From NCBI GenBank assembly GCA_965206645.1, contig CBDBKE010000003.1, positions 768,001 through 832,000 on the forward strand: a DNA stretch of 64,000 nt, written 5' to 3'. The first letter of the stretch is position 1, and the number at the start of each line of letters is the position of its first letter. Below, one piece after another: positions 1-64,000 of this stretch. Position numbers and translations under genes: made by a program. Source of the stretch: Terriglobia bacterium (GTDB lineage Bacteria > Acidobacteriota > Terriglobia > JAJPHL01 > JAPKYU01). The notes below the pieces were generated by a model. It was not told the DNA's origin and did not search any database. It worked only from the letters and a program-made list of their open reading frames with translations.

Positions 1-58
1 GACCGCGTCCCGGCAGCCGGGTCCGGATGAGCCGGCAGCTGGGTCCGGATTAAAAAAG

Positions 59-310
59 ATGAAAGCCAAAGTCTTCGTCACGCTCAAGAGCACGGTGCTC
101 GATCCGCAGGGCCAGACCATCCTGGGGGCGCTTCGTGAACTCGGGTTTTCCGAGATCGCCGACGTGCGTCAGGGAAAGTATTTTGAAATTGTGCTCTCCG
201 ACGGCCTCAGTCACGATCAAGCCCGCGAGCAGCTCGAACGCATCGCCCGCGATGTGCTGACCAATCCCGTGATCGAACAATTCTCCTACCAGCTCCTGAA
301 CCCAACGTAG
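59..310 (+). CDS. purS: Phosphoribosylformylglycinamidine synthase subunit PurS
   Basis: 83 aa; MKAKVFVTLK..VLDPQG, VRQGKYFEI and LTNPVIE motifs typical of PurS. Confidence 0.95.
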   Translation: MKAKVFVTLKSTVLDPQGQTILGALRELGFSEIADVRQGKYFEIVLSDGLSHDQAREQLERIARDVLTNPVIEQFSYQLLNPT

Positions 311-527
311 GAGCGGTCACGGCATTGGCGCCGGCGCGCTCCCAGGGTGCAATTTCGCTATTCTAGAGATCAAATCTTGTTATAGACGAGGAGGGACGGA
401 AGGCGCCCGCTGTCCTGTATAATGGCCGGTATAATGAGCGGATGGCCGGGGAGCAAGAGCCCGGCTTCCAAACAACCCTCCTAGCCGGACGCTTAGGAAG
501 GCTCAGGAAGCTGGAGAGTTCAGCAAT

Positions 528-2378
528 ATGTGTGGCATTGTGGGGTACGTAGGTAAGAAGCCGGCGGTGCCGGTCATCATCGAAGGACTGAAGCGGTTGG
601 AGTACCGCGGCTATGACTCGGCGGGCGTGGCTGTTGTCAACGACAGCGGCATGCAGGTGCGCCGCGCGCAGGGCAAGCTGCGGAACCTGGAGGAAGCCGT
701 CCGGCTGAATCCAATCCACGGCAGCTACGGCATCGGACATACGCGCTGGGCCACACACGGCCGTCCCAGCGAAATCAACTCCCACCCGCATCGCGACTGC
801 ACAGGCGACATCGTTGTGGTGCACAACGGCATTATCGAAAACTACCTGGCTCTGAAAAAGCAACTGAGCGCCGAAGGCCACGTCTTTGCTAGCGAAACCG
901 ACACCGAGATTGCAGCCCACCTGATCGAGAAGTACCTGAACGGGAATCTGGAGGAAGCGGTGTGCCGCGCCGTACAGGACATTCACGGTGTCTTTGCCCT
1001 GGGGGTGATTTCCAGCCGCGACCCCGAGAAAATCGTGGCCGCGCGCCTGGGACCTCCCGCGGTCGTAGGGTTGGGCAAGAATGAGTACTTCGTGGCCTCC
1101 GACATCCCGGCCATCCTCCACCACACACGCGATGTGTTCTTTCTCGCTGACGGCGACCTGGCCGTGATCAGCCCCAACGGCGTGAAGCTGACCGACTTTC
1201 AGGGAAACCCAATTCACCGCGAACTGCACCATATCACCTGGGACCCAATCATGGCTGAGAAGGCCGGCTACCCGCACTTCATGCTGAAGGAAATCTTCGA
1301 GCAGCCCCGGGGCGTGCGCGACACGGTTCTGGGCCGGGTCAGCCCCGACAAGACTCGTGTGGTTCTGGAGGAAATGCAGATTACCGCGGAGCAGTTCCAG
1401 AACTTCACTGAGATGAAAATTGTTGCCTGCGGGACCAGCCTGCACGCTGGCATGACTGGCAAATACATCATCGAGAAACTAGCTCGCCTGCCGGTTGAAG
1501 TGGATTACGGCAGTGAGTTCCGCTATCGAACTCCGATCATGGGCCCGCACACGCTGACGGTGCCGATCTCCCAGTCCGGCGAGACGGCCGACACGCTGGC
1601 GGCCCAGCGCGAAGCCAAGGCCAAAGGATCACCCACGCTGGCCATTGCCAATGTAGTCGGCAGCATGGTGACCCGTGAAGCGGCCGGCACCATCTACACG
1701 CACGCCGGCCCGGAAATTGGCGTGGCTTCCACCAAGGCCTTCACCTCGCAACTGACGGCCCTCTACTTGCTCGCCGTGCACCTGGCGACTCTCCGCGGAA
1801 CCATCAGCGACGAGCAAGCTCGCTTCTACCTGCAGGAGCTGATGCTGATTCCCGACAAGCTGGAATCGGTGCTGAAGAACGACGACCTGTATCAGGATCT
1901 GTCGCGCCGCTTCTACCGCGCCACAGACTTTCTGTTCCTCGGCCGCAGCATCCATTTTCCGATTGCCCTGGAGGGCGCGCTGAAGCTGAAGGAAATCTCC
2001 TATATCCATGCCGAAGGTTACCCGGCCGGCGAGATGAAGCACGGGCCCAACGCCCTGATTGACGAGAGTCTGCCGGTGGTAGTGCTGAACACTCGCGAGG
2101 ACGGCAATCCGGAAAGTGAGCTGCGCTACGAGAAGACGCTTTCCAACATCAAGGAAGTAAAGGCGCGCGATGGCATTGTGATTGCCGTTGTGACCGAAGG
2201 CGACACGGAGGCCCAGGAGGGCGCGGACCATCTGATTCCGATTCCGCGCTCGGCCGATCTACTCTCGCCGCTGCTGGCAATCGTGCCGCTGCAATTGCTG
2301 GCTTACCACATCGCCGTGCGCCGCGGCTGCGACGTGGACCAGCCCCGCAACCTGGCCAAGTCGGTAACCGTGGAATAG
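528..2378 (+). CDS. glmS: Glutamine--fructose-6-phosphate aminotransferase
   Basis: N-terminal [35 protein letters not shown]-terminal [13 protein letters not shown]. Confidence 0.99.
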
Positions 2379-2517
2379 ACGGGCACAACTTCTGAGGCGG
2401 GATCAACTGGCGACGCCTCTTCAAACGAACCCACCTGGGAAATCTAGAATTGCATGACAGCCACCAGGCTGCCAGCTTCCGGCCAGACCCAATCACGGAT
2501 TCAACATCCCTACGGAT

Positions 2518-3717
2518 TCAACCCTGCGAAGACCGGTCTCCTGCGCCTCTCCTGATCTCGAGCGCAAAGGGAAGCAGGATGCAGAACAGCCAACTGAACT
2601 GTCCACCGCCGAAGAACACCAGATAAAGCTGTGCGAGAGGCAGCAGCACGACCAGCGCCACGGCCGCAGGCTTGGACTTCTCTTGACTGTGCCCTACAGA
2701 GCAGCGGCTGAACAACAGGACGGCGGGCAGCACCAACAGGCTGAGGTCATGGATAAGCGCGTGGTAGCTAACCAGCAGGGTGATCACCAGGCTTGAGGCA
2801 AACTGTAAGTCGAATGTCCGCTCCGGCCTCGCCCAAGTGCTCGTGTCCCACTTTTTCATCGACCAGAACAGAAGGGCTGCGGACCCGATCAAGACGACCA
2901 GTTGCAGAGAAGAAGCCGGAAGCCATGCGGCGAACAACGTGTGGGCGAAGCCGCGAAGGTTAGGCATCGTTGCCGGTAAGATGTGGAAGCTTTGACTTCC
3001 TGCTACGGACCTCATTTCCCAGAGCAGGCGCGGGTAGCTGAGCAGCCCCTGCCAGCCCATGAGCAGCCAGGAGACCAGCGCGAGCCATGCGCCAACGACG
3101 GCAAACCCCCAAAAGACTCTGGCTTTCTTTCTTGCGCACAATGCGATCAGGAAGGGCAGAACCAGCTGGAACCTGAAAAGACCGGCGGCTAAGAAACACC
3201 CTGCCGCAAACTGCCGGTTGCTTCTCAGGCTGAGATACACCAGCGTGTAGACCAGCAGCAGCAAGATGGAGTCCTGCCCCTGAAGGAGCACAGCCAGCAA
3301 AGGCACAATCGAGATCGCGACCACGAGAAGCCGATCCCCGGTGCCGAAATGGATTGCGTGAGGTTCCAGCAAAAAGGCCACCAGACCCAGAACGTACAGG
3401 TTGGCAAGGACCCACAGCAGATAGGCCGTCGGGTAGGAGAAATAGGTGAACGGGACGAAGAGGACGGCCTCAAACGGCGGATGGTTGAAATGGAGGGAGT
3501 CGCGGTGAACGGTGTACTCCCGCTGAACTCTTGCTTGCGTCTCGTAGTCGTAGAGATCGCTTGCTGAGCCTTGCCGGACAATCTTGCCAGCGGCGTACAA
3601 GTAACTAAAGTCGGCGGAGATGTCGCTCCTAGACGTCTTCAGTGGCCAGAGGAGCAAGAGGAAGAGAACGGAAGGTGCAACCAAAACAAAGAAGACGAAC
3701 TTCGCTCTTTGGCTCAT
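2518..3717 (-). CDS. GT87/DUF2029-like polytopic membrane glycosyltransferase
   Basis: DFSYLYAAG..LYD, FNHPPF, LQGQDS motifs and many TM helices; start chosen at ATG 3717. Confidence 0.75.
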   Translation of the reverse strand: MSQRAKFVFFVLVAPSVLFLLLLWPLKTSRSDISADFSYLYAAGKIVRQGSASDLYDYETQARVQREYTVHRDSLHFNHPPFEAVLFVPFTYFSYPTAYLLWVLANLYVLGLVAFLLEPHAIHFGTGDRLLVVAISIVPLLAVLLQGQDSILLLLVYTLVYLSLRSNRQFAAGCFLAAGLFRFQLVLPFLIALCARKKARVFWGFAVVGAWLALVSWLLMGWQGLLSYPRLLWEMRSVAGSQSFHILPATMPNLRGFAHTLFAAWLPASSLQLVVLIGSAALLFWSMKKWDTSTWARPERTFDLQFASSLVITLLVSYHALIHDLSLLVLPAVLLFSRCSVGHSQEKSKPAAVALVVLLPLAQLYLVFFGGGQFSWLFCILLPFALEIRRGAGDRSSQG

Positions 3718-3809
3718 GAAGTCTCTGCTGGCTTGCAACTCGCTATCGAGAGGCGGAGACAAGAACCCATCTCAAGTGGCAACGGTGGGGCGCCCCGGGG
3801 CATCTCCCA

Positions 3810-4742
3810 TCAGAACTCGGAGGCATGGTCCAACCTTCGAACTAAGCCCATTCGCTGCGCAACCGTCACCACGAAAATGTACATGCAGAAATATTCCACC
3901 GCAAACGGAGGAAACCCAAAATAACCAACCACTGGCATTTCAAAGATTTTTACGCTGGGCAAAATGGGAAAAACATAGATCCACTTCGCCGGCGCCCAGT
4001 AGTTCCAGAATTCCCAAAAAACTCCGCACACTGCGCCGGAGACCAGCAGCGCGTAGAGCCGTCCCCGCTGGCCCTGCGCCAGCTCGTTCCCCAGCGAGAT
4101 AGCGCCTAGCCGGGCATTCAGCGGGTCGAGCAGGAAAAAGAAAGCCAGCCAAACTAGGCCGAACAGATACGCAGCAGCAGCGCGCGGCACCACCAGCGGG
4201 ATCAGCAGCATCACCGCGCCGATCCCAGGGAATAGACGGCGGAGGCCAAAGGGAACAGCCAGCGGCGCGTAGGTCTTCTGCCACAAGCTGGCGGCGCGCA
4301 ACAGAAAGGCCGTCTCCAACATCGCCGGCCAGATGGTGGAGAAAGCCCAGGCGTAACCGAAATAGCGCACCGCCAGGTTGAGTGGCAGGTAGGGATAGAC
4401 CCAGTTGTGCAGCCGCAGGTTGTAGGCCTCAAAGATGAGCCAGAAGGGGGCCGACACGATGACGGCGGCCAGGAACTCACGTCCCCGTCCATGGAGCAGC
4501 GATTCCCCGCGCAGTGAGTAAACCGCCGCGTCCACGGCCGCGATGTAGCCGGTCCAGGCAATGGGCGTGAAGAAAGTGGCTACCGGCTCGGTCCCCTGGA
4601 ACATCAGCGCCTCGCCCAGCCCAATCACCGCGAGGCCCAGGTAGCCCTAGCGTGGGTAGGGACGCAGGTGCGGGCGGCTCAGATACAGCCACACCAACCA
4701 TCCGGCCGTCAGCACCCACAGCGCGATGCCCACTGCCGTCAT
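3810..4742 (-). pseudogene. Conserved multi-TM membrane protein with one in-frame TAG (4647-4649)
   Basis: Frame runs MTAVGIALWVLTAGWLVWLYLSRPHLRPYPR*GYLGLAVIG... into the 272-aa ORF (WEFWNYWA, FEMPVVGYFGFPPF motifs). Confidence 0.65.
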
Positions 4743-4842
4743 GCAGCTGCGACTTTACCACGTCAGCGACGGGCAAGAACGCCTCTGCCGGCGTGCGGCC
4801 GTCATGTATAGTAAGCTTCGTCCTAGTAAGCTTGTTCGGCGC

Positions 4843-5595
4843 ATGAGCGACGTGGCCTCGCGAGTTGTGGAAGCACCGGCACTGGTGGCGATTTCCGCTG
4901 GCTGGTTCCTCATGGGCAGCCCAGAGGGACACGGCCGTGCCGAGGAACGGCCCGCGCACCGCGTCTGGGTGGACAGTTTTGAAATGGCCCGCTGCCAGGT
5001 CACCAACCGCGAGTATGTGCGCTTCCTCGAGGCCACCGGACGTCGGCCGCCGCCGTTCTGGAATCAGCCTGAATTTTCTGCGCCAGATCAGCCTGTGGTC
5101 GGCACAAGCTGGTTCGACGCCATGGCCTACTGTGACTGGCTGAGCCTGGAAACCGGCGAGTCCTACCGCCTGCCCACGGAAGCCGAATGGGAACGAGCGG
5201 CTCGGGGCGGCGCCGAAGGCTGCTTCTATCCCTGGGGCGACACCGATCCAGCCGGGCGGCCTGCCTACGCGCAGCGCTGGAAGCAGGGGCCCGAACCGGC
5301 GGCTACCGCGCCGCCGAATGCCTACGGGCTGTTTGACATGTGCGAAAACGTGCACGAATGGTGCTTGGACTGGTACAACCCCGGTTTCTACGCCACTTCG
5401 CCGGAACGCAACCCGGCGTGCGCCCAGCGGGTCACTTCCCCAGCTCGCCGCGCATCGCGTGGCGGTTCGTGGCGCCACCACATTAAGATTTCGCGTTGTG
5501 CGGCGCGCAGCAGCATCCCTGCGGAGTTTCACTACGCTGACTATGGCTTCCGCCTCGTCCGCAGTGAACTTCGTTTTCCAGCACTCGCGGTTTAG
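4843..5595 (+). CDS. Formylglycine-generating enzyme (SUMF1/FGE-sulfatase) fold protein
   Basis: FLMGS, VTNREY, YRLPTEAEWERAARGG, NAYGLFDM.ENVHEWC, RGGSW, GFR; lacks the CxxxxC pair of catalytic FGE. Confidence 0.9.
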   Translation: MSDVASRVVEAPALVAISAGWFLMGSPEGHGRAEERPAHRVWVDSFEMARCQVTNREYVRFLEATGRRPPPFWNQPEFSAPDQPVVGTSWFDAMAYCDWLSLETGESYRLPTEAEWERAARGGAEGCFYPWGDTDPAGRPAYAQRWKQGPEPAATAPPNAYGLFDMCENVHEWCLDWYNPGFYATSPERNPACAQRVTSPARRASRGGSWRHHIKISRCAARSSIPAEFHYADYGFRLVRSELRFPALAV

Positions 5596-5636
5596 CGCCA
5601 CGTAATGCGCAGGCTGGCGCTACAATAAAGGCTCCC

Positions 5637-6911
5637 ATGGTCTCTGCGAATGGCAATCGTCTGCGGCGCGTGGTGGTAACGGGCATCGGCGCCGTCAGCC
5701 CAAACGGCGTGGGCCGTGAGGCCTTCTGGCAGGCGACCTGCGAAGGACGCAGCGGCATTCGCCGCATCTCCCTGTTTGACCCTTCGTCGCTGCCCGTGCA
5801 CATTGCCGGGGAAATCCCCGGCTTCGAGCCGGACCGCTACGTTACTCCCAAGGAACGCCCGCACGTGTCCCGCGCGGTGCCCGTGGCGCTGGCGGCCTCC
5901 GAGGAAGCGCTGGCCGACGCCGGCCTCGATCCGCAGGCAATGGACCTGGAGGCCAAGCGCAACGTAGCGGTGGTGCTGGGCTCGGGCGGCGGCAGCCAGG
6001 AATTCACCGAGGAGCAGTACCGGCTTTACTATGCCGGCCAGATCAAGAAGGTCAGCGTCTATACGATTCCCTCCTCCACCATTGGCACCTTGTCCAGCGA
6101 AGTCTCCATGCGCTTTGGCTTCCGGGGCTTCAGCCACCTGGTCTCCACCGGCTGCACATCCTCGACCGACGCGCTGGGCTACGCGTTCCGCAACATCCAA
6201 ACGGGAGTGATCGATACGGTGCTGGCCGGAGGCGTAGACGCCCCCATCGCCTATCTGATTTTACGCGGCTTTCACCTGATGCGGATCCTGACCACCAGTT
6301 GGAACCACGCTCCGGAGCGCGGCTCCCGGCCGTTTTCCGCCGACCGCGATGGGTTCGTGATCGCCGAAGGCGGCTGGATGCTAGTGCTGGAGGAGCGTGA
6401 ACGGGCCCTGCGCCGCGGCGCGCCGGTCTATGGCGAAATCGTCGGCTACGGCTCTTCCTGCGAAGCTTACCACCGGGTGCGTCTGGAAGAGTGCGGCGAA
6501 GAACCGGCACGCGCCATGCACCTGGCCCTGGAAGAAGCCGGCCTGCGCCCCGAGCAGATTTCCTATGCGAACCTGCATGGCACCTCCACCGTGTTGAACG
6601 ACCGCGTGGAAACGCGCGCACTGAAGCTTTGCTTTCAGAGCCACGCCCCGCGCCTGGCGACCTCCGCGTTAAAATCCATGATTGGCCACCCACAGGGAGC
6701 CTGCGGAGCCGCCGGAGTGGCGGCCACGCTGCTGGCAATGCGAGACAGCCTGGTGCCTCCTACCATCAACCTGGATGAGCCGGACCCGGAATGTGACCTG
6801 GATTATTCACCCCAGCCCGGGCGCCGGATGGAAATCCCCTACGCACTGTGCAACTGCATCGGCTTTGGCAGCAAGAATTCCGCGCTCGTGCTGAAAAATC
6901 CCAATGAGTGA
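5637..6911 (+). CDS. Beta-ketoacyl-ACP synthase II (FabF-like ketosynthase)
   Basis: RRVVVTGIG, catalytic STGCTSS, HGTST and KSMIGH, C-terminal GFGSKNSALV. Confidence 0.92.
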   Translation: MVSANGNRLRRVVVTGIGAVSPNGVGREAFWQATCEGRSGIRRISLFDPSSLPVHIAGEIPGFEPDRYVTPKERPHVSRAVPVALAASEEALADAGLDPQAMDLEAKRNVAVVLGSGGGSQEFTEEQYRLYYAGQIKKVSVYTIPSSTIGTLSSEVSMRFGFRGFSHLVSTGCTSSTDALGYAFRNIQTGVIDTVLAGGVDAPIAYLILRGFHLMRILTTSWNHAPERGSRPFSADRDGFVIAEGGWMLVLEERERALRRGAPVYGEIVGYGSSCEAYHRVRLEECGEEPARAMHLALEEAGLRPEQISYANLHGTSTVLNDRVETRALKLCFQSHAPRLATSALKSMIGHPQGACGAAGVAATLLAMRDSLVPPTINLDEPDPECDLDYSPQPGRRMEIPYALCNCIGFGSKNSALVLKNPNE

Positions 6912-6966
6912 AGAATGGGAGTACAGCCTTTCCTTCTTCACTCTTCACTTATAACTTTTGATTGCT

Positions 6967-7650
6967 ATGTTCGTGGCCGACCGGCGCATCCATGTCCAGG
7001 AAATGCTCGACGTCGGCGCGGGTAGTGACGCCGAGGTCGCCGAGAGTCTGGCTGACCTGCGGCGAATCAACCGATTCCTGGGCGGTCGAGGTGTGCTGCG
7101 GAAGCTGTTGCGCGAACAGGTGCGGCGCACGGGTTTGCGGGCCTTTTCCCTGCTGGACGTAGCCACCGGCTCCGGTGATCTGCCGGCGGCGGTGCGGCGC
7201 TGGTACCCTCAGGCGCACGTCACCGCTCTGGAGTTGCACCTACGCCACCTGCGCCTGGCCCAGACGCCCGGCGTCGGGCTGGTTTGCGGCAACGCCTTCC
7301 ACGCCCCGTTTGCGACGCGCTCCTTCGACTTTGTGGCCGTCTCCCTGTTCCTCCACCATTGGCCCGACGTCGAGGTGCCGCACCTGCTGCACGAGCTGGC
7401 GCGGCTGGCTCGCCGCGCTCTGCTAATCAATGACCTGGACCGCCACTGGGTGCCGTTCTACTTCCTCCGCTGGACGGCGCCGCTGTTCGCACGCAGTCCG
7501 ATCACCCGTTTCGACGGGCCGGCCTCCGTGCAGCGCGCCTTCGGGCCGGGCGAGCTGAAACAGGCAGCAGGAGAGGCCGGCTTCCGCCACTTCCGCACGC
7601 GCTGGCACGTGCCTTTCCGCAGGTCGTTGGTGGTGGAGCTGGATAACTGA
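6967..7650 (+). CDS. SAM-dependent methyltransferase
   Basis: EMLD..LADLRRINRFLGG, LLDVATGSGD, SLFLHH, INDLDR. Confidence 0.85.
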   Translation: MFVADRRIHVQEMLDVGAGSDAEVAESLADLRRINRFLGGRGVLRKLLREQVRRTGLRAFSLLDVATGSGDLPAAVRRWYPQAHVTALELHLRHLRLAQTPGVGLVCGNAFHAPFATRSFDFVAVSLFLHHWPDVEVPHLLHELARLARRALLINDLDRHWVPFYFLRWTAPLFARSPITRFDGPASVQRAFGPGELKQAAGEAGFRHFRTRWHVPFRRSLVVELDN

Positions 7651-7722
7651 TTGTCGATTTCGGATTGTCCATTGCCTGTGGCCGAGACCTGATGGCTGAA
7701 GGCTGACACCGGAGAGCCATTT

Positions 7723-8883
7723 ATGTGGGACGTAGCAGTTGTCGGTGCTGGACCGGCCGGATGCGCCGCGGCCATCGAACTGGCGCGGGCAGGCGCCAAG
7801 ATCGGCCTGTTGGAGAAAGCGGCCTTCCCGCGCGACAAGCTGTGCGGCGAGTTTCTCTCGCCGGTGGGAGCACGCGTCGTGGAGGAACTGGGTTGTGGCC
7901 GGCAGTTTCACGCGGCGCAACCGGCCCCCATCGAGCGCGCAGTGGTGGTGACGGCCTCGGGCGCGCGATTGGAATTTCCCTTCCCTGCCCGCGCCTACGG
8001 CCTGTCGCGCCTGCGGTTTGATCACCTGCTGGCCCGAGCGGCACTGGCTGCCGGCGCGCAACTGATCGAGAAGGCTGAGATCGTCCGCCTGGAGAATGCG
8101 ACCCAGACCCTGTCGACGCGTGACGGCCGGAAGTTTCAGTCGCGAATGGTGTTGCTGGCGTCCGGGCGACACTCGCTGCTACAGCCCCTGACTTCCGATT
8201 CATCGACCGGTCGCACAGCGCTCCGGCCTGCCCGGAGAGAAAAGCAGGCCAACCCTACATATTTCGCTTTCAAAGCGCACTATCGGGGCGAATGCGCCGG
8301 CCGGGTGGAACTCTACTTCTTCCCCTGTGGCTACTGCGGCCTGGCGCCGATTGAGGGCGGACGGGTGAACTTGTGCTGCCTGGTGGAGAAAAGCCTCCTC
8401 GCTACCGGCTCGGCCGAGCAGGTGCTGGCGCGCGTCCCCGCCCTGCGCGCGCGCCTGGCCGGATGGAGGCGTGAAGAACCCTTTCTGTTCACGGGGCCGG
8501 TGTCCATGGGCTGGCGCCGCCCCCCATCCGACCTGCTGGTGGCCGGCGATGCAGCGCTGTTTCCGGATCCGTTTACCGGTCAGGGGATGTCGGTAGCGCT
8601 GGAAAATGGGCGCATGGCGGCCCGGCATGCGCTGTCCGGCAGCGAAGCTGTCTCTGAATCTAGCGAAGCTGTCTCCGAATCCATCGAAGCCTACTCCCGG
8701 GAATTGCAGAGGCGCTTCGGGGGACAACTGCGTGCGGCCCGCCTGCTTCGCGCAGCCACGACGCCCTGGCTGGAGCGTACACTGCTGCGGGTGTTCTGCT
8801 GCGTCCCACTCCGCCAAGCCGCATGTTGTGCAATCCGCCATCACAGCAGACTTGCCGTAGCCCGGCCAGGTGCGGGACAATAA
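7723..8883 (+). CDS. FAD-dependent oxidoreductase (geranylgeranyl reductase/monooxygenase-like)
   Basis: DVAVVGAGPAG, FPRDKLCGEFLSP, VAGDAA..PDPFTGQGM. Confidence 0.88.
   Translation: MWDVAVVGAGPAGCAAAIELARAGAKIGLLEKAAFPRDKLCGEFLSPVGARVVEELGCGRQFHAAQPAPIERAVVVTASGARLEFPFPARAYGLSRLRFDHLLARAALAAGAQLIEKAEIVRLENATQTLSTRDGRKFQSRMVLLASGRHSLLQPLTSDSSTGRTALRPARREKQANPTYFAFKAHYRGECAGRVELYFFPCGYCGLAPIEGGRVNLCCLVEKSLLATGSAEQVLARVPALRARLAGWRREEPFLFTGPVSMGWRRPPSDLLVAGDAALFPDPFTGQGMSVALENGRMAARHALSGSEAVSESSEAVSESIEAYSRELQRRFGGQLRAARLLRAATTPWLERTLLRVFCCVPLRQAACCAIRHHSRLAVARPGAGQ
8641..8682 (+). repeat. 21-bp in-frame tandem duplication (SEAVSES x2)
   Basis: AGCGAAGCTGTCTCTGAATCT / AGCGAAGCTGTCTCCGAATCC. 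Confidence 0.85.
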
Positions 8884-8892
8884 TCAGAGGAC

Positions 8893-8966
8893 TGCCTGGT
8901 CGTTCAATGGTAGGACGCAGGACTTTGGATCCTGTTATGGAGGTTCGAATCCTCCCCAGGCAGCCA
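8893..8966 (+). tRNA. tRNA-Gln (TTG)
   Basis: Acceptor TGCCTGG/CCAGGCA, anticodon arm CAGGA-CTTTGGA-TCCTG, T arm GGAGG-TTCGAAT-CCTCC, encoded CCA. Confidence 0.97.
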
Positions 8967-9048
8967 AGCAGGCCCAGGCAGCCTTGTCTCTCCACCCGGA
9001 GCCGAGAGCATCGCCCAGGAAGCGTGAAAGAGTCCGAGGACGTTTGTT

Positions 9049-9722
9049 CCGGAATTTCCTTTTTGGCCTTCCGGCGATTGAAAATATACACGCATCTGCG
9101 TCCCAGCGAGTACAATGTTTTCTCCGAGAGGACCATCGGCTCCGAGCGTCCCTTTCGGGGTCCCCTAAAACCGTCCAATCAGCATCCAAACCCAGCTTTT
9201 TCAGACAACTCTCCATACCTGGGGGATAGCGGCATCGTTTTCTTGTGTGCCGTAGCCCAGGCTATCCCGACGGGAGTGCCAATCCATCGATCCGCCCCAG
9301 CATGCTGGCAAACAGCCGTCGGGTCAAATGGCCCTCGGCCAGCAGGAGCCAGTAGTACCGTGAGTGTTTTAGGAGCCGTCCTCCGGTTTTCACCAGCCGC
9401 TGCTGGAGGCTCGTCAAGGACCATTTCTCGATTCTCTGTGGCAGCACTAGCCGTCGCCACAGGTTGCCCAGGTTGTAGGCGATGATCGTCAGCCAAAGCC
9501 GTACCTCGTTAGATCGGAACTTGTGGCAACTGAGCCGCGTCATCTTCACCGCCTGCTTGCCTTCCTTGATCCACTGTTCTGCGGTGCCGCGCTTGTTATA
9601 GAATCGCACCACCGCCCGATTCGGCAGCGTCAGATTCGTTACAATGAACCCCACTCGCGGGAACAACTCCCCGGAATGATGCTCTACTTTCGCCACCACC
9701 CTTCGAGCCGTCTTCCAACCGG
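9049..9722 (-). mobile_element. Truncated IS1380-family element (3' part of transposase plus terminal CCGGAATTTCC)
   Basis: Near-identical to 22017-22692; encodes the ...FYNKRGTAEQWIKEGK...LALPSG C-terminus. Confidence 0.9.
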
Positions 9723-9785
9723 TGCGCGGGCGAAAGCACCAGGTCGTCGATGGCAAGACACCCCGAACCCACCATCCCGCTACTG

Positions 9786-9824
9786 TTGACATTCGCTACG
9801 ATGACCGTTACTCTTGACGTAACG
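9786..9824 (+). promoter_or_regulatory. Putative sigma70 promoter and operator of higBA
   Basis: TTGACA(9786)-17bp-TACTCT, overlapped by inverted repeat CGTTAC-N7-GTAACG (9806-9824). Confidence 0.6.
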
Positions 9825-9846
9825 CATATTTTCGGGCATATTGGGA

Positions 9847-10131
9847 ATGATCCTCAGCTATCGCGACAAGCAAACTACAGACTTCGCCGCCGGGAAACGG
9901 GTCAAGGCTTTCTCCGGTATCGAACAGGCTTCACGGCTGAAGATCGACCGACTCGAAGCGGCAACCGCTCTTCAGGACCTTGCCGCTTTGCCCGGCAACC
10001 GTTTCGAAGCGCTCAAAGGTGACCGCAAGGGCCAGTACAGCATCCGCATCAACGACCAGTGGCGGATTTGCTTCGAATGGCCCAAGGGGTCCCCCGGACC
10101 CGAGAATGTAGAGATTGTTGACTATCACTAG
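9847..10131 (+). CDS. higB: HigB-family toxin (RelE superfamily)
   Basis: PGNRFEALKGDRKGQYSIRINDQWRICFEW...VEIVDYH. Confidence 0.92.
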   Translation: MILSYRDKQTTDFAAGKRVKAFSGIEQASRLKIDRLEAATALQDLAALPGNRFEALKGDRKGQYSIRINDQWRICFEWPKGSPGPENVEIVDYH

Positions 10132-10141
10132 GAGAACTGCA

Positions 10142-10441
10142 ATGGCCGTGCCCGCAATCCATCCCGGCAAACATCTCGCCGAAGAACTGAAAGAGCTCCA
10201 CATGAGCGCGGCCACGCTTGCGCGCCAGCTCAAGGTGCCTACGAACCGCATCACCGAGATTCTGAACGGCCATCGGGCCATCACCGGCGATACGGCCCTA
10301 CGCCTGGCCCACTTCTTTGGCACCAGTGCGGAATTTTGGCTCAACCTGCAAAAGCTCTATGAGCTGCGCCTTGCCGAGAAGAAAGCCAGCAAGGCGATCA
10401 AGACCCTGCCGACGCTTAAGAACGAACACGTTCACGCCTGA
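10142..10441 (+). CDS. higA: HigA-family antitoxin (HTH)
   Basis: IHPGKHLAEEL, RITEILNGHRAITGDTALRLAHFFGTSAEFWLNLQKLYEL. Confidence 0.92.
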   Translation: MAVPAIHPGKHLAEELKELHMSAATLARQLKVPTNRITEILNGHRAITGDTALRLAHFFGTSAEFWLNLQKLYELRLAEKKASKAIKTLPTLKNEHVHA

Positions 10442-11300
10442 AATCTCACTACGGACCACCTGGAAGGCTGACCCATGTCCTTCAATACCTGCTTCTCAGG
10501 GCACCCCCATCTTGACAAAGCGCGTCCTTGACGACGAGCCGGACTATTGCAGCTCGAAAACCATTACTGCAACCAGGTACGGCGCAGCCTGTAGAGCATG
10601 GCCGTGGCGGCAACCACCGTCAAAAAACCGTCAGGAAACTCACCCATCAAGAAGGCCAAGCTGTTGGCGTTGCGAGCGAAAGCAGGCGCCCCAAAACCGT
10701 GTAAGAGCAAAGAAAGGAAGGAATTGGGAGAAAACCGTGGAAGACGCCTGCCTGCTTCCGAAGTTCTCGATGAGGCCTGGAATGTGCCTTTCAGTCCACT
10801 CAGCCAGTGTGGGCGGGGACCAGAAGTGTCTGCTATCGCATCGTACTCTTCCGGCCGTTCGTCCAGAGAGACTTTCAGGTAATCGGATGCTTCGGTGCGG
10901 AGGCAAGTGACAGTATCCGGAGTCCGTGACCGAAGCGACATTATGAAACACACCCAACCGCACAGATCCTCATGCGTCAGGTCCGCAAAGCCCGTAGTCA
11001 CCATCTTGTGCCAGCCCTCGGACCCGCCGTCTTCACTGGGATCGCACTCGGGCCTGTCGGTAACTGTGGGACGCCAGAAGCGTTCCAAGCAGTGGTGGGA
11101 AAGCAGCGAGATGCTCCTCGCTTTTCCAGGACTGCGGCGGCTTCCACAGGCCAGAAAGCGAGGGTAAGGTGACCGTTCCCGCCCATGCGGCGCGATTCCC
11201 GTCATGCTTTCGGCCTCAACCGACCACCCTTGATGGACAATCACATCATCCGGAGAGTAGATTTGTCGAGCAGGTCAGCAGTTGGGATATCGGATCGAGC

Positions 11301-11948
11301 ATGAAGAAGCGTTTCCTCAGATACGCCGGCGACAAGGCCGTAGGCGCTCTATTGGAGCGTTACGCGTGTCCGACTTCATTCCATGTCGTCCGCACACGAT
11401 TCCTCGGCAACATCGCGACGCCCAAGCTCGACGCATCTCCCCTCCGGACCATAGAGAGCTTTTGGGAAGGTGAGCTGCCGGAGTTCGACAATGACAGCGC
11501 GGCCAATGAACTGTTCGAGTCCCTGACGGGGCTTTGGAACGAACTGGCAAAGCATCAGTCGGGAACTAAGCCGATCCGTTTGACGCGGATGGCCGCAAAG
11601 CCGGATTCGGACGATATTCGTCGCCTGTGCCGGACCCGCACCGAGGAGCTTGAAGGCTTCATCGAGGGCCTGTTCGGTGACGCGGAGATCATTGATCTAC
11701 CCGAACGGGCCAATGAGGCCCTGGACAATCTCGGCCAGATCAACGCCATGATCCGCGGCATTGTCGATCTCCTGGAAAGAGAGTCGGCGCCGCCGGCGTC
11801 GGAAAAGGACCTGACGGGAATTCTCAAGAACGTAGGGGAACTCTCACACATCGCGGAGCAGGAACTGCATGCGGTCATGCTTGCCTGCAAGCGAACCCGC
11901 CAACAAACCCTTTCCCCTATCGCCGTGGGCAAGCCCACCGTCCATTGA
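11301..11948 (+). CDS. Hypothetical helical protein
   Basis: Long ORF with coding-like composition; no motif recognised. Confidence 0.6.
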   Translation: MKKRFLRYAGDKAVGALLERYACPTSFHVVRTRFLGNIATPKLDASPLRTIESFWEGELPEFDNDSAANELFESLTGLWNELAKHQSGTKPIRLTRMAAKPDSDDIRRLCRTRTEELEGFIEGLFGDAEIIDLPERANEALDNLGQINAMIRGIVDLLERESAPPASEKDLTGILKNVGELSHIAEQELHAVMLACKRTRQQTLSPIAVGKPTVH

Positions 11949-12102
11949 GATATTCGGTGTTGCCCGACGCTCCCCGTGGCAGCCGACCGCCGGCCGCGTC
12001 GGATCGTCATGGCCGTCGCTCCGAGTGGCCTATCGCATATCGCGTTGCTGTTCGCGGAAATCGGTCGGGCTCATGTTGTCGAGCGGCCGAACCGTGTTGT
12101 CG

Positions 12103-12349
12103 TTAGTGCCCCGAGTCCTTCGCTTCCCTTTGGGCCAGGTAACGCGCCCAATCGTCCATCAGGACACGCCGCCTCTCAAACAGGTCCGAGCGTGCATAGG
12201 CCGCTTCGACCTTGTTCCGGACAACGTGCGCCAACGCCGCCTCCATGACCGCATGCGGCGCGTCCGTGCATTCAGCCGCCCAACCATCGAAGCTGGAACG
12301 AAATCCATGGGGTACGGCTCCGATGCCCAGCTTCTTGAGCAGGTGGGAC
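12103..12349 (-). pseudogene. C-terminal remnant of a P4-type tyrosine integrase, truncated by IS21
   Basis: Manual translation: VPHGFRSSFDGWAAECTDAPHAVMEAALAHVVRNKVEAAYARSDLFERRRVLMDDWA...*. Confidence 0.85.
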
Positions 12350-12539
12350 TGTCAAGGGCGGAGTAAAACTAGACCACTCCGGCGGAGAGAAAGTAGACCA
12401 GTTCAGGGGTGGTGGAAGCTTTGATTTGAGAGGGAGTTGCGGGGGCGGTTGGAGCGGAGGCCTGCGACGCCCGCAGGGCGGCGCGGTTAGGCCGGAGTGG
12501 AAGCCGCCCTCGCAACTCGTCGCCCAGTATTGGGTGAGA

Positions 12540-13304
12540 TCAGGCGCGAGGCTTTCCGGAACGCCTTCGTTTGCTGTCCTTGAGCCGGTAACTTTCCCCG
12601 TTCATCTCCAGGATGTGGACATGGTGGGTGAGACGATCCAGCAGGGCTCCGGTCAGCCGCTCCGATCCGAAGGCCTCCGTCCATTCGTTGAACGGCAGGT
12701 TGCTGGTCACCACGGTGGCGCTGCGTTCGTAGCGCCGGCTGAAGACCTCAAACAGCAACTCCGCCCCAGTCTTGGATAGCGGCACGAAACCCAGCTCGTC
12801 AATGATCAACAGCTCGAAACTGGAGAGCATCTTCTGGAACCGCATCAGGCGCCGCTCGTCCTTGGCCTCGATCAGCTCATGCGCCAGGGAGGCCGCCGTA
12901 GTGAACCGGACCCGGAACCCTTTCTGACAGGCGGCCAGTCCCAGCGCCAACGCAATGTGGGTTTTTCCCGTGCCCGAGTTCCCTAAAGCCAGGATGTTCT
13001 CCTTGCGTTCGATGAACTCGCCTCGGGCCAGCTCGAGCACCAAGGCCTTATTCAGCGACGGAAGGGCCAGGAAATCGAAACTGTCGAGGCTCTTCACCAC
13101 GTCGAACCTGGCTTGGTGAATGCGCCGCTCGGTGGCGCGCCGTTCCCGGTCCAGCAGCTCCAGCTCCGTCAACCGCAGCAGGTAGCGCGGGAAGTCCACG
13201 CCCTCGGCAGCGCACTGCTGCGCCACCTTGTCGTACTCACGCAAAAAGGTGGGTAATTGCAGGGCCTTCAGATGGTGTTCCAGCAACACCTGGGGCGTGT
13301 CCAT
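12540..13304 (-). CDS. istB: IS21 helper ATPase IstB
   Basis: Walker A GNSGTGKT, Walker B LLIIDELG, TSNLPF, LLDRLTHH. Confidence 0.95.
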   Translation of the reverse strand: MDTPQVLLEHHLKALQLPTFLREYDKVAQQCAAEGVDFPRYLLRLTELELLDRERRATERRIHQARFDVVKSLDSFDFLALPSLNKALVLELARGEFIERKENILALGNSGTGKTHIALALGLAACQKGFRVRFTTAASLAHELIEAKDERRLMRFQKMLSSFELLIIDELGFVPLSKTGAELLFEVFSRRYERSATVVTSNLPFNEWTEAFGSERLTGALLDRLTHHVHILEMNGESYRLKDSKRRRSGKPRA

Positions 13305-14803
13305 CAGCAGACTCCTTCCCGGAGCAGGGTCAGATAGTCGGCGGCGGCTGTGGTGGCCACCTGCGTCGCCGGCAGGTGCGGATAGTGCTCCAGGTCCAGC
13401 CGCGCCGGCCGCTGCTCGATCCGGCCCAGCAGCAGATGCTTGACCGCGTCAGACCAGATCGCCCCCAGCCGCAAGGCGTCCTCGACGGCCAGCGACACTT
13501 CCGTCCAACGGAACGTCTCCAGCCGTCGCAGGACCTGCACATACTCCCGCTTGCCCTTCTTGCCTAACCGCGCCTCCATCAGCCGCCGCAGTTGCGCGAA
13601 GCCTTCCGGCAACTCCCAGCCGGCCAGGGGGGCGGCCTGGTTCAACGCGTTCGGCTTCTGCTCCAGCAGCGCCAGATAGTGCAACGGATCGAAGATCATC
13701 TCTTCCCGTTCCTAGCTCCGGACATGGCGTGCGATCACTTCGCTCGCTGCACAGATCACCACTTCCTCGACGAATCCCTTCACCAGCACCTCCCGGTGCC
13801 CCCAAGCCACCGGCACCGAATAGTCGTTGGATCGATACCGCACCAGCGACAGTGACGTCACCCGTGTGGTCCGTTTGTCGCAGGCCTCATAGGGCGTCGC
13901 CGGCAGGGGCAGCAGCCTCTGTTGATCCTTCGCGAACCGCTCGCCGATCGTCTCTTGATGTCCTCGCAGACGCCGCTCTCGCCGCCGGGTGCACTGTTCC
14001 CGCAGCTTCGCGTGCAACTCCTCCCAGCTGGCACACCGCGGCACCGGCACCAGGAAGTTCCGCCGCACGTAACCCACTAGTCCTTCCACTTTCCCTTTGT
14101 CATTGCCCTTGCCCGGTCGTCCGAACTTCTCCGCAAACAGGTAGTGACTCTGCAGTTCGGAGAACGCCCGCGTCTTGTTCCGTGTTCCGTCACCCAGGAT
14201 CTGCCTCACCGCCAGCTTGGTGTTGTCGTACAGGATCGTGCGAGGCACTCCGCCGAAGTAGCCGAACGCCTGGTTGTGCCCTTCTAAGAACGCTTCGGTC
14301 GTCTCAGCCGGAAACGCCATCACGAAGCAGTCGTCCGATTGCGGCAGCTCCATCACGAAATAGTGCGCCTTGCGCTCCACCCCGCCGATCACCACTTGCG
14401 CTTCGCCAAAGTCGGCCTGGGCCTCCCCCGGTGGATGCTCCAGCGGCACGAACATCTCCCGCTGGCTCAGCTTCCGCAGCCGCACGTAGTCCTTCACGAT
14501 GGTGTAGCCGCCCGGGAATCCGTGCTCCTCCCGCAGCCGCTCAAAAACCCGCTTGGCCGTGTGGCGTTGCTTCTTGCTCTGGGCCTTATCTTGCTCCAGG
14601 ATCTGGTCGATGATCCCCACCCAGGCATCCAGCTTCGGCCGCCGCGCCGGCTGCTGCCGCCGATAGCCCGGAGGGATCGAGTACCGCAGCATCTTGCGGA
14701 CCGTCTCGCGGGCTAGCCCGAACTGCCGCGCCGCCTCCCGTTCACTGATCCCCTCAGCCTGAACTGCTCGTCGAACACGCGCATAGAGTTCCACTGTGTG
14801 CAC
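13304..14803 (-). pseudogene. istA: IS21 transposase IstA with in-frame TAG at 13712-13714
   Basis: AQADFG, YDN, KGKVEGLVGYVRRN; frame continues ARHVRS*EREEMIFDPLHYL. Confidence 0.88.
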
Positions 14804-15122
14804 ACCTCCGGTGTTTCACGAAACACATCAGAATCACAATGTTTGATGGAATCGAACTGCGCTGGTCTAATTTTGCACCGCCAGAAACCGCCGCTTACGC
14901 GGCGCTCCCTGGTCTATTATTGCTCCGGCGTTCTACCTTCTGCCTCGATGGTGTGCGCTGTCCCTCGACTCGGTCGCTGGTGGCCAAAGATACCAAGCGT
15001 GTCCAACCCCGGCATGGCCGCTCGCATTTTCTCGACCGTCCGGCTATCCAGACGACTACTCCACGCCAATGGTGACCGTGTTGCTGGGGCGTCTCCCGCG
15101 CAGTTAGGAACCCGAAATATTC

Positions 15123-15156
15123 ACAGTAGCACTTTGTTATAATTTCGTGCTACTGT
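15123..15156. promoter_or_regulatory. 10-bp perfect inverted repeat around TTATAA (operator or res-like site)
   Basis: ACAGTAGCAC-TTTGTTATAATTTC-GTGCTACTGT. Confidence 0.45.
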
Positions 15157-15333
15157 ACTTATGTGGTCGGTCTCGGTGCAAGCAAGGAATTCGGAACGGA
15201 GAACGCTGGTTTCAGAAACCCCTGGGCGAGTAGGTCCGCCCCGGTCTTTGAATCGCTGAATTTCGATCCTTCACGTTGGGTTGCGGACCCAACGGTCCCA
15301 TTTAAGCCTCTGCATTTTCGAGAGTTGACGTGT

Positions 15334-15351
15334 GGTGTGCAAGAAGTGTGC
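15334..15351 (+). repeat. Left arm-type integrase-binding repeat
   Basis: GGTGTGCAAGAAGTGTGC is the exact reverse complement of 36051-36068. Confidence 0.75.
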
Positions 15352-15368
15352 TGCCTTTTGGGAGCTGC

Positions 15369-15857
15369 ATGAACGAGCGCCGATCCTACTCGCGGCATGG
15401 GCTGAACGTGCTGAAGGCCAGGGTGAAGGTGCGGGGCCTGGCCGCTATTGACATGCGGACGGCGGCGGCTCAGGCCCTTGTTGCCTGGCGATGTGAACTA
15501 CTCTCGGACCTGGGCGGGGAGGAGAGTGTCAGTGCCCAGCAAATGGCCTTGGTGGACATGGCCGTCAGGACGCGGCTGTACGTGGACAGTCTGGACGCCT
15601 GGATTATGGAGCAAGAGTCTCTGGTGAACCGGAAACGCAAGTCGGTCCTGCCGGTGTTGAGGGAGCGCCAGCAACTTGTGGATTCCCTGAGCCGGATACT
15701 GGGACAGGTTGGCCTGGAGAAGAAAGCCAAGCCAGTTCCGGCCCTGGGGGAATATCTGGAGGAGAGGTACGGCGATGGGAAAGCCGACCCTGGGCGCAAG
15801 AAGAACCGACTCCGTACAACAGGAACCAAAAACACCAGTGGGCGCGATTCGCTGTAG
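15369..15857 (+). CDS. Putative terminase small subunit-like protein
   Basis: GGAG RBS; N-terminal RHGL motif, helical, basic tail; directly upstream of TerL (positional inference). Confidence 0.55.
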   Translation: MNERRSYSRHGLNVLKARVKVRGLAAIDMRTAAAQALVAWRCELLSDLGGEESVSAQQMALVDMAVRTRLYVDSLDAWIMEQESLVNRKRKSVLPVLRERQQLVDSLSRILGQVGLEKKAKPVPALGEYLEERYGDGKADPGRKKNRLRTTGTKNTSGRDSL

Positions 15858-16028
15858 GGCAAGCAAAGGCCGATTTCAGGAATCGCTTTCGGTTCCTGTT
15901 GGTTCTCTTTGTACCGAGTCGCAGATTTCAGACTGCAAGCCTGTCGCTACCAGAACCGGCCCGCCTATCGAACACAGGCCAAGCCAGATGGTAAGAACGC
16001 CCATTCCTGGTGAGGACCGAGCAGGCAA

Positions 16029-17522
16029 GTGATGGCGGCAAGACGCACAGCGACATCACCGGCGCTGACTATCCTGGACGCGATGGCGGACCCGTCCCTG
16101 TTCGACCCGTGGTTCCAGGGCCAGAGTTGGGCAGCCTGGAAAGCGTTCCTGGCGGCGCTGTTTGGCTTGCCGATCAACAAGGCCGCCCTGGAGATCTACC
16201 GGCAGCATACTCGCTGCACGTCAGTTCCAGGATTGCCTGCCAGGGAAGCCTGGCTGGTGGTGGGCAGGCGTGGTGGAAAGAGCTTGATAGCGGCGCTTGT
16301 GTCAGTGTTCCTGGCCTGTTTCCGGGACTACCGGAAGATCCTGGCCCCGGGCGAGCGGGGAACCGTCATGGTGATTGCCGCCGACCGGCGCCAGGCGCGG
16401 GTGGTGTTCCGCTACATCGCCGGCTTCCTGGACACGGTGCCGATGCTGACCCGCATGGTGGAGAGCCGAACCAAAGAGACGATCAACCTGACCAACCGGG
16501 TGACGATCGAAGTGCACACGGCAAATTTCCGTGCTGTCCGGGGCTACACCGTTGTTGCCGCCATCTGCGACGAGATCGCCTTCTGGCGGAGCGAAGAAAG
16601 TGCCAATCCGGACACGGAGATCCTGAACGGACTGCGGCCTGGGATGGCGACGGTTCCAGGCGCTCTGCTGCTGTGCATCTCTTCGCCTTACGCCCGGCGC
16701 GGGGCGCTGTGGGAGGTCTACCGGCAGCACCACGGCCAGGACGGAGACCCGATCCTTGTCTGGCAGGCTGACACTCGCAGCATGAATCCATCGGTTGACG
16801 AACAGGTGATTGCAGAAGCCTATGCCCAGGATGAATCAGCGGCAGCGGCAGAGTACGGCGCACAGTTCCGGCGCGACATTCAGGACTTCATCCCCCACGA
16901 GGTTCTGGAATCTCTGGTTGTCGAAGGCCGGCGCGGGTTGCCGCCGGTTTCGGACCTGCGCTACTTCGCCTTCTGTGACCCGTCGGGCGGCAGCCAGGAC
17001 AGCATGACACTGGCGATCGCCCACCATGAGAACGGTCGCGCCCTGCTGGACCTTGTGCTGGAACGGCGCCCGCCCTTCTCGCCGGAAGCGGTGGTGAAGG
17101 AGTTCGTCGCAACCCTCAAGCAGTACAGCATCAACTCGGTGACCGGCGACCGTTACGGGGGCGAATGGCCGCGGGAACGTTTCCGGGAGCACGGCATCTC
17201 CTACGAACCTTCAGAGAAGACCAAGAGTGAGATCTATGGTGAAGTCCTGCCGTCGCTGAATAGCGGCAAGGTGGAGCTGCTCGACAATGCGCGGCTGCTA
17301 TCGCAACTGCGGGGCCTGGAGCGGCGCACTTCCCGCAGCGGACGGGACACGATTGACCACAGCCCCGGCGGCCATGATGACGTGGCGAACGCAGCGGCCG
17401 GCGCACTGATGCTGGCGCTGAAGCGCGGAGCGATGGTTATCCGCTGCCCTACCGGTGTTGGAAGCGAAAGTCCGTCCTTGTGGGAAGTGTTGGGAGGCTT
17501 CCGGTCGAACTACGATTTCTGA
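16029..17522 (+). CDS. Phage terminase large subunit
   Basis: Walker A VGRRGGKS, Walker B AAICDE, coupling motif ISSP, RNase H-like nuclease FCDPSGG, TGDRY, HDDVANA. Confidence 0.88.
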   Translation: MMAARRTATSPALTILDAMADPSLFDPWFQGQSWAAWKAFLAALFGLPINKAALEIYRQHTRCTSVPGLPAREAWLVVGRRGGKSLIAALVSVFLACFRDYRKILAPGERGTVMVIAADRRQARVVFRYIAGFLDTVPMLTRMVESRTKETINLTNRVTIEVHTANFRAVRGYTVVAAICDEIAFWRSEESANPDTEILNGLRPGMATVPGALLLCISSPYARRGALWEVYRQHHGQDGDPILVWQADTRSMNPSVDEQVIAEAYAQDESAAAAEYGAQFRRDIQDFIPHEVLESLVVEGRRGLPPVSDLRYFAFCDPSGGSQDSMTLAIAHHENGRALLDLVLERRPPFSPEAVVKEFVATLKQYSINSVTGDRYGGEWPRERFREHGISYEPSEKTKSEIYGEVLPSLNSGKVELLDNARLLSQLRGLERRTSRSGRDTIDHSPGGHDDVANAAAGALMLALKRGAMVIRCPTGVGSESPSLWEVLGGFRSNYDF

Positions 17523-17535
17523 CGTGGAAAACATT

Positions 17536-17598
17536 CGCTCGCTCGCAATCTTGGAAAAGGCCCTGGGGCCGGAGCATCCCAACGCGGCCGTTAGCCTC
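17536..17598 (+). pseudogene. Isolated fragment of a TPR-repeat gene
   Basis: Translates RSLAILEKALGPEHPNAAVSL, the kinesin-light-chain-type TPR consensus. Confidence 0.65.
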
Positions 17599-18301
17599 AC
17601 TTGTTTCGCTTCAACCCTAAGACTTCCTTTTCTAGAGACTCAAGAATCTTCCGATGAGTTTCCGAATCAGTAGGCGACACAATGTAAAAACGCCTTTCCT
17701 GACTTGGAACACCAGTACGAGCTTCGATGCTTATAAGCTTACTGGCCAAAGTGACCTCGTGATCTTCTAACTTAGGGTCTGCCTCATACCTAACCTCGAA
17801 AGAGAGTTTCTTGAATGCAATAGACTTTGGAATTAAATAATTCGTCGCGAACCTAGATTGGCCATCTCGCTGTACGACTCTTAGAACAGGAGCAGCGATC
17901 AGGTCTTCAAAATCGATGTCTAGCGTCGCGACACACTCGGTTTCCTCAGCAAGAAGTAGCGGCTCTACTCTCTTAGCTTTGGGATCTTTTTGGAAGGACT
18001 CCAATAAACGAGCCAAGGTGGCTGCCACTGAGTTACCAGCCAACGAACTGTCCCGAACCTGGAGTAAAATCCTTCGTTTTTCAACCGCCAGATTCAGTAT
18101 ATGGACCAACTGCTTTCCTTCCTCAAACGTACCATTGTTGAAGATAACTTGGTTAGTTAGCGGGTCGACCTGGGCTTTGTCAAATTGGAAGGAGTTCTTG
18201 ATTATGTTTCTATTGTTAAGTTGGCGTAGCTCGTCAAGCGGCAGAGAGTCGACCGGATACAGCCTAACTTGAGTCACGGTCAGCTGTTCAATATCCTTCA
18301 T
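17597..18301 (-). CDS. Hypothetical protein, third gene of the hicAB-like operon
   Basis: 234-aa AT-richer ORF; start overlaps the hicB stop (ATGA). Confidence 0.75.
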   Translation of the reverse strand: MKDIEQLTVTQVRLYPVDSLPLDELRQLNNRNIIKNSFQFDKAQVDPLTNQVIFNNGTFEEGKQLVHILNLAVEKRRILLQVRDSSLAGNSVAATLARLLESFQKDPKAKRVEPLLLAEETECVATLDIDFEDLIAAPVLRVVQRDGQSRFATNYLIPKSIAFKKLSFEVRYEADPKLEDHEVTLASKLISIEARTGVPSQERRFYIVSPTDSETHRKILESLEKEVLGLKRNK

Positions 18302-18942
18302 TTTCCCCTTGCACTTTCTTGCTGTTCAATGCTCGATCGTGAAGGCCAGGTGTGCTGTTCCGAGGGTGAATCTACAAGAATAAATCGTCGCAGTAAGTCG
18401 TCAGAGAGTGTTTCAGAGGGTGTTGAGATGGAATACTCCCAACTCTGAACTCCAGTGGAGACAGGAAACACCCTTTGGGTCATCTGAGGATGCAAAGGCA
18501 CAAGATAAGTGACCAATTGAGCAATCTGTCCTTCAATCTCCGCCAACCTACTCTTGAGTTCACCAACCTCCTGATTGAGAGTATCTCCAATGACAGCTGC
18601 GGAAAGGAGGTGCACGATGTACTGGTTGAGGCTCGTGCCATACAGCTTTGCTTTGTCAGCAAGCATCGCGTGCAGCGAAGACGGAAGGCGCGCTAGAATG
18701 CGTCCGCTGTATCCTCGCGTACTTGACGGTGGTGGAACTGGAAGTCCGTGGTCGAGGGCGAACTGCAGCCAATCTTTCTTCACTTCCTGGGCGCTGCTGT
18801 AGGCTTCCTCAACAGTTTCCCCAGAAGCTGAACATCCCGGCAAGTCCAAGAATTCTGCAGTGAAGAGCTTATCGTCCTCGTCGAACTCGATCTTCAGTGG
18901 ATAATTCAGGGCCATGAGTTTCGCAAGGGACTCAGCACTCAT
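18298..18942 (-). CDS. hicB: HicB-family antitoxin with ~100-aa C-terminal extension
   Basis: YPLKIEFD..FTAEFLDLPGCSASGETVEEA, RHH YSGRILARLPSSLH..GTSLNQYIVHLL. Confidence 0.85.
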   Translation of the reverse strand: MSAESLAKLMALNYPLKIEFDEDDKLFTAEFLDLPGCSASGETVEEAYSSAQEVKKDWLQFALDHGLPVPPPSSTRGYSGRILARLPSSLHAMLADKAKLYGTSLNQYIVHLLSAAVIGDTLNQEVGELKSRLAEIEGQIAQLVTYLVPLHPQMTQRVFPVSTGVQSWEYSISTPSETLSDDLLRRFILVDSPSEQHTWPSRSSIEQQESARGK

Positions 18943-19298
18943 CAGTCCACCTCCGTGGCTTCCTGTGAAGCAATGACGGCCTTCAGGGCTTCAATCATTT
19001 GCTTTGCCTGACTCTGGTCGAGCTTGCTGATTCGATCCGCACTTCTTCGTGGGCCGTGAGGACGATAAAGGTTTCTAGGATATCTAAAGTGGGGGTCCTC
19101 TCTCAGTAATGGGTGGTAGTACATGACATGGTTCGGGTCGCTGGTGTCCTTCACCTCGAATCCGAGGGACTCTAGTTGGTTTCGGACTTCCTTAAATCGC
19201 CCTCTGCGAACAGCCTCAAGAGCGCACCTAAATTGTTCTTCTGACACTCCACCCTCTGACATCCTAGGACTTGTTCCACAAAGCCTCAGCGCGCTCAT
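18942..19298 (-). CDS. HicA-like toxin (start may be 19262)
   Basis: RFKEVRNQLESLGFEV..NHVMYYHP..RPHG pattern; TGATG overlap with hicB. Confidence 0.6.
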   Translation of the reverse strand: MSALRLCGTSPRMSEGGVSEEQFRCALEAVRRGRFKEVRNQLESLGFEVKDTSDPNHVMYYHPLLREDPHFRYPRNLYRPHGPRRSADRISKLDQSQAKQMIEALKAVIASQEATEVD

Positions 19299-19440
19299 TC
19301 ACTTGATATCACTTGCAGTATCATCTTGTCAACAAAGCCCCCTCTTAGATTGGTAAGCGGAACAGTCACACCGCCCGAGCGAATTTCTAGGAAGAGAGAG
19401 TAACACGTGGGCTTGGAGAGACGTTGAGAGTTCTGGAAGT

Positions 19441-19466
19441 AGTTACATAAATCTGTTTATGTAAGT
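19441..19466. other. dif/Xer-like recombination site
   Basis: AGTTACATAA-ATCTGT-TTATGTAAGT: near-palindromic arms, 6-bp spacer, TTATGT XerD-type half. Confidence 0.6.
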
Positions 19467-19526
19467 GGAATCAATTACTTAGAAGGATTACGCAACCACT
19501 TCTAGGTACTTTCAGAAGGGTTCCTG

Positions 19527-19693
19527 CATGCCTGAGGGGACGCCTGCTGGCACCTGCACGTTCACCTAGTAGAGCCCCACGAATCCTGGGGCCAGGCCGG
19601 AGAAGCTCACCTGGGCAGGTAGGCCGGCAATGTTCACCAGTGGTGTGTTAAGCGTCTCTGCCAGTGGTGGAGTGCTGGGGGCAACATCTCCCC
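19527..19693 (-). pseudogene. Fragment of a TIGR03437-type C-terminal domain
   Basis: GDVAPSTPPLAETLNTPLVNIAGLPAQVSFSGLAPGFVGLY*VNVQVPAGVPSG; matches the C-terminus of the 37224-39227 product. Confidence 0.75.
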
Positions 19694-22016
19694 TGGAAGC
19701 CCTCCAGCGGCGTCAAACTTGAAGCGGTTCAGCTTGCCCGGAACAGGTATGATGACATGGCAGCAAGAAGCGAATGCACATGACTCACCTCGAAAACTTC
19801 CAGCCCCCCGCCGCAGTCCAGGGCATTCTGCCCGACTAAGGCGTTACAGTGGCCAGCGTGCAGTCGTCTTGCTCAGGGCGCCCATGACCAACCGATTGAG
19901 CGTGTTATGACCCGCGACAAGATCACTCTCTCCCAGCTTGAAAGCTTTCTTCTCAAATCCGCCGACATTCTTCGCGGAAAGATGGACGCCTCTGAGTTCA
20001 AGGAATTCATCTTCGGTCTGCTCTTCCTTAAGCGGCTCTCTGACGAATTTGATCGCAAGCGCGAGAATCTCCGCAAAAAGGACTTTGCCCACATCACCGA
20101 TCCTGCCCTTCTCAAAGAGCTACTCGACGATAAAACCTCCTACGGCGACACCTTCTTCGTGCTGGTCCGCCCTCGTGCCGGTCCGCGCTCGTTGGCATGA
20201 GTCCTGGAAGGACGAAAAGGGCGACGAGGTTCCTGCGCTCAAAGACCTCAAGCAAGACATTGGCAACATGCTCAGCAAGGCGCTCGCGGCCGTAGAAGAC
20301 GAGAATGACGCGCTCGCCGGCGTGCTCAAGAACAACATCAATTTCAACGCCATCAAAGGGAAGACCAAAATTCCCGACCAGAGGTGGAAAGACCTCCTCG
20401 ACCACTTCAACCAGCCGCAGTTCGTGCTGGTGAATGACAATTTCGAGTTCCCCGACCTTCTGGGAGCGGCTTACGAATATCTGATCAAATACTTCGCCGA
20501 CAGCGCCGGCAAAAAGGGCGGCGAATTCTACACACCCGCCGAAGTCGTTCGTCTGCTCGTGCAGCTCGTAAAGCCGCGCGCAGGCAATGAAATCTATGAT
20601 CCCACCGTGGGCTCCGGCGGCTTCCTGATTCAAAGCCACCTGTACATAGAAGAGCAGGGTGAAGACCCGAACGACCTCGCCCTCTACGGCCAGGATTCAA
20701 TCGGCGCCGTCTGGTCCATCTGCATCATGAACATGATCCTCCACAACATCACGCGCTTCACGATTGAGAACGCGGATACCCTGGAGGACCCCCAGATACT
20801 GGACCACGGACAGATTCGCAAGTTCGACCGCGTGCTAGCCAATCCGCCTTTCTCCCAGAACTACAGCCGCGCCACTCTGAAGTTTCCCTCGCGCTTCCGC
20901 GAATGGTGCCCTGAGACAGGCAAGAAAGCCGACCTCATGTTCGTCCAGCACATGCTGGCCAGCCTCAAGTCTGACGGTCACATGGCCACCATCATGCCTC
21001 ACGGCGTGCTATTCCGCGGCGGCAAGGAAAAGCTGATCCGCGAACTCTTTATCAACGACGATGTGATCGAAGCCATCATCAGCCTGCCCCCCGCCCTTTT
21101 CTACGGGACGGGTGTTCCCGCATGCGTCCTCGTGATGAACAAGAACAAGCCCGACGCATTGCGTGGCAAGGTGCTCTTCATTAACGCCGACCGCGAGTAT
21201 GCTGAGGGCAAAAACCAGAACAAGCTGCGCCCTGAAGACATTGAAAAGATTGATTTCGTCCTCAGCCAAAAGCGGGAGCTACCCAAATACAGCCGTCTCG
21301 TGGACAAGACGGAGATCGTTGATAAGCACGACTACAACCTCAACATCCGCCGCTACGTGGACAACACGCCCGACCCGGAACCGGAGGACGTGCAGGCACA
21401 CCTCATCGGCGGCGTGCCAGAGGGAGAAGTGAGAGCCAGACACAGCGATTTCGCCAAGTTTGGCGTCGCTGCTGACACGCTATTCCAACCCAAACGACCC
21501 GGCTATCTCGCCTTCCGCACGAACATCACAGCCAAGTCAGCAATTAAGACCACATTGGAATCTGATGCAGCGTTGAAAAAGACCTTCACCGCCCACCACG
21601 ACGCACTGGAGGCATGGTGGGGCGTCGCCCGCGACGACTTTGCCCAGCTTCGCGAGGGCAAGAAAATGCCTGAGGTCCCGCAGGAACTGCTCAAGACTAT
21701 CAAGAGCAAGCTTATTCCTCTGGGCGTGCTTGACGAATTCAAAAGTGCGGGAGTCTTCGTGAACTGGTGGCAGCAGATTCGCTACGACCTCAAGACCATC
21801 ATCTCCACCGGCTGGCATCACACGCTAATTCCCGATTCCTATCTGATCGCCGAATTCTTTCAGGCGGAAGCCGATGCCATCGAGGCGCTGGAAGCCAAGA
21901 TCGGTGAGATCCAGAGCGAACTGGCTGAAGCTGTGGAGACCGCGAAGGAAGTCGCCGCCTATGAACCGGAGGAAGACGAAACCGTCACCGCCGCGGTCAT
22001 CAAGAAAGCCCTTAAA

Positions 22017-23665
22017 CCGGAATTTCCTTTTTGGCCTTCCGGCGATTGAAAATATACACCCATCTGCGTCCCAGCGAGTACAATGTTTTCTCCGAGAGGA
22101 CCATCGGCTCCGAGCGTCCCTTTCGGGGTCCCCTGAAACCGTCCGATCAGCATCCAAACCCAGCTTTTTCAGACAACTCTCCATACCTGGTGGATTAGCG
22201 GCATCGTTTTCTTGTGTGCCGTAGCCCAGGCTATCCCGACGGGAGTGCCCATCCATCGATCCGCCCCAGCATGCTGGCAAACAGCCGTCGGGTCAAATGG
22301 CCCTCGGCCAGCAGGAGCCAGTAGTACCGTGAGTGTTTTAGGAGCCGTCCTCCGGTTTTCACCAGCCGCTGCTGGAGGCTCGTCAAGGACCATTTCTCGA
22401 TTCTCTGTGGCAGCACTAGCCGTCGCCATAGGTTGCCCAGGTTGTAGGCGATGATCGTCAGCCAAAGCCGTACCTCGTTAGATCGGAACTTGTGGCAACT
22501 GAGCCGCGTCATCTTCACCGCCTGCTTGCCTTCCTTGATCCACTGTTCTGCGGTGCCGCGCTTGTTATAGAACCGCACCACCGCCCGATTCGGCAGCGTC
22601 AGATTCGTTACAATGAACCCCACTCGCGGGAACAACTCCCCGGAATGATGCTCTACTTTCGCCACCACCCTTCGAGCCGTCTTCCAACCGGCTGCCTGGT
22701 ACAAGAACCCCTTGTACTCGACCAGCGGTTTCTTGGTGGGCCTTCCCACGGGGCGTTTCAGTAGCTCTTCGATGTCTCGCTGCAGAATATCGTTGGCCGG
22801 GATGCGAATTGCGTACTTCACACCCCGTTCCTCCAATGCCTCGTACACCTCCGGCTTGGCAAAGGCCGCGTCCGCCCGAAACGCAATCTCTTTTCCCATT
22901 CTTTGCTGGCGCTCAATCTCGGGCAACAGGAGTTTCTCCCAACCCTCGGCACTGTGCACGTTGCCCGGACGGAGCTGGGCCGCCAGACAGTCGCCGTCTC
23001 GATTGAACAAAAGCAGCGGGTGATAGCAAGTGGACTCGAAGTGTCCGTTGTAGGCGCTCTGTTCCTGCTCCCCGTAGACCGGAATCTCGGTTGAGTCCAT
23101 ATCCAGCACCGCTCGGTAGTGCCACTGGAAGGCTTCGACCTTTCCGATCAGTTCCCGGTTGATCCGGGCTAACCCGACGAAGTTCTCCACCTTCGCCAGC
23201 ATCTCCGTCTCGAAAGTTTGCAACCTGGAGGTCAGCGCCGCGCCTTGTTCCCAAGTCTTCTCTGAACCAATCAGCCGAAAGGTCGGGTCTTGCGACAGCC
23301 GCTCGGCATCATTTACATCCTCGTATCCAGCTAGGCGACTGTAGACCGACTGCCGCAGCAAGTCCGCGAAAGAAAACCGAGCATTGTTTGCCCGCGAATC
23401 GGTCAGGTGCTCGTCAATGAGTTCGCTGAATCCCAGACGCTCATCCAACTCCCGGACCAGAATCAGTCCACCATTGGAAGTCACCCGTGATCCCTGAAAT
23501 CCGACTCGCAGAAATCGGTTGAACGACAGCTGAAATCCCTGTTTTCCGCTCTCACCCATTGGGTTTACGCCTCCGAACGCTCCGATTGATGCTGCAACCA
23601 GTATCAATATTGACGTTGGAGGTTAGCTGAAGGTTGCCGCTGCGTTTTCAAAAAGGAAATCCGGG
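22017..23665 (-). mobile_element. Full-length IS1380-family element
   Basis: Ends CCGGAATTTCC / GGAAATCCGGG, CTTAA on both flanks, intact transposase. Confidence 0.92.
22231..23559 (-). CDS. IS1380-family DDE transposase
   Basis: GYEDVNDAERL, LDMDST, FRADAAF, YNKRGTAEQWIKEGK. Confidence 0.93.
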   Translation of the reverse strand: MGESGKQGFQLSFNRFLRVGFQGSRVTSNGGLILVRELDERLGFSELIDEHLTDSRANNARFSFADLLRQSVYSRLAGYEDVNDAERLSQDPTFRLIGSEKTWEQGAALTSRLQTFETEMLAKVENFVGLARINRELIGKVEAFQWHYRAVLDMDSTEIPVYGEQEQSAYNGHFESTCYHPLLLFNRDGDCLAAQLRPGNVHSAEGWEKLLLPEIERQQRMGKEIAFRADAAFAKPEVYEALEERGVKYAIRIPANDILQRDIEELLKRPVGRPTKKPLVEYKGFLYQAAGWKTARRVVAKVEHHSGELFPRVGFIVTNLTLPNRAVVRFYNKRGTAEQWIKEGKQAVKMTRLSCHKFRSNEVRLWLTIIAYNLGNLWRRLVLPQRIEKWSLTSLQQRLVKTGGRLLKHSRYYWLLLAEGHLTRRLFASMLGRIDGWALPSG

Positions 23666-24257
23666 CTTAAGAGTTGATTGACGACCTCAAGGACAGCAAG
23701 GGAGAATCGGCGCAGAAGGAACTCAAGGCTCTTCAAGCCCAGGGAAAAGCCGTTACCACCCTTGAGAAACGAATCAAGGAGAGCAAAGCCGAACTCAAGA
23801 CACTGACTGACGAACTGGAATACAAGCTCCAGCTCAAGCGCCTCGGTGGCGGCGAATTCAAAACCGAGAGCCAGCAACTTCTCACCCAGGTGGACACCCG
23901 ACTCGGCGCCCTCGATAAGAGCAAGAAGGAGGACAAGAAGAAAATCTCCGCTCTGGAAAAGGACAAGACGACCTTGGAGGCGCGGATGGCCAAAACCGAT
24001 GCCCTTGTTGCCAGCATCGGCGGCCAGCTTACCGAGGCAGAAGCCAAGACCCTCATCCTGAAAAAGCTCTACGACCTCGCCAACCAGGAACTTAATCGCT
24101 ACCTCAATGCCGAGAAGCGGCAGCTGATCCAGATTGTCGAGAATCTCTGGGACAAATACGCAGTATCTAACCGTGTTCTGGAATCCAAGCGAACTGAAAG
24201 CCTCAAGGCATTAGATGGGTTTCTTGTTCGATTGGGGTATGTGCAGGGCGAATTGAG

Positions 24258-25487
24258 ATGAACATCGTGGAAGGATGGCAACACAAGGTATTACGACAGT
24301 TAGCCACCATCAATTACGGTAGGTCTCCTGCAGCGATCTTGGCAGATGACGGCGAGTATCCCGTTGTCGGCACCGGCGATACCGAGCGTGTCGGGAATGA
24401 CTACCTCTACGAGGGTGATTCAATCATCTTAGGTAGAAAGGGAACCATTGATCGGGTTTATTTTGCCACCGGTAGATTCTGGACAATCGACACAGCATAC
24501 TATTTGAGCGGCTTCGACGAAGCACTTCCACGCTGGCTCTTCTATTTTCTCCAAACGTTCGACCTGCGCCAACTGAACGAAGCAACGGGCGTTCCCAGCC
24601 TATCGCGAGAGTTGCTCTACAAGATCGAAATCCCTACGCCCCCCGAACCCGAACAAGCGAAACTCGCCGAGATACTCTCGACAGTGGACCGGGCAATTGA
24701 GCAGACGGAGACGTTGATTGCCAAGCACCAGCGCATCAAGACCGGCCTGATGCAGGACCTCCTCACTCGCGGCATAGACGAACACGGCAACCTGCGCTCC
24801 GAACAAACCCATGCATTCAAAGACTCCCCGCTCGGCAGAATCCCGGCGGAGTGGGATTTTTCGAGACTCGAGTCCATCGGCAGCTGGTCGAGCGGTGGAA
24901 CCCCATCCAAGGCGAATTCCGACTACTGGGGCGATGAGATCCCCTGGGTATGCCCAAAGGATATGAAGACGTTCGACATCGCTTCAACTATCGACCGGCT
25001 TACACAAGCAGGCGTGCGACATGGGAGCAGACTGATGCCCGAAAAAACAGTCTTCATCGTCGTCCGTGCCATGATATTGGCGCACACATTTCCGGTATGT
25101 ATCGCCAATCGGCCGATGGCATTCAACCAGGATGTCAAGGCCATCATCACTGGGCCTAGTGTCGAAGCGCGTTTTCTTGCTTACTGGCTCGTATCCCGGG
25201 CAGAAAACTTTCTGAAGATCACAACGACGGCTACTCACGGAACCAGACGGTTCGACATGAAGGAACTGTTCGACGTGATCATGCCCAAGCCCGAAAGGGA
25301 GGAGCAGAGCCGCGTCGTGACTCGCTTGGATGCGGCGGAAGCACAAATCGATTCCAATAGGAAGATCGCAGGCAAACTCCGCTTGCTCAAAACCGGCCTT
25401 ATGCAAGACCTGCTTACCGGCAGGAAGCGCGTCACCTCCCTGCTAGAGTCAGAACCCAAGCGCGAGAAGATTTATGCACGGCACTGA
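24258..25487 (+). CDS. hsdS: Type I R-M specificity subunit HsdS
   Basis: Two TRDs with conserved P..PEQ and KTGLMQDLLT repeats; SGGTPSK. Confidence 0.93.
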   Translation: MNIVEGWQHKVLRQLATINYGRSPAAILADDGEYPVVGTGDTERVGNDYLYEGDSIILGRKGTIDRVYFATGRFWTIDTAYYLSGFDEALPRWLFYFLQTFDLRQLNEATGVPSLSRELLYKIEIPTPPEPEQAKLAEILSTVDRAIEQTETLIAKHQRIKTGLMQDLLTRGIDEHGNLRSEQTHAFKDSPLGRIPAEWDFSRLESIGSWSSGGTPSKANSDYWGDEIPWVCPKDMKTFDIASTIDRLTQAGVRHGSRLMPEKTVFIVVRAMILAHTFPVCIANRPMAFNQDVKAIITGPSVEARFLAYWLVSRAENFLKITTTATHGTRRFDMKELFDVIMPKPEREEQSRVVTRLDAAEAQIDSNRKIAGKLRLLKTGLMQDLLTGRKRVTSLLESEPKREKIYARH

Positions 25488-28400
25488 TAAAACCGCGCAG
25501 AAGATCAAGCTCGACGAGCGCAACCACGTCGAGAAACCCTTCCTCGACCAACTTGACGGGCTGGGCTGGACGGTCCTTGATCTGGACAGCAAGCAACACC
25601 CCAGTGACACCTACCGAGAGAACTTCACCGAAGTGGTCATGCTTCCCGTATTGCGGGAGCAGTTGAAGGTTATCAACCCGTGGCTGGAAGACGACCAGGT
25701 GGAAGAAGTCATCAAGTAGCTCACGGCCAGCTTTCCCGGCACCGGGCTGATCCAGAACAACCAGCACGCCTTCGACCTGCTGCTGGAAAACACTAGCGTC
25801 AGCGAAAACCGCAGGACGGGCGAAAGAAGTCCGACGGTCCGATTCATTGACTTCAAACACCGGGACAACAACAGGTTCATTGCCGTCTGCCAGTACAGGG
25901 TGCGCATTCGCGGCACCGAGCATCACATCGTACCCGACATCGTCCTGTTTCTTAACGGCTTGCCCGTCGTTGTCATCGAATGCAAATCGCCGAAGGTGAA
26001 GGAGCCGATTCCCGAAGCCATTGACCAGCTCCTTCGCTACAGCGAACAGCGCGGAGCCAAAGGCGAAGGCAGTCCGCCACTTTTTTATTTCAAGCAGTTC
26101 GTCATCACCACCTGCCGGCAGGAGGCAAAATTCGGCACCATTACCAACCGCAGCGAGAAATATTTCTACCGCCTGGGCGGACCCGTTTCCGCGTTCGCTG
26201 AACGACCTGGAGCACGGCGGCAGCAGCCCCAACGACCAGCGACGCCTCGTCGCCGGTATGCTTGACCGCGACAACCTGCTCGACATCATCCGCACCTTCA
26301 CATTGTTCTCCACGAACGACAAGGGTGAGACCATCAAGATCGTCGGGCGCTACCAGCAATTCCGGGCTGTGAAACTGGCCGTGAAGCGCCTTCTGGAAGG
26401 AAAGACTTCCCGCGAGCGTAGCGGCATCATCTGGCACACGCAGGGCTCCGGCAAATCCCTGACCATGATGTTCATGGTGCGGGAGATGTATCGGCATCCT
26501 TCCCTCTCCAAGTGGAAGGTTGTCTTCGTCACAGACCGCACTCAACTAGAGACCCAGCTTTCCGAAACCAGTCAGAGCATCGGCTTCTCTGTGAAGGTAG
26601 CCGACAGCATCAAGGCGCTGAAAGCTTTGCTCTCCACCGACTCTTCCGACCTCGTGATGGCGATGATCCACAAATTCCGCGAGGTGGACCTGAAGGAGAC
26701 CTTCCCGGAATTGAACGCAAGCCCCCACATCCTCGTGATGACGGATGAGGCCTATCGCTCGCAATACTCAATGCTGGGGGCGAACCTCGATAAGGGAATT
26801 CCGAACTCAGCCCGCATTGCCTACACCGGCACCCCCATCGACAAAACCGAGCGCGTCTTCGGTGACTACATCGACAAATACCCCCTGCGTCAGTCCATCG
26901 AGGACGGTGTGACGCTGGAAATCGTCTATGAAGGCCGGACTCACAATGCGGAAGTGCCTGACAAGGCTGGCATGGACATCGCTTTCCAGGATGTGTTCAG
27001 CGACTACAACCTTCAGCAGCGCCTGGAGATTCTTGGTTATGGCTCACGGGACGCGTATCTTGAAGCCAAACCAACCATCGCGGCCAAAGCAAAAGACATG
27101 GTGACACACTACCTGACCCACGTCTTTCCGAACAGCTACAAGGCGCAGATCGTCGCTACGTCCCGCGAGGCAGCCGTGCGCTACAAGGAATACATAGATG
27201 CGGCCCTCGCCGAAGCTCTCGCAGGGCTGGAGAAGGACAACCCCGAAAACATCAATCTCGACTGCCTCAGAAAAATGAAAACGGATGTGATCATTTCCGG
27301 CAGTCATAACGACGAGCTTCACCTCAAGCTCTACACCGACAGCTCCAAACATAAAACCAGCATCAAGAGTTTCAAGTTGCCGTTCGATGCCGAGGACGAA
27401 GGCATCTTTGGCGATACCGGCATTCTGATCGTCAACAACATGCTGCTCACCGGGTTCGATGCCCCGCTGGAGCAAGTGATGTATCTCGACAAAATCGTCA
27501 TCGCGCATAGCTTGCTCCAGGCAATTGCTCGTGTGAACCGGGTGAGCGGTCCCGCGAAGGACAAGGGCTTCGTCGTGGATTACGTCGGCGTGGGCCACCA
27601 CCTGAAGAAGGCGCTCGACAACTATGATGAACGGGAACAGAACGAAGTGCTTGATGTGCTTAGTTTCCCGGAGGAGGAATTGCTTGAACTCCAGGCCAGC
27701 CATGAAGCCATCGCGGACTTCCTCAAAAACCACGGCCTCACAGACCTCACTGATCACGACGCCTTTTTCGATCTGTTTTATGACGAAGACGTCCGCTTTG
27801 AGTATATGACCCTGTTCAGGAACTTCACCAAATGCCTGAACCTCGTCTTTCCAGCCAAGGAGGCGCTCGACTTCATGGGCAACTACGAGGCGCTCATGGA
27901 GATCAATGTTCTCGCTGCAAAACACTTCCGCGACGGACGGCTCAGCATGAGGGAAATTCCGCCGAAGCTGCGGAACGTCATCGACACTTTCCTTGAATCA
28001 CGAGGCATCACGGTGAAGGTCAAGCCCATTTCAATTCTCGATCAGGACTTTCACAAGGAGGTCAAGAACCGGAACCGGGCAAAAACCAAGGCGGCCGAGA
28101 TCGAACACGCTATTCGACACCACCTCGATATCGAGCTTGAGGACGACCCCGACCTCCAAGCCTCATTTGCCGAGGCATTGAAGAAGATTCTTGAAGACTT
28201 CCAGGACAACTGGAACAAGATCTCCGAGGAACTGAAGAAGCTTCGACAGCGCATCATAAATGCTGGCAAAGAACCGACCTATGGGCTGCACCGCAAGAAG
28301 GAGATGCCTTTTTTCCGAATGCTCAAGAAAGAGATTTTCGGCGACACGGAACTGGATGACGACGCCATTTCGCCATTGGTGTCCCTCACGCATCAAGTCT

Positions 28401-28606
28401 TTGGCGACGTGGACCGCGAGCTAAAACTGACAGGTTTCTGGGAAAGCATCCCGGCCCGGAACAAACTCAAGGCGGATGTTCAAAAGACACTGCTTCAGAA
28501 CAACTTTTCCAAGTTGCCGGGTCTGGTGAAGAATCGCGCCCACATCATCAGCCGCGTGATGGAGGTCGCGGAAAAGAACAACGATACGATCCTGTACGCC
28601 CCATGA
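25474..28606 (+). pseudogene. hsdR: Type I R-M restriction subunit HsdR (amber stop 25717-25719, +1 frameshift near 26172)
   Basis: PDIVLFLNGLP..IECKS, WHTQGSGKS, DEAY (vs DEAH), TGTP, MLLTGFDAP, QAIARVNR. Confidence 0.9.
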
Positions 28607-30039
28607 TCGACATTTGCTACGAAATCGTGCGTTCCCCTAAACGAAAGACGCTCACCATTACGGTCGAGCGGGATAGGGCGATTACCGTCCATGCGCCGGA
28701 GGGCACATCCGACAGCGAGATACAGCGGCTTGTCGATGCAAAGCGTCAGTGGATATTGGCAAAGCTCCGCCACCTGCAGAAATATCAGGAGCGCTTGCAT
28801 CCGCCCGGCAAGGAAGTGGTGAATGGAGAATCGGCCCCCTACCTCGGAAGGGACTACCGAATCGAAATCACCAAAACTCTGAGCGGTGAAATTGAGTTCT
28901 CCAGCCTTTTTCTAATCCCACCCACGCATCAGGCCAAACGTCGTAAAGTCCTGCGGGATTGGTATATTGCGCGCGCCAGAGAAAAGATTCTCGCCCGCGC
29001 GGAAGAACACGCGCACGCGCTTGGCGTAAAATTCGTCGCAGCCAAGATTGTTGATAATCGTTACCGCTGGGGCTCCTGCACTGTCAAGGACAACGTCAGT
29101 TTCAATTGGCGGCTCATCAAAGCGCCCATGTTCGTCACTATGCCAGCTCAACCGGTCGATGACGTTAAATCGTTCTGCCGGAGTTTCAAACTTCTGACGG
29201 GGCCGTTCGTTCAGCTGACGTGCCACCTTGTTCAGATGCGCCTGAGAGTGCACCGACAAGTCCGTTCCCTTGGGGAAGTACTGTCGGAGTAGACCGTTGG
29301 TGTTCTCATTCGAACCGCGCTGCCATGGACTCTGAGGATCACAGAAGTATACGTCAATGTCGGTCGCCAACGTGAACCGTCGATGCTCGGCGAGCTCCAC
29401 GAACTCGCTCATCTCATCGAGACCAACCACACGTCCCGTTTTTTGGAACATTGTGATCTGTCCTCGTCCCGCGCAAATGAACAAACAGGCTGCGGTAGAT
29501 GGTCTCGTGAGACACGTGATAGGACGGATCCTTCCTCTAGAATGGATGCTTGGCTGACACCGCTTCGGCCGGCGGGCCCTCTCCCCGGCTTGCTCAAAGT
29601 CATTATCGCCGCCATTCCGCCGAATCTCCCGGCTCACCGGCGTAATGTGCCGCAATGCCTCGAGAGATCTCTTCGCGCTCCGACAACGTCAGTGCCCAAC
29701 ATGAACGGCGTGGTGGCCGAGGACGGATGCCTCCGTACGGAGCAAGCTTACAAAACACTCGTCCAATCGACTTGAGCGACTCCCCTCGTTTCCACCGATC
29801 CCACACCTCCTCCAGTTCCGCCAGCGTGTAACCGCGACGAGCTCTTTGCTTCATCCGCATACACTCCACCTCCTCCTTTCAAGGCAAAGTGCTACGTTAT
29901 TGTCCACGAACTCGCTCATCTCATCGAGACCAACCACACGTCCCGTTTTTGGAACATTGTCCGCGCAAATACCTCTAGAATGGAAAAGGCAAAGGCTTGG
30001 CTGAAAGAACGAGGGCAGGTTTTGGAAGAGGAAGTCTAG
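28603..30039 (+). pseudogene. M48/YgjP(DUF45)-family metalloprotein gene interrupted by IS30 sequence
   Basis: [23 protein letters not shown]; resumes at ~29892 with [20 protein letters not shown] to TAG 30039. Confidence 0.85.
29138..29891 (-). mobile_element. Internally deleted IS30-family remnant
   Basis: [58 protein letters not shown]. Confidence 0.85.
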
Positions 30040-30211
30040 ACCGTTATGGAGTTCTCCAACAGCTTCATTCGACCAGTGGGGAGTTCACAATAACAAACAG
30101 CCCTGTTGCTATCAGACAGGTGTCCATTGACCTGGACAAGCGACTTCATACATTCGTGGACGAATATAGGCTACTTTGCCAGCCAACTGTTTGCAAATGT
30201 GGCCAGCGACC

Positions 30212-30607
30212 ATGCCGAGCTCTGACCCAATAGCGAGGCTGCGGAGAATCGCCCAAGACGTTTACCGAACTTTGGGCTCAGGATTTTCAGAGCAGGTATA
30301 CGATCGGGCAATGCAGGTGGGCTTGCGACTTGCAAAGATTCCATACCAAAGTCAAAAGGTGGTGGAGCTAAAGTACAAGGACCACTATGTAGGAGAGGGC
30401 TACCCGGACCTTGTAGTTCGCGTTGGGAGGAGACGGGTGGCAGTGGAGCTGAAGGCTGTTAGTGGACAATTGGGAGACTCAGAAGAGCAACAGTTGCGAA
30501 ATTACATGCGGCTACTCGGCATCAAGTGGGGGCTTCTCATTAATTTTCAGCAGCCAGGCAGGAAGAAAGGGAAGACAAAGCTGGAGATTCGGGAAAGTGA
30601 AATCTAG
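30212..30607 (+). CDS. GxxExxY protein (PD-(D/E)XK-like)
   Basis: LGSGFSEQVY, PDLVV, VELKAV, QLRNYM, GLLINF. Confidence 0.9.
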   Translation: MPSSDPIARLRRIAQDVYRTLGSGFSEQVYDRAMQVGLRLAKIPYQSQKVVELKYKDHYVGEGYPDLVVRVGRRRVAVELKAVSGQLGDSEEQQLRNYMRLLGIKWGLLINFQQPGRKKGKTKLEIRESEI

Positions 30608-31042
30608 AGATGAATTCGCCCGTTCAGGTTTCATTTGAGTTCCTTTCTACCAAATCTACCCACGAAGATGTTCCCACATCGGGACCGCCCTGGGAGGCTG
30701 CCGAGATATGGTGCGAGAAGATGAGCGGCACCGAATACGGGACCTGGCGTTATCCTTCTTGTTCGCCAGCGTCTCTTCGAGAAGTCGCTATTCGTTGGTA
30801 TCCGTAGCTTTGCCGCCTTGGCCGAGGTCCTGACTGGCGACGAGGCACCACCACCACCCGCCACCTAAAAGCCTTCCTCCGCGCACCGGTTACTTAGAGG
30901 TCGTTGGGATATAGTAAGCGTTAGGGACAACGATCCTGCAACCGACAGTGACCACCACACTGAAACTGACCCACTAGCGATTGCCCGTAGCAGCGCCAAT
31001 TGGTTAAGGTGCAAGAGAGAACTTGTGTCGTCACCGATGTGG

Positions 31043-31258
31043 TCAACAGCGGGCTGTCGGCCGTGGTCGTTTGACTCGTTGGTCCAACCGTCTGGCTTCT
31101 TCCCGGAAGGCATTGGCCATCTCGGTATACGCCAGCGCATGTAATCGCAGAAACCGGGCTCGCGCGAGGAGGGACGTTTCTGATGTAAGCTCTGCAATTC
31201 TGTCCATTGCTTGCGCTCGGCCATGTGCTTTCATTACTGATTCAAGACGCCTGCTCAT
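31043..31258 (-). CDS. Small hypothetical protein
   Basis: 71-aa helical ORF after purine-rich AAAAGGGAAACGA. Confidence 0.35.
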   Translation of the reverse strand: MSRRLESVMKAHGRAQAMDRIAELTSETSLLARARFLRLHALAYTEMANAFREEARRLDQRVKRPRPTARC

Positions 31259-31493
31259 TCGTTTCCCTTTTCTCGCGTTTCTTCGCCTCTCGCTTTCTTG
31301 CCGGACCCTGGCGCCGTCTCACTGTCTCAACTCAGGTCGCTGTTCCGGGAGTGAGGCCCGTCATCCCCACCGCCAGCACCTGATGACGAATAGCTCAGCG
31401 GACCACTAGGTCTTTCATGCCCCAGACGTGACCCGTGACCCCCGCTCAGGTCGTCCAGGAAGCGGGCGAGCCGGTAGAGGAAAGTGCGGAGGG

Positions 31494-32177
31494 TCATCGG
31501 CCCTTCCCTCCACGTTTCCTTTCCGCTTGCAGTTGGTCCTGCATGAGGGCTTTGTACCAGGACGGCCCCTGAACCTTGACTCGCAAAGGCCGGGCTTTTC
31601 TGAGTTCGGGCGGCAAAGCAACGTAAGAGGGAATCGGGTTTTCTTTTCTCCGGGTCGCCGCGATGTACTCATTTTCGTTTTTCTTCGATCTCCAGGGGGC
31701 GAACATGAGAAGTCCTTCCACCCGGCGGTTGATCTCATCCCGCTCAACGGCTCTTTGCCCCATGAAGAGACACATCGCAGCGTCCCACCTTTCTGCAAGG
31801 GGCGCATCGGAAGCAGCCAAGGTGACTCGGTAGAACCATTGCACCATCTCGTTGGTGGGACGGCCCCAGCGGTTTTCGTTACGAAAGCGTAGTAGCTCAA
31901 GCGCAGTGCTGCCGGCTTCCCACGGGAACGCCCCGGACTGCACGGACTCGGGCCAGGAAAATGAAAGGTAGGGCTGCTGTTCTGATGCTTCAAGTTTTCT
32001 GAATTCTTTCAGGATGCGCCCCACCGTTCGGTCACTTGGTAGGCGTTTGGCTTCTGATCTTCCCAGTGCTTCTCTCTTAAGTTTTTCCCACACCCATTTG
32101 GCGCTCGCCTTCGGGTTGTTTGCGGCAATTACCCGAATCCGTTCCTCCCATTGCTTGTCTGTCTTTGGTCGTGGCAT
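31494..32177 (-). CDS. Putative DNA-binding regulator (N-terminal HTH-like)
   Basis: ASAKWVWEKL..LPSDRTVGRILKE; divergent from the HTH/Xis operon. Confidence 0.55.
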   Translation of the reverse strand: MPRPKTDKQWEERIRVIAANNPKASAKWVWEKLKREALGRSEAKRLPSDRTVGRILKEFRKLEASEQQPYLSFSWPESVQSGAFPWEAGSTALELLRFRNENRWGRPTNEMVQWFYRVTLAASDAPLAERWDAAMCLFMGQRAVERDEINRRVEGLLMFAPWRSKKNENEYIAATRRKENPIPSYVALPPELRKARPLRVKVQGPSWYKALMQDQLQAERKRGGKGR

Positions 32178-32233
32178 CGGCGTGGCTCCATTTCGTTTCT
32201 GAATTGGCAAATATCTTATTTGGTCTGGCTCAT

Positions 32234-32273
32234 TAGACAGTTCAAGTGTCTAGTATCTAGGTCATACTGTCAA
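32234..32273. promoter_or_regulatory. Divergent control region
   Basis: IR TAGACA-N7-TGTCTA; minus-strand TTGACA at 32268-32273. Confidence 0.45.
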
Positions 32274-32303
32274 GGATAATTGTCCGGTACGGGAGGCAAA
32301 CGA

Positions 32304-32510
32304 GTGACAAGACGAGATTCGGAAATCTTATTCACGGCTGGCGAAGCGGCGGCAGTGTTGGAGAGATCGTCGGACACCGCTCGCCAATTGGAGCGCGCCG
32401 GTATTCTCCGGGCGGCCTATAAGACAAAAGGTGGCATCCGCCTCTTCCGGCCAGAGGACGTGCAAAAACTTGCGGAGGAACGGAAGCGTAAGGCGGAGAC
32501 GGCGAAGTGA
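32304..32510 (+). CDS. MerR-type HTH (excisionase-like) protein
   Basis: FTAGEAAAVLERSSDTARQLERAGIL..TKGGIRLFRPEDV; GGAGG RBS. Confidence 0.75.
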   Translation: MTRRDSEILFTAGEAAAVLERSSDTARQLERAGILRAAYKTKGGIRLFRPEDVQKLAEERKRKAETAK

Positions 32511-32980
32511 AGGAGAGCATGTTGGCTTCCCAGGTTGAACCGCGCCCCCAACCGCAGCTTGTGCGAGAGGTCGAACCCAGGATCACCTGGGTGGAGTACC
32601 CGCACATCGAGCCGGGCGAGTACGCGGCGGCTTCAGGGCGTGCGTTCATATACTTCGACCGGTTCTTCAACCGTCACGTCTGTCTGGTTCGTTTCACTGT
32701 GGTCGATGATGGGGGGGGAGATGTACTCGCACGGCTCCCCTGGTTCCTGAACCTGGGTAGTGGCCCGCATCCGAGGGCCGGCAGGCGAGGTCGCTATTGG
32801 AATGAGTGGCTGCGGGCTAATGGGCGGCCACCAAAGCGCCGCGACCGGCTGGCGCCAAGAGTTTTTGAACATCGGGCGGCACGTGTTCAGGTTGGCGATA
32901 CAACAATGCCCTTTCGAGAGGACCGCGAGTTTGACGCCTACTCGGTCATTAGAGAAGTCCTACGGTGGGAAACAGGCTGA
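32507..32980 (+). CDS. Hypothetical phage-type protein, possibly OB-fold
   Basis: GTGA overlap; IEPGEY start followed by beta-strand pattern. Confidence 0.6.
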   Translation: MKESMLASQVEPRPQPQLVREVEPRITWVEYPHIEPGEYAAASGRAFIYFDRFFNRHVCLVRFTVVDDGGGDVLARLPWFLNLGSGPHPRAGRRGRYWNEWLRANGRPPKRRDRLAPRVFEHRAARVQVGDTTMPFREDREFDAYSVIREVLRWETG

Positions 32981-33207
32981 GAGGGTCAACCAAGTCAATG
33001 TTGTCACCCAGTCAAGGAAAGGCAGCACCAAGTGATGGGCGGAGAAGGGATTGCAGGTATTCCTTGTCAGGAACGATTGCGGTTTTCAGGCTTCGGCGCT
33101 GGCCGGCGTCGAGGGGTGAATCCAACTCAATGAACCCCAAGGGGCGCGCCTGGCGCGAACCGGGCGCGCCCAAAGGCAAACTGATCGCGCGACAAGCATA
33201 ACACGAA

Positions 33208-33321
33208 ATGGCTTCCTCTAACTCCAAACTCGGCATCGTTCCCGACCTGGCAGTAGTGGCGGACCCGGCAGCGGTAAACGACCTTCCCGAGGAGCATATC
33301 GAACAAGGAGGGACGTTTTAG
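33208..33321 (+). CDS. 37-aa ORF paralogous to the N-terminus of 34342-34719
   Basis: MASSNSKLGIVPDLAVVADP vs MALECKLGIVPDLTAIAADP. Confidence 0.5.
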   Translation: MASSNSKLGIVPDLAVVADPAAVNDLPEEHIEQGGTF

Positions 33322-34227
33322 TGAAGGGCAAGGTGTGTAGCTGGCGCGACATGCGCCGCATCAAGCACATCTTGGAGAACCCAGACCGACTAAAGGGTGA
33401 GCTAGCATCACTGACGGCTTGTGCTGGTAGGACGACTTGGTATGACTGGGAAAAAGCCATCGGGGTTATGGACTCTTGTCGCTTAAGCGACACTGTCCAT
33501 TTTCAGCCGACTCACGCTCGCGAAATAGCCCGCCATGCGCCTCAGGATGAGTGGGCCAGGTGGGCACAGCGATGCGAAACGGAGAGGCTGACCGTCGCAG
33601 AGCTTCGTGGGCGGCTGCTCGCCAGCCGGCAGAAACAGTCGCACGAGCAGGCTGCCGCAACGGCCCCCGGAGGGCAAATATAGGACGATCACGGTGGACC
33701 CGCCGTGGTCCTATCAGAACAAATCGGGGCGCCACGCGCCGGACTACGGCAAAGACAACCGCGTGATGACGCTAGACCAGGTTGTCTCGTTCGACGTCCA
33801 GCGATGGGTCCCCGAGGACGCCTGCCATCTGTACCTGTGGGTCACGGACGCCTACGTGGGGGGCGTCGGCCGGATATTGGAGGCGTGGGGCTTCGCGCCC
33901 AAGGCGATGCTGGTCTGGGTCAAGGACAGGATCGGGATGGGGAACTACTTCCGCCACCAGCACGAGCTCTGCGTGTTCGCGACCAGCGGGCGGCTGAGGC
34001 TGGCGCGCATGGACGCCTCAACGGTCTTCAGGGCGCCGGTGAAGAGGCACAGCGAGAAGCCGGACGAGTTCTACTCGCTGGTGGAGTCGTGCTCCCCGCC
34101 GCCCTATCTGGACGTGTTCGCGCGCAGGAGAAGGCCCGGATGGGACGTATACGGAGATGAGGTCTCAGCCGCTCGAAGGCAGGGCAACAGCGGGGGACCT
34201 AAGGACGGCAGTTGCCCAGGGGCATAA
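33321..34227 (+). pseudogene. MT-A70-family adenine methyltransferase split by a 1-bp frameshift near 33664
   Basis: KYRTITVDPPW, HLYLWVT, GMGNYFR..HE, HSEKP, DVFARR; removing one C from GGCCCCCGG fuses the 120-aa upstream ORF. Confidence 0.8.
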
Positions 34228-34341
34228 ACGGGAGCCGATGATCCCGGTGAACGCTATATCCACCCGCCGAGGGTCTCCGCAGAATAGAGAGACTGGCTGA
34301 GCAAGCGGCAGCCGAAGGAAGGCAACCGGATTCAGTAGAGC

Positions 34342-34719
34342 ATGGCCCTTGAATGCAAACTCGGCATTGTCCCGGACCTGACCGCAATAGCGGCGGACCC
34401 GGACGTGGCGCGCCAACTGACGGCGGACCAGGTGGAGGCGCTCCTGGCGGCCTGCTCCGTGTGCCAGGCGGCTCTGGTAAACCGGCTCCTGCTGTTGCGG
34501 GCCAGCAGCAACGGACAGGGCCAGGCGCAAGGGAGCGGGGACCGGTTACTGAGCGCGAAGGAAACGGCGGATCGGCTCGGTGTGAGCTTGGACTACGTTT
34601 ATAAACACGCCCACCAATTCCCCTTTGCCAGGCACGAAGGACGGCGGGTGCTGTTCTCCGAGCGCGGCCTGGAGCGGTATCTCCAGGGAAAGACGGAGAA
34701 GAAATCTCTTGACATCTAG
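34342..34719 (+). CDS. Excisionase-like HTH_17 protein
   Basis: RLLSAKETADRLGVSLDYVY...GRRVLFSERGLERYL. Confidence 0.78.
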   Translation: MALECKLGIVPDLTAIAADPDVARQLTADQVEALLAACSVCQAALVNRLLLLRASSNGQGQAQGSGDRLLSAKETADRLGVSLDYVYKHAHQFPFARHEGRRVLFSERGLERYLQGKTEKKSLDI

Positions 34720-34736
34720 ATATCTAAATATACAGC
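34709..34736 (+). promoter_or_regulatory. Putative promoter/operator for the RHH-integrase operon
   Basis: TTGACA at 34709 followed by palindrome TAGATATCTA (34717-34726). Confidence 0.45.
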
Positions 34737-34779
34737 CATTGGCATGGGGAAGCACCCAACTAAAAGGAGGGTAACTGAT

Positions 34780-34932
34780 ATGCCAGTGAAAAAGACCGTC
34801 AAGACTTCCATGCGGCTTCCGGCGGACCTATGGACAGCCGCCCGTATTGAAGCGATCAAGCGGGGCGTGGACGCCCAGGACATCGTTACCGAGGCCCTGA
34901 GTCTCTGGTTCAGGAAAGGGGGTGCACGATGA
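34780..34932 (+). CDS. Ribbon-helix-helix protein
   Basis: AGGAGG RBS; KTSMRLPADLWTAARIEAIKRGVDAQDIVTEAL; ATGA overlap with the integrase. Confidence 0.7.
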   Translation: MPVKKTVKTSMRLPADLWTAARIEAIKRGVDAQDIVTEALSLWFRKGGAR

Positions 34933-36041
34933 GAGGCGACGGAGCAGTGTTCAAGCACCCCCGAAGCAAGTTCCTCTGGATTCGGTACTCCCATCGGGGG
35001 AAGCTCTATCGGGAAACCACCGGGACAGTAGACCCGAAGAAGGCCGCGAAGCTGCTCAAGCAAAAACTCGCGGGGATTGCGGCTGACAAGCACGGTATAG
35101 CCGAGTTTGTTCCCAACAGCCAATTGCGGGTGCGGGACTTGCTGGACGCCCTGGAAGCCGACTACAAGCTCAGGGAGGTTCGGAGCGTCCCGCAGGTGCA
35201 AGCCCACCGTAAACCGCTGCTGGAAATCCTGGGCGGAATCCGAGCGCAGGACCTGGGCTCTGAAGCGATAGACCGTTATATCGAGAAGCGGCTGCAGGCC
35301 GGCAAGGCCAAGGCTACCGTGAATCGGGAGACACGGATACTCGGCCAAGCCTTCCGGCTGGCAATCCAGCGCAAGAAGCTTAGGACGGCCCCAATAATCC
35401 GGCGGCTATCCGAAAAAGGCAACCGGCGGGAGGGGTTCTTTGAGGCCAATGAATTTGAGGCTGTGCTTTCCAACTTGCCGGACTACCTGAACGGCTTTAC
35501 GCACTTCGGGTATCTCTCCGGCTGGCGCAAAGGCGAGATTGCCTCACTGCAGTGTCCCGATGTTGACCTGATGGGGAAGGTGATCCGGTTGAGGCCCGGG
35601 CACTCCAAAAACGGATGCGGAAGGGTCCTGGCCCTGGAAGCCGAGTTGTGGGAGATCGTGGAGCGGCAATGGAGAATGCGTGAGTATCAGAAGCCGGACG
35701 GGACAGCCGGGCTTTCCCTATACATCTTCCAACGCGACGGCGCCCCCATCGGCGACATTCGCAAGGCGTGGGCGACGGCCTGCAAGAAAGCCGGTGTCAA
35801 GAAGCTCTTCCATGACTTCCGGCGAACCGCAGCCCGCAACATGCGTCGCGCTGGTGTCCCCGAAGATGTTGTCATGAAAGTCCTGGGCCACAAGACCCGT
35901 AGCATGCTCGCAAGGTACGATATCGTCAATGAGGGCGACATACGGGAGGCCGTGCTCAGGACCCAGCAGTACCTACGGTCCGTTCCACCACAACAAACAG
36001 TTGTCCCCTTCCAGAAAGAAGCAGCCGGAGGGGTTCAGTAA
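34929..36041 (+). CDS. Tyrosine recombinase/integrase
   Basis: Catalytic set GWRKGE, SKNG, HDFRR, LGHKT, RYD; N-terminal arm-binding-like WIRY..GKLYRETTGT. Confidence 0.93.
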   Translation: MRGDGAVFKHPRSKFLWIRYSHRGKLYRETTGTVDPKKAAKLLKQKLAGIAADKHGIAEFVPNSQLRVRDLLDALEADYKLREVRSVPQVQAHRKPLLEILGGIRAQDLGSEAIDRYIEKRLQAGKAKATVNRETRILGQAFRLAIQRKKLRTAPIIRRLSEKGNRREGFFEANEFEAVLSNLPDYLNGFTHFGYLSGWRKGEIASLQCPDVDLMGKVIRLRPGHSKNGCGRVLALEAELWEIVERQWRMREYQKPDGTAGLSLYIFQRDGAPIGDIRKAWATACKKAGVKKLFHDFRRTAARNMRRAGVPEDVVMKVLGHKTRSMLARYDIVNEGDIREAVLRTQQYLRSVPPQQTVVPFQKEAAGGVQ

Positions 36042-36050
36042 TGCGAAGTT

Positions 36051-36068
36051 GCACACTTCTTGCACACC
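36051..36068 (+). repeat. Right arm-type integrase-binding repeat
   Basis: GCACACTTCTTGCACACC (tandem TGCACAC units), inverse of 15334-15351. Confidence 0.75.
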
Positions 36069-36136
36069 TGCACAAGAATAGTGCAATTCGCTTTTTGAGC
36101 AGTGGAGCTAAATCTTTGGGAACAAAATCGAAAGGT

Positions 36137-36213
<77 letters not shown>

Positions 36214-36388
36214 CCTTATCCTATCGCGGTACGAACGGCCCGTCAACTGTCCGCCCACGCCACCCAGCATAGCTGCTGCCCCGGGCACCCGAGTGCAGCG
36301 CGGTGGCGCCGCGCCAAGCCCCCGAGAAGATAAGCTTTCCTTCCGCAAAGACAAGAATGCCCTGAAGGTTTCCTGAAGAAGTAGCGCC

Positions 36389-36475
36389 GTGCTGTTGCTC
36401 ACCGAAAGCGAAGTTCGTCGGTTGCTGAACATGGATACGGCGCTCGAACTGCTGGGAGGGCTGTCCGGAGCATAG
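36389..36475 (+). pseudogene. Possible N-terminal remnant of an ornithine cyclodeaminase-family gene
   Basis: VLLLTESEVRRLLNMDTALELL resembles the OCD/mu-crystallin N-terminus. Confidence 0.35.
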
Positions 36476-36624
36476 TGTTCAGCCAGACACACCGGCACTC
36501 GCCCGTCTGAGAAGTAGCATTTTGGGGGCTACGTGCTAGATTGCTGCCCGCTCTCTAACGTCACTGCCGCCTCGGACGCCGCCGGCAAGCCGGTGGGGAG
36601 GCGGCCAGCAATCCGCGAGGTCGT

Positions 36625-37224
36625 ATGCGTAAGAAAGGCTGCAGTTGGATTTTTGGGGTTCTAATCTTGATCGTGGCCGTCCCGGCGGCCCGCGCGACTG
36701 TTCTCCAGAGGCTTTTCCTAGATGACATGGTGGGGAAATCCGCCGTAGTCGTTCATGCCACCGTGATCAGTTCTCGCGCCGATTGGAACGCCAGCCACAG
36801 TTCCATCTGGACGGTCTACACAGTGCGCGCACACCAATACCTGAAGGGTTTCCTGGGAGAAACCTTTGAGTTTCGTGAGCCCGGGGGCACGGTGAGCAAC
36901 GTGGGAATGTATGTTGCCGGCGCGCCGAAATTTCTTGCAGACGAGGAAGTGGTCTTGTTTCTGTGGACGGACGGTCGGAGCGGGCGCTATCAGTGCATCG
37001 GGTTCGAGCAAGGGGCCTTAAGAGTGCGCCAGGAGGGGACCGTAAAGTTGGTCAATCGCAGCATCCCGGTCCGCCCGGAGCAAGCAGTCCAGGCGCGCTC
37101 CCCGCTGCGGTCGCGCTTGGGGCCGGTCTCCGGCACCAGCCGGGAGCTCGGGGCCCTACTGGGGGAAGTGGCCGCGGCCCTGGCCCTGGCCGAGGCAGCT
37201 GCTGACGGAAAGGAGGCACGCTAA
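36625..37224 (+). CDS. Secreted hypothetical protein
   Basis: Signal peptide (..PAARA); PGGTV..VAGAPKF..EEVVLFL; TAATG overlap with the next gene. Confidence 0.8.
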   Translation: MRKKGCSWIFGVLILIVAVPAARATVLQRLFLDDMVGKSAVVVHATVISSRADWNASHSSIWTVYTVRAHQYLKGFLGETFEFREPGGTVSNVGMYVAGAPKFLADEEVVLFLWTDGRSGRYQCIGFEQGALRVRQEGTVKLVNRSIPVRPEQAVQARSPLRSRLGPVSGTSRELGALLGEVAAALALAEAAADGKEAR

Positions 37225-39227
37225 TGCGAACGCGCGCCTGCTTTGCCTTCTCTCTGCTGGTGCTCCTGGCGTTGCAGTCCATACCTGGGAGTGCTTACAC
37301 CCCGTCCACCACCGACCAAGGGATCCTGGTGCGCTGGGCCAACGGGACAGTGATCCAGTACGTCTTCAACGAAAACTTCGCTCCGAACAACGACGACACA
37401 CTCGTGCGCGCGGCGGTCGGAGACGCGCTGCGAACGCTGGAGGCGTCCGTCTCCGGGAGTTCAGGAGTGCGCTTCGAGGACGCTGGTACTACCGCGCTGA
37501 ACAAGACCGGCTTTGACTGCATCAACCTGATCACCTTCACCGCCCCCGACCCCGAGGACCAGCTCCCCGACGGCGTCCTGGCCCAGGCCCGCCTAATTGC
37601 CAGCACGACCGCCGGAACCTTCGATGTTTGCGGTGAACCGCTGAGTGTAAGCGCCGGGCAGATATTAGACGCCGATATGTTGTACAACACCACCAAGGCG
37701 TTGACGACCTCGCTGGTCCAGGAGGATGTGTTTGACATTCAGGGCCTGGCATTACACGAGGGCGGGCACTGGCTTGGCCTGAACCACACCGGGATCGTTG
37801 CGGCGGTCATGTCGCCTTTTGGCGAAGGTGGCGAATCTCCTGTACGACGCCTGCACAGCGACGACACGGCCGGCCTGACGGCCATCTACGGATCCTCGGG
37901 AGGGTCCATCTCCGGCCGCATCACCATTTCCGGCGGCAACGTGAAAGCCGCCCACGTGGTCGCCACCAACTCGACCACGGGAGTGACCACGGCCTCAGCC
38001 ACCAGCGACCAGGACGGCTACCGCATCTTGGGGCTGCCCGCGGGCAGCTACAGGGTCTTCGTAGAACCGTATGATGGTCCGGTTACGCTTTTCGACCTGC
38101 CGGGATTTTTCCAGGACGGCAACACTCAGTTCGAAACCACCTTTCTGACGAATCCGGTGACGGTCGGCACGTCCGCAGTCAGCGGGGTGGACATCGAGGT
38201 GGCCGCATCCATGGCTCCAGCGGACCTCGCCCGCATAGGCCTACTGATGGGCAATTCGTTCTTCCTCGGCGGAGTACCCGTTTCGGTTCGCCGGGGCGCC
38301 GACTCCTCCATCGTCCTGGACGGCCAAAACCTCTCCGGTCAGGCCAGCTTTTCTTCCCCTGGCATTACGATTGGCAGCGCGGGGACGTTCACCGATTCAA
38401 CCGGGGCCACTCGTCAGTTTGTGGACACCAGCGTGGCCGCGGACGCGGCTCTAGGCCCGACGGACGTCTATTTCGGCTCCGCCTCGTATACTTCGGGGGT
38501 GGTGGTGACGCTGAACCCGCAGGTGCCGGCTGACGGCATCGTAGATGGCGCCGCGTTCAACCAGAACACGTCAGCGCCACACTACGCGCCGGGCAGCATC
38601 ATCTCTCTGTTCGGCAATGACCTGGCCGAGCAGCTTGCGGGGCCAGACCGCACGCCGCTGCCGACCCAGCTGGCCGGGGTCTCGGTGCTGGTGGGGAACC
38701 GGCTGGCGCCCTTGTTCTTCGTGAGCACCGGGCAAATCAATGCGATGATTCCGTTCGAGACCGTCGGCAACAGCGTGAACGTTTCCGTAGTTGCTGGCGC
38801 CAACTCGCAGAGCACACCCGTCACGCTGCAACTGGGTTCGTCGGCACCGCGCATCTTCATGGTGCCCAATACGGACCAAGGCGCCATCCAGAATGGGTCC
38901 CGCAACAATGTGCTGGTGGATGTCGCCAATCCAGCCCAGGCGAGCGATGTGCTGGTGATCTTCGGAACCGGTTTAGGAGCGGTCACCAACCCACCCGCAA
39001 GCGGAGTGGCCGCCTCTGGAAATCCCCTCTCCACGACCATCAAGGTTCCCACCGTGACCATTGGCGGGCAGGCGGCGGCGGTGCAGTTCTCCGGCCTGAC
39101 GCCGGGCTTCGTGGGGCTCTACCAGGTGAATGCCCCCGTGCCCGGCGGCTTGCCCCCCGGCCGCGCGACGGTGGTGATCAGCACTTCGGCTGGGTCCAGC
39201 AACCAGGTGATGATTTCCGTGCAGTAG
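37224..39227 (+). CDS. Exported matrixin (M10-like) metallopeptidase with Ig-like and TIGR03437-type domains
   Basis: Signal peptide; HEGGHWLGLNH zinc motif and AVMSP Met-turn; APGSIISLFG, QINAMIP, GFVGLYQVN. Confidence 0.85.
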   Translation: MRTRACFAFSLLVLLALQSIPGSAYTPSTTDQGILVRWANGTVIQYVFNENFAPNNDDTLVRAAVGDALRTLEASVSGSSGVRFEDAGTTALNKTGFDCINLITFTAPDPEDQLPDGVLAQARLIASTTAGTFDVCGEPLSVSAGQILDADMLYNTTKALTTSLVQEDVFDIQGLALHEGGHWLGLNHTGIVAAVMSPFGEGGESPVRRLHSDDTAGLTAIYGSSGGSISGRITISGGNVKAAHVVATNSTTGVTTASATSDQDGYRILGLPAGSYRVFVEPYDGPVTLFDLPGFFQDGNTQFETTFLTNPVTVGTSAVSGVDIEVAASMAPADLARIGLLMGNSFFLGGVPVSVRRGADSSIVLDGQNLSGQASFSSPGITIGSAGTFTDSTGATRQFVDTSVAADAALGPTDVYFGSASYTSGVVVTLNPQVPADGIVDGAAFNQNTSAPHYAPGSIISLFGNDLAEQLAGPDRTPLPTQLAGVSVLVGNRLAPLFFVSTGQINAMIPFETVGNSVNVSVVAGANSQSTPVTLQLGSSAPRIFMVPNTDQGAIQNGSRNNVLVDVANPAQASDVLVIFGTGLGAVTNPPASGVAASGNPLSTTIKVPTVTIGGQAAAVQFSGLTPGFVGLYQVNAPVPGGLPPGRATVVISTSAGSSNQVMISVQ

Positions 39228-39272
39228 GCAGAGTGGCGAGGTGCGGGCTACGGGGTTTCCTGTCGGGCGCGG

Positions 39273-39686
39273 CTAACGAGTTCCGGTCAGCACGTCGTTG
39301 GCGAACCGCAAAAGGTCTCGCCGGGTGATGATGCCTATGACCCGCGCGCCGTCCATCACCGGCAGGCAGCCTCTGTGCTGGGCGTAGAGTTGAGCGCCGG
39401 CTTCGGTCAGGGGGGCTTCCGGGCCGATCGTCGTGACCTCCTTGGTCATCACCTTGCCCACCAGGGTATTCTCAAAGATCTCGTTGTACTGCTCGGGTGT
39501 GCTGTGAAGGATGGAAGGAGCATAGCGGCGTATGTCGCGCTCAGTCAGCAGCCCGACCATGCGATCTTCGCTGACCACCGGCATATGCCGGACGCCGGCT
39601 CGGCGGACCAATAACTCCGCATCGAGCAGCCGGTCCTCCGGGCTCAGGGTTTCCGGGTTGGGAGTCATGTAACGCCGCATTCCCAA
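39273..39686 (-). CDS. CBS-domain protein
   Basis: YMTPNPETL, VRHMPVV, VMTKEV, GIITRRDLL. Confidence 0.88.
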   Translation of the reverse strand: MGMRRYMTPNPETLSPEDRLLDAELLVRRAGVRHMPVVSEDRMVGLLTERDIRRYAPSILHSTPEQYNEIFENTLVGKVMTKEVTTIGPEAPLTEAGAQLYAQHRGCLPVMDGARVIGIITRRDLLRFANDVLTGTR

Positions 39687-39709
39687 AGTCCCCAGCCTTT
39701 TGCCTACCG

Positions 39710-40390
39710 CTAGTGTGGAGCCGACTTGAAGATCAAGATGTACTGGTTGGGCAGTACCGTCGGCGAGGCTTCAAGCTTCCAGCCGAAACGCTGGACCTCC
39801 TTCACCACTCCATCCCGGTCCAGGCGGACGTGGTCGCGCATCTCGTCCCGCTTGAAGAAATCCACAATGGCAATGCGCCCCTCGGATTTGAGCGCCCTTC
39901 GCAGGTGGTCCAGCATGGCTTTGGGAAATGCGAAGTGGTGATAGCAATCCAGCATCACTGCCAGATCCATCTCGCCAGGGGGCAAGCGCGGGTTCAGCTC
40001 GTCGCCCAGAAGCAACAGGACGTTCTCCAGTTCGAATGTCTGGACCTTTTCGCGAGCACGTTCCAGAAAATCCGGGTAGATGTCTTCGGCGTAGACCAGC
40101 CCGCCTGGGTCCACCGCCTTACTCAGGTAGGGCAGCAGAACTCCGGCGCCGGTGCCGATGTCGGCGACGCGGTCGCCCGGCTGGACGTCAAGTGCAGCGA
40201 TCAGTTCGCGCGGCTTCAACCGCTCGATTCGATCTGGATTTTCCAGGTACGCGACGACCCCGGCGCGCTGCTCCGGCGTGTGGTAATGCTCGTTGGGGAC
40301 CTGGACTGGTTCCGGCTGCTGTCCCCAGCCAGCAACGCCGAGCAACATCAGGGAAACAGCGAAAATCCTGGAGACGCGGTGATTCCTCAT
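39710..40390 (-). CDS. Exported class I SAM-dependent methyltransferase
   Basis: Signal peptide; VADIGTGAG, LDCYHHF. Confidence 0.85.
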   Translation of the reverse strand: MRNHRVSRIFAVSLMLLGVAGWGQQPEPVQVPNEHYHTPEQRAGVVAYLENPDRIERLKPRELIAALDVQPGDRVADIGTGAGVLLPYLSKAVDPGGLVYAEDIYPDFLERAREKVQTFELENVLLLLGDELNPRLPPGEMDLAVMLDCYHHFAFPKAMLDHLRRALKSEGRIAIVDFFKRDEMRDHVRLDRDGVVKEVQRFGWKLEASPTVLPNQYILIFKSAPH

Positions 40391-40450
40391 GACGAGAAAC
40401 TCCGCCAGACTAGCCGATCCGGCAGCGGGTTACAACAGGCTACACTTGGA

Positions 40451-42108
40451 CCGGAATTTCCATTTCGAGCTTCCTCTTCACCCGAAAAGCTATGCCTCGT
40501 ACCCTGTCGTGTCAACCGCAAACAGCTCTGGCCTCTTTGAGGTGGTAGTGCGGCACATTTTGGCTGTTCTTCGGAGTCGCTGTGCGGGGTTCGCCTGCCC
40601 AGCCTGCCGCGCCGCTGACACTTATCCGGCCCGACCACTTCTGAGCACCTAAAATTACCCTCTCTCCCGGTTCGCTAGCCGTCTGGCAGCGGCAGTGCCG
40701 AGATCGTTCGCAGCATGCTGCTGAACAGCCTCCGGCTCAAGTGCCCTTCGGCCAGCAAAAGCCAGTAATATCGCGCATGTTTCACCAGCCGTCCTCCCGT
40801 TTTCACCAACCGCTGTTGCAAGCTCGTCAGGGACCAGTTCCCGATTCTCTGTGGCAGCACCAGTCGCCGCCACAGGTTGCCGAGATTATAGGCAATGATG
40901 GTGAGCCACAGCCGGACCTCGTTCGACCGGAACCGGTGACAACTGAGCCGCGTCATCTTCACTGCTTGCTCTCCTTCTTTGATCCACTGCTCCGCTGTCC
41001 CCCGCTTGTTGTAAAACCGCATCACCGCCCGACTTGGCAGAGTCAAGTTCGTAACGATAAACCCTACTCGCGGGAACAGCTCCCCTGGATGATGCTCCAC
41101 CTTGGCCACCACCCTGCGGGCTGTCTTCCAACTGGCCGCTTGGTATAGAAAGCCCTTGAACTCCACCAACGGCTTCTTGCTGGGTCTCCCCACCGGCCGA
41201 GTCAGCAACTCCTCAATGTCCCGCTGTAGGCTGTCGTTAGCCGGGATGCGGATGGCGTACTTTACCTCCCGCTCCTCCAGAGCCTCGTAAATCTCCGGCT
41301 TGGCAAAGGCCGCGTCGGCACGAAACACCACTTCCTTGCCCAGCTGCTGCTGCCGCTCGATCTCCGGCAGGAGAAGTTCTTTCCAGTCCTCGGCGCTGTG
41401 CACGTTGCCCGGTCGCAGCTTGGCCGCCAGACAGTCACCCTCGCGATTGAACAGCAACAACGGGTGATAGCAGCTCGACTCGAAATGCCCGTTGTAGGCA
41501 CTCTGCTCCTGCTGGCCGTAGACCGGAATCTCGGTCGAGTCCATGTCCAGCACCACCCGTTGCGGGGAATCCATAGCTTCCGCCCTGGCGATTAAATCCC
41601 GGTTGATCGCTGCCAAACCAGCCAGGTTCTCATCTTGCGTCAGTAGTTCTGTCTCGAACGATTGCAGCCGGGAAGTCAACGCGGCTCCTCGCTCTCAGAT
41701 CTTTTCTGAACCGATCAGCCGGAACGTCGGATCTTGAGAGAGCCGTTCCGCGTCATTCATATCTTCGTAACCCGCCAAGCGGCTGTACACGGACTGGCGC
41801 AGGAGGTCAGCAAAGGGCAACCGTGTGTTCTTTCTCCGAGGATCGGCCAAGTGCTGTTTGATGAGTTCTCCGAATCCCAAATGTTCGTCTGATTCGCGCA
41901 CGAAGATCAGGCCGCCGTCGGAAGTAACCCGCGACCCCTGGAAATCGACCTTCAATGCAGCATTGAAAGAGAACTGAAAGGGCTGATTTTGCCTCTCACC
42001 CACTCGGTTTCTACCTCCGGAAGCTGTATTGACGCTGGAACCGGCATAAATATTGGCGTCGGAGGTCAGTATAAGGTTAGCTTTGGAGTTTCAAAACGGA
42101 AATCCGGG
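40451..42108 (-). mobile_element. Diverged IS1380-family element; transposase has an in-frame TGA at 41695-41697
   Basis: Ends CCGGAATTTCC / GGAAATCCGGG; ORFs 41695-42003 and 40675-41679 are one frame (SEKI*ERGAALTS). Confidence 0.9.
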
Positions 42109-42226
42109 TTCATCCTTCACATGCAACTCAGCGCGCTTGGCGGCCGCCTCGCTCATTGGGGAACCCCCTAAAATTGTTAACGCGATTGTATTGTCACCGT
42201 GCCCGAGAAGCAAGGGCCCCGTAAGA

Positions 42227-42670
42227 CTAGCGCGCGCCGCTCAGCACGTCGTTGGCAAACCGCAACAGATCGGCCCGCGTGATGATGCCCACCAGTTGCT
42301 GGCCGTCCATCACCGGCAGGCAGCCCAGCCGCTGCGAATGGAGTAGGGACGTGGCTTCGGCCAACGTTGCATCCGGGCCGATGGTAGTTACATCCCTGGT
42401 CATCACCGTCCCCACCAACGTCTGCTCAAAGGTCTTGTTGTAGTCCTCGGGTGTGCTGTAGAGAATGGAAGCCCCATGACGGCGAACGTCACGCTCGGTC
42501 AATAGCCCAACCAGGCGGCCGTCGCTGACCACCGGCAGATGGCGGACACCGGCTCGCCGGATCCGCAAATCCGCATTTAGAAGGTGATCCTCCGGCGTCA
42601 GCGTCTCCGGAGCCGAACTCATGTAATCCTTGACCCGCAAGGAAGCAAAACCAGATTCATTTTTGCCCAT
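42227..42670 (-). CDS. CBS-domain protein (paralog of 39273-39686)
   Basis: YMSSAPETLTPED, RRAGVRHLPVV, GIITRADLLRFANDVL. Confidence 0.88.
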   Translation of the reverse strand: MGKNESGFASLRVKDYMSSAPETLTPEDHLLNADLRIRRAGVRHLPVVSDGRLVGLLTERDVRRHGASILYSTPEDYNKTFEQTLVGTVMTRDVTTIGPDATLAEATSLLHSQRLGCLPVMDGQQLVGIITRADLLRFANDVLSGAR

Positions 42671-42731
42671 GACACTCCGCCCTAAGCCGGCACGCCCGAT
42701 TGTATGGTTGGCTGGCTCCGGGCGCAAGGGG

Positions 42732-43958
42732 CTACTTGCTGAGATACCGCAGAGTGTGCAAGCCCCGCCCCGGGGCGTAGCCGGTCATTTCCAGGTACCC
42801 GTGGGCCACAGCGCGACGGCCCTGCTTGTTTCCCGTGGCGCGGGTAGCTCCTTCCCAATAGGTAACCCCAGTTGTTTCCCGGGTGACCAGTTCCTGAGCG
42901 CGGACCGCGGCGCGGACTTCCAGGTCCAGGTCCAGTTCCGGAACCTGGACCTGCCAGTCGAGCGGGTATTGGGCACCGCTGCGAGGACTTCGCCACCGCC
43001 CCCTTGGCTGAGGCAGCAGCCGCAACTGGGTGGCTCCCAGCGCCCGTGGTGGCCCCTGCGGAGGAATGTAGGTGCCACCAGAGTGCGAAGCACGGCCGTC
43101 TCGCCGCCGGAGTTGAAATAGCATCAGCTCCGAACCATCCTCAAATTGCAGGCTGAACCAGTCCCACCCGGATTGCTCCGGGGAGAGCTGGCTGGTGGAA
43201 AATTCATGATCCATCCACGCCAGACCGGAGACCGCGAACTCTTGCCCGCCCAAACGTATCGCTCCCGTAGCTTGCAAGCGGGAGAAGGAATAGTAGTGAG
43301 ACGCGTGCCCGACACCCGGGCCTTTGCGGCTGATTCCGTCGCGGCCGTGGATGACCGGCGGCTTCACCGGCCGCAACTCCAGGCGTAGTGCGAAATCCCT
43401 GGCCGCCGCCTCCAGCCGGTGGTGCTGCGGGCTGATGGTGGCACTCCAATCGCCCACCCAGACGCGCGCTGCAACTTCCGACAGAGGTCCCGACAGGGGC
43501 CGTCCCCCGTCAGCAGTGGTGGCGCCCGCCAGTCCCAGCGCCCCGCGATGCATGCGCTGCTTGTAGCGGAAAGTGCCCTCCCGAATATCGGTCACCGCCA
43601 GGTGCGCCGAGTACAGGTGCTCAATGCGCCAGCGCGAAGAGTTTGGATACGGGTTGGCAATACCTTCCCGGAAGAAAGTCAGCTCGAACCCAAACGATCG
43701 CCCATCGGGCGTTCTCACATTGCCCGTGTAATACCACCATTCGGTCCGGAAGTCGGGGTGGGAGAAGTGGTCGCGGGGAAACTCAAAGCGGTAGCCGGGC
43801 AGAGCCAGCCGAAACCGGCTCTCCTGGGCCAAACCGATAGCGGACATCGCGAGGAGCGTACAAAGCAGGAGTCCGAGCGCCAGCGGAAATTTCCGGGTCG
43901 CAGACTTGGTCCGGCAGCGTTGTCGTTCAGGGAAAACTTGCTCGGCCAAAACCCGCAT
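42732..43958 (-). CDS. AttH/CrtC-like lipocalin-domain secreted hydrolase
   Basis: FPRDHFSHPDFRTEWWYYTG, WMDHEFS, GWDWFSL, YWEGA, GYLEMTGY. Confidence 0.85.
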   Translation of the reverse strand: MRVLAEQVFPERQRCRTKSATRKFPLALGLLLCTLLAMSAIGLAQESRFRLALPGYRFEFPRDHFSHPDFRTEWWYYTGNVRTPDGRSFGFELTFFREGIANPYPNSSRWRIEHLYSAHLAVTDIREGTFRYKQRMHRGALGLAGATTADGGRPLSGPLSEVAARVWVGDWSATISPQHHRLEAAARDFALRLELRPVKPPVIHGRDGISRKGPGVGHASHYYSFSRLQATGAIRLGGQEFAVSGLAWMDHEFSTSQLSPEQSGWDWFSLQFEDGSELMLFQLRRRDGRASHSGGTYIPPQGPPRALGATQLRLLPQPRGRWRSPRSGAQYPLDWQVQVPELDLDLEVRAAVRAQELVTRETTGVTYWEGATRATGNKQGRRAVAHGYLEMTGYAPGRGLHTLRYLSK

Positions 43959-43968
43959 TCGGCACCGG

Positions 43969-44955
43969 TCACAACCGTATGGAGACGTGGGGCCGCCGCT
44001 CGAGATGGATGCTATCCACGAAGCGCACCTTGCCGGCGCCCCGGGTGAGCACCAGGGAGTGGGTCCGCGTCCCGTCGCCAAAAAAGCGGACGCCGCGCAG
44101 CAGGTTGCCGTCGGTCACGCCGGTGGCCGCAAATAGAATGTTGTTGCCGGGAGCCAGATCGTCGGTGGTGAAGATGGCTTTGGGATCCTTAATGCCAACG
44201 CTTTGGATGCGCTCGCGCAGCTCGGGCCTGTCCACCACCAGCCGGGCCAGGATTTCCCCGTTCAAGCAGCGCAGGGCGGCGGCGGTTAGCACGCCCTGCG
44301 CGGCTCCGCCCACTCCCATCAGGGCATGGACCGCGGTGCCGCGGACCGCAGCGGAAATACCAGCCGACAGGTCTCCCTCGTTGATCAAATGAATGCGCGC
44401 GCCCGCCGCTCGAATTTCGCTAATGAGCTTTTTGTGCCGGGGACGATCCAGCACCACCACTACCAGGTCTTCCACCTCGCGGTCCAGGTGGCGCGCCAGC
44501 CGCTTTAAGTTTAGCGCCACCGGGGCATCCAGCTCCATGGCGCCCCGGCCCTCCGGCCCGACGATGATCTTGTCCATGTGGCACCGGGGAACGTGCAGCA
44601 GGCCTCCAGGCTCGCTGGCCGCAAGTACCACCAGTGCGTTCGGGGCACCGGTGGAGCAGAGGCTGGCGCCCTCGAGCGGGTCGGCGGCGACCTCCACCTC
44701 GGGCAGCTTGGTGCTCTCGCCGCGCCCGACCTTCTCACCCACGTACAGCATGGGAGCTTTGCCCCGCTCTCCTTCGCCGATGGTGACGGTGCCCCTCATC
44801 GGCACGGCGTCCATCGAGCGCCGCATGGCCTCAACGGCTACACGGTCAGAATGCTTCCGGTCGCCCATGCCCATGGTGTGGGCTGCCGCAATGGCTGCTT
44901 GTTCGACTGCCTGTAGAAACCAAGGCGAAAGCTCGCGCTCGATTGGCCCTCCCAT
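43969..44955 (-). CDS. glpX: Class II fructose-1,6-bisphosphatase (GlpX) homolog with altered active-site motifs
   Basis: [33 protein letters not shown]. Confidence 0.85.
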
Positions 44956-44965
44956 CGCTCTTCAT

Positions 44966-45003
44966 TACAGCACAGATGCCGGGATACAGCATAGATGCCG
45001 GGA
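44966..45003 (+). repeat. 19-bp tandem duplication
   Basis: TACAGCACAGATGCCGGGA / TACAGCATAGATGCCGGGA. Confidence 0.85.
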
Positions 45004-45186
45004 TGGAGCCAGCCACGCTCTAGGCGGCTCGCGATACTCAGCAGTCGGTGGGCAGCAAGGTAGTGCAACTAACCTGTCGGTTTGCCTGCCTGGCTCGCGT
45101 ATGCTAATCCTGCGGGGCGTTCCGGCGCGGATGGCCCTTGCAGTCGCGGCCCCAGCCGGGCACTACGACCTGCGACCCCCGACCTG

Positions 45187-46737
45187 ATGGCTATGCTTCC
45201 CATGAGTATGCTTCCCAGGGTGGCTCTGGTAGGTGCTGGCCCAGGCGACCCCGGCCTGCTCACGGTGCGCGGTCGTGAGCTGCTGGAGCGCGCCGAGGTG
45301 GTCATCTACGACCACCTGGCCAATCCGGTCCTGCTGGACTACGCGCTCCCGAAGGCCGAGCGTCTTTACGTTGGGAAACGATCGCGCCAGGACCCACAGT
45401 ACCAGGAAAACATCAACGCCTTGCTGCTCGAGAAAGCCCGAGCGGGAAGGCGCGTGGTGCGGCTGAAGGGCGGCGACCCGTTCATTTTCGGGCGCGGTGG
45501 CGAGGAAGCCGAAGCGCTCCGCGCTGCCGGCATCCCCTACGAGGTGGTGCCTGGCGTCACGGCCGGCTATGCGGTCCCGGCCTACGCCGGCATCCCCATC
45601 ACCCAGCGCGAGTTCACCTCCGCGGTGGCCTTCGTCACCGGGCACGCGGACCCGGAGACGGAGGAAAGCACGGTGCGCTGGGACAAGCTGGCCGCGGCCG
45701 CCGGCACGCTGGTGCTCTACATGGCCTGGCGGAACCTGGATGCCATCGCGCACAAGCTGATCCAGAGCGGCCGCCCGCCGGAGACCCCGGTAGCTGTGAT
45801 TTGCTGGGGAACGACACCGTTGCAGCAGACCGTTACCGGAACGCTGGCCGATATTGCGGCGCGCGTGGCTGAGCGCGGCCTGAAGCCGCCCACCATCGCC
45901 GTGGTTGGGGAGGTGGTTTCGCTGCGCGACACGCTGGCTTGGTTCGAGCGCCTCCCGCTGTTTGGCCGGCGCATTGTGGTGACTCGCGCGCGGCATCAGG
46001 TCGCCGCACTGGCCCGCGGCCTGCGCGAGCGCGGCGCTCTGGCGATCGAGCTGCCCACCATTGAGCTGCAGGACCCGAAGAGCTTCGCCCCGCTGGACCA
46101 AGCGGTGCGCGAGCTGGAGGGGTATGACTGGCTGGTGTTTACCAGCGCCAACGGCGTGGAAAAATTCTTCGCCCGGCTGGAAGTTGCCGGGCGGGATGTG
46201 CGCGCCATCCGCGGTCGCGTTTGCGCCATCGGCCCGGCAACCGCCGAACAGCTCCGCGCCCACGGCGTGCGGGCCGACCGCATGGCCGCCGAGTACCGCG
46301 CCGAGGGCGTGCTGGCGGCACTGGCAGCGACAGCAACGCCCGAAGCCGCTTCGCCCAGCCAGACCCTAGCCGGGCAGCGCATCTTGATCCCACGCGCGGC
46401 GGTGGCCCGCGACCTGCTGCCACGCGAACTTCAGGCCCGTGGCGCCCGCGTGGACGTGGTGGAAGCCTATCGGACGGTGGGGGCCGAAATTCCTACTCCG
46501 GTTTTGCGCGGGCTGGTGGAAGAGGGGGCTGACTTAATCACTTTCACCAGTTCTTCCACCGCGGAGAACTGCCCGGCCGAGCTGCGGACGATTCCGGCGG
46601 CTTCGATCGGGCCCATCACTACCGAAACCGCCAGGCGCCTGGGCTTCCAGGTGGTGGCGGAGGCGCAGGAGTACACGGTGGAAGGGCTGTTGGCTGCGCT
46701 GGAAGGCCATTTTGCGCAAGACGCAAGCAGCCCGTGA
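45187..46737 (+). CDS. cobA: Uroporphyrinogen-III C-methyltransferase/synthase fusion (CobA-HemD)
   Basis: LVGAGPGDPGLLT, RLKGGDPFIFGRGGEE; HemD half with RIVVTRA, FTSANGV, FTSSST. Confidence 0.93.
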   Translation: MAMLPMSMLPRVALVGAGPGDPGLLTVRGRELLERAEVVIYDHLANPVLLDYALPKAERLYVGKRSRQDPQYQENINALLLEKARAGRRVVRLKGGDPFIFGRGGEEAEALRAAGIPYEVVPGVTAGYAVPAYAGIPITQREFTSAVAFVTGHADPETEESTVRWDKLAAAAGTLVLYMAWRNLDAIAHKLIQSGRPPETPVAVICWGTTPLQQTVTGTLADIAARVAERGLKPPTIAVVGEVVSLRDTLAWFERLPLFGRRIVVTRARHQVAALARGLRERGALAIELPTIELQDPKSFAPLDQAVRELEGYDWLVFTSANGVEKFFARLEVAGRDVRAIRGRVCAIGPATAEQLRAHGVRADRMAAEYRAEGVLAALAATATPEAASPSQTLAGQRILIPRAAVARDLLPRELQARGARVDVVEAYRTVGAEIPTPVLRGLVEEGADLITFTSSSTAENCPAELRTIPAASIGPITTETARRLGFQVVAEAQEYTVEGLLAALEGHFAQDASSP

Positions 46738-46806
46738 TAAGATGAACGTCCAGTCCTAGCGCGGCACGCGCGATGGGCGCCCGACCCAAAGGCGGGCGGA
46801 GTCTGC

Positions 46807-47475
46807 TTGAGTCCCTACATCATCTTCGACATTGTTGCCCTGCTGTTTGCCATCAGCATCCACGAGTCCGCGCACGCCTGGTCGGCCAATCGCCTGGGCG
46901 ATCCCACGGCGCGCCTGCTGGGGCGCATCACATTGAACCCGCTACGTCACATTGACCCGATCGGCACGGTGCTGTTCCCTGTGATGCTGGCGCTTGCCGG
47001 CCTACCCATCTTCGGCTGGGCTAAGCCCACTCCGGTGGACCTGCGGCACCTGCGCCACCCGCGGCGTGACGACATGCTGGTCTCGGCGGCCGGCCCGGCC
47101 AGCAACTTCCTGGTGGCGCTGGTGGCGGTCCTCCTGCTGCTCGGAATGCGCGTGACGTCGCCCCAAGGGGCGGCCGTCGTCAATGGCCTGACCGCCGGCT
47201 TGGTTCGGGGCGACTCGTTGCTGATACCGGTCGCGCTGCTGTTCTACCACTTTTTGTTTATTAACCTCCTGCTGGGGGTGTTCAACCTGATCCCGATTCC
47301 CCCGCTCGACGGCAGCCACATCCTGTCCGGACTGCTGCCCGACCGGCTGCGCGCGCTTTATTCTGAGGTAGGCCGCTTCGGGTTCCTGCTGCTGTTGCTC
47401 CTGCTGTGGACCGGTGTTCCCTACCGGCTCTTCTCGCCCGTGCTCGGGCTGTTTCATTCCCTGCTGAGGTTGTAG
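46807..47475 (+). CDS. Site-2 protease (M50 family)
   Basis: HESAH, AAGPASN, FNLIPIPPLDG. Confidence 0.92.
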   Translation: MSPYIIFDIVALLFAISIHESAHAWSANRLGDPTARLLGRITLNPLRHIDPIGTVLFPVMLALAGLPIFGWAKPTPVDLRHLRHPRRDDMLVSAAGPASNFLVALVAVLLLLGMRVTSPQGAAVVNGLTAGLVRGDSLLIPVALLFYHFLFINLLLGVFNLIPIPPLDGSHILSGLLPDRLRALYSEVGRFGFLLLLLLLWTGVPYRLFSPVLGLFHSLLRL

Positions 47476-47481
47476 GAGCGA

Positions 47482-48534
47482 GTGCCCCGGAAACCCCAGA
47501 AACGCCAGAAAAGAGTGCTGAGCGGAATGCGGCCCTCCGGCAAGCTCCATGTGGGCAACTACCTGGGGGCGCTGGTGAACTGGGTGAAGATGCAGGAGGA
47601 GTTCGACTGCTTCTTCTTCATCGCCGACTGGCACGCGCTGACCACCGACTACGCCGACACCCACCAATTGAAGGAGAACACGCTGGAGGTGATCATCGAC
47701 TGGCTGGCTTGCGGCCTGGACCCGGCCCGCGCCACCCTGTTCGTGCAGTCGCACGTGCCCCAGCACGCCGAGCTGCATCTGCTATTGTCCATGATTACCC
47801 CGCTCGGCTGGCTCTATCGCGTGCCCACTTACAAGGAGCAGCGCGAGCAGATCCGGGACAAGGACCTGGACACCTATGGGTTCCTGGGCTACCCCGTGCT
47901 GCAGTCGGCCGATATCCTGATGTACAAGGCCGACCTGGTTCCGGTGGGCGAGGACCAGGTGGCGCACGTGGAGTTGACGCGCGAGATTGTGCGGCGTTTC
48001 AACAGTTTTTTCCCGTTGCCCGAAGGTGGCGTCGTGTTCCCCGAGCCGCAAGCCTACCTGACACCCTCGCCGCGCATACCTGGCCTGGACGGCCGCAAAA
48101 TGTCGAAAAGTTACGGCAATGCCATCCTGCTCAGTGAGCCGGAAGGCGAGATGCGCAAAAAGATCGCTACCATGATGACCGACCCGGCCCGGAAGCGGCG
48201 CAGCGACCCAGGTAATCCCGAGGTTTGTCCGGTATTCGACTACCACAAGGTGGTCTCGCCGCCCGAGGTCATCTCCTGGGCCGACCATGGCTGCCGGACC
48301 GCTGAGATCGGCTGCCTCGATTGCAAGCAGGCCATGGCCGATGGCCTGGTCAAACTCCTGAACCCCATCCAGCAGCGTCGCCGCGCTTACGAAGAGGAGC
48401 CACATCGCGCCTGGCAGGCGCTTGAGGAAGGCGGCGAACGAGCCCGTGCTGCGGCCCGCACCATCATGCAGGAGGCACACGCCGCTACCCGGATGACCCA
48501 CCAGTTCCCCGCCCGAAAACCTGCCTCCGAGTGA
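47482..48534 (+). CDS. trpS: Tryptophan--tRNA ligase
   Basis: SGMRPSGKLHVGNY, YPVLQSADIL, VPVGEDQ, KMSKS. Confidence 0.97.
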   Translation: MPRKPQKRQKRVLSGMRPSGKLHVGNYLGALVNWVKMQEEFDCFFFIADWHALTTDYADTHQLKENTLEVIIDWLACGLDPARATLFVQSHVPQHAELHLLLSMITPLGWLYRVPTYKEQREQIRDKDLDTYGFLGYPVLQSADILMYKADLVPVGEDQVAHVELTREIVRRFNSFFPLPEGGVVFPEPQAYLTPSPRIPGLDGRKMSKSYGNAILLSEPEGEMRKKIATMMTDPARKRRSDPGNPEVCPVFDYHKVVSPPEVISWADHGCRTAEIGCLDCKQAMADGLVKLLNPIQQRRRAYEEEPHRAWQALEEGGERARAAARTIMQEAHAATRMTHQFPARKPASE

Positions 48535-48770
48535 AACAACCACGTTTTGTATCAAGGGCGTGCGCTTCGCCGCCGATACCGCGAAAGTCAATCTGAATCC
48601 TCGATCACGAAACTCGCATCTCAGCCCCCAGGAGTGGCGACTGTGCTGCCAGGCCGGTGCGCGCGCATTCGCAACAAGACCCACCCGGCGGAAAAGAGTC
48701 ATTCCCTTTTTGGGTGGCTGCTGATATAATTAGACACAGAGCTTCACAAGTTCAGCAGCGAGGTGGGTAC

Positions 48771-49460
48771 ATGGCTGAGCGGATCGAGAACCATCTTTTT
48801 GTTTTCGCAGGATTGTCGCCGGAGGAATCCAAACGCTTGTTGCAAGGTTCCCGGCTACGCAGATATGCCGCCGGCGAGACGGTCTACAGGGCAGGCGAAC
48901 CCCAAAGGGATTTGTTCCTCCTTCTACAGGGGGCGGTCAAGGTCTGGGTCCCTCAACCGCGCCCGCTCATCTTGGAGGTCGTGCTGCCCGGAGAGTCGTT
49001 CGGCGACTTCTGCCAGGACGGCCAGGGCCGTGGTGCGGAGAAGGCGGAAGCACTGGAGCCGTCAGTGGTGCGCGCCTTTCCTTTTGCGCGGCTACTCGCC
49101 GGCAGCCCCAATGGCACCCAGCCCACGCTGGGCCAGCGGCTGCTGGGCCTGTACTGTCGGCGCGCCGCCCAGGCCCGCCATCTCTGGTGCAGCGGGGTGA
49201 GCGAGGATGTGCCGCAGCGGGTGGCTCGCCGCCTGCTGGAAATGTTGCGCCACGTCCCGGATGGGCCCGGCATGGCCGCCGTTCCGGTGCGCCTGCGGCA
49301 GGAGGACTTGGCCTATCTGGTGGGTGCCACCCGCACTACGGTTTCGGAAATCCTCAACGATTTCGAGCGCCGTGGCCTGGTGGAGCTCAAGCGCGCCAGC
49401 TTCCGGGTTGATCGCCGTAAGATCCAGCAGACTCTCTGGCCTTCACGGAGTGCCGCCTAG
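48771..49460 (+). CDS. Crp/Fnr-family transcriptional regulator
   Basis: cNMP-binding-like domain (PGESFG) and HTH LRQEDLAYLVGATRTTVSEIL. Confidence 0.9.
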   Translation: MAERIENHLFVFAGLSPEESKRLLQGSRLRRYAAGETVYRAGEPQRDLFLLLQGAVKVWVPQPRPLILEVVLPGESFGDFCQDGQGRGAEKAEALEPSVVRAFPFARLLAGSPNGTQPTLGQRLLGLYCRRAAQARHLWCSGVSEDVPQRVARRLLEMLRHVPDGPGMAAVPVRLRQEDLAYLVGATRTTVSEILNDFERRGLVELKRASFRVDRRKIQQTLWPSRSAA

Positions 49461-49661
49461 GGCGCTTCACCGGCCATTTCTAGCCGGGCTGGTGTCACGG
49501 CGTTCGAACACTCGCGACGCGACGGGAGCGCTTTCGTACTCCAGTGGCACGCCCGTAAGACCCAGCCCGTCCACTTGCACCCGGATTTGCGGAGCGCGGA
49601 CGAGCTGCGCTCCGTTCAGGGCTTTGACGTGGCTCGGGCGCGGCAGGTAAGCTGAAGGCGC

Positions 49662-50534
49662 ATGGACGGCGTGCTGGTGCTGGACAAACCGGCGGGCATT
49701 ACTTCGCACGATGTGGTGCTTCAGGCCCGACGTATCCTTTCGATCAAACGCGTCGGGCACCTGGGGACACTGGACCCGATAGCCACCGGCGTTCTGCCGC
49801 TGGTGGTGGGCCGCGCCACCCGCCTGGCGCAGTTCTACCGCGACCGCGACAAGCTCTACGAAGGCTCGATGCGGCTAGGTTTTGCCACGGATACGTACGA
49901 CCGCACCGGCACCCCAACGACCCCAGAGATGACGCCGGAGGTTTCCACTGAGGACCTGGAGGTCGTGCTTCGCGAACTCAGAGGCGAGTACGACCAGCAG
50001 CCGCCGCCCATCTCGGCCAAGAAGGTGGGGGGTGTGAAGGCCTATGAGCTGGCGCGCCGGCGCCAACAGGTGGAGCTGCCATCGGTGCGCGTGCACGTGA
50101 AGGAGTTAACGCTGCTGGCCTGGGAGCCGCCGCGGCTGCACTTCCGCGTCCTGTGCTCGGGCGGAGCCTACGTGCGCTCTCTGGTGCACGAGCTCGGACG
50201 ACGGCTGAGCTGCGGGGCGCACGTGGCCGAGCTGCGCCGCCTGGCCTCGGGCGAGTTCACGGACAGGGAGGCGCTGACGCTGGAGCGGCTGCGCCAGCTG
50301 CGGGCCGAGCAGCGGGTTGCTGAGGCGCTGCTGCCCACCGCATCGCTGCTGCCGGAATTCCCCGTCTACAAGCTGCCGCCGGCGGCTGTGGCCACCGTGT
50401 TGCATGGTCGCGACTTCCGCACCTTTCCGCCGGTTACCTGGCAGCGCATCAAGGTGCTGGCCCCCGACGGTCGCCTGCTGGCCATCGCCGAGCGCGGCAC
50501 CGCCGGCTTCTATCACCCCTCGATCGTTCTGTAG
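49662..50534 (+). CDS. truB: tRNA pseudouridine(55) synthase
   Basis: LDKPAGITSHDVV, VGHLGTLDPIATG, CSGGAYVRSL. Confidence 0.95.
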   Translation: MDGVLVLDKPAGITSHDVVLQARRILSIKRVGHLGTLDPIATGVLPLVVGRATRLAQFYRDRDKLYEGSMRLGFATDTYDRTGTPTTPEMTPEVSTEDLEVVLRELRGEYDQQPPPISAKKVGGVKAYELARRRQQVELPSVRVHVKELTLLAWEPPRLHFRVLCSGGAYVRSLVHELGRRLSCGAHVAELRRLASGEFTDREALTLERLRQLRAEQRVAEALLPTASLLPEFPVYKLPPAAVATVLHGRDFRTFPPVTWQRIKVLAPDGRLLAIAERGTAGFYHPSIVL

Positions 50535-50705
50535 CCGGGAACGGTCATGGCATCTCCGCATCATGGCGTTGTGATTTGTGTTTCCTGGCAGCCTGCTAGG
50601 TTCTACGCTACTGGCGAGTTCCGAGCCTGGTTTTGGGTAGACGCGCTTCTTCGTGTACCAATCGGCTGTGCCAATCGGTCTGTGCCAATCGGTTCGGGCT
50701 GCTGT

Positions 50706-51296
50706 TCAGCGCCGGATTCCCCGCGAGGTATCCATCAGCAAAGCGATGGGGTGGTCGAAGTCAGGAGTCTCCAGCGCTTCGACGCGCCACAGGCCGGCGC
50801 GTTCGAACAATACGGCGCGCCCCTCGTATTCTTCATTCGGCACGGGGGATTTGGAAAGCAAGGCCTGTGCAGGGGAAGTGACCTCGGTCCAGTGGTAGCG
50901 GAAACGCACGTCGCGCCTCCCTTCACGGTCCTGGAAGCCTTCCAGTTTGCTGACCACCCGGCGGCCGGCCCCAACCACCGAGGCAATCTCACCGCGAGTT
51001 TCACCGAAATAGGCGCGGCCTTTTTCCTCCAGCACCATTCCCTCGGGAGTCCATTTCCAAAATCCAGCCTGCACACCTCGTCCCAAAAACCCCAGCGGGT
51101 CATATTCGATCGTGCGCGAGAACCGGAGCGGGAATTCCGGCACGCGAAACGGCTCAAAGCTTTCGATCGCCTGCCGGATCTCGCGCTCGCTCTTGCCGGT
51201 CAGCAGCAGCCAGGGAAGAAAAATCAGCACCACCACCAATCCCAGTAACTGGGGGAGTCCCAGTGGCAAGCGGCGCAGCGGATTCACTCGGGTCAC
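50706..51296 (-). CDS. Membrane-anchored hypothetical protein
   Basis: N-terminal TM helix, coding-like composition. Confidence 0.6.
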   Translation of the reverse strand: MTRVNPLRRLPLGLPQLLGLVVVLIFLPWLLLTGKSEREIRQAIESFEPFRVPEFPLRFSRTIEYDPLGFLGRGVQAGFWKWTPEGMVLEEKGRAYFGETRGEIASVVGAGRRVVSKLEGFQDREGRRDVRFRYHWTEVTSPAQALLSKSPVPNEEYEGRAVLFERAGLWRVEALETPDFDHPIALLMDTSRGIRR

Positions 51297-51400
51297 AATT
51301 CAGGTGTGGTATATAAAATGAGGAATTAATAGAGAATAAAGCGTAGGTAGGAATTAATTTTCATTTCTAATTCTTCACGCTTTTCAGTCACAACTTTAGC

Positions 51401-52609
51401 CTAGGCGGCTTTCTTCTGGGCCTGGTTTTTCAGAACCTCCAGCGCCCGCTTGAGCACAGTATCTTCCGGCGTGGGTTCTCGCCCGGGTTCCCGCTCCTCA
51501 TCCACCCAGGGGCCCTCCTCCAGCAGCGCGTCGGTGACCGCTACGTTGGGGGTGATGCCGAGGCCCTGAATGGCCTTGCCGCCGGGCGTATAGTACTTGG
51601 CCACCGAGAGGATCAAGGCAGCTCCATCGTCCAGCGGGATTACCTGCTGCACCGAGCCCAGCCCGTAGGTTTTTTCCCCGACCACATCTCCGCGCCCGTT
51701 TTCCAGAATCGCCCCGGCCACCACCTCCGCGGCGCCCGCGGTGCCTCGGTTCACAAGGACCACCATGGGGAGCTTCAGAAGGAATTTGGAGGGTTCCGCA
51801 GCAAAGGTCCGACGAGGATACTTCTGGCCTTCCAGGTAGGTGATCACCCCGTGGTCCAGAAACAGGTTGGCCGCAGCGATTCCTTCGCTGATCTCTCCTT
51901 CGGCCGCGCCCCGCAGGTCCAGGACCAAGCGCTGAGCCCCGCTGCTAATGAGCCGGAGCGCGTGGGAAGCAAGCTCGCTGGCTTTCCCCTCGGGGAAGCC
52001 TTCTACCTGGAGATAGCCGATGCCCGGTTTCAGAGTCTTGAAAGTGACCGACGGAAACGTCACTTCCTCACGCTGGAGCGCCAGTTTTTGCGGTTCTCCT
52101 CGGCGGACACGCACTACGGAAAGGTTGACCACCGTGCCCGGTTCCCCGGCGAGGGTCCTTTTAATTTCTTCCAGCGACATTTCCCGAGTGGAAGTACCGT
52201 TCAGCCCTTCAATAATGTCCCCGGACTGGAGCCCGGCCTGCGCGGCCGGCCCGCCGCGGATGACGCTGACAACAGACGCGTAACGGAATTTCTTGGAAAC
52301 AACTAGACCCAGGTTGCCTTTGCTGCTCGCCTCGCGCCTCTGATACTCCAGGTATTCGTTGGGGCTCAAGTAACTGCTGAACGCATCCAGCGATTCCAGC
52401 AAGCCATGCAGGGCTCCCTTGGTTACGTTGTTCAGATCCGGCTCTTCCACATAATCGTTGCGAATTTTTGACAATACCTCGCTGTAAACTGCCAGCTGAC
52501 GGTACGCACCTTCTGAAGGAAGGGTCTTCCCGAGCACTCCTCCAATCACGATCAGCGCCGCCAGTACGGTGCTTGACCACACTACAACCGCTCTGCCTCG
52601 ACGATTCAT
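51401..52609 (-). CDS. S41 carboxyl-terminal processing protease
   Basis: PDZ domain, LVLDLR, LVNRGTAGAAE, GEKTYGLGSVQ, YYTPGG. Confidence 0.9.
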   Translation of the reverse strand: MNRRGRAVVVWSSTVLAALIVIGGVLGKTLPSEGAYRQLAVYSEVLSKIRNDYVEEPDLNNVTKGALHGLLESLDAFSSYLSPNEYLEYQRREASSKGNLGLVVSKKFRYASVVSVIRGGPAAQAGLQSGDIIEGLNGTSTREMSLEEIKRTLAGEPGTVVNLSVVRVRRGEPQKLALQREEVTFPSVTFKTLKPGIGYLQVEGFPEGKASELASHALRLISSGAQRLVLDLRGAAEGEISEGIAAANLFLDHGVITYLEGQKYPRRTFAAEPSKFLLKLPMVVLVNRGTAGAAEVVAGAILENGRGDVVGEKTYGLGSVQQVIPLDDGAALILSVAKYYTPGGKAIQGLGITPNVAVTDALLEEGPWVDEEREPGREPTPEDTVLKRALEVLKNQAQKKAA

Positions 52610-52673
52610 GATGCAGAAACGTCTCCTTTGGATGCGATGGGCAGTCTCCGGAGTTTGCAGTATAACACGCCTG

Positions 52674-53783
52674 CTAGGCGCGGTGAGGATTTCGGCGAGC
52701 AGCTGCATCGCTCAGCGTGAGGCAGGTCTGGGAGATGCGGTCATGCCAGGTAAGCCCGTCTTCGTCAACGGCCGCCCACAAGAACCCAACGCCCAGGCTA
52801 GCTGTGCTGGCCAGCAGGCCCAGGAGTCGCACAAGGCGCAGCTCGCGGTGGGCCGGAAGCCCATCCAGGTCTACCAGCCGAAGACCTATCCAGCGCATGC
52901 CCGGAGTCGCGCCGGAAAAATACAAGAACAGGGCCATGTAGCTGAGCGCCAGAAAGGCCAGGCCGGCCCCAAGGGCAAACAAGGCAATATGCTGCAGCGG
53001 GAATCCTCCACCCAGCAGGGCGTAGACAGCAATAAACAAGGCGTAGCCGCCGACCAACACAGTAGCATCGGCCACCCCGGCCAGTATTCGGGCAACTAGC
53101 GGTGCCACCGGGAAACTGGCCGGTTTCGACGGTGATGGGAGTGATTCGGGAAATCTCAGCGACCCCTGGGATAGAGAAGGAACCGGCGCTCGGGAACGGT
53201 GGATTGGCGGGGCGCCCGGCCTCGAGGAAGCCTCTGATTTGGACCGCCCTTCGGAGGGTGCCCCCTTCGTCGCCAATGGTTCTCTAAACTGCGGGGGTGA
53301 AGTCCGGGTGCCGCCGGATCTGGTCTCAAACGGAATGACCCTGCGCAACTGCTCGGGAAGGAACCGGCGGGCAGGTGAGCCTGCGGTGCCCGACGCGGGT
53401 TCCCGGCTGTCGAAATTTAGCGGGAGGCTTTGCTGGGCCCGGCGACGCTCGCGAAAGCGTTCCAGGCGGTAGGAGACTTCTTCCCGCCACGGGTTTGGAG
53501 TTGCAGCCAACGCGCCCTGGGATGAGCACGAGGCAGTTCCGACGGCTGATGAGCGGGGCGGTGGCGCAGCAGACGCTCCGGCCTGCGCCGGCTCATCCAT
53601 TGGGGCCTCGTTTACACTAACGGGCCGTTGGTTCTCGGCGGCAAACCGCCGGCCACATCGTTCGCAGCGGTATTCACTCTCATCGCTCGGATATCCGCAG
53701 CAGGAACAAAGAATCACTTTGGAAAAATCACTTTCGCTTGTCGCCCTCTGAGCGAGAGAAAAGCTGCAACTTGCGCCTCTCAC
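52674..53783 (-). CDS. RDD-family membrane protein with N-terminal zinc ribbon
   Basis: CSCC..CERC; RILAGVAD, TPGM..GLRLV, WHDRIS; start uncertain. Confidence 0.8.
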   Translation of the reverse strand: MRGASCSFSLAQRATSESDFSKVILCSCCGYPSDESEYRCERCGRRFAAENQRPVSVNEAPMDEPAQAGASAAPPPRSSAVGTASCSSQGALAATPNPWREEVSYRLERFRERRRAQQSLPLNFDSREPASGTAGSPARRFLPEQLRRVIPFETRSGGTRTSPPQFREPLATKGAPSEGRSKSEASSRPGAPPIHRSRAPVPSLSQGSLRFPESLPSPSKPASFPVAPLVARILAGVADATVLVGGYALFIAVYALLGGGFPLQHIALFALGAGLAFLALSYMALFLYFSGATPGMRWIGLRLVDLDGLPAHRELRLVRLLGLLASTASLGVGFLWAAVDEDGLTWHDRISQTCLTLSDAAARRNPHRA

Positions 53784-53812
53784 ATGGGCGATGTTAAGGT
53801 GTTTCTCACGTC

Positions 53813-56308
53813 ATGAGGGCCCAAGGGAGGCCAGGCGAGGCCGCTACGCAATCCCGCCTATGGTGTAGCACAGCGATTGTTGCGTGTCAGTTGCTTTTGG
53901 CCGGAAGTTGGACGGGTGTGCTTGCGCAGTCAACGGTCCCGACCGTGCCCACACGGGCGACGCAGAAGGCTCCCCCGGCACCTCCGGAAGCATTTGCCGC
54001 CCGCCCCGACGGTTACGAGCTGGTGCGCATCACTGCGAACCGGCAGGAAAAATCGGGACATCTGTACCACCTACGGGGAAATGTTGAGATCCGGCTCCGG
54101 GATATGCGGCTGACTGCCGATGAAGTGGACTATGACGAGTCCAGCGGGGACCTCGACGCCCGGGGCAACGTGCGGTTCCAGCGGGAGGCCAACCAGGAAG
54201 ACATTCACGCCAGTACGGCGCGCTACAACCTCACGACGGAACGGGGGGAGTTTCACCAGGTGCGTGGCACCAGCGGCGCACCCCCGACCGGCCCGCAGAC
54301 TCGGGTGCTGACCACCACCAACCCCTACTACTTCGAGGCGCGCCGCGTCGAGAAGGTCGGCGACAACACCTACATCCTCTACGACGGCTTACTGACTTCC
54401 TGCCTGCCGCCCGCCCCCATCTGGAATTTCACCGGCAGTCGGGCCAAGATCCGGCCCGGCGAAGATGTCGTCATCTATAACGGCTTCATCAAGGTGAGGA
54501 ACAAAATTCCGTTCTTTTTCTCTCCCATTTTTTATCATTCCCTGAAGCGCATTCCACGCCGTTCCGGTTTCTTAACGCCGAATATCGGTAACTCCTCGCG
54601 CAAAGGCAAAGTAGTGGGTGAATCATTCTACTGGGCCATCAACCGGAGCGCCGACGCGGAGTTGGGTGCGGAATATTACAGTAAGCGCGGCTGGGCGCAA
54701 CGGGGCACTTTGCGGATGCGGCTCCATGCGGGCACCAACCTCACCGCCAGCTATTTCGGGGTCGTGGACCGCGGGCTGAAGTTGCCTGATGGGAGTCGTC
54801 TTCAGCAGGGCGGCCGCACGCTCCTGGTCACCGGCACCAGCGAGTTGCCGCGCGGATTCCGGGCGGTGGCCGATTTCAATTACCTCAGCTCATTCCAGTT
54901 CCGGCAGGCCTTCACGGAAGCCTACCTGGATGCGGTCAATACCGATGTGCACAGTACCGCATTCATTTCCAATAATTTCGGGGGGTTCAGTTTCAATGCC
55001 CGATCGTTTCGGTTCCAGAATTTCCAGAGTTTCACGGGGCGTCAGCCCGGAGACCGTATGGAAATTCGAAGCCTGCCCGGGGTGGAATTCAACAGCCGAG
55101 AGCAACCACTGTTCGGGCCGAAATCACGAGGGCGTCGCTGGCCGCTTTATTTTTCCTTTGACGCGGCAGCCGAAGCTCTCAGCCGGGTCGAGCCGCGCTC
55201 GGAGAGTGCAGATAGCAGGATTACGACAAGCGCGGTGAGCCGCTTCGATTTTTACCCGCGGATTTCCGCTCCGCTCAACTGGAAAGGGTTCCACCTGCTG
55301 GCCTCTTACGGCGTTCGGGCAACCCACTACGGCGCCCGCCTGCGCCAGGGCCAGGTGTCGCACGAGGATTTTCAACGCACCACCCAGGAGCTCGACTTGG
55401 ACCTGCGCCCTCCTTCGCTCCAGCGGGTGTTCGCTTCGCCCTGGAGCTTCTTGGGGGAGCGGATCAAGCACGTCGTGGAGCCGCAGGTCCGCTTCCGCCT
55501 GGTGGAGGGCGTCAACCAGTTCAACGATATCCTCCGCTTTGATGAGCGCGATCTCGTTGTCGACACGCGCGAGATGGAGTACGGCCTGACCCACCGCCTA
55601 TTCAGCAAGCGCTCCGACGGGCGAGTGCGAGAGGTGTTCGCCTGGGAGCTGAAGCAGCGCTATTTCTTCGACCCCACTTTTGGCGGCGCCCTGGTTCCCG
55701 GCAAGCGCAACGTGTTCAGATCCACGCTGGACTTGACCGGTTACGCCTTCCTGGACGGCCGTCGCCGTTTCTCTCCCATTACTTCACTGGTGCGGTTCAT
55801 GCCGGCATGGAATTTCGGTACGGAACTGCGTACCGACTTTGATCCCCACCGGGGCCGCTTCGTAAATACGGGCGTCACCGTGAACCTGCGCAAGGGGAAC
55901 GCTTTCGCTTCCCTCAGTGACTTCTTCGTGAATAGCACCCCCGAATTACGAGGCTGCCCTGGCGCAACAGGCCAACTGGATCTTGGCTCTGGACCGCCAA
56001 CTGGTGATGACTGCCCTGAGTCACTGCTGATGTCTTCCAACCAGCTCCGGGGAATGCTCGGCTACGGCTTTCCCAACCGGCGCGGCTTCAACGTGGGCGG
56101 CACCTTCGTCTATGACCTGCGACAGGAGCTGATGCCGTATTTCAGCGTGCAGGCCAACTATAATTTCGACTGCTGCGGCCTCAGCTTCGAATTCCGGCGC
56201 TTCCAGTTCGGGCAGACGGTGCGTGATGAACGGCAGTTCCGGGTGGCGATCACCTTTGCCAACATTGGCAGCTTCGGCAACTTGAAGAAGCGGGAACGGA
56301 TGTTTTAG
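53813..56308 (+). CDS. lptD: LPS-assembly protein LptD
   Basis: OstA-like N-terminus (LRGNVEI..LTADEV), TSC, RRSGFLTP, beta-barrel, C-terminal YNFDCCG. Confidence 0.88.
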   Translation: MRAQGRPGEAATQSRLWCSTAIVACQLLLAGSWTGVLAQSTVPTVPTRATQKAPPAPPEAFAARPDGYELVRITANRQEKSGHLYHLRGNVEIRLRDMRLTADEVDYDESSGDLDARGNVRFQREANQEDIHASTARYNLTTERGEFHQVRGTSGAPPTGPQTRVLTTTNPYYFEARRVEKVGDNTYILYDGLLTSCLPPAPIWNFTGSRAKIRPGEDVVIYNGFIKVRNKIPFFFSPIFYHSLKRIPRRSGFLTPNIGNSSRKGKVVGESFYWAINRSADAELGAEYYSKRGWAQRGTLRMRLHAGTNLTASYFGVVDRGLKLPDGSRLQQGGRTLLVTGTSELPRGFRAVADFNYLSSFQFRQAFTEAYLDAVNTDVHSTAFISNNFGGFSFNARSFRFQNFQSFTGRQPGDRMEIRSLPGVEFNSREQPLFGPKSRGRRWPLYFSFDAAAEALSRVEPRSESADSRITTSAVSRFDFYPRISAPLNWKGFHLLASYGVRATHYGARLRQGQVSHEDFQRTTQELDLDLRPPSLQRVFASPWSFLGERIKHVVEPQVRFRLVEGVNQFNDILRFDERDLVVDTREMEYGLTHRLFSKRSDGRVREVFAWELKQRYFFDPTFGGALVPGKRNVFRSTLDLTGYAFLDGRRRFSPITSLVRFMPAWNFGTELRTDFDPHRGRFVNTGVTVNLRKGNAFASLSDFFVNSTPELRGCPGATGQLDLGSGPPTGDDCPESLLMSSNQLRGMLGYGFPNRRGFNVGGTFVYDLRQELMPYFSVQANYNFDCCGLSFEFRRFQFGQTVRDERQFRVAITFANIGSFGNLKKRERMF

Positions 56309-56549
56309 ACCGGCACCCGGCAGCATACACCCACAGCCCCCGCATTGCTTGGGTGCTTGAAGGAATCCCGAGCCCATTGCTTGCGCTTCAACACACCTGC
56401 AACACTAGCCTTCCGCGCACGCGCGAGGAAGATGCCCCGTGCTACACTCGTCCGGTTCCATCTGGCCCCCTAGGCTCTCATCATGTCGTCCCCGGCGGGA
56501 TTGCTTCCCTGCACCTTTGGTTGTTCACACTGAAGTGTTCCCCGCGAGC

Positions 56550-58181
56550 ATGGCGGATTTGATCACATCGTTATCCCAGCAACCGGACACGGGGCCCGAG
56601 TTGCGGGAGCGGGTCCGTCTGTTGCGCGACGGTGTCGTGAATAACCTGGGCTTCGTCGTCTCTGGGGTTGTCGGCCTGATCCTGATCCCCATGCTACTTG
56701 GGAGCTTGGGAGCAGAGTTGTACGGCTTGTGGATTGCGGCGCAGGCTGTGGCCGGCCTCGCGGCGATCTTCGATCCCGGCCTAAACTGGAGCGTAACCCG
56801 CGAGGTGGGGGCGGTCGGCAGCGGGGAAGTCCCCGAGGAAACGGCGCGGTTTGTACGAACTTCGGCGACCGCTTATTTGCTGATCGGAGCCCTCGGCGCC
56901 CTGGTGGTCGGCTGCCTTGGTCTGGTGATGCGCGATCGACTCCACCTCTCGCCGGAGAGCCAGAAGATTGCGCTGGCGGTTTTCGCCCTGACCGGCCTGA
57001 GCTTCTTGTTCACTCAGTTAGTTGTTTTTGCTCAGTCCGTGCTGGGCGGCCTACGCCGATTCGATGCCATCAACCTGATTCAGGTCAGCTCTGACTTGTT
57101 ACGTGCGGCAGGGATCATCGCGCTGCTCCGATGGGGCCAGGGTCTGGTTTGGGTGGTGGGGTGGCAGGTTCTCGTGGGTTCGGTGACCGCGCTGGCAGCG
57201 CTGGCGATGATCGGCCGTCTTCACCCCGGGCTCCAGATTCGCCCGACTCGCCTCCACTGGCCAGTGCTGCGCGCCCATCTGCCCTTCAGTCTCACCAGCC
57301 AGCTCACCACCGGCGCCCAGTGGGTCCTCTGGGATGCTGCGCCGGTGTTGATCGGACTGGTTCGGGGCTCTGCCTGGATCGTTCCCTATCACGTCGGGCT
57401 GAAGTTTCCCGCAACCGTAACGGGAATCACCTGGCGGGTGGCGGAAGTTTTCTTTCCCCCAGCCAGCGAACAGTCCCGGAAACAGGGCTTGACCGGCACC
57501 TGGAATCTCATCCACACCGGGACCCGCTGGACCGTCGTTCTGGCGCTTCCCCTTTGTCTGACTCTGGCGATTTTAGCTCCTAACCTGTTGCGGGCCTGGC
57601 TGGGGGAGGTGCCTCCGGGTGCAAGCTTGATCCTGCGCGTCAGCAGCGCGGCGGTTCTCGCCGGCGCGGTGGGGGTGAGCGCCCTGCAAGTCCTGTGGGG
57701 TCGGGGTGCGGTGCGAATCATTCTGGCCGTGGCGGGCAAGGCCGCCGCGATCAACCTGGCTTTGAGTCTGGTTCTATTAATTCGCATCGGCGTGGCCGGA
57801 CCTGCCTGGGCATTTCTTGTTTCGATGGTCTTCAGTTCCGCTGCTTTGCTGCGCGCGGCCTCGCGCCTTTGTGCGGTTGCTCCAGGAAAACTGCTGCTGG
57901 ACGTTGCCCAGGGACTTCCGCTCCCGGTGATGATGTGCGTGGCGATGGCTTCGACTATGATTTACCTAACGCCGGGTGGCCAGTGGCCCGGCGTGATTTT
58001 GGCTGCAGCTGCCGCAGGGTGCGCCTATGCGCTTACCCTCTACCGTTTTGGAGCACGGGAGGAAGAACGGCTGCTGGTTCGCGAAGTCGTGGGTGTGCCG
58101 GCCATCCTGAGCCGTTCGGCATTGCACGGATTTCGAGGTCGCCTGTCCGCCGTCGTGGCGTTTCTCCGTAAACGTCTATGA
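56550..58181 (+). CDS. Wzx-like oligosaccharide flippase
   Basis: About 14 hydrophobic segments; LGAELYGLW, DPGL..SVTR. Confidence 0.82.
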   Translation: MADLITSLSQQPDTGPELRERVRLLRDGVVNNLGFVVSGVVGLILIPMLLGSLGAELYGLWIAAQAVAGLAAIFDPGLNWSVTREVGAVGSGEVPEETARFVRTSATAYLLIGALGALVVGCLGLVMRDRLHLSPESQKIALAVFALTGLSFLFTQLVVFAQSVLGGLRRFDAINLIQVSSDLLRAAGIIALLRWGQGLVWVVGWQVLVGSVTALAALAMIGRLHPGLQIRPTRLHWPVLRAHLPFSLTSQLTTGAQWVLWDAAPVLIGLVRGSAWIVPYHVGLKFPATVTGITWRVAEVFFPPASEQSRKQGLTGTWNLIHTGTRWTVVLALPLCLTLAILAPNLLRAWLGEVPPGASLILRVSSAAVLAGAVGVSALQVLWGRGAVRIILAVAGKAAAINLALSLVLLIRIGVAGPAWAFLVSMVFSSAALLRAASRLCAVAPGKLLLDVAQGLPLPVMMCVAMASTMIYLTPGGQWPGVILAAAAAGCAYALTLYRFGAREEERLLVREVVGVPAILSRSALHGFRGRLSAVVAFLRKRL

Positions 58182-58879
58182 AACGACTGCTGCGCCGCAT
58201 CCCGGGTCTGGTATCGGCCTGCCGGCAGGCACGGGTCCTGGGTTGGGTTCTGCAGGACTGGTGCTGGTCCGACGCTGAGAAGATGGCAACCCGTTCCCAT
58301 CTCGAGCTTGAATGGGATTTTGAGACGCCTGAAGAGCGCCAGCGATACGAGCGTGTCCTGGGGGCTGTCACCGAGCACCGCGGGCGCGGTCCTTGGGGCA
58401 ATGGGCTCGAAGCGGCGTGTGCCGAAGGGTTGTTTACCCTGGAGCTGGCAAGACGGTGCAGTGGAGTCACGGCGTACGATATCTCGCCGGTGGCGTGCGC
58501 GCGGGCCGCCGAGCGCTGCAAGGAATTTCCCAGCGTGCGCATTTCGCAATTGGATATTCGGCACGACCCAATTGTGGGGAGCTATGACCTGGTGTTTCTG
58601 ATGGCGGCGCTCAGTTTCGTCCACGGCCGCCGCCGGCTCGGCCGGGTCACCCAAAAGCTGGCCGATGCGTTGCGGCCCGGCGGCCTGCTGGTGTTTAACG
58701 AGATGCGTTTGCTGCCAGAGGTCGAGCGGGCGGCCTGGACAAAGTGGCTTGCCGAGGGCGCTTTGCAGAATGTGGCGTTTATGGACGGACGCCACGGTTT
58801 GCGGTTGATTTATAAGCGGCTGTATGAAGAGCTGTATCCGGGTTATGTCGTGGCTCTCTTTGAGAAGACCAGGCCGTAG
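58178..58879 (+). CDS. NodS-like SAM-dependent methyltransferase
   Basis: LEAACAEGLFT..LA.RC, DISPVACARA, LRPGGLLV. Confidence 0.75.
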   Translation: MKRLLRRIPGLVSACRQARVLGWVLQDWCWSDAEKMATRSHLELEWDFETPEERQRYERVLGAVTEHRGRGPWGNGLEAACAEGLFTLELARRCSGVTAYDISPVACARAAERCKEFPSVRISQLDIRHDPIVGSYDLVFLMAALSFVHGRRRLGRVTQKLADALRPGGLLVFNEMRLLPEVERAAWTKWLAEGALQNVAFMDGRHGLRLIYKRLYEELYPGYVVALFEKTRP

Positions 58880-58918
58880 GCGTCTGCGTTGACCGCCCCG
58901 AGTACCACCTGTATCATC

Positions 58919-58954
58919 GACGCCGTACATACTTTGGACGCCGTACATACTTTG
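58919..58954 (+). repeat. 18-bp perfect tandem duplication
   Basis: GACGCCGTACATACTTTG x2. Confidence 0.9.
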
Positions 58955-58991
58955 GAAATTCCCGTGGCTTCCAGGTCCGCACGGAGGTAGA

Positions 58992-59765
58992 TTGCAGACT
59001 CGAGAATTCGTGGAACGGCAGCGACCCCAGGTGTCTCCTAATCCCTATGTCGACGTTCAGGTGGACCGGCTGTATCGCGGCAGGCCGGTCGTCAAAGCCC
59101 TCCTGCGGAAGGTGCGGCGAAAGCTGCTAGGCCCCAGCAAAGGAATTGCGCCGGCGGTGATTTACAACGGGTTGGTCGTGCTCGATCGGCCGGATCTGTA
59201 CGGCGAAGGAATCTTCTACGAGCCAGATTTCTGGCGGACCCTATTGTTGCTCGACCTGAAACCTTGCGAACGGGTCTTCGAGTTCTGCGCCGGGCCGGGA
59301 TACATTGGGTATTCCCTGCTGGCCCACGGTTTCTGCCAAGAGCTCACTCTGGCCGACGTCAATCCCGCTGCCGTGGAAGTTGCCCGCCAAACCGCCAGGT
59401 TCAATGGGGTCGAGCATTTAGTCAATATCTATCTTTCGGATGGGTTGAAGCAAATTCCCGAAAACGAGAAATGGGACCTGGTGCTTGGAAATCCTCCGCA
59501 CCTGCCCGCCGAGACCCCGGAGGCAGTCGCCGATCGGATCAATTATGATCCGGCCTGGGCGCTTCACAGGGAATTCTATTCCTCCGTCAAGCAGTTTATG
59601 AAACCCGGTGGTCGAGTGCTTCTGATGGAAGAGATCCCGGCTTCCAACGTGGATTTGTTCGAGCCGATGATCCGAGCGGGCGGCGGCCGGGTGGTGACCA
59701 CAAGATTCCGGACCGATTTTCGCGGCAATCCATTTGGTGAATATTATCTGCTGAGCGCATGGTGA
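58992..59765 (+). CDS. Class I methyltransferase (HemK/MTS-like)
   Basis: FEFCAGPGYIG, ADVNP, DLVLGNPPH. Confidence 0.8.
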   Translation: MQTREFVERQRPQVSPNPYVDVQVDRLYRGRPVVKALLRKVRRKLLGPSKGIAPAVIYNGLVVLDRPDLYGEGIFYEPDFWRTLLLLDLKPCERVFEFCAGPGYIGYSLLAHGFCQELTLADVNPAAVEVARQTARFNGVEHLVNIYLSDGLKQIPENEKWDLVLGNPPHLPAETPEAVADRINYDPAWALHREFYSSVKQFMKPGGRVLLMEEIPASNVDLFEPMIRAGGGRVVTTRFRTDFRGNPFGEYYLLSAW

Positions 59766-61069
59766 GTAGTCAGGGACAGCCTCCGCCAAAGGACAATACT
59801 CCACACGAAGAATTTTTCACGGCCGGCAGTATTGAGACAGTCCCGCTTCCTGCCAGCTCAGGCGTGGGCAAGGCGCCAGAGGATTTGCTCGTCAAGAGAA
59901 TTCAAATCTGGAACGAGGTCCAGTCTATTCGTCCCGCCTGGGAGCAGTTGGTGTCGGAAAGTCAAGCCAAGACCATTTTCCTGAGCTGGGAATGGCTCCG
60001 TTCCTGGTGGGCTGCCTATGGCCGCTCGCTGGAGTTATATTTTCTTGGATGCTTCGACTGCGCTGGGCGGCTGGTCGGCATTGCGCCGCTGTACCGAACC
60101 CGCTGGCCGCTCCGGCTCCCGGTTCAGGTTTGGATGCTTCGCCTGCTGGGAGACGGCAGCGGGGACTCAGAGGGCCTGGACTGGATTGTCCACAAGAGCT
60201 ATGAAGTGGCCGCCGTGCGCGCCTGGCTCGACTGGCTGGACCGGCGTCGGTCGGAGTGGGATATCCTCGAGCTGAACACCCTACCGGCCGAATCCCCAGT
60301 CGCCCAGATTTTACAAGAGGAATTCCGCCAGCGTGGCTGGCGCTACTGGCAGCGAGCGAACCCGCATTTGGTTCTGGTTTTGCCGGACTCATGGGAGAGC
60401 TATTTGGGATCTCTGTCGAAGAAGAGACGGTACTCGGTATTAAGTTCGATCCGAGGGATTGAAAAGCAATTTCGGGTTTGCCTTGAGCGGTGTAAAACAC
60501 AAACAGAGCTGCCTCGATTCCTGGATCGTCTATTTGATCTACACTCGAAGCGCTGCAAGGCCAAGGGTGAGCAAGGCGCTTTTCAGTGGCCGCCAAGACG
60601 CAGTTTTTTTGCGGAAATGGCCAGCCAATTTCTGGCCCGCGGGTGGCTCGATTTTTGGCTCCTGAGCTTGAACGAACAGGTAGTGGCTGCAGAATTTGGA
60701 TTCTGCTACAACAACGTCTACTCTTACCTGCAAGGCGGCTTTGACCCTGCGTACTCTGCCTACCGGGTGGGTATTGCGTCGCAGGCATTGATATTACAAG
60801 AACTGATCCGCCGTGGTGTTCGTTGCTACGATTTTCTGAGTGGTGGGGAGCTCTACAAGACCCAGTTGGGCGCGCAACGGCGCGTCTATTACCACCTGCG
60901 CTGTGCGAGGCCCCACACCCGCGGGGCCTTTTATGCAACGCTAGCCGTGGTTCTGGAAGCAGGCAAGCGTTGGGCCCGGGTGTGGTTGCCGAAGCCCTTC
61001 TGGAGGTCTCTGCACTGGATTTATCTGCGGCTACGGCCACCGTCCTCGCTGGACGAAATCGCAGAATAG
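59759..61069 (+). CDS. GNAT acetyltransferase (CelD/BcsL-like)
   Basis: FLSWEWL..WW, LVGIAPL, SWESYL..LSKKRR, YDFLSGGELYK. Confidence 0.85.
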   Translation: MVSSQGQPPPKDNTPHEEFFTAGSIETVPLPASSGVGKAPEDLLVKRIQIWNEVQSIRPAWEQLVSESQAKTIFLSWEWLRSWWAAYGRSLELYFLGCFDCAGRLVGIAPLYRTRWPLRLPVQVWMLRLLGDGSGDSEGLDWIVHKSYEVAAVRAWLDWLDRRRSEWDILELNTLPAESPVAQILQEEFRQRGWRYWQRANPHLVLVLPDSWESYLGSLSKKRRYSVLSSIRGIEKQFRVCLERCKTQTELPRFLDRLFDLHSKRCKAKGEQGAFQWPPRRSFFAEMASQFLARGWLDFWLLSLNEQVVAAEFGFCYNNVYSYLQGGFDPAYSAYRVGIASQALILQELIRRGVRCYDFLSGGELYKTQLGAQRRVYYHLRCARPHTRGAFYATLAVVLEAGKRWARVWLPKPFWRSLHWIYLRLRPPSSLDEIAE

Positions 61070-61182
61070 CCGAAGCTTCGAGGCGCGGGGCCTGGGGGCC
61101 CGTGTACTAGAGCCGCTCGCCGGAGCCGACGACTTCTTCGATGGAGTTTGCTCTCCTGTTTGCTGTCCGGCAAGCCGTTCAG

Positions 61183-62535
61183 CTACAGAATCGGCTCTTC
61201 CCAGCTCTCCAGGGTCTTCTTCACGTAGGCCATGAACTGGTCGGCCAACACTCCGTCAACCACCCGATGGTCGTAGCCGAGCGAAAGGTACACGATGGAG
61301 CGAATCGCGATGGCGTCGTCAATCACCACCGGCGTCTTGTGGATGTGGCCCACGCCCAGAATGGCAACCTGGGGCTGGCTGATGATGGGTGTGCCGAACA
61401 AGGCGCCCTGGCCGGGATTGGTGATGGTAAAGGTGCCGTTCTGCACCTCGTCGGGTGAGAGTTTCTTGGCGCGGGCGCGGTCAGCCAGATCGCGGATGGC
61501 TTTGGCTAACCCGAGAAAGTTCTTCTCTTCGGCGTTCTTAATGACAGGGACGATCAGGCCCCACTCGAGCACCACGGCGATGCCCAGGTTGATCTCCTTC
61601 TTGAGAACAATGTTGGTGCCCTCCAGTGAAGAGTTCACGTAGGGAAAGGCCTTCAGGGCAGTCACCGCAGCGCGGGCAATGAAGGGCAGGTAGGTCAGCC
61701 TGACGCCGTTGCGCTGCTCGAACTCCGCCTTGGTCCGCGCGCGCAGCCGAGCAACGCGGCTCATGTCCACATCGAAGACAGTGTGCACATGCGGGGAAGT
61801 GCGCTTGCTCTCCACCATGTGTTGGGCGATCTTCTGCCGCATGGCGGACATGGGCACCACCCCCACCCGCGCACCGGGCGTCCCCGGAGCCGCCGGCTGA
61901 GCTGAGGTTGGGGCGGCAGCAGGCGAAGGAGGAGCTGAGGGAGCGGGAGCCACGCCACCCTTTCCGGCCTCGATATAGGCCAGGATGTCTGCCTTGGTGA
62001 TGCGCCCGCCCAGGCCGCTTCCAGACACCTGGCTGAGGTCCACGCCGTGCTCGGCGGCCATCCGGCGCACCAGCGGGGAGCTGCGTACCTCGGCGGCTTC
62101 CGCTGACGGCTGGGGCCGGCGCGGCATTTCGACCGCTGGCTCGCGCTCGACGGCGGCGGGCGGCGCCGACGGGGGCGCGGCCGCTTGGGGCGCAGGCGGT
62201 GGAGGCGCGGCTTTGGCTGATTCGGCGGCCGGTCGGGAGGCCGGTTCGGAGACTGGCTCGGCGGCTTCGGCTTTGGCGGGTTGCGCCGCCACCGCACCTG
62301 CTTCCTCAATCTCGGCTACGACGGTGTTGATCTGCACCGTCTCTCCCTCGGGCACTAGCACCCGCGACAGCACACCTGCGGCGGGGGAGGGAATTTCGGC
62401 GTCCACCTTATCGGTGGAGATTTCAAACAACGCTTCATCCCGCTGCACCGGTTCGCCCGGCTTCTTGAGCCACCGGGTAATGGTTCCCTCAAAGATGCTC
62501 TCCCCCATCTGGGGCATGATCACGTTGGTTGGCAT
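61183..62535 (-). CDS. 2-oxoacid dehydrogenase E2 (dihydrolipoamide acyltransferase)
   Basis: Lipoyl domain ISTDKV, E3-binding SSPLVRRMA, catalytic DHRVVDG. Confidence 0.93.
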   Translation of the reverse strand: MPTNVIMPQMGESIFEGTITRWLKKPGEPVQRDEALFEISTDKVDAEIPSPAAGVLSRVLVPEGETVQINTVVAEIEEAGAVAAQPAKAEAAEPVSEPASRPAAESAKAAPPPPAPQAAAPPSAPPAAVEREPAVEMPRRPQPSAEAAEVRSSPLVRRMAAEHGVDLSQVSGSGLGGRITKADILAYIEAGKGGVAPAPSAPPSPAAAPTSAQPAAPGTPGARVGVVPMSAMRQKIAQHMVESKRTSPHVHTVFDVDMSRVARLRARTKAEFEQRNGVRLTYLPFIARAAVTALKAFPYVNSSLEGTNIVLKKEINLGIAVVLEWGLIVPVIKNAEEKNFLGLAKAIRDLADRARAKKLSPDEVQNGTFTITNPGQGALFGTPIISQPQVAILGVGHIHKTPVVIDDAIAIRSIVYLSLGYDHRVVDGVLADQFMAYVKKTLESWEEPIL

Positions 62536-62621
62536 GGCAATGTTTCCTGCTTTGGATTTGCCGTCAGTATGGCGTCAGTATATCGTAGGTAGCGACTGTT
62601 AAAAGCCAGCAACGATCCCGC

Positions 62622-63317
62622 TCAGCAATCGGCAGACAGTACTTCGGCCCTGGCTGCGGACCGTGGGCTCGGGCTAAGGGCCGCCAGACTCGGTGGAGCA
62701 TACTGCCGCTGGAATTCTCGCGCCACCACCTGCTTGACAGTTCGCATCACGGGAGGCGCCCCCAGAACCTGAGCACCCAGAACCTGAGCAATAGACGTGA
62801 CGCCGTAGCCGTGAATCCCACAGGGCACAATGAATTGGAAATAGCGCAGGTCGGGGTCCACGTTGAGCGCGAATCCGTGCGAGGTGACCCAGCGGCTGAT
62901 GTGCACTCCGATGGCGGCGATCTTGCGCTCGCCCACCCAGACCCCGGTGAACCCTGTGCGGCGTCCGGCCGCGATGCCGAATTCGGCCAACGCGGCGATC
63001 AGGGCCCCCTCCAGTGAGCGGACATACCAAACGACGTCCTTGCGGATGGCCCCCAGGTCCAGAATCGGGTAACCGACCAACTGGCCCGGGCCGTGGTAGG
63101 TGATGTCGCCGCCCCGGTTGGTGGTGTGCAGCTTCACCTCCGGCGGCAAGGCCAGCAGGTGCTCGCGCCTGGCGGTACGACCCAGCGTGAAGACGTGCGG
63201 GTGCTCCAGCAGCAGCAACGTGTCGGAGATTTCGCCCGCTCGCCGGCGCTCCACCAGCTGGCGCTGCAGTTCAGCCGCCTCGGCGTAGCCGATGGTTCCG
63301 AGGTCCTCGACGGTCAT
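62622..63317 (-). CDS. lipB: Lipoyl(octanoyl) transferase
   Basis: LLEHPHVFTLGR, RGGDITYHGPGQLVGYP, KIAAIG, HGFALN, IVPCG. Confidence 0.95.
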   Translation of the reverse strand: MTVEDLGTIGYAEAAELQRQLVERRRAGEISDTLLLLEHPHVFTLGRTARREHLLALPPEVKLHTTNRGGDITYHGPGQLVGYPILDLGAIRKDVVWYVRSLEGALIAALAEFGIAAGRRTGFTGVWVGERKIAAIGVHISRWVTSHGFALNVDPDLRYFQFIVPCGIHGYGVTSIAQVLGAQVLGAPPVMRTVKQVVAREFQRQYAPPSLAALSPSPRSAARAEVLSADC

Positions 63318-63339
63318 AGTAAGGAATTGATGGGCATGG

Positions 63340-63999
63340 TCAAGAATTGATGGCCATCCCATAGACAGCGTTGCCGGCGTCGAACACGGCTTCGGCCAGC
63401 GTGGGGTGGGCGTGAATCGTGTACATGAACTCTTCCACGGTGGCTTCCAGCTCCAGCGCCATCACCGCTTCGGCAATCATCTCGGTGGCCAGCGGCCCGA
63501 TGATGTGGACCCCGAGCAGCTCGCCGTACTTCTCCTCGGCCACAATTTTCACAAAGCCGTCGTGCTGGCCGAGAATGGAGGCGCGGCTATTGGCCCCAAA
63601 GCTGAACTTGCCCGTCTTCACCTTGTGGCCCCGTTCCCGGGCATCTGCCTCGGTGAGTCCGACGCTAGCGATTTCCGGGTGGCAGTAGGTGCAACCGGGG
63701 ATGCGCTCGCGGCGCACCGGCTTCACCGGCTTGCCGGCTGCGTGCGTCACGGTCACAATGCCCTGCATGGATGCCACGTGCGCCAGTTGCGGCATTCCGG
63801 CGACGATGTCGCCGATGGCGTAGAGCCCCGGCTCCTCGGTCTGCTGGTATTGGTTGACGTGCATGAAACCGCGTTCCACGCGGGCCCGGGTCTGTTCCAG
63901 GCCTATGTTTTCCGTGTTGGGCCTGCGCCCCACCGCCACCAGCACGGTTTCGGCCTCGACCGCTTGGCTCTTGCCATCCGCGGTGAATTCCACGCGCAC
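63340..63999 (-). CDS. lpdA: Dihydrolipoamide dehydrogenase (C-terminal part; runs off the window)
   Basis: VGRRPN, YAIGDI, LAHVAS, HAHPTLAE. Confidence 0.93.
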   Translation of the reverse strand: MRVEFTADGKSQAVEAETVLVAVGRRPNTENIGLEQTRARVERGFMHVNQYQQTEEPGLYAIGDIVAGMPQLAHVASMQGIVTVTHAAGKPVKPVRRERIPGCTYCHPEIASVGLTEADARERGHKVKTGKFSFGANSRASILGQHDGFVKIVAEEKYGELLGVHIIGPLATEMIAEAVMALELEATVEEFMYTIHAHPTLAEAVFDAGNAVYGMAINS

Positions 64000-64000
64000 C

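What the first reader, a model, noticed from the sequence alone, without database searches (positions are those of the whole stretch)
15279..36145. tRNA-fMet-integrated element with full terminase pair but no capsid, portal, tail or replicase: candidate new satellite type
Seen: a ~20.9 kb unit with both ends identifiable, an intact integrase, RHH, two Xis-like HTHs, a divergent regulator, MT-A70, and at the far end a TerS-like ORF plus a TerL with intact ATPase and nuclease motifs. The middle is defence-type cargo. Established: PICIs typically encode only TerS, cf-PICIs encode capsid+portal+TerS+TerL, and P4-like satellites carry no terminase. Inference: a 'terminase-only' element supplying its own packaging motor to hijack helper procapsids fits none of these classes.
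Basis: partly seen in the sequence, partly recalled or inferred. Interest (0 to 1): 0.82.

Follow-up and report, generated by a model that had tools for sequence, protein, structure and literature searches.

The report
Decayed satellite-like element with own terminase
This is a broken, probably immobile copy of a widespread small integrative element that carries both terminase subunits but, in most copies examined, no portal or tail genes, an element type that none of my literature searches turned up.

Summary
The genes are there. An intact tyrosine integrase lies beside tRNA-Met(CAT). There are also two HTH_17 (AlpA/Xis-like) genes, MT-A70, a type I R-M/HicB cargo, a TerS-like gene and a TerL with all conserved motifs. 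No portal, capsid or tail gene was found. "Both ends identifiable" fails. The proposed left att is chance-level, and the genome holds no second copy of the tRNA-Met 3' segment. An IS21 copy without target duplication sits 431 bp upstream of terS.

TerL relatives (45-77% identity) are not followed by portal genes, with 3 exceptions in 84 loci. They sit in discrete elements of 8.9-19.9 kb flanked by 27-63 bp tRNA-derived repeats (24 loci). The order is integrase, regulators, primase/helicase, terS, terL. A capsid gene is present in 5 loci.

The five delimited relatives with the window's gene order all have a 4-5.7 kb left arm, four of them with a Pfam-recognised helicase/primase. So the window copy has most likely lost attL and its replicase, and "no replicase" is a truncation artefact.

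No TerL above 32% identity occurs in 50,697 phage records. Seven literature searches found no description of this family. The family is a candidate new satellite variant. This copy is a relic.

The parts
12350..14937 (-). IS21-family element (istB 12540-13304; istA in two ORFs, 13304-13699 and 13712-14803). It forms the present left border and is not part of the element.
   Evidence: Pfam IstB_IS21 1e-71 and Mu-transpos_C_2. At least 11 near-identical full copies in G000. This copy has no target-site duplication, whereas two other copies have one.
14938..15368 (.). Unique 431-bp spacer between the IS21 copy and terS. It holds no attL and no remnant of a replicase gene. It contains one copy of the 18-nt repeat (15334-15351).
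   Evidence: Alignment to the tRNA region is at chance level. blastx gives no hit to any ORF of the related loci. Unique in the genome. The junction is present in contigs of runs from two studies.
15369..15857 (+). TerS-like gene. The ORF opens at 15330, but homology to relatives starts at 15368.
   Evidence: 29 phmmer hits, all immediately upstream of TerL. Conserved family of 51 sequences. AlphaFold2 pLDDT 81, all-helical. Foldseek hits are not significant (best E 0.12) but are enriched in small terminases, including HK97 8pop. phrog_1496 terS E 0.0087.
16029..17522 (+). Terminase large subunit, intact ORF of 497 aa.
   Evidence: TerL_ATPase, phrog_2 and phrog_9. Weak match of residues 355-457 to a solved TerL nuclease domain. 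Family-conserved G79-K84, D181-E182, S218-S219-P220, D317, D374 and D450-D451 are retained. It is the only TerL_ATPase hit in the genome.
17597..19298 (-). A 234-aa hypothetical ORF, a HicB-like antitoxin (18298-18942) and a 118-aa ORF (18942-19298).
   Evidence: HicB_lk_antitox 4.5e-9 and HicB 1.1e-8. The other two ORFs have no family hit. The atlas returns only hypothetical-protein clusters.
19938..29892 (+). Type I restriction-modification cargo: hsdM 19938-22049, a 195-aa ORF 23674-24261, hsdS 24258-25487, hsdR 26021-28606, and YgjP-like 28603-29292 plus 29383-29775. An IS4-type element (22011-23670, transposase 22231-23607 on the minus strand) and a 754-bp insertion (29138-29891) interrupt it.
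   Evidence: N6_Mtase 2e-99, Methylase_S 1e-30, SWI2_SNF2 1e-66, YgjP 7e-36, DDE_Tnp_1_4 6.5e-117. At least 10 copies of the IS in G000. Contigs of X1, X4 and X5 join 29137 to 29892 with TAGA in between.
30176..30607 (+). PD-(D/E)XK nuclease family gene (cargo).
   Evidence: PDDEXK_3 1.2e-27.
30865..32210 (-). A 119-aa ORF and a divergent 238-aa putative regulator.
   Evidence: Weak HTH_32 (0.003) and weak phrog_310 HTH region.
32280..34719 (+). Integrase-proximal module: HTH_17/MerR-like (AlpA/Xis-type) 32280-32510, 157 aa 32507-32980, 78 aa, 120 aa, MT-A70 33607-34227, HTH_17 34342-34719.
   Evidence: Pfam and PHROG hits. The 157-aa, 76-aa and 125-aa genes have homologues inside the att-delimited element L025.
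34929..36041 (+). Tyrosine integrase, intact.
   Evidence: Phage_integrase 7e-20. Catalytic motifs present in the translation. Closest homologue is the integrase of the att-delimited element L031, 9e-61.
36051..36068 (+). 18-nt sequence that is a perfect inverted copy of 15334-15351. Function unknown; possibly an operator or an arm-type site.
   Evidence: 2 matches in the window against 0.08 expected. Not seen in 5 relatives.
36137..36213 (-). tRNA-Met(CAT) with initiator-type features. Its 3' part, 36136-36181, is the att-equivalent segment.
   Evidence: ARAGORN. Synteny with G001 and G003 resumes exactly at 36136. G001 carries a 45-64 bp repeat of this segment around its own 6.6-kb island.

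Best explanation
The window holds a decayed, probably no longer mobile copy of a small tRNA-integrating element. The complete form of this element type encodes a tyrosine integrase, AlpA/Xis-type regulators, a primase/helicase, a TerS-like protein and a full TerL. Most copies examined show no portal or tail genes, and a recognised capsid gene is uncommon.

Inferred mechanism of the complete form: a helper phage triggers excision and replication. The element's own TerS-TerL pair then recognises and cuts the element's DNA and pumps it into procapsids supplied by the helper. This resembles a PICI that brings the motor as well as the specificity subunit.

Shown for the window copy: the right end (int next to tRNA-Met) and terS-terL are intact. 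About 14 kb of lower-GC cargo, holding a type I R-M system, HicB and nucleases, fills the variable slot downstream of terL. Three IS-type insertions lie in or beside the element.

Inferred for the window copy: the left arm (attL plus the replication module, 4-5.7 kb in relatives) was lost through an IS21-associated rearrangement. The copy therefore cannot excise by attL x attR recombination.
For: Family architecture:
- In 84 related loci (TerL 41-77% identity), 55 have an integrase, 49 a TerS-like gene and 38 a recognised primase/helicase cluster within 10 kb.
- 24 of the 55 loci with both int and TerL are flanked by perfect 27-63 bp repeats, mostly tRNA-like, spaced 8.9-19.9 kb apart.
- In four of the smallest (L063 8.9 kb, L056 9.1 kb, L073 9.7 kb, L031 10.7 kb) the only ORFs of 300 aa or more are int, a replication-position gene (828 aa and unannotated in L056), TerL and, in L056 and L063, a capsid gene.
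- Portal families were found in 3 of 84 loci and Pfam Phage_capsid in 5. The tested set was 102 downstream ORFs plus 20 portal-sized ORFs.
- TerL forms a clade of 82 rows (SH-aLRT 100) far from portal-linked phage TerLs of 26-28% identity.
- None of 50,697 phage records has a TerL above 32% identity.
- 3,228 cluster representatives match at E<=1e-30.

The window belongs to this family:
- terS, terL, int and three small genes have homologues in the att-delimited elements L025 and L031.
- Five relatives share the order terS-terL-x-int-tRNA.

Truncation:
- No attL in the window or the genome.
- The IS21 copy has no target duplication, and other IS21 copies in the genome have swapped flanks.
- Synteny with two congeners is broken from tRNA-Gln to tRNA-Met.
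- All 5 same-order relatives have a 4-5.7 kb left arm. It holds AAA_25 in L003, L031 and L046, D5_N in L004, and an unannotated 856-aa ORF in L025.

Decay is usual in this lineage:
- The 77% copy (L002) is a solo terS-terL between host-like genes.
- In the G003 copy TerL is split into 140 + 422 aa.
- Fragments with stop codons occur in G003 and G017.
Against: - No experiment or virome read shows that any member is packaged. The IMG/VR loci have no terminal repeats and may be predicted proviruses.
- A TerL without its own portal must dock on a foreign portal, which was not tested.
- TerS identity rests on position, a weak PHROG hit and non-significant fold matches.
- Portals were screened with Pfam and PHROGs on selected ORFs only. 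Several 450-850-aa ORFs in the larger elements have no family hit or were not scanned (L054, L061, L066, L067, L069, L078), so divergent portals are possible there.
- The 431 bp upstream of terS is non-coding and carries one arm of an 18-nt inverted repeat whose other arm lies beside attR. This could mean that the original left end lay close by and that this lineage never had a replicase.
- terS, terL and int remain intact although mobility seems lost, which might point to a retained function.
- No helper-type capsid, portal or second terminase was found in the genome with 5 Pfam families. The control genomes did not ring for one of these, DUF4055.
Confidence: 0.6

Rival explanations
1. One reading: a complete, mobile, replicase-less "terminase-only" satellite of 20.9 kb with both att ends at 15279 and 36145.
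For: The gene list is right. The 431 bp before terS is non-coding and holds one arm of a perfect 18-nt inverted repeat paired with the attR side. The G025 copy has int directly upstream of terS-terL with no replicase in between.
Against: The proposed attL is chance-level and the tRNA 3' segment is not duplicated anywhere in the genome. An IS21 copy without target duplication abuts the element. All 5 att-delimited relatives with this gene order have a 4-5.7 kb left arm, 4 with a recognised helicase/primase. The G025 copy has neither att repeats nor a tRNA.
Confidence: 0.08
2. An ordinary prophage remnant: a full temperate phage lost its portal-to-tail genes and replication genes by deletion, leaving int and the terminase genes.
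For: True phages with this TerL type exist. L082 (58% identity) has terS-terL followed by a DUF4055 portal and a Mu F-like protein, and L095 has Phage_portal_3. The genome is rich in IS elements and rearranged.
Against: The same portal-less architecture recurs in 24 att-delimited elements of only 8.9-19.9 kb across several phyla, with the replicase directly upstream of terS. The genes after terL are unrelated singletons in the nearest relatives, that is, a cargo slot rather than head-gene debris. No head or tail gene fragment was found with Pfam or PHROGs.
Confidence: 0.12
3. A composite island: the terS-terL piece and the int-proximal module come from different elements, and insertions at tRNA-Met or IS-mediated rearrangement brought them together.
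For: GC content differs between the cargo (0.50-0.58) and terS-terL/int (0.60-0.64). There are three IS-type insertions, and synteny is broken across the whole 9-36 kb stretch.
Against: terS, terL, int and three small int-proximal genes co-occur inside single att-delimited elements (L025, L031) in the same order and orientation.
Confidence: 0.1
4. A retained terS-terL cassette with a host-level role. It might package the adjacent chromosome and defence cargo in situ into helper capsids, as in lateral transduction, or it might interfere with phage packaging.
For: terS and terL remain intact in three decayed copies (G000, L002, G025). The cargo lies downstream of terL. A 286-nt contig from an RNA library is identical to terL 17196-17481; this is weak, because the library may contain DNA. 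One paper, seen only as a title and abstract start in the listing, reports PICI-mediated lateral transduction of defence systems (PMC12829572).
Against: The G003 copy has a split TerL, and other fragments carry stop codons, as expected for neutral decay. No pac site has been defined. No helper genes were found in the genome.
Confidence: 0.08

Closest known systems
PICI (phage-inducible chromosomal islands), as defined for SatelliteFinder in de Sousa et al. 2023, PMC10085698 (passages read)
   Same: Integrase at one end, an AlpA/MerR-type regulator, a primase-replicase, then a small terminase. Size about 9-15 kb, with accessory genes after terS. The complete relatives match this layout.
   Different: PICIs carry terS only and rely on the helper's TerL. 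[quoted passage not shown] This family always carries a full TerL. The window copy has no primase-replicase.
cfPICI (capsid-forming PICI), same paper plus the Alqurainy et al. preprint 10.1101/2022.09.08.507074 (search listing only)
   Same: In the four families covered by de Sousa et al. 2023 (passages read), terL is a core component only of cfPICI. cfPICI TerL and capsid genes were captured from phages.
   Different: cfPICIs have 11 core components, including capsid, portal, protease, head-tail adaptor and connector, and at least 9 are needed for a call. Here portal and connector families were not found in 81 of 84 loci, and a Pfam capsid is present in only 5.
P4-like satellites
   Same: Integrase plus a D5/primase-helicase backbone in some relatives (D5_N, Prim-Pol). 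Dependence on a helper for the virion is inferred.
   Different: The Psu/Sid/Delta functions were not searched for by name. No Pfam or PHROG hit of that kind appeared among the ORFs scanned.
VEIMEs, PICI-like tycheposons and PICMIs (PMC9618062 and 10.1101/2020.12.28.424599, passages read; PICMI abstract only)
   Same: Small tRNA- or site-integrating elements with an integrase and a replication module, proposed or shown to be packaged by helper phages.
   Different: The passages read mention small terminase or capsid genes only. The VEIME paper names large terminase as a helper function. PICMIs have reduced gene content and no capsid-remodelling genes (abstract start).
Defective or cryptic prophage
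   Same: Integrase beside a tRNA, terminase genes, IS insertions and decay.
   Different: The portal-less layout is shared by many att-delimited elements far too small to be phages. The replicase sits directly upstream of terS. No head or tail gene debris was found.

Membership tests
PICI | Integrase at one end | tested here: met
   Phage_integrase 7e-20; catalytic motifs present in the translation.
PICI | AlpA/MerR/Stl-type regulator | tested here: met
   Two HTH_17 genes. phrog_66 'excisionase and transcriptional regulator' 1e-6 and MerR_1 1.7e-4.
PICI | Primase-replicase module | tested here: not met
   None among the window ORFs scanned. Present in 38 of 84 related loci and in 4 of the 5 same-order att-delimited relatives.
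PICI | Small terminase | tested here: inconclusive
   A conserved 120-175-aa helical protein directly upstream of TerL. phrog_1496 E 0.0087. Foldseek gives small-terminase hits at E>0.1.
PICI | No other phage structural or packaging genes such as terL | tested here: not met
   A full-length TerL is present.
cfPICI | Large terminase | tested here: met
cfPICI | Major capsid, portal, prohead protease, head-tail adaptor and connector | tested here: not met
   No such Pfam hit in the 26 window ORFs scanned, 10 of them also scanned with PHROGs. The largest ORF without a significant family match is 247 aa. The genome-wide Phage_capsid and Phage_portal searches gave no match.
Integrated mobile element able to excise | Direct att repeats at both ends | tested here: not met
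   No second copy of the tRNA-Met 3' segment in the window or the genome. The left candidate is at chance level. Relatives have 27-63 bp repeats.
Phage satellite (functional definition) | Packaged in virions made by a helper phage | not testable with these tools
   Only sequence context is available. The IMG/VR loci lack terminal repeats. The contigs laid show presence in two studies, not encapsidation.
Defective prophage | Remnants of head, tail or lysis modules, or close relatives that are full phages | tested here: not met
   No such remnants. 81 of 84 related loci lack a portal family hit, and 24 are att-delimited at 8.9-19.9 kb.

The most novel reading that the evidence does not exclude
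The complete relatives are a distinct class of phage satellite. They bring a full TerS-TerL packaging motor, and sometimes a capsid protein, but rely on the helper for portal, head completion and tail. That would make them terminase-autonomous parasites whose TerL must dock on a foreign portal. Decayed copies such as this one may still cut at their pac site and launch in-situ packaging of the downstream defence cargo, as in lateral transduction.
Probability: 0.3. Interest if true: 0.8.

Novelty: new variant of a known kind. Interest (0 to 1): 0.6.

Why it matters
In the satellite literature I read, satellites either borrow the helper's TerL (PICI, PLE) or build the whole capsid themselves (cfPICI); that P4 also borrows the helper's terminase is recalled. 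A large and phylogenetically broad family that carries terS and terL, a replicase and an integrase, but no portal, would fill the gap between these two groups.

It would raise a testable question about how specific TerL-portal docking is. It would also flag thousands of "phage terminase" genes in soil and marine genomes as markers of small mobile elements rather than of prophages. For this window the practical message is the reverse: a terminase gene next to an integrase and a tRNA is here neither a prophage nor an active satellite, but an IS-eroded relic carrying a type I R-M system.

Tried and rejected
- **Left att site.** blastn-short and Smith-Waterman alignment of the tRNA region against the window and the 431-bp spacer gave only chance-level matches.
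- **Empty site in congeners.** G001 and G003 share no gene with the window to the left of tRNA-Met. The G001 left flank maps 320 kb away in G000, inverted. No clean empty site could be reconstructed.
- **Partner IS21 copy.** I looked for a copy carrying the missing flank. None of the 11 full copies matched the window's flanks.
- **18-nt inverted repeat.** I looked for it in 5 relatives and found none. It stays unexplained.
- **Terminal repeats.** None in 6 IMG/VR contigs.
- **Atlas look-ups.** The 234-aa and 195-aa ORFs returned only hypothetical-protein clusters.
- **PDB sequence search with TerL.** Only E about 0.05 to a TerL nuclease domain.
- **Foldseek on the TerS-like model.** Nothing at E<=0.001.
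- **Helper prophage in G000.** No match for Phage_capsid, Phage_portal, Terminase_6C or DUF4055. The control genomes did not ring for DUF4055, so that result says nothing.
- **Excision joint.** The read laying could not test this, because the two ends are 20.8 kb apart and a laid stretch is limited to 20 kb. No part without cover is used as evidence.
- **Phylogeny.** The careful tree did not finish in 300 s, so I used treekit's quick tree.
- **Not run.** The metagenome-contig scan, the search for homologous proteins, complex prediction and a second structure job were also not used.
- **Literature.** Seven searches and passages of six papers did not show this element type. Supplementary files were not seen. 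They may list TerL-bearing elements, for example among the VEIME or SatelliteFinder datasets.

Full report
**1. What is in the window**

ARAGORN finds tRNA-Met(CAT) at 36137-36213 on the minus strand. Its sequence has the C1/A72 pair and the GGG:CCC anticodon stem.

To the left of the tRNA, on the plus strand, lie these genes:
- a tyrosine integrase, 34929-36041 (Phage_integrase 7e-20);
- an HTH_17 gene, 34342-34719;
- MT-A70, 33607-34227;
- several small ORFs;
- a second HTH_17/MerR-like gene, 32280-32510;
- a divergent 238-aa ORF with a weak HTH.

The integrase translation shows GWRKGE, HDFRR, LGH and ARY.

At the far left are a TerS-like ORF (15330/15369-15857) and TerL (16029-17522). TerL matches TerL_ATPase at 8.8e-6, phrog_2 at 8e-23 and phrog_9 at 4e-20.

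Between the two ends lie a 234-aa ORF, HicB, and a type I R-M system (hsdM, hsdS, hsdR). A YgjP-like gene and a PDDEXK_3 nuclease follow. GC content is 0.50-0.58 in this middle part, 0.60-0.64 at terS-terL and int, and 0.62-0.68 in the flanks.

No capsid, portal, tail or replication family was hit in any of the 26 ORFs between the proposed ends scanned with Pfam (10 also with PHROGs). The largest ORFs without a significant family match are 247, 238 (weak HTH only), 234 and 195 aa. RHH and TPR annotations were not reproduced.

**2. TerL and TerS**

I aligned 86 TerL relatives. The window protein keeps the family-conserved residues:
- G79-R-R-x-G-K84;
- D181-E182;
- S218-S219-P220;
- D317;
- D374;
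- D450-D451.

It departs from a residue conserved in at least 85% of sequences at three positions only: C63, G201 and G303. Reading these as Walker A, Walker B, the coupling motif and the nuclease acidic residues is my recalled knowledge.

TerL is the only TerL_ATPase match in the 4.4-Mb genome.

The upstream ORF belongs to a conserved family of 51 sequences, always placed directly before TerL. AlphaFold2 gives an all-helical model with pLDDT 81. Foldseek finds nothing at E<=0.001. However, small terminases stand out among the top hits. In BFVD they take ranks 2, 4, 5 and 6, and the HK97 small terminase 8pop is rank 3 in the PDB search. I call the gene TerS-like, not proven.

**3. The ends**

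The right end is sound. Synteny with two genomes of the same genus (G001 at 95% identity, G003) resumes exactly at 36136, the 3' end of the tRNA. G001 has its own 6.6-kb island at this tRNA, flanked by a 45-64 bp repeat of the tRNA 3' part.

The left end is not sound:
- No second copy of that tRNA segment exists in the window or anywhere in G000.
- 431 bp upstream of terS lies an IS21-family element (12350-14937), one of at least 11 near-identical copies.
- This copy has no target-site duplication, while two other copies have one (GTCGAG; TTCCC). Some pairs of copies have exchanged flanks, which shows IS21-mediated rearrangement in this genome.
- Everything between tRNA-Gln (8966) and tRNA-Met lacks synteny with the congeners. 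G001's left flank of tRNA-Met lies 320 kb away in G000, inverted.

Contigs of public runs from two studies contain the same IS21/spacer/terS junction (X1; X4 and X5), so the junction is not an assembly artefact.

**4. Relatives**

A scan of one genome per species gave 136 confirmed TerL relatives, of which 80 were kept. IMG/VR gave 14 more. I clustered 2,176 ORFs from these loci. Setting aside four distant phage contigs (26-28% identity) leaves 84 loci:

| Feature within 10 kb of TerL | Loci (of 84) |
|---|---|
| Integrase | 55 |
| TerS-like family | 49 |
| Recognised replication cluster (AAA_25, D5_N+DUF5906, Prim-Pol, VapE, DUF3987) | 38 |
| Pfam Phage_capsid | 5 |
| Portal family | 3 |

I scanned 102 ORFs downstream of TerL (at most two per locus) and 20 further portal-sized ORFs. 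Among them:
- Phage_capsid occurs 5 times, and the DUF2213 / head maturation protease 5 times.
- phrog_617 (major head protein) occurs 7 times.
- Tape-measure or minor tail families occur in four loci (L013, L055, L087, L088).
- The portal families are in L082 (DUF4055 followed by a Mu F-like protein), L095 (Phage_portal_3) and L084 (weak).

So real phages with this TerL type exist, but they are the exception.

In 24 of the 55 loci that hold both int and TerL, perfect direct repeats of 27-63 bp flank both genes. Most of these repeats are visibly tRNA-derived. They are spaced 8,852 to 19,885 bp apart. The gene order inside is integrase, small regulators, primase/helicase, terS, terL, then zero to a few variable genes.

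Four of the smallest elements (8.9-10.7 kb) contain no unassigned ORF of portal size.

**5. Same-order relatives**

Five relatives share the window's permutation (terS-terL-x-int-tRNA):

| Locus | Repeat | Element size |
|---|---|---|
| L003 | 48 bp | 11.4 kb |
| L004 | 45 bp | 11.7 kb |
| L025 | 39-44 bp | 14.7 kb |
| L031 | 27-47 bp | 10.7 kb |
| L046 | 42 bp | 13.2 kb |

In four of the five the integrase ends at a tRNA gene. All five have 4-5.7 kb to the left of terS. That arm holds AAA_25 (L003, L031, L046), D5_N (L004) or an unannotated 856-aa ORF (L025).

The genes between terL and int in these elements are unrelated singletons. This position is therefore a variable cargo slot, and it is where the window carries its 14 kb of R-M and toxin-antitoxin genes.

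The window's integrase is closest to that of L031 (9e-61). Three small int-proximal genes have homologues in L025. The two ends of the window unit therefore belong to one element type.

**6. Phylogeny and abundance**

In a quick maximum-likelihood tree, 82 TerL rows form one clade (SH-aLRT 100), separated by long branches from the four portal-linked phage TerLs. The three portal-bearing contigs are nested inside the clade. The careful search did not finish.

tblastn against 50,697 phage records gives 6 hits, all partial, with at most 31.5% identity. A full HMMER scan of 1.84 billion cluster representatives gives 3,228 proteins at E<=1e-30. The lineage is therefore large and essentially absent from sequenced phages.

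**7. Decay in this lineage**

Of 41 related genomes, G000 included, 6 have a match at E<=1e-20:
- The 77% copy (L002) is a solo terS-terL pair among host-like genes (DUF4331, TPR, HEAT/MFS).
- The 88% copy in G003 has TerL split into 140 + 422 aa and lies among repeated IS-like ORFs.
- G025 has int-terS-terL without att repeats or a tRNA.
- Shorter fragments with stop codons occur in G003 and G017.

The window's own cargo is also eroded. An IS4-type element (22011-23670, at least 10 copies) replaces the last codons of hsdM. A 754-bp derivative of a multi-copy element splits the YgjP-like gene. Contigs of three runs join 29137 to 29892 directly, with TAGA in between.

**8. Interpretation**

The best reading is a relic of an integrase + replicase + terS + terL element that has lost attL and its left arm. 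The complete elements look like PICIs that also carry the large terminase. I infer that they are helper-dependent satellites which package themselves with their own motor into helper procapsids. Nothing here shows packaging.

The main points against this reading:
- There are no virion data.
- TerS identity is unproven.
- The portal screen of the larger elements is incomplete.
- The non-coding spacer with the 18-nt inverted repeat (2 matches against 0.08 expected; not seen in 5 relatives) could mark an original left end close to terS.

**9. Literature**

The passages read give the following:
- SatelliteFinder paper: terL is a core component only of cfPICI, which also needs portal, capsid, adaptor and connector. 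[quoted passage not shown]
- VEIME paper: small terminases only, with large terminase named as a helper function.
- Tycheposon preprint: terS or capsid.
- PLE paper: PLE lacks its own TerL.
- A 2024 review lists P4-like, PICI, cfPICI, PICMI, VEIMEs, tycheposons and a soil family.

Seven searches found no description of int-replicase-terS-terL elements without a portal.

**10. Verdict**

- **Observation:** partly confirmed.
partly supported.
- **This copy:** a relic.
- **The family:** a candidate new variant of phage satellite, worth a bench test.

Noticed in passing
window 15334-15351 and 36051-36068: A perfect 18-nt inverted repeat. One arm lies 18 bp upstream of the terS start, overlapping a TTGAC-like hexamer. 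The other lies 10 bp after the integrase stop. Only 0.08 matches are expected by chance. It is not found in 5 relatives. It may be an operator or an integrase arm site.
   Followed up: partly
window 29138-29891: A 754-bp insertion splits the YgjP-like gene. Its ends are 91-95% identical to many copies of a longer element in G000, so it looks like a non-autonomous derivative. Contigs of runs X1, X4 and X5 join 29137 to 29892 with TAGA in between, so a form without the insertion exists at full local depth. A 48-nt perfect direct repeat (29396/29903) straddles its right border.
   Followed up: partly
window 22011-23670 and 9049-9722: An IS4-type element (DDE_Tnp_1_4 transposase) with at least 10 copies in G000 is inserted at the 3' end of hsdM, so the last ~13 codons of the hsdM ORF are IS sequence. 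A 674-bp fragment of the same element lies just after tRNA-Gln.
   Followed up: partly
G000 genome-wide (IS21 copies, e.g. C2:670082 and C2:755100; C4:835463 and C3:857552): Pairs of IS21 copies carry each other's target-site flanks (TCCCCA/CAGAT; ATCGCCA). This indicates recombination between copies and large rearrangements. The genome shows an IS expansion, with copies 99-100% identical.
   Followed up: partly
L104 12548-19183 (G001, same tRNA-Met): The congener carries a different 6.6-kb island at the same tRNA-Met, flanked by a 45-bp perfect repeat. Its ORFs are 419, 122, 485 and 1000 aa, with no similarity to the window's element. The site is a hot spot for integration.
   Followed up: no
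L048 1-11491: Two TerL-bearing units sit about 10 kb apart on one contig: terL-x-int-tRNA-Arg, then an AAA_25 helicase, a 242-aa ORF and terL. This looks like tandem or neighbouring elements of the same family.
   Followed up: no
L013, L087, L088, L055: Some relatives of 16-20 kb carry a tape-measure or minor tail gene, and L013 also a capsid gene, but no recognised portal. They may be intermediates between the small elements and full phages.
   Followed up: no
window 8893-12349: The stretch between tRNA-Gln and the IS21 copy has low GC (0.57) and only small unannotated ORFs. It has no counterpart in G001 or G003. It may be another island remnant at tRNA-Gln.
   Followed up: no
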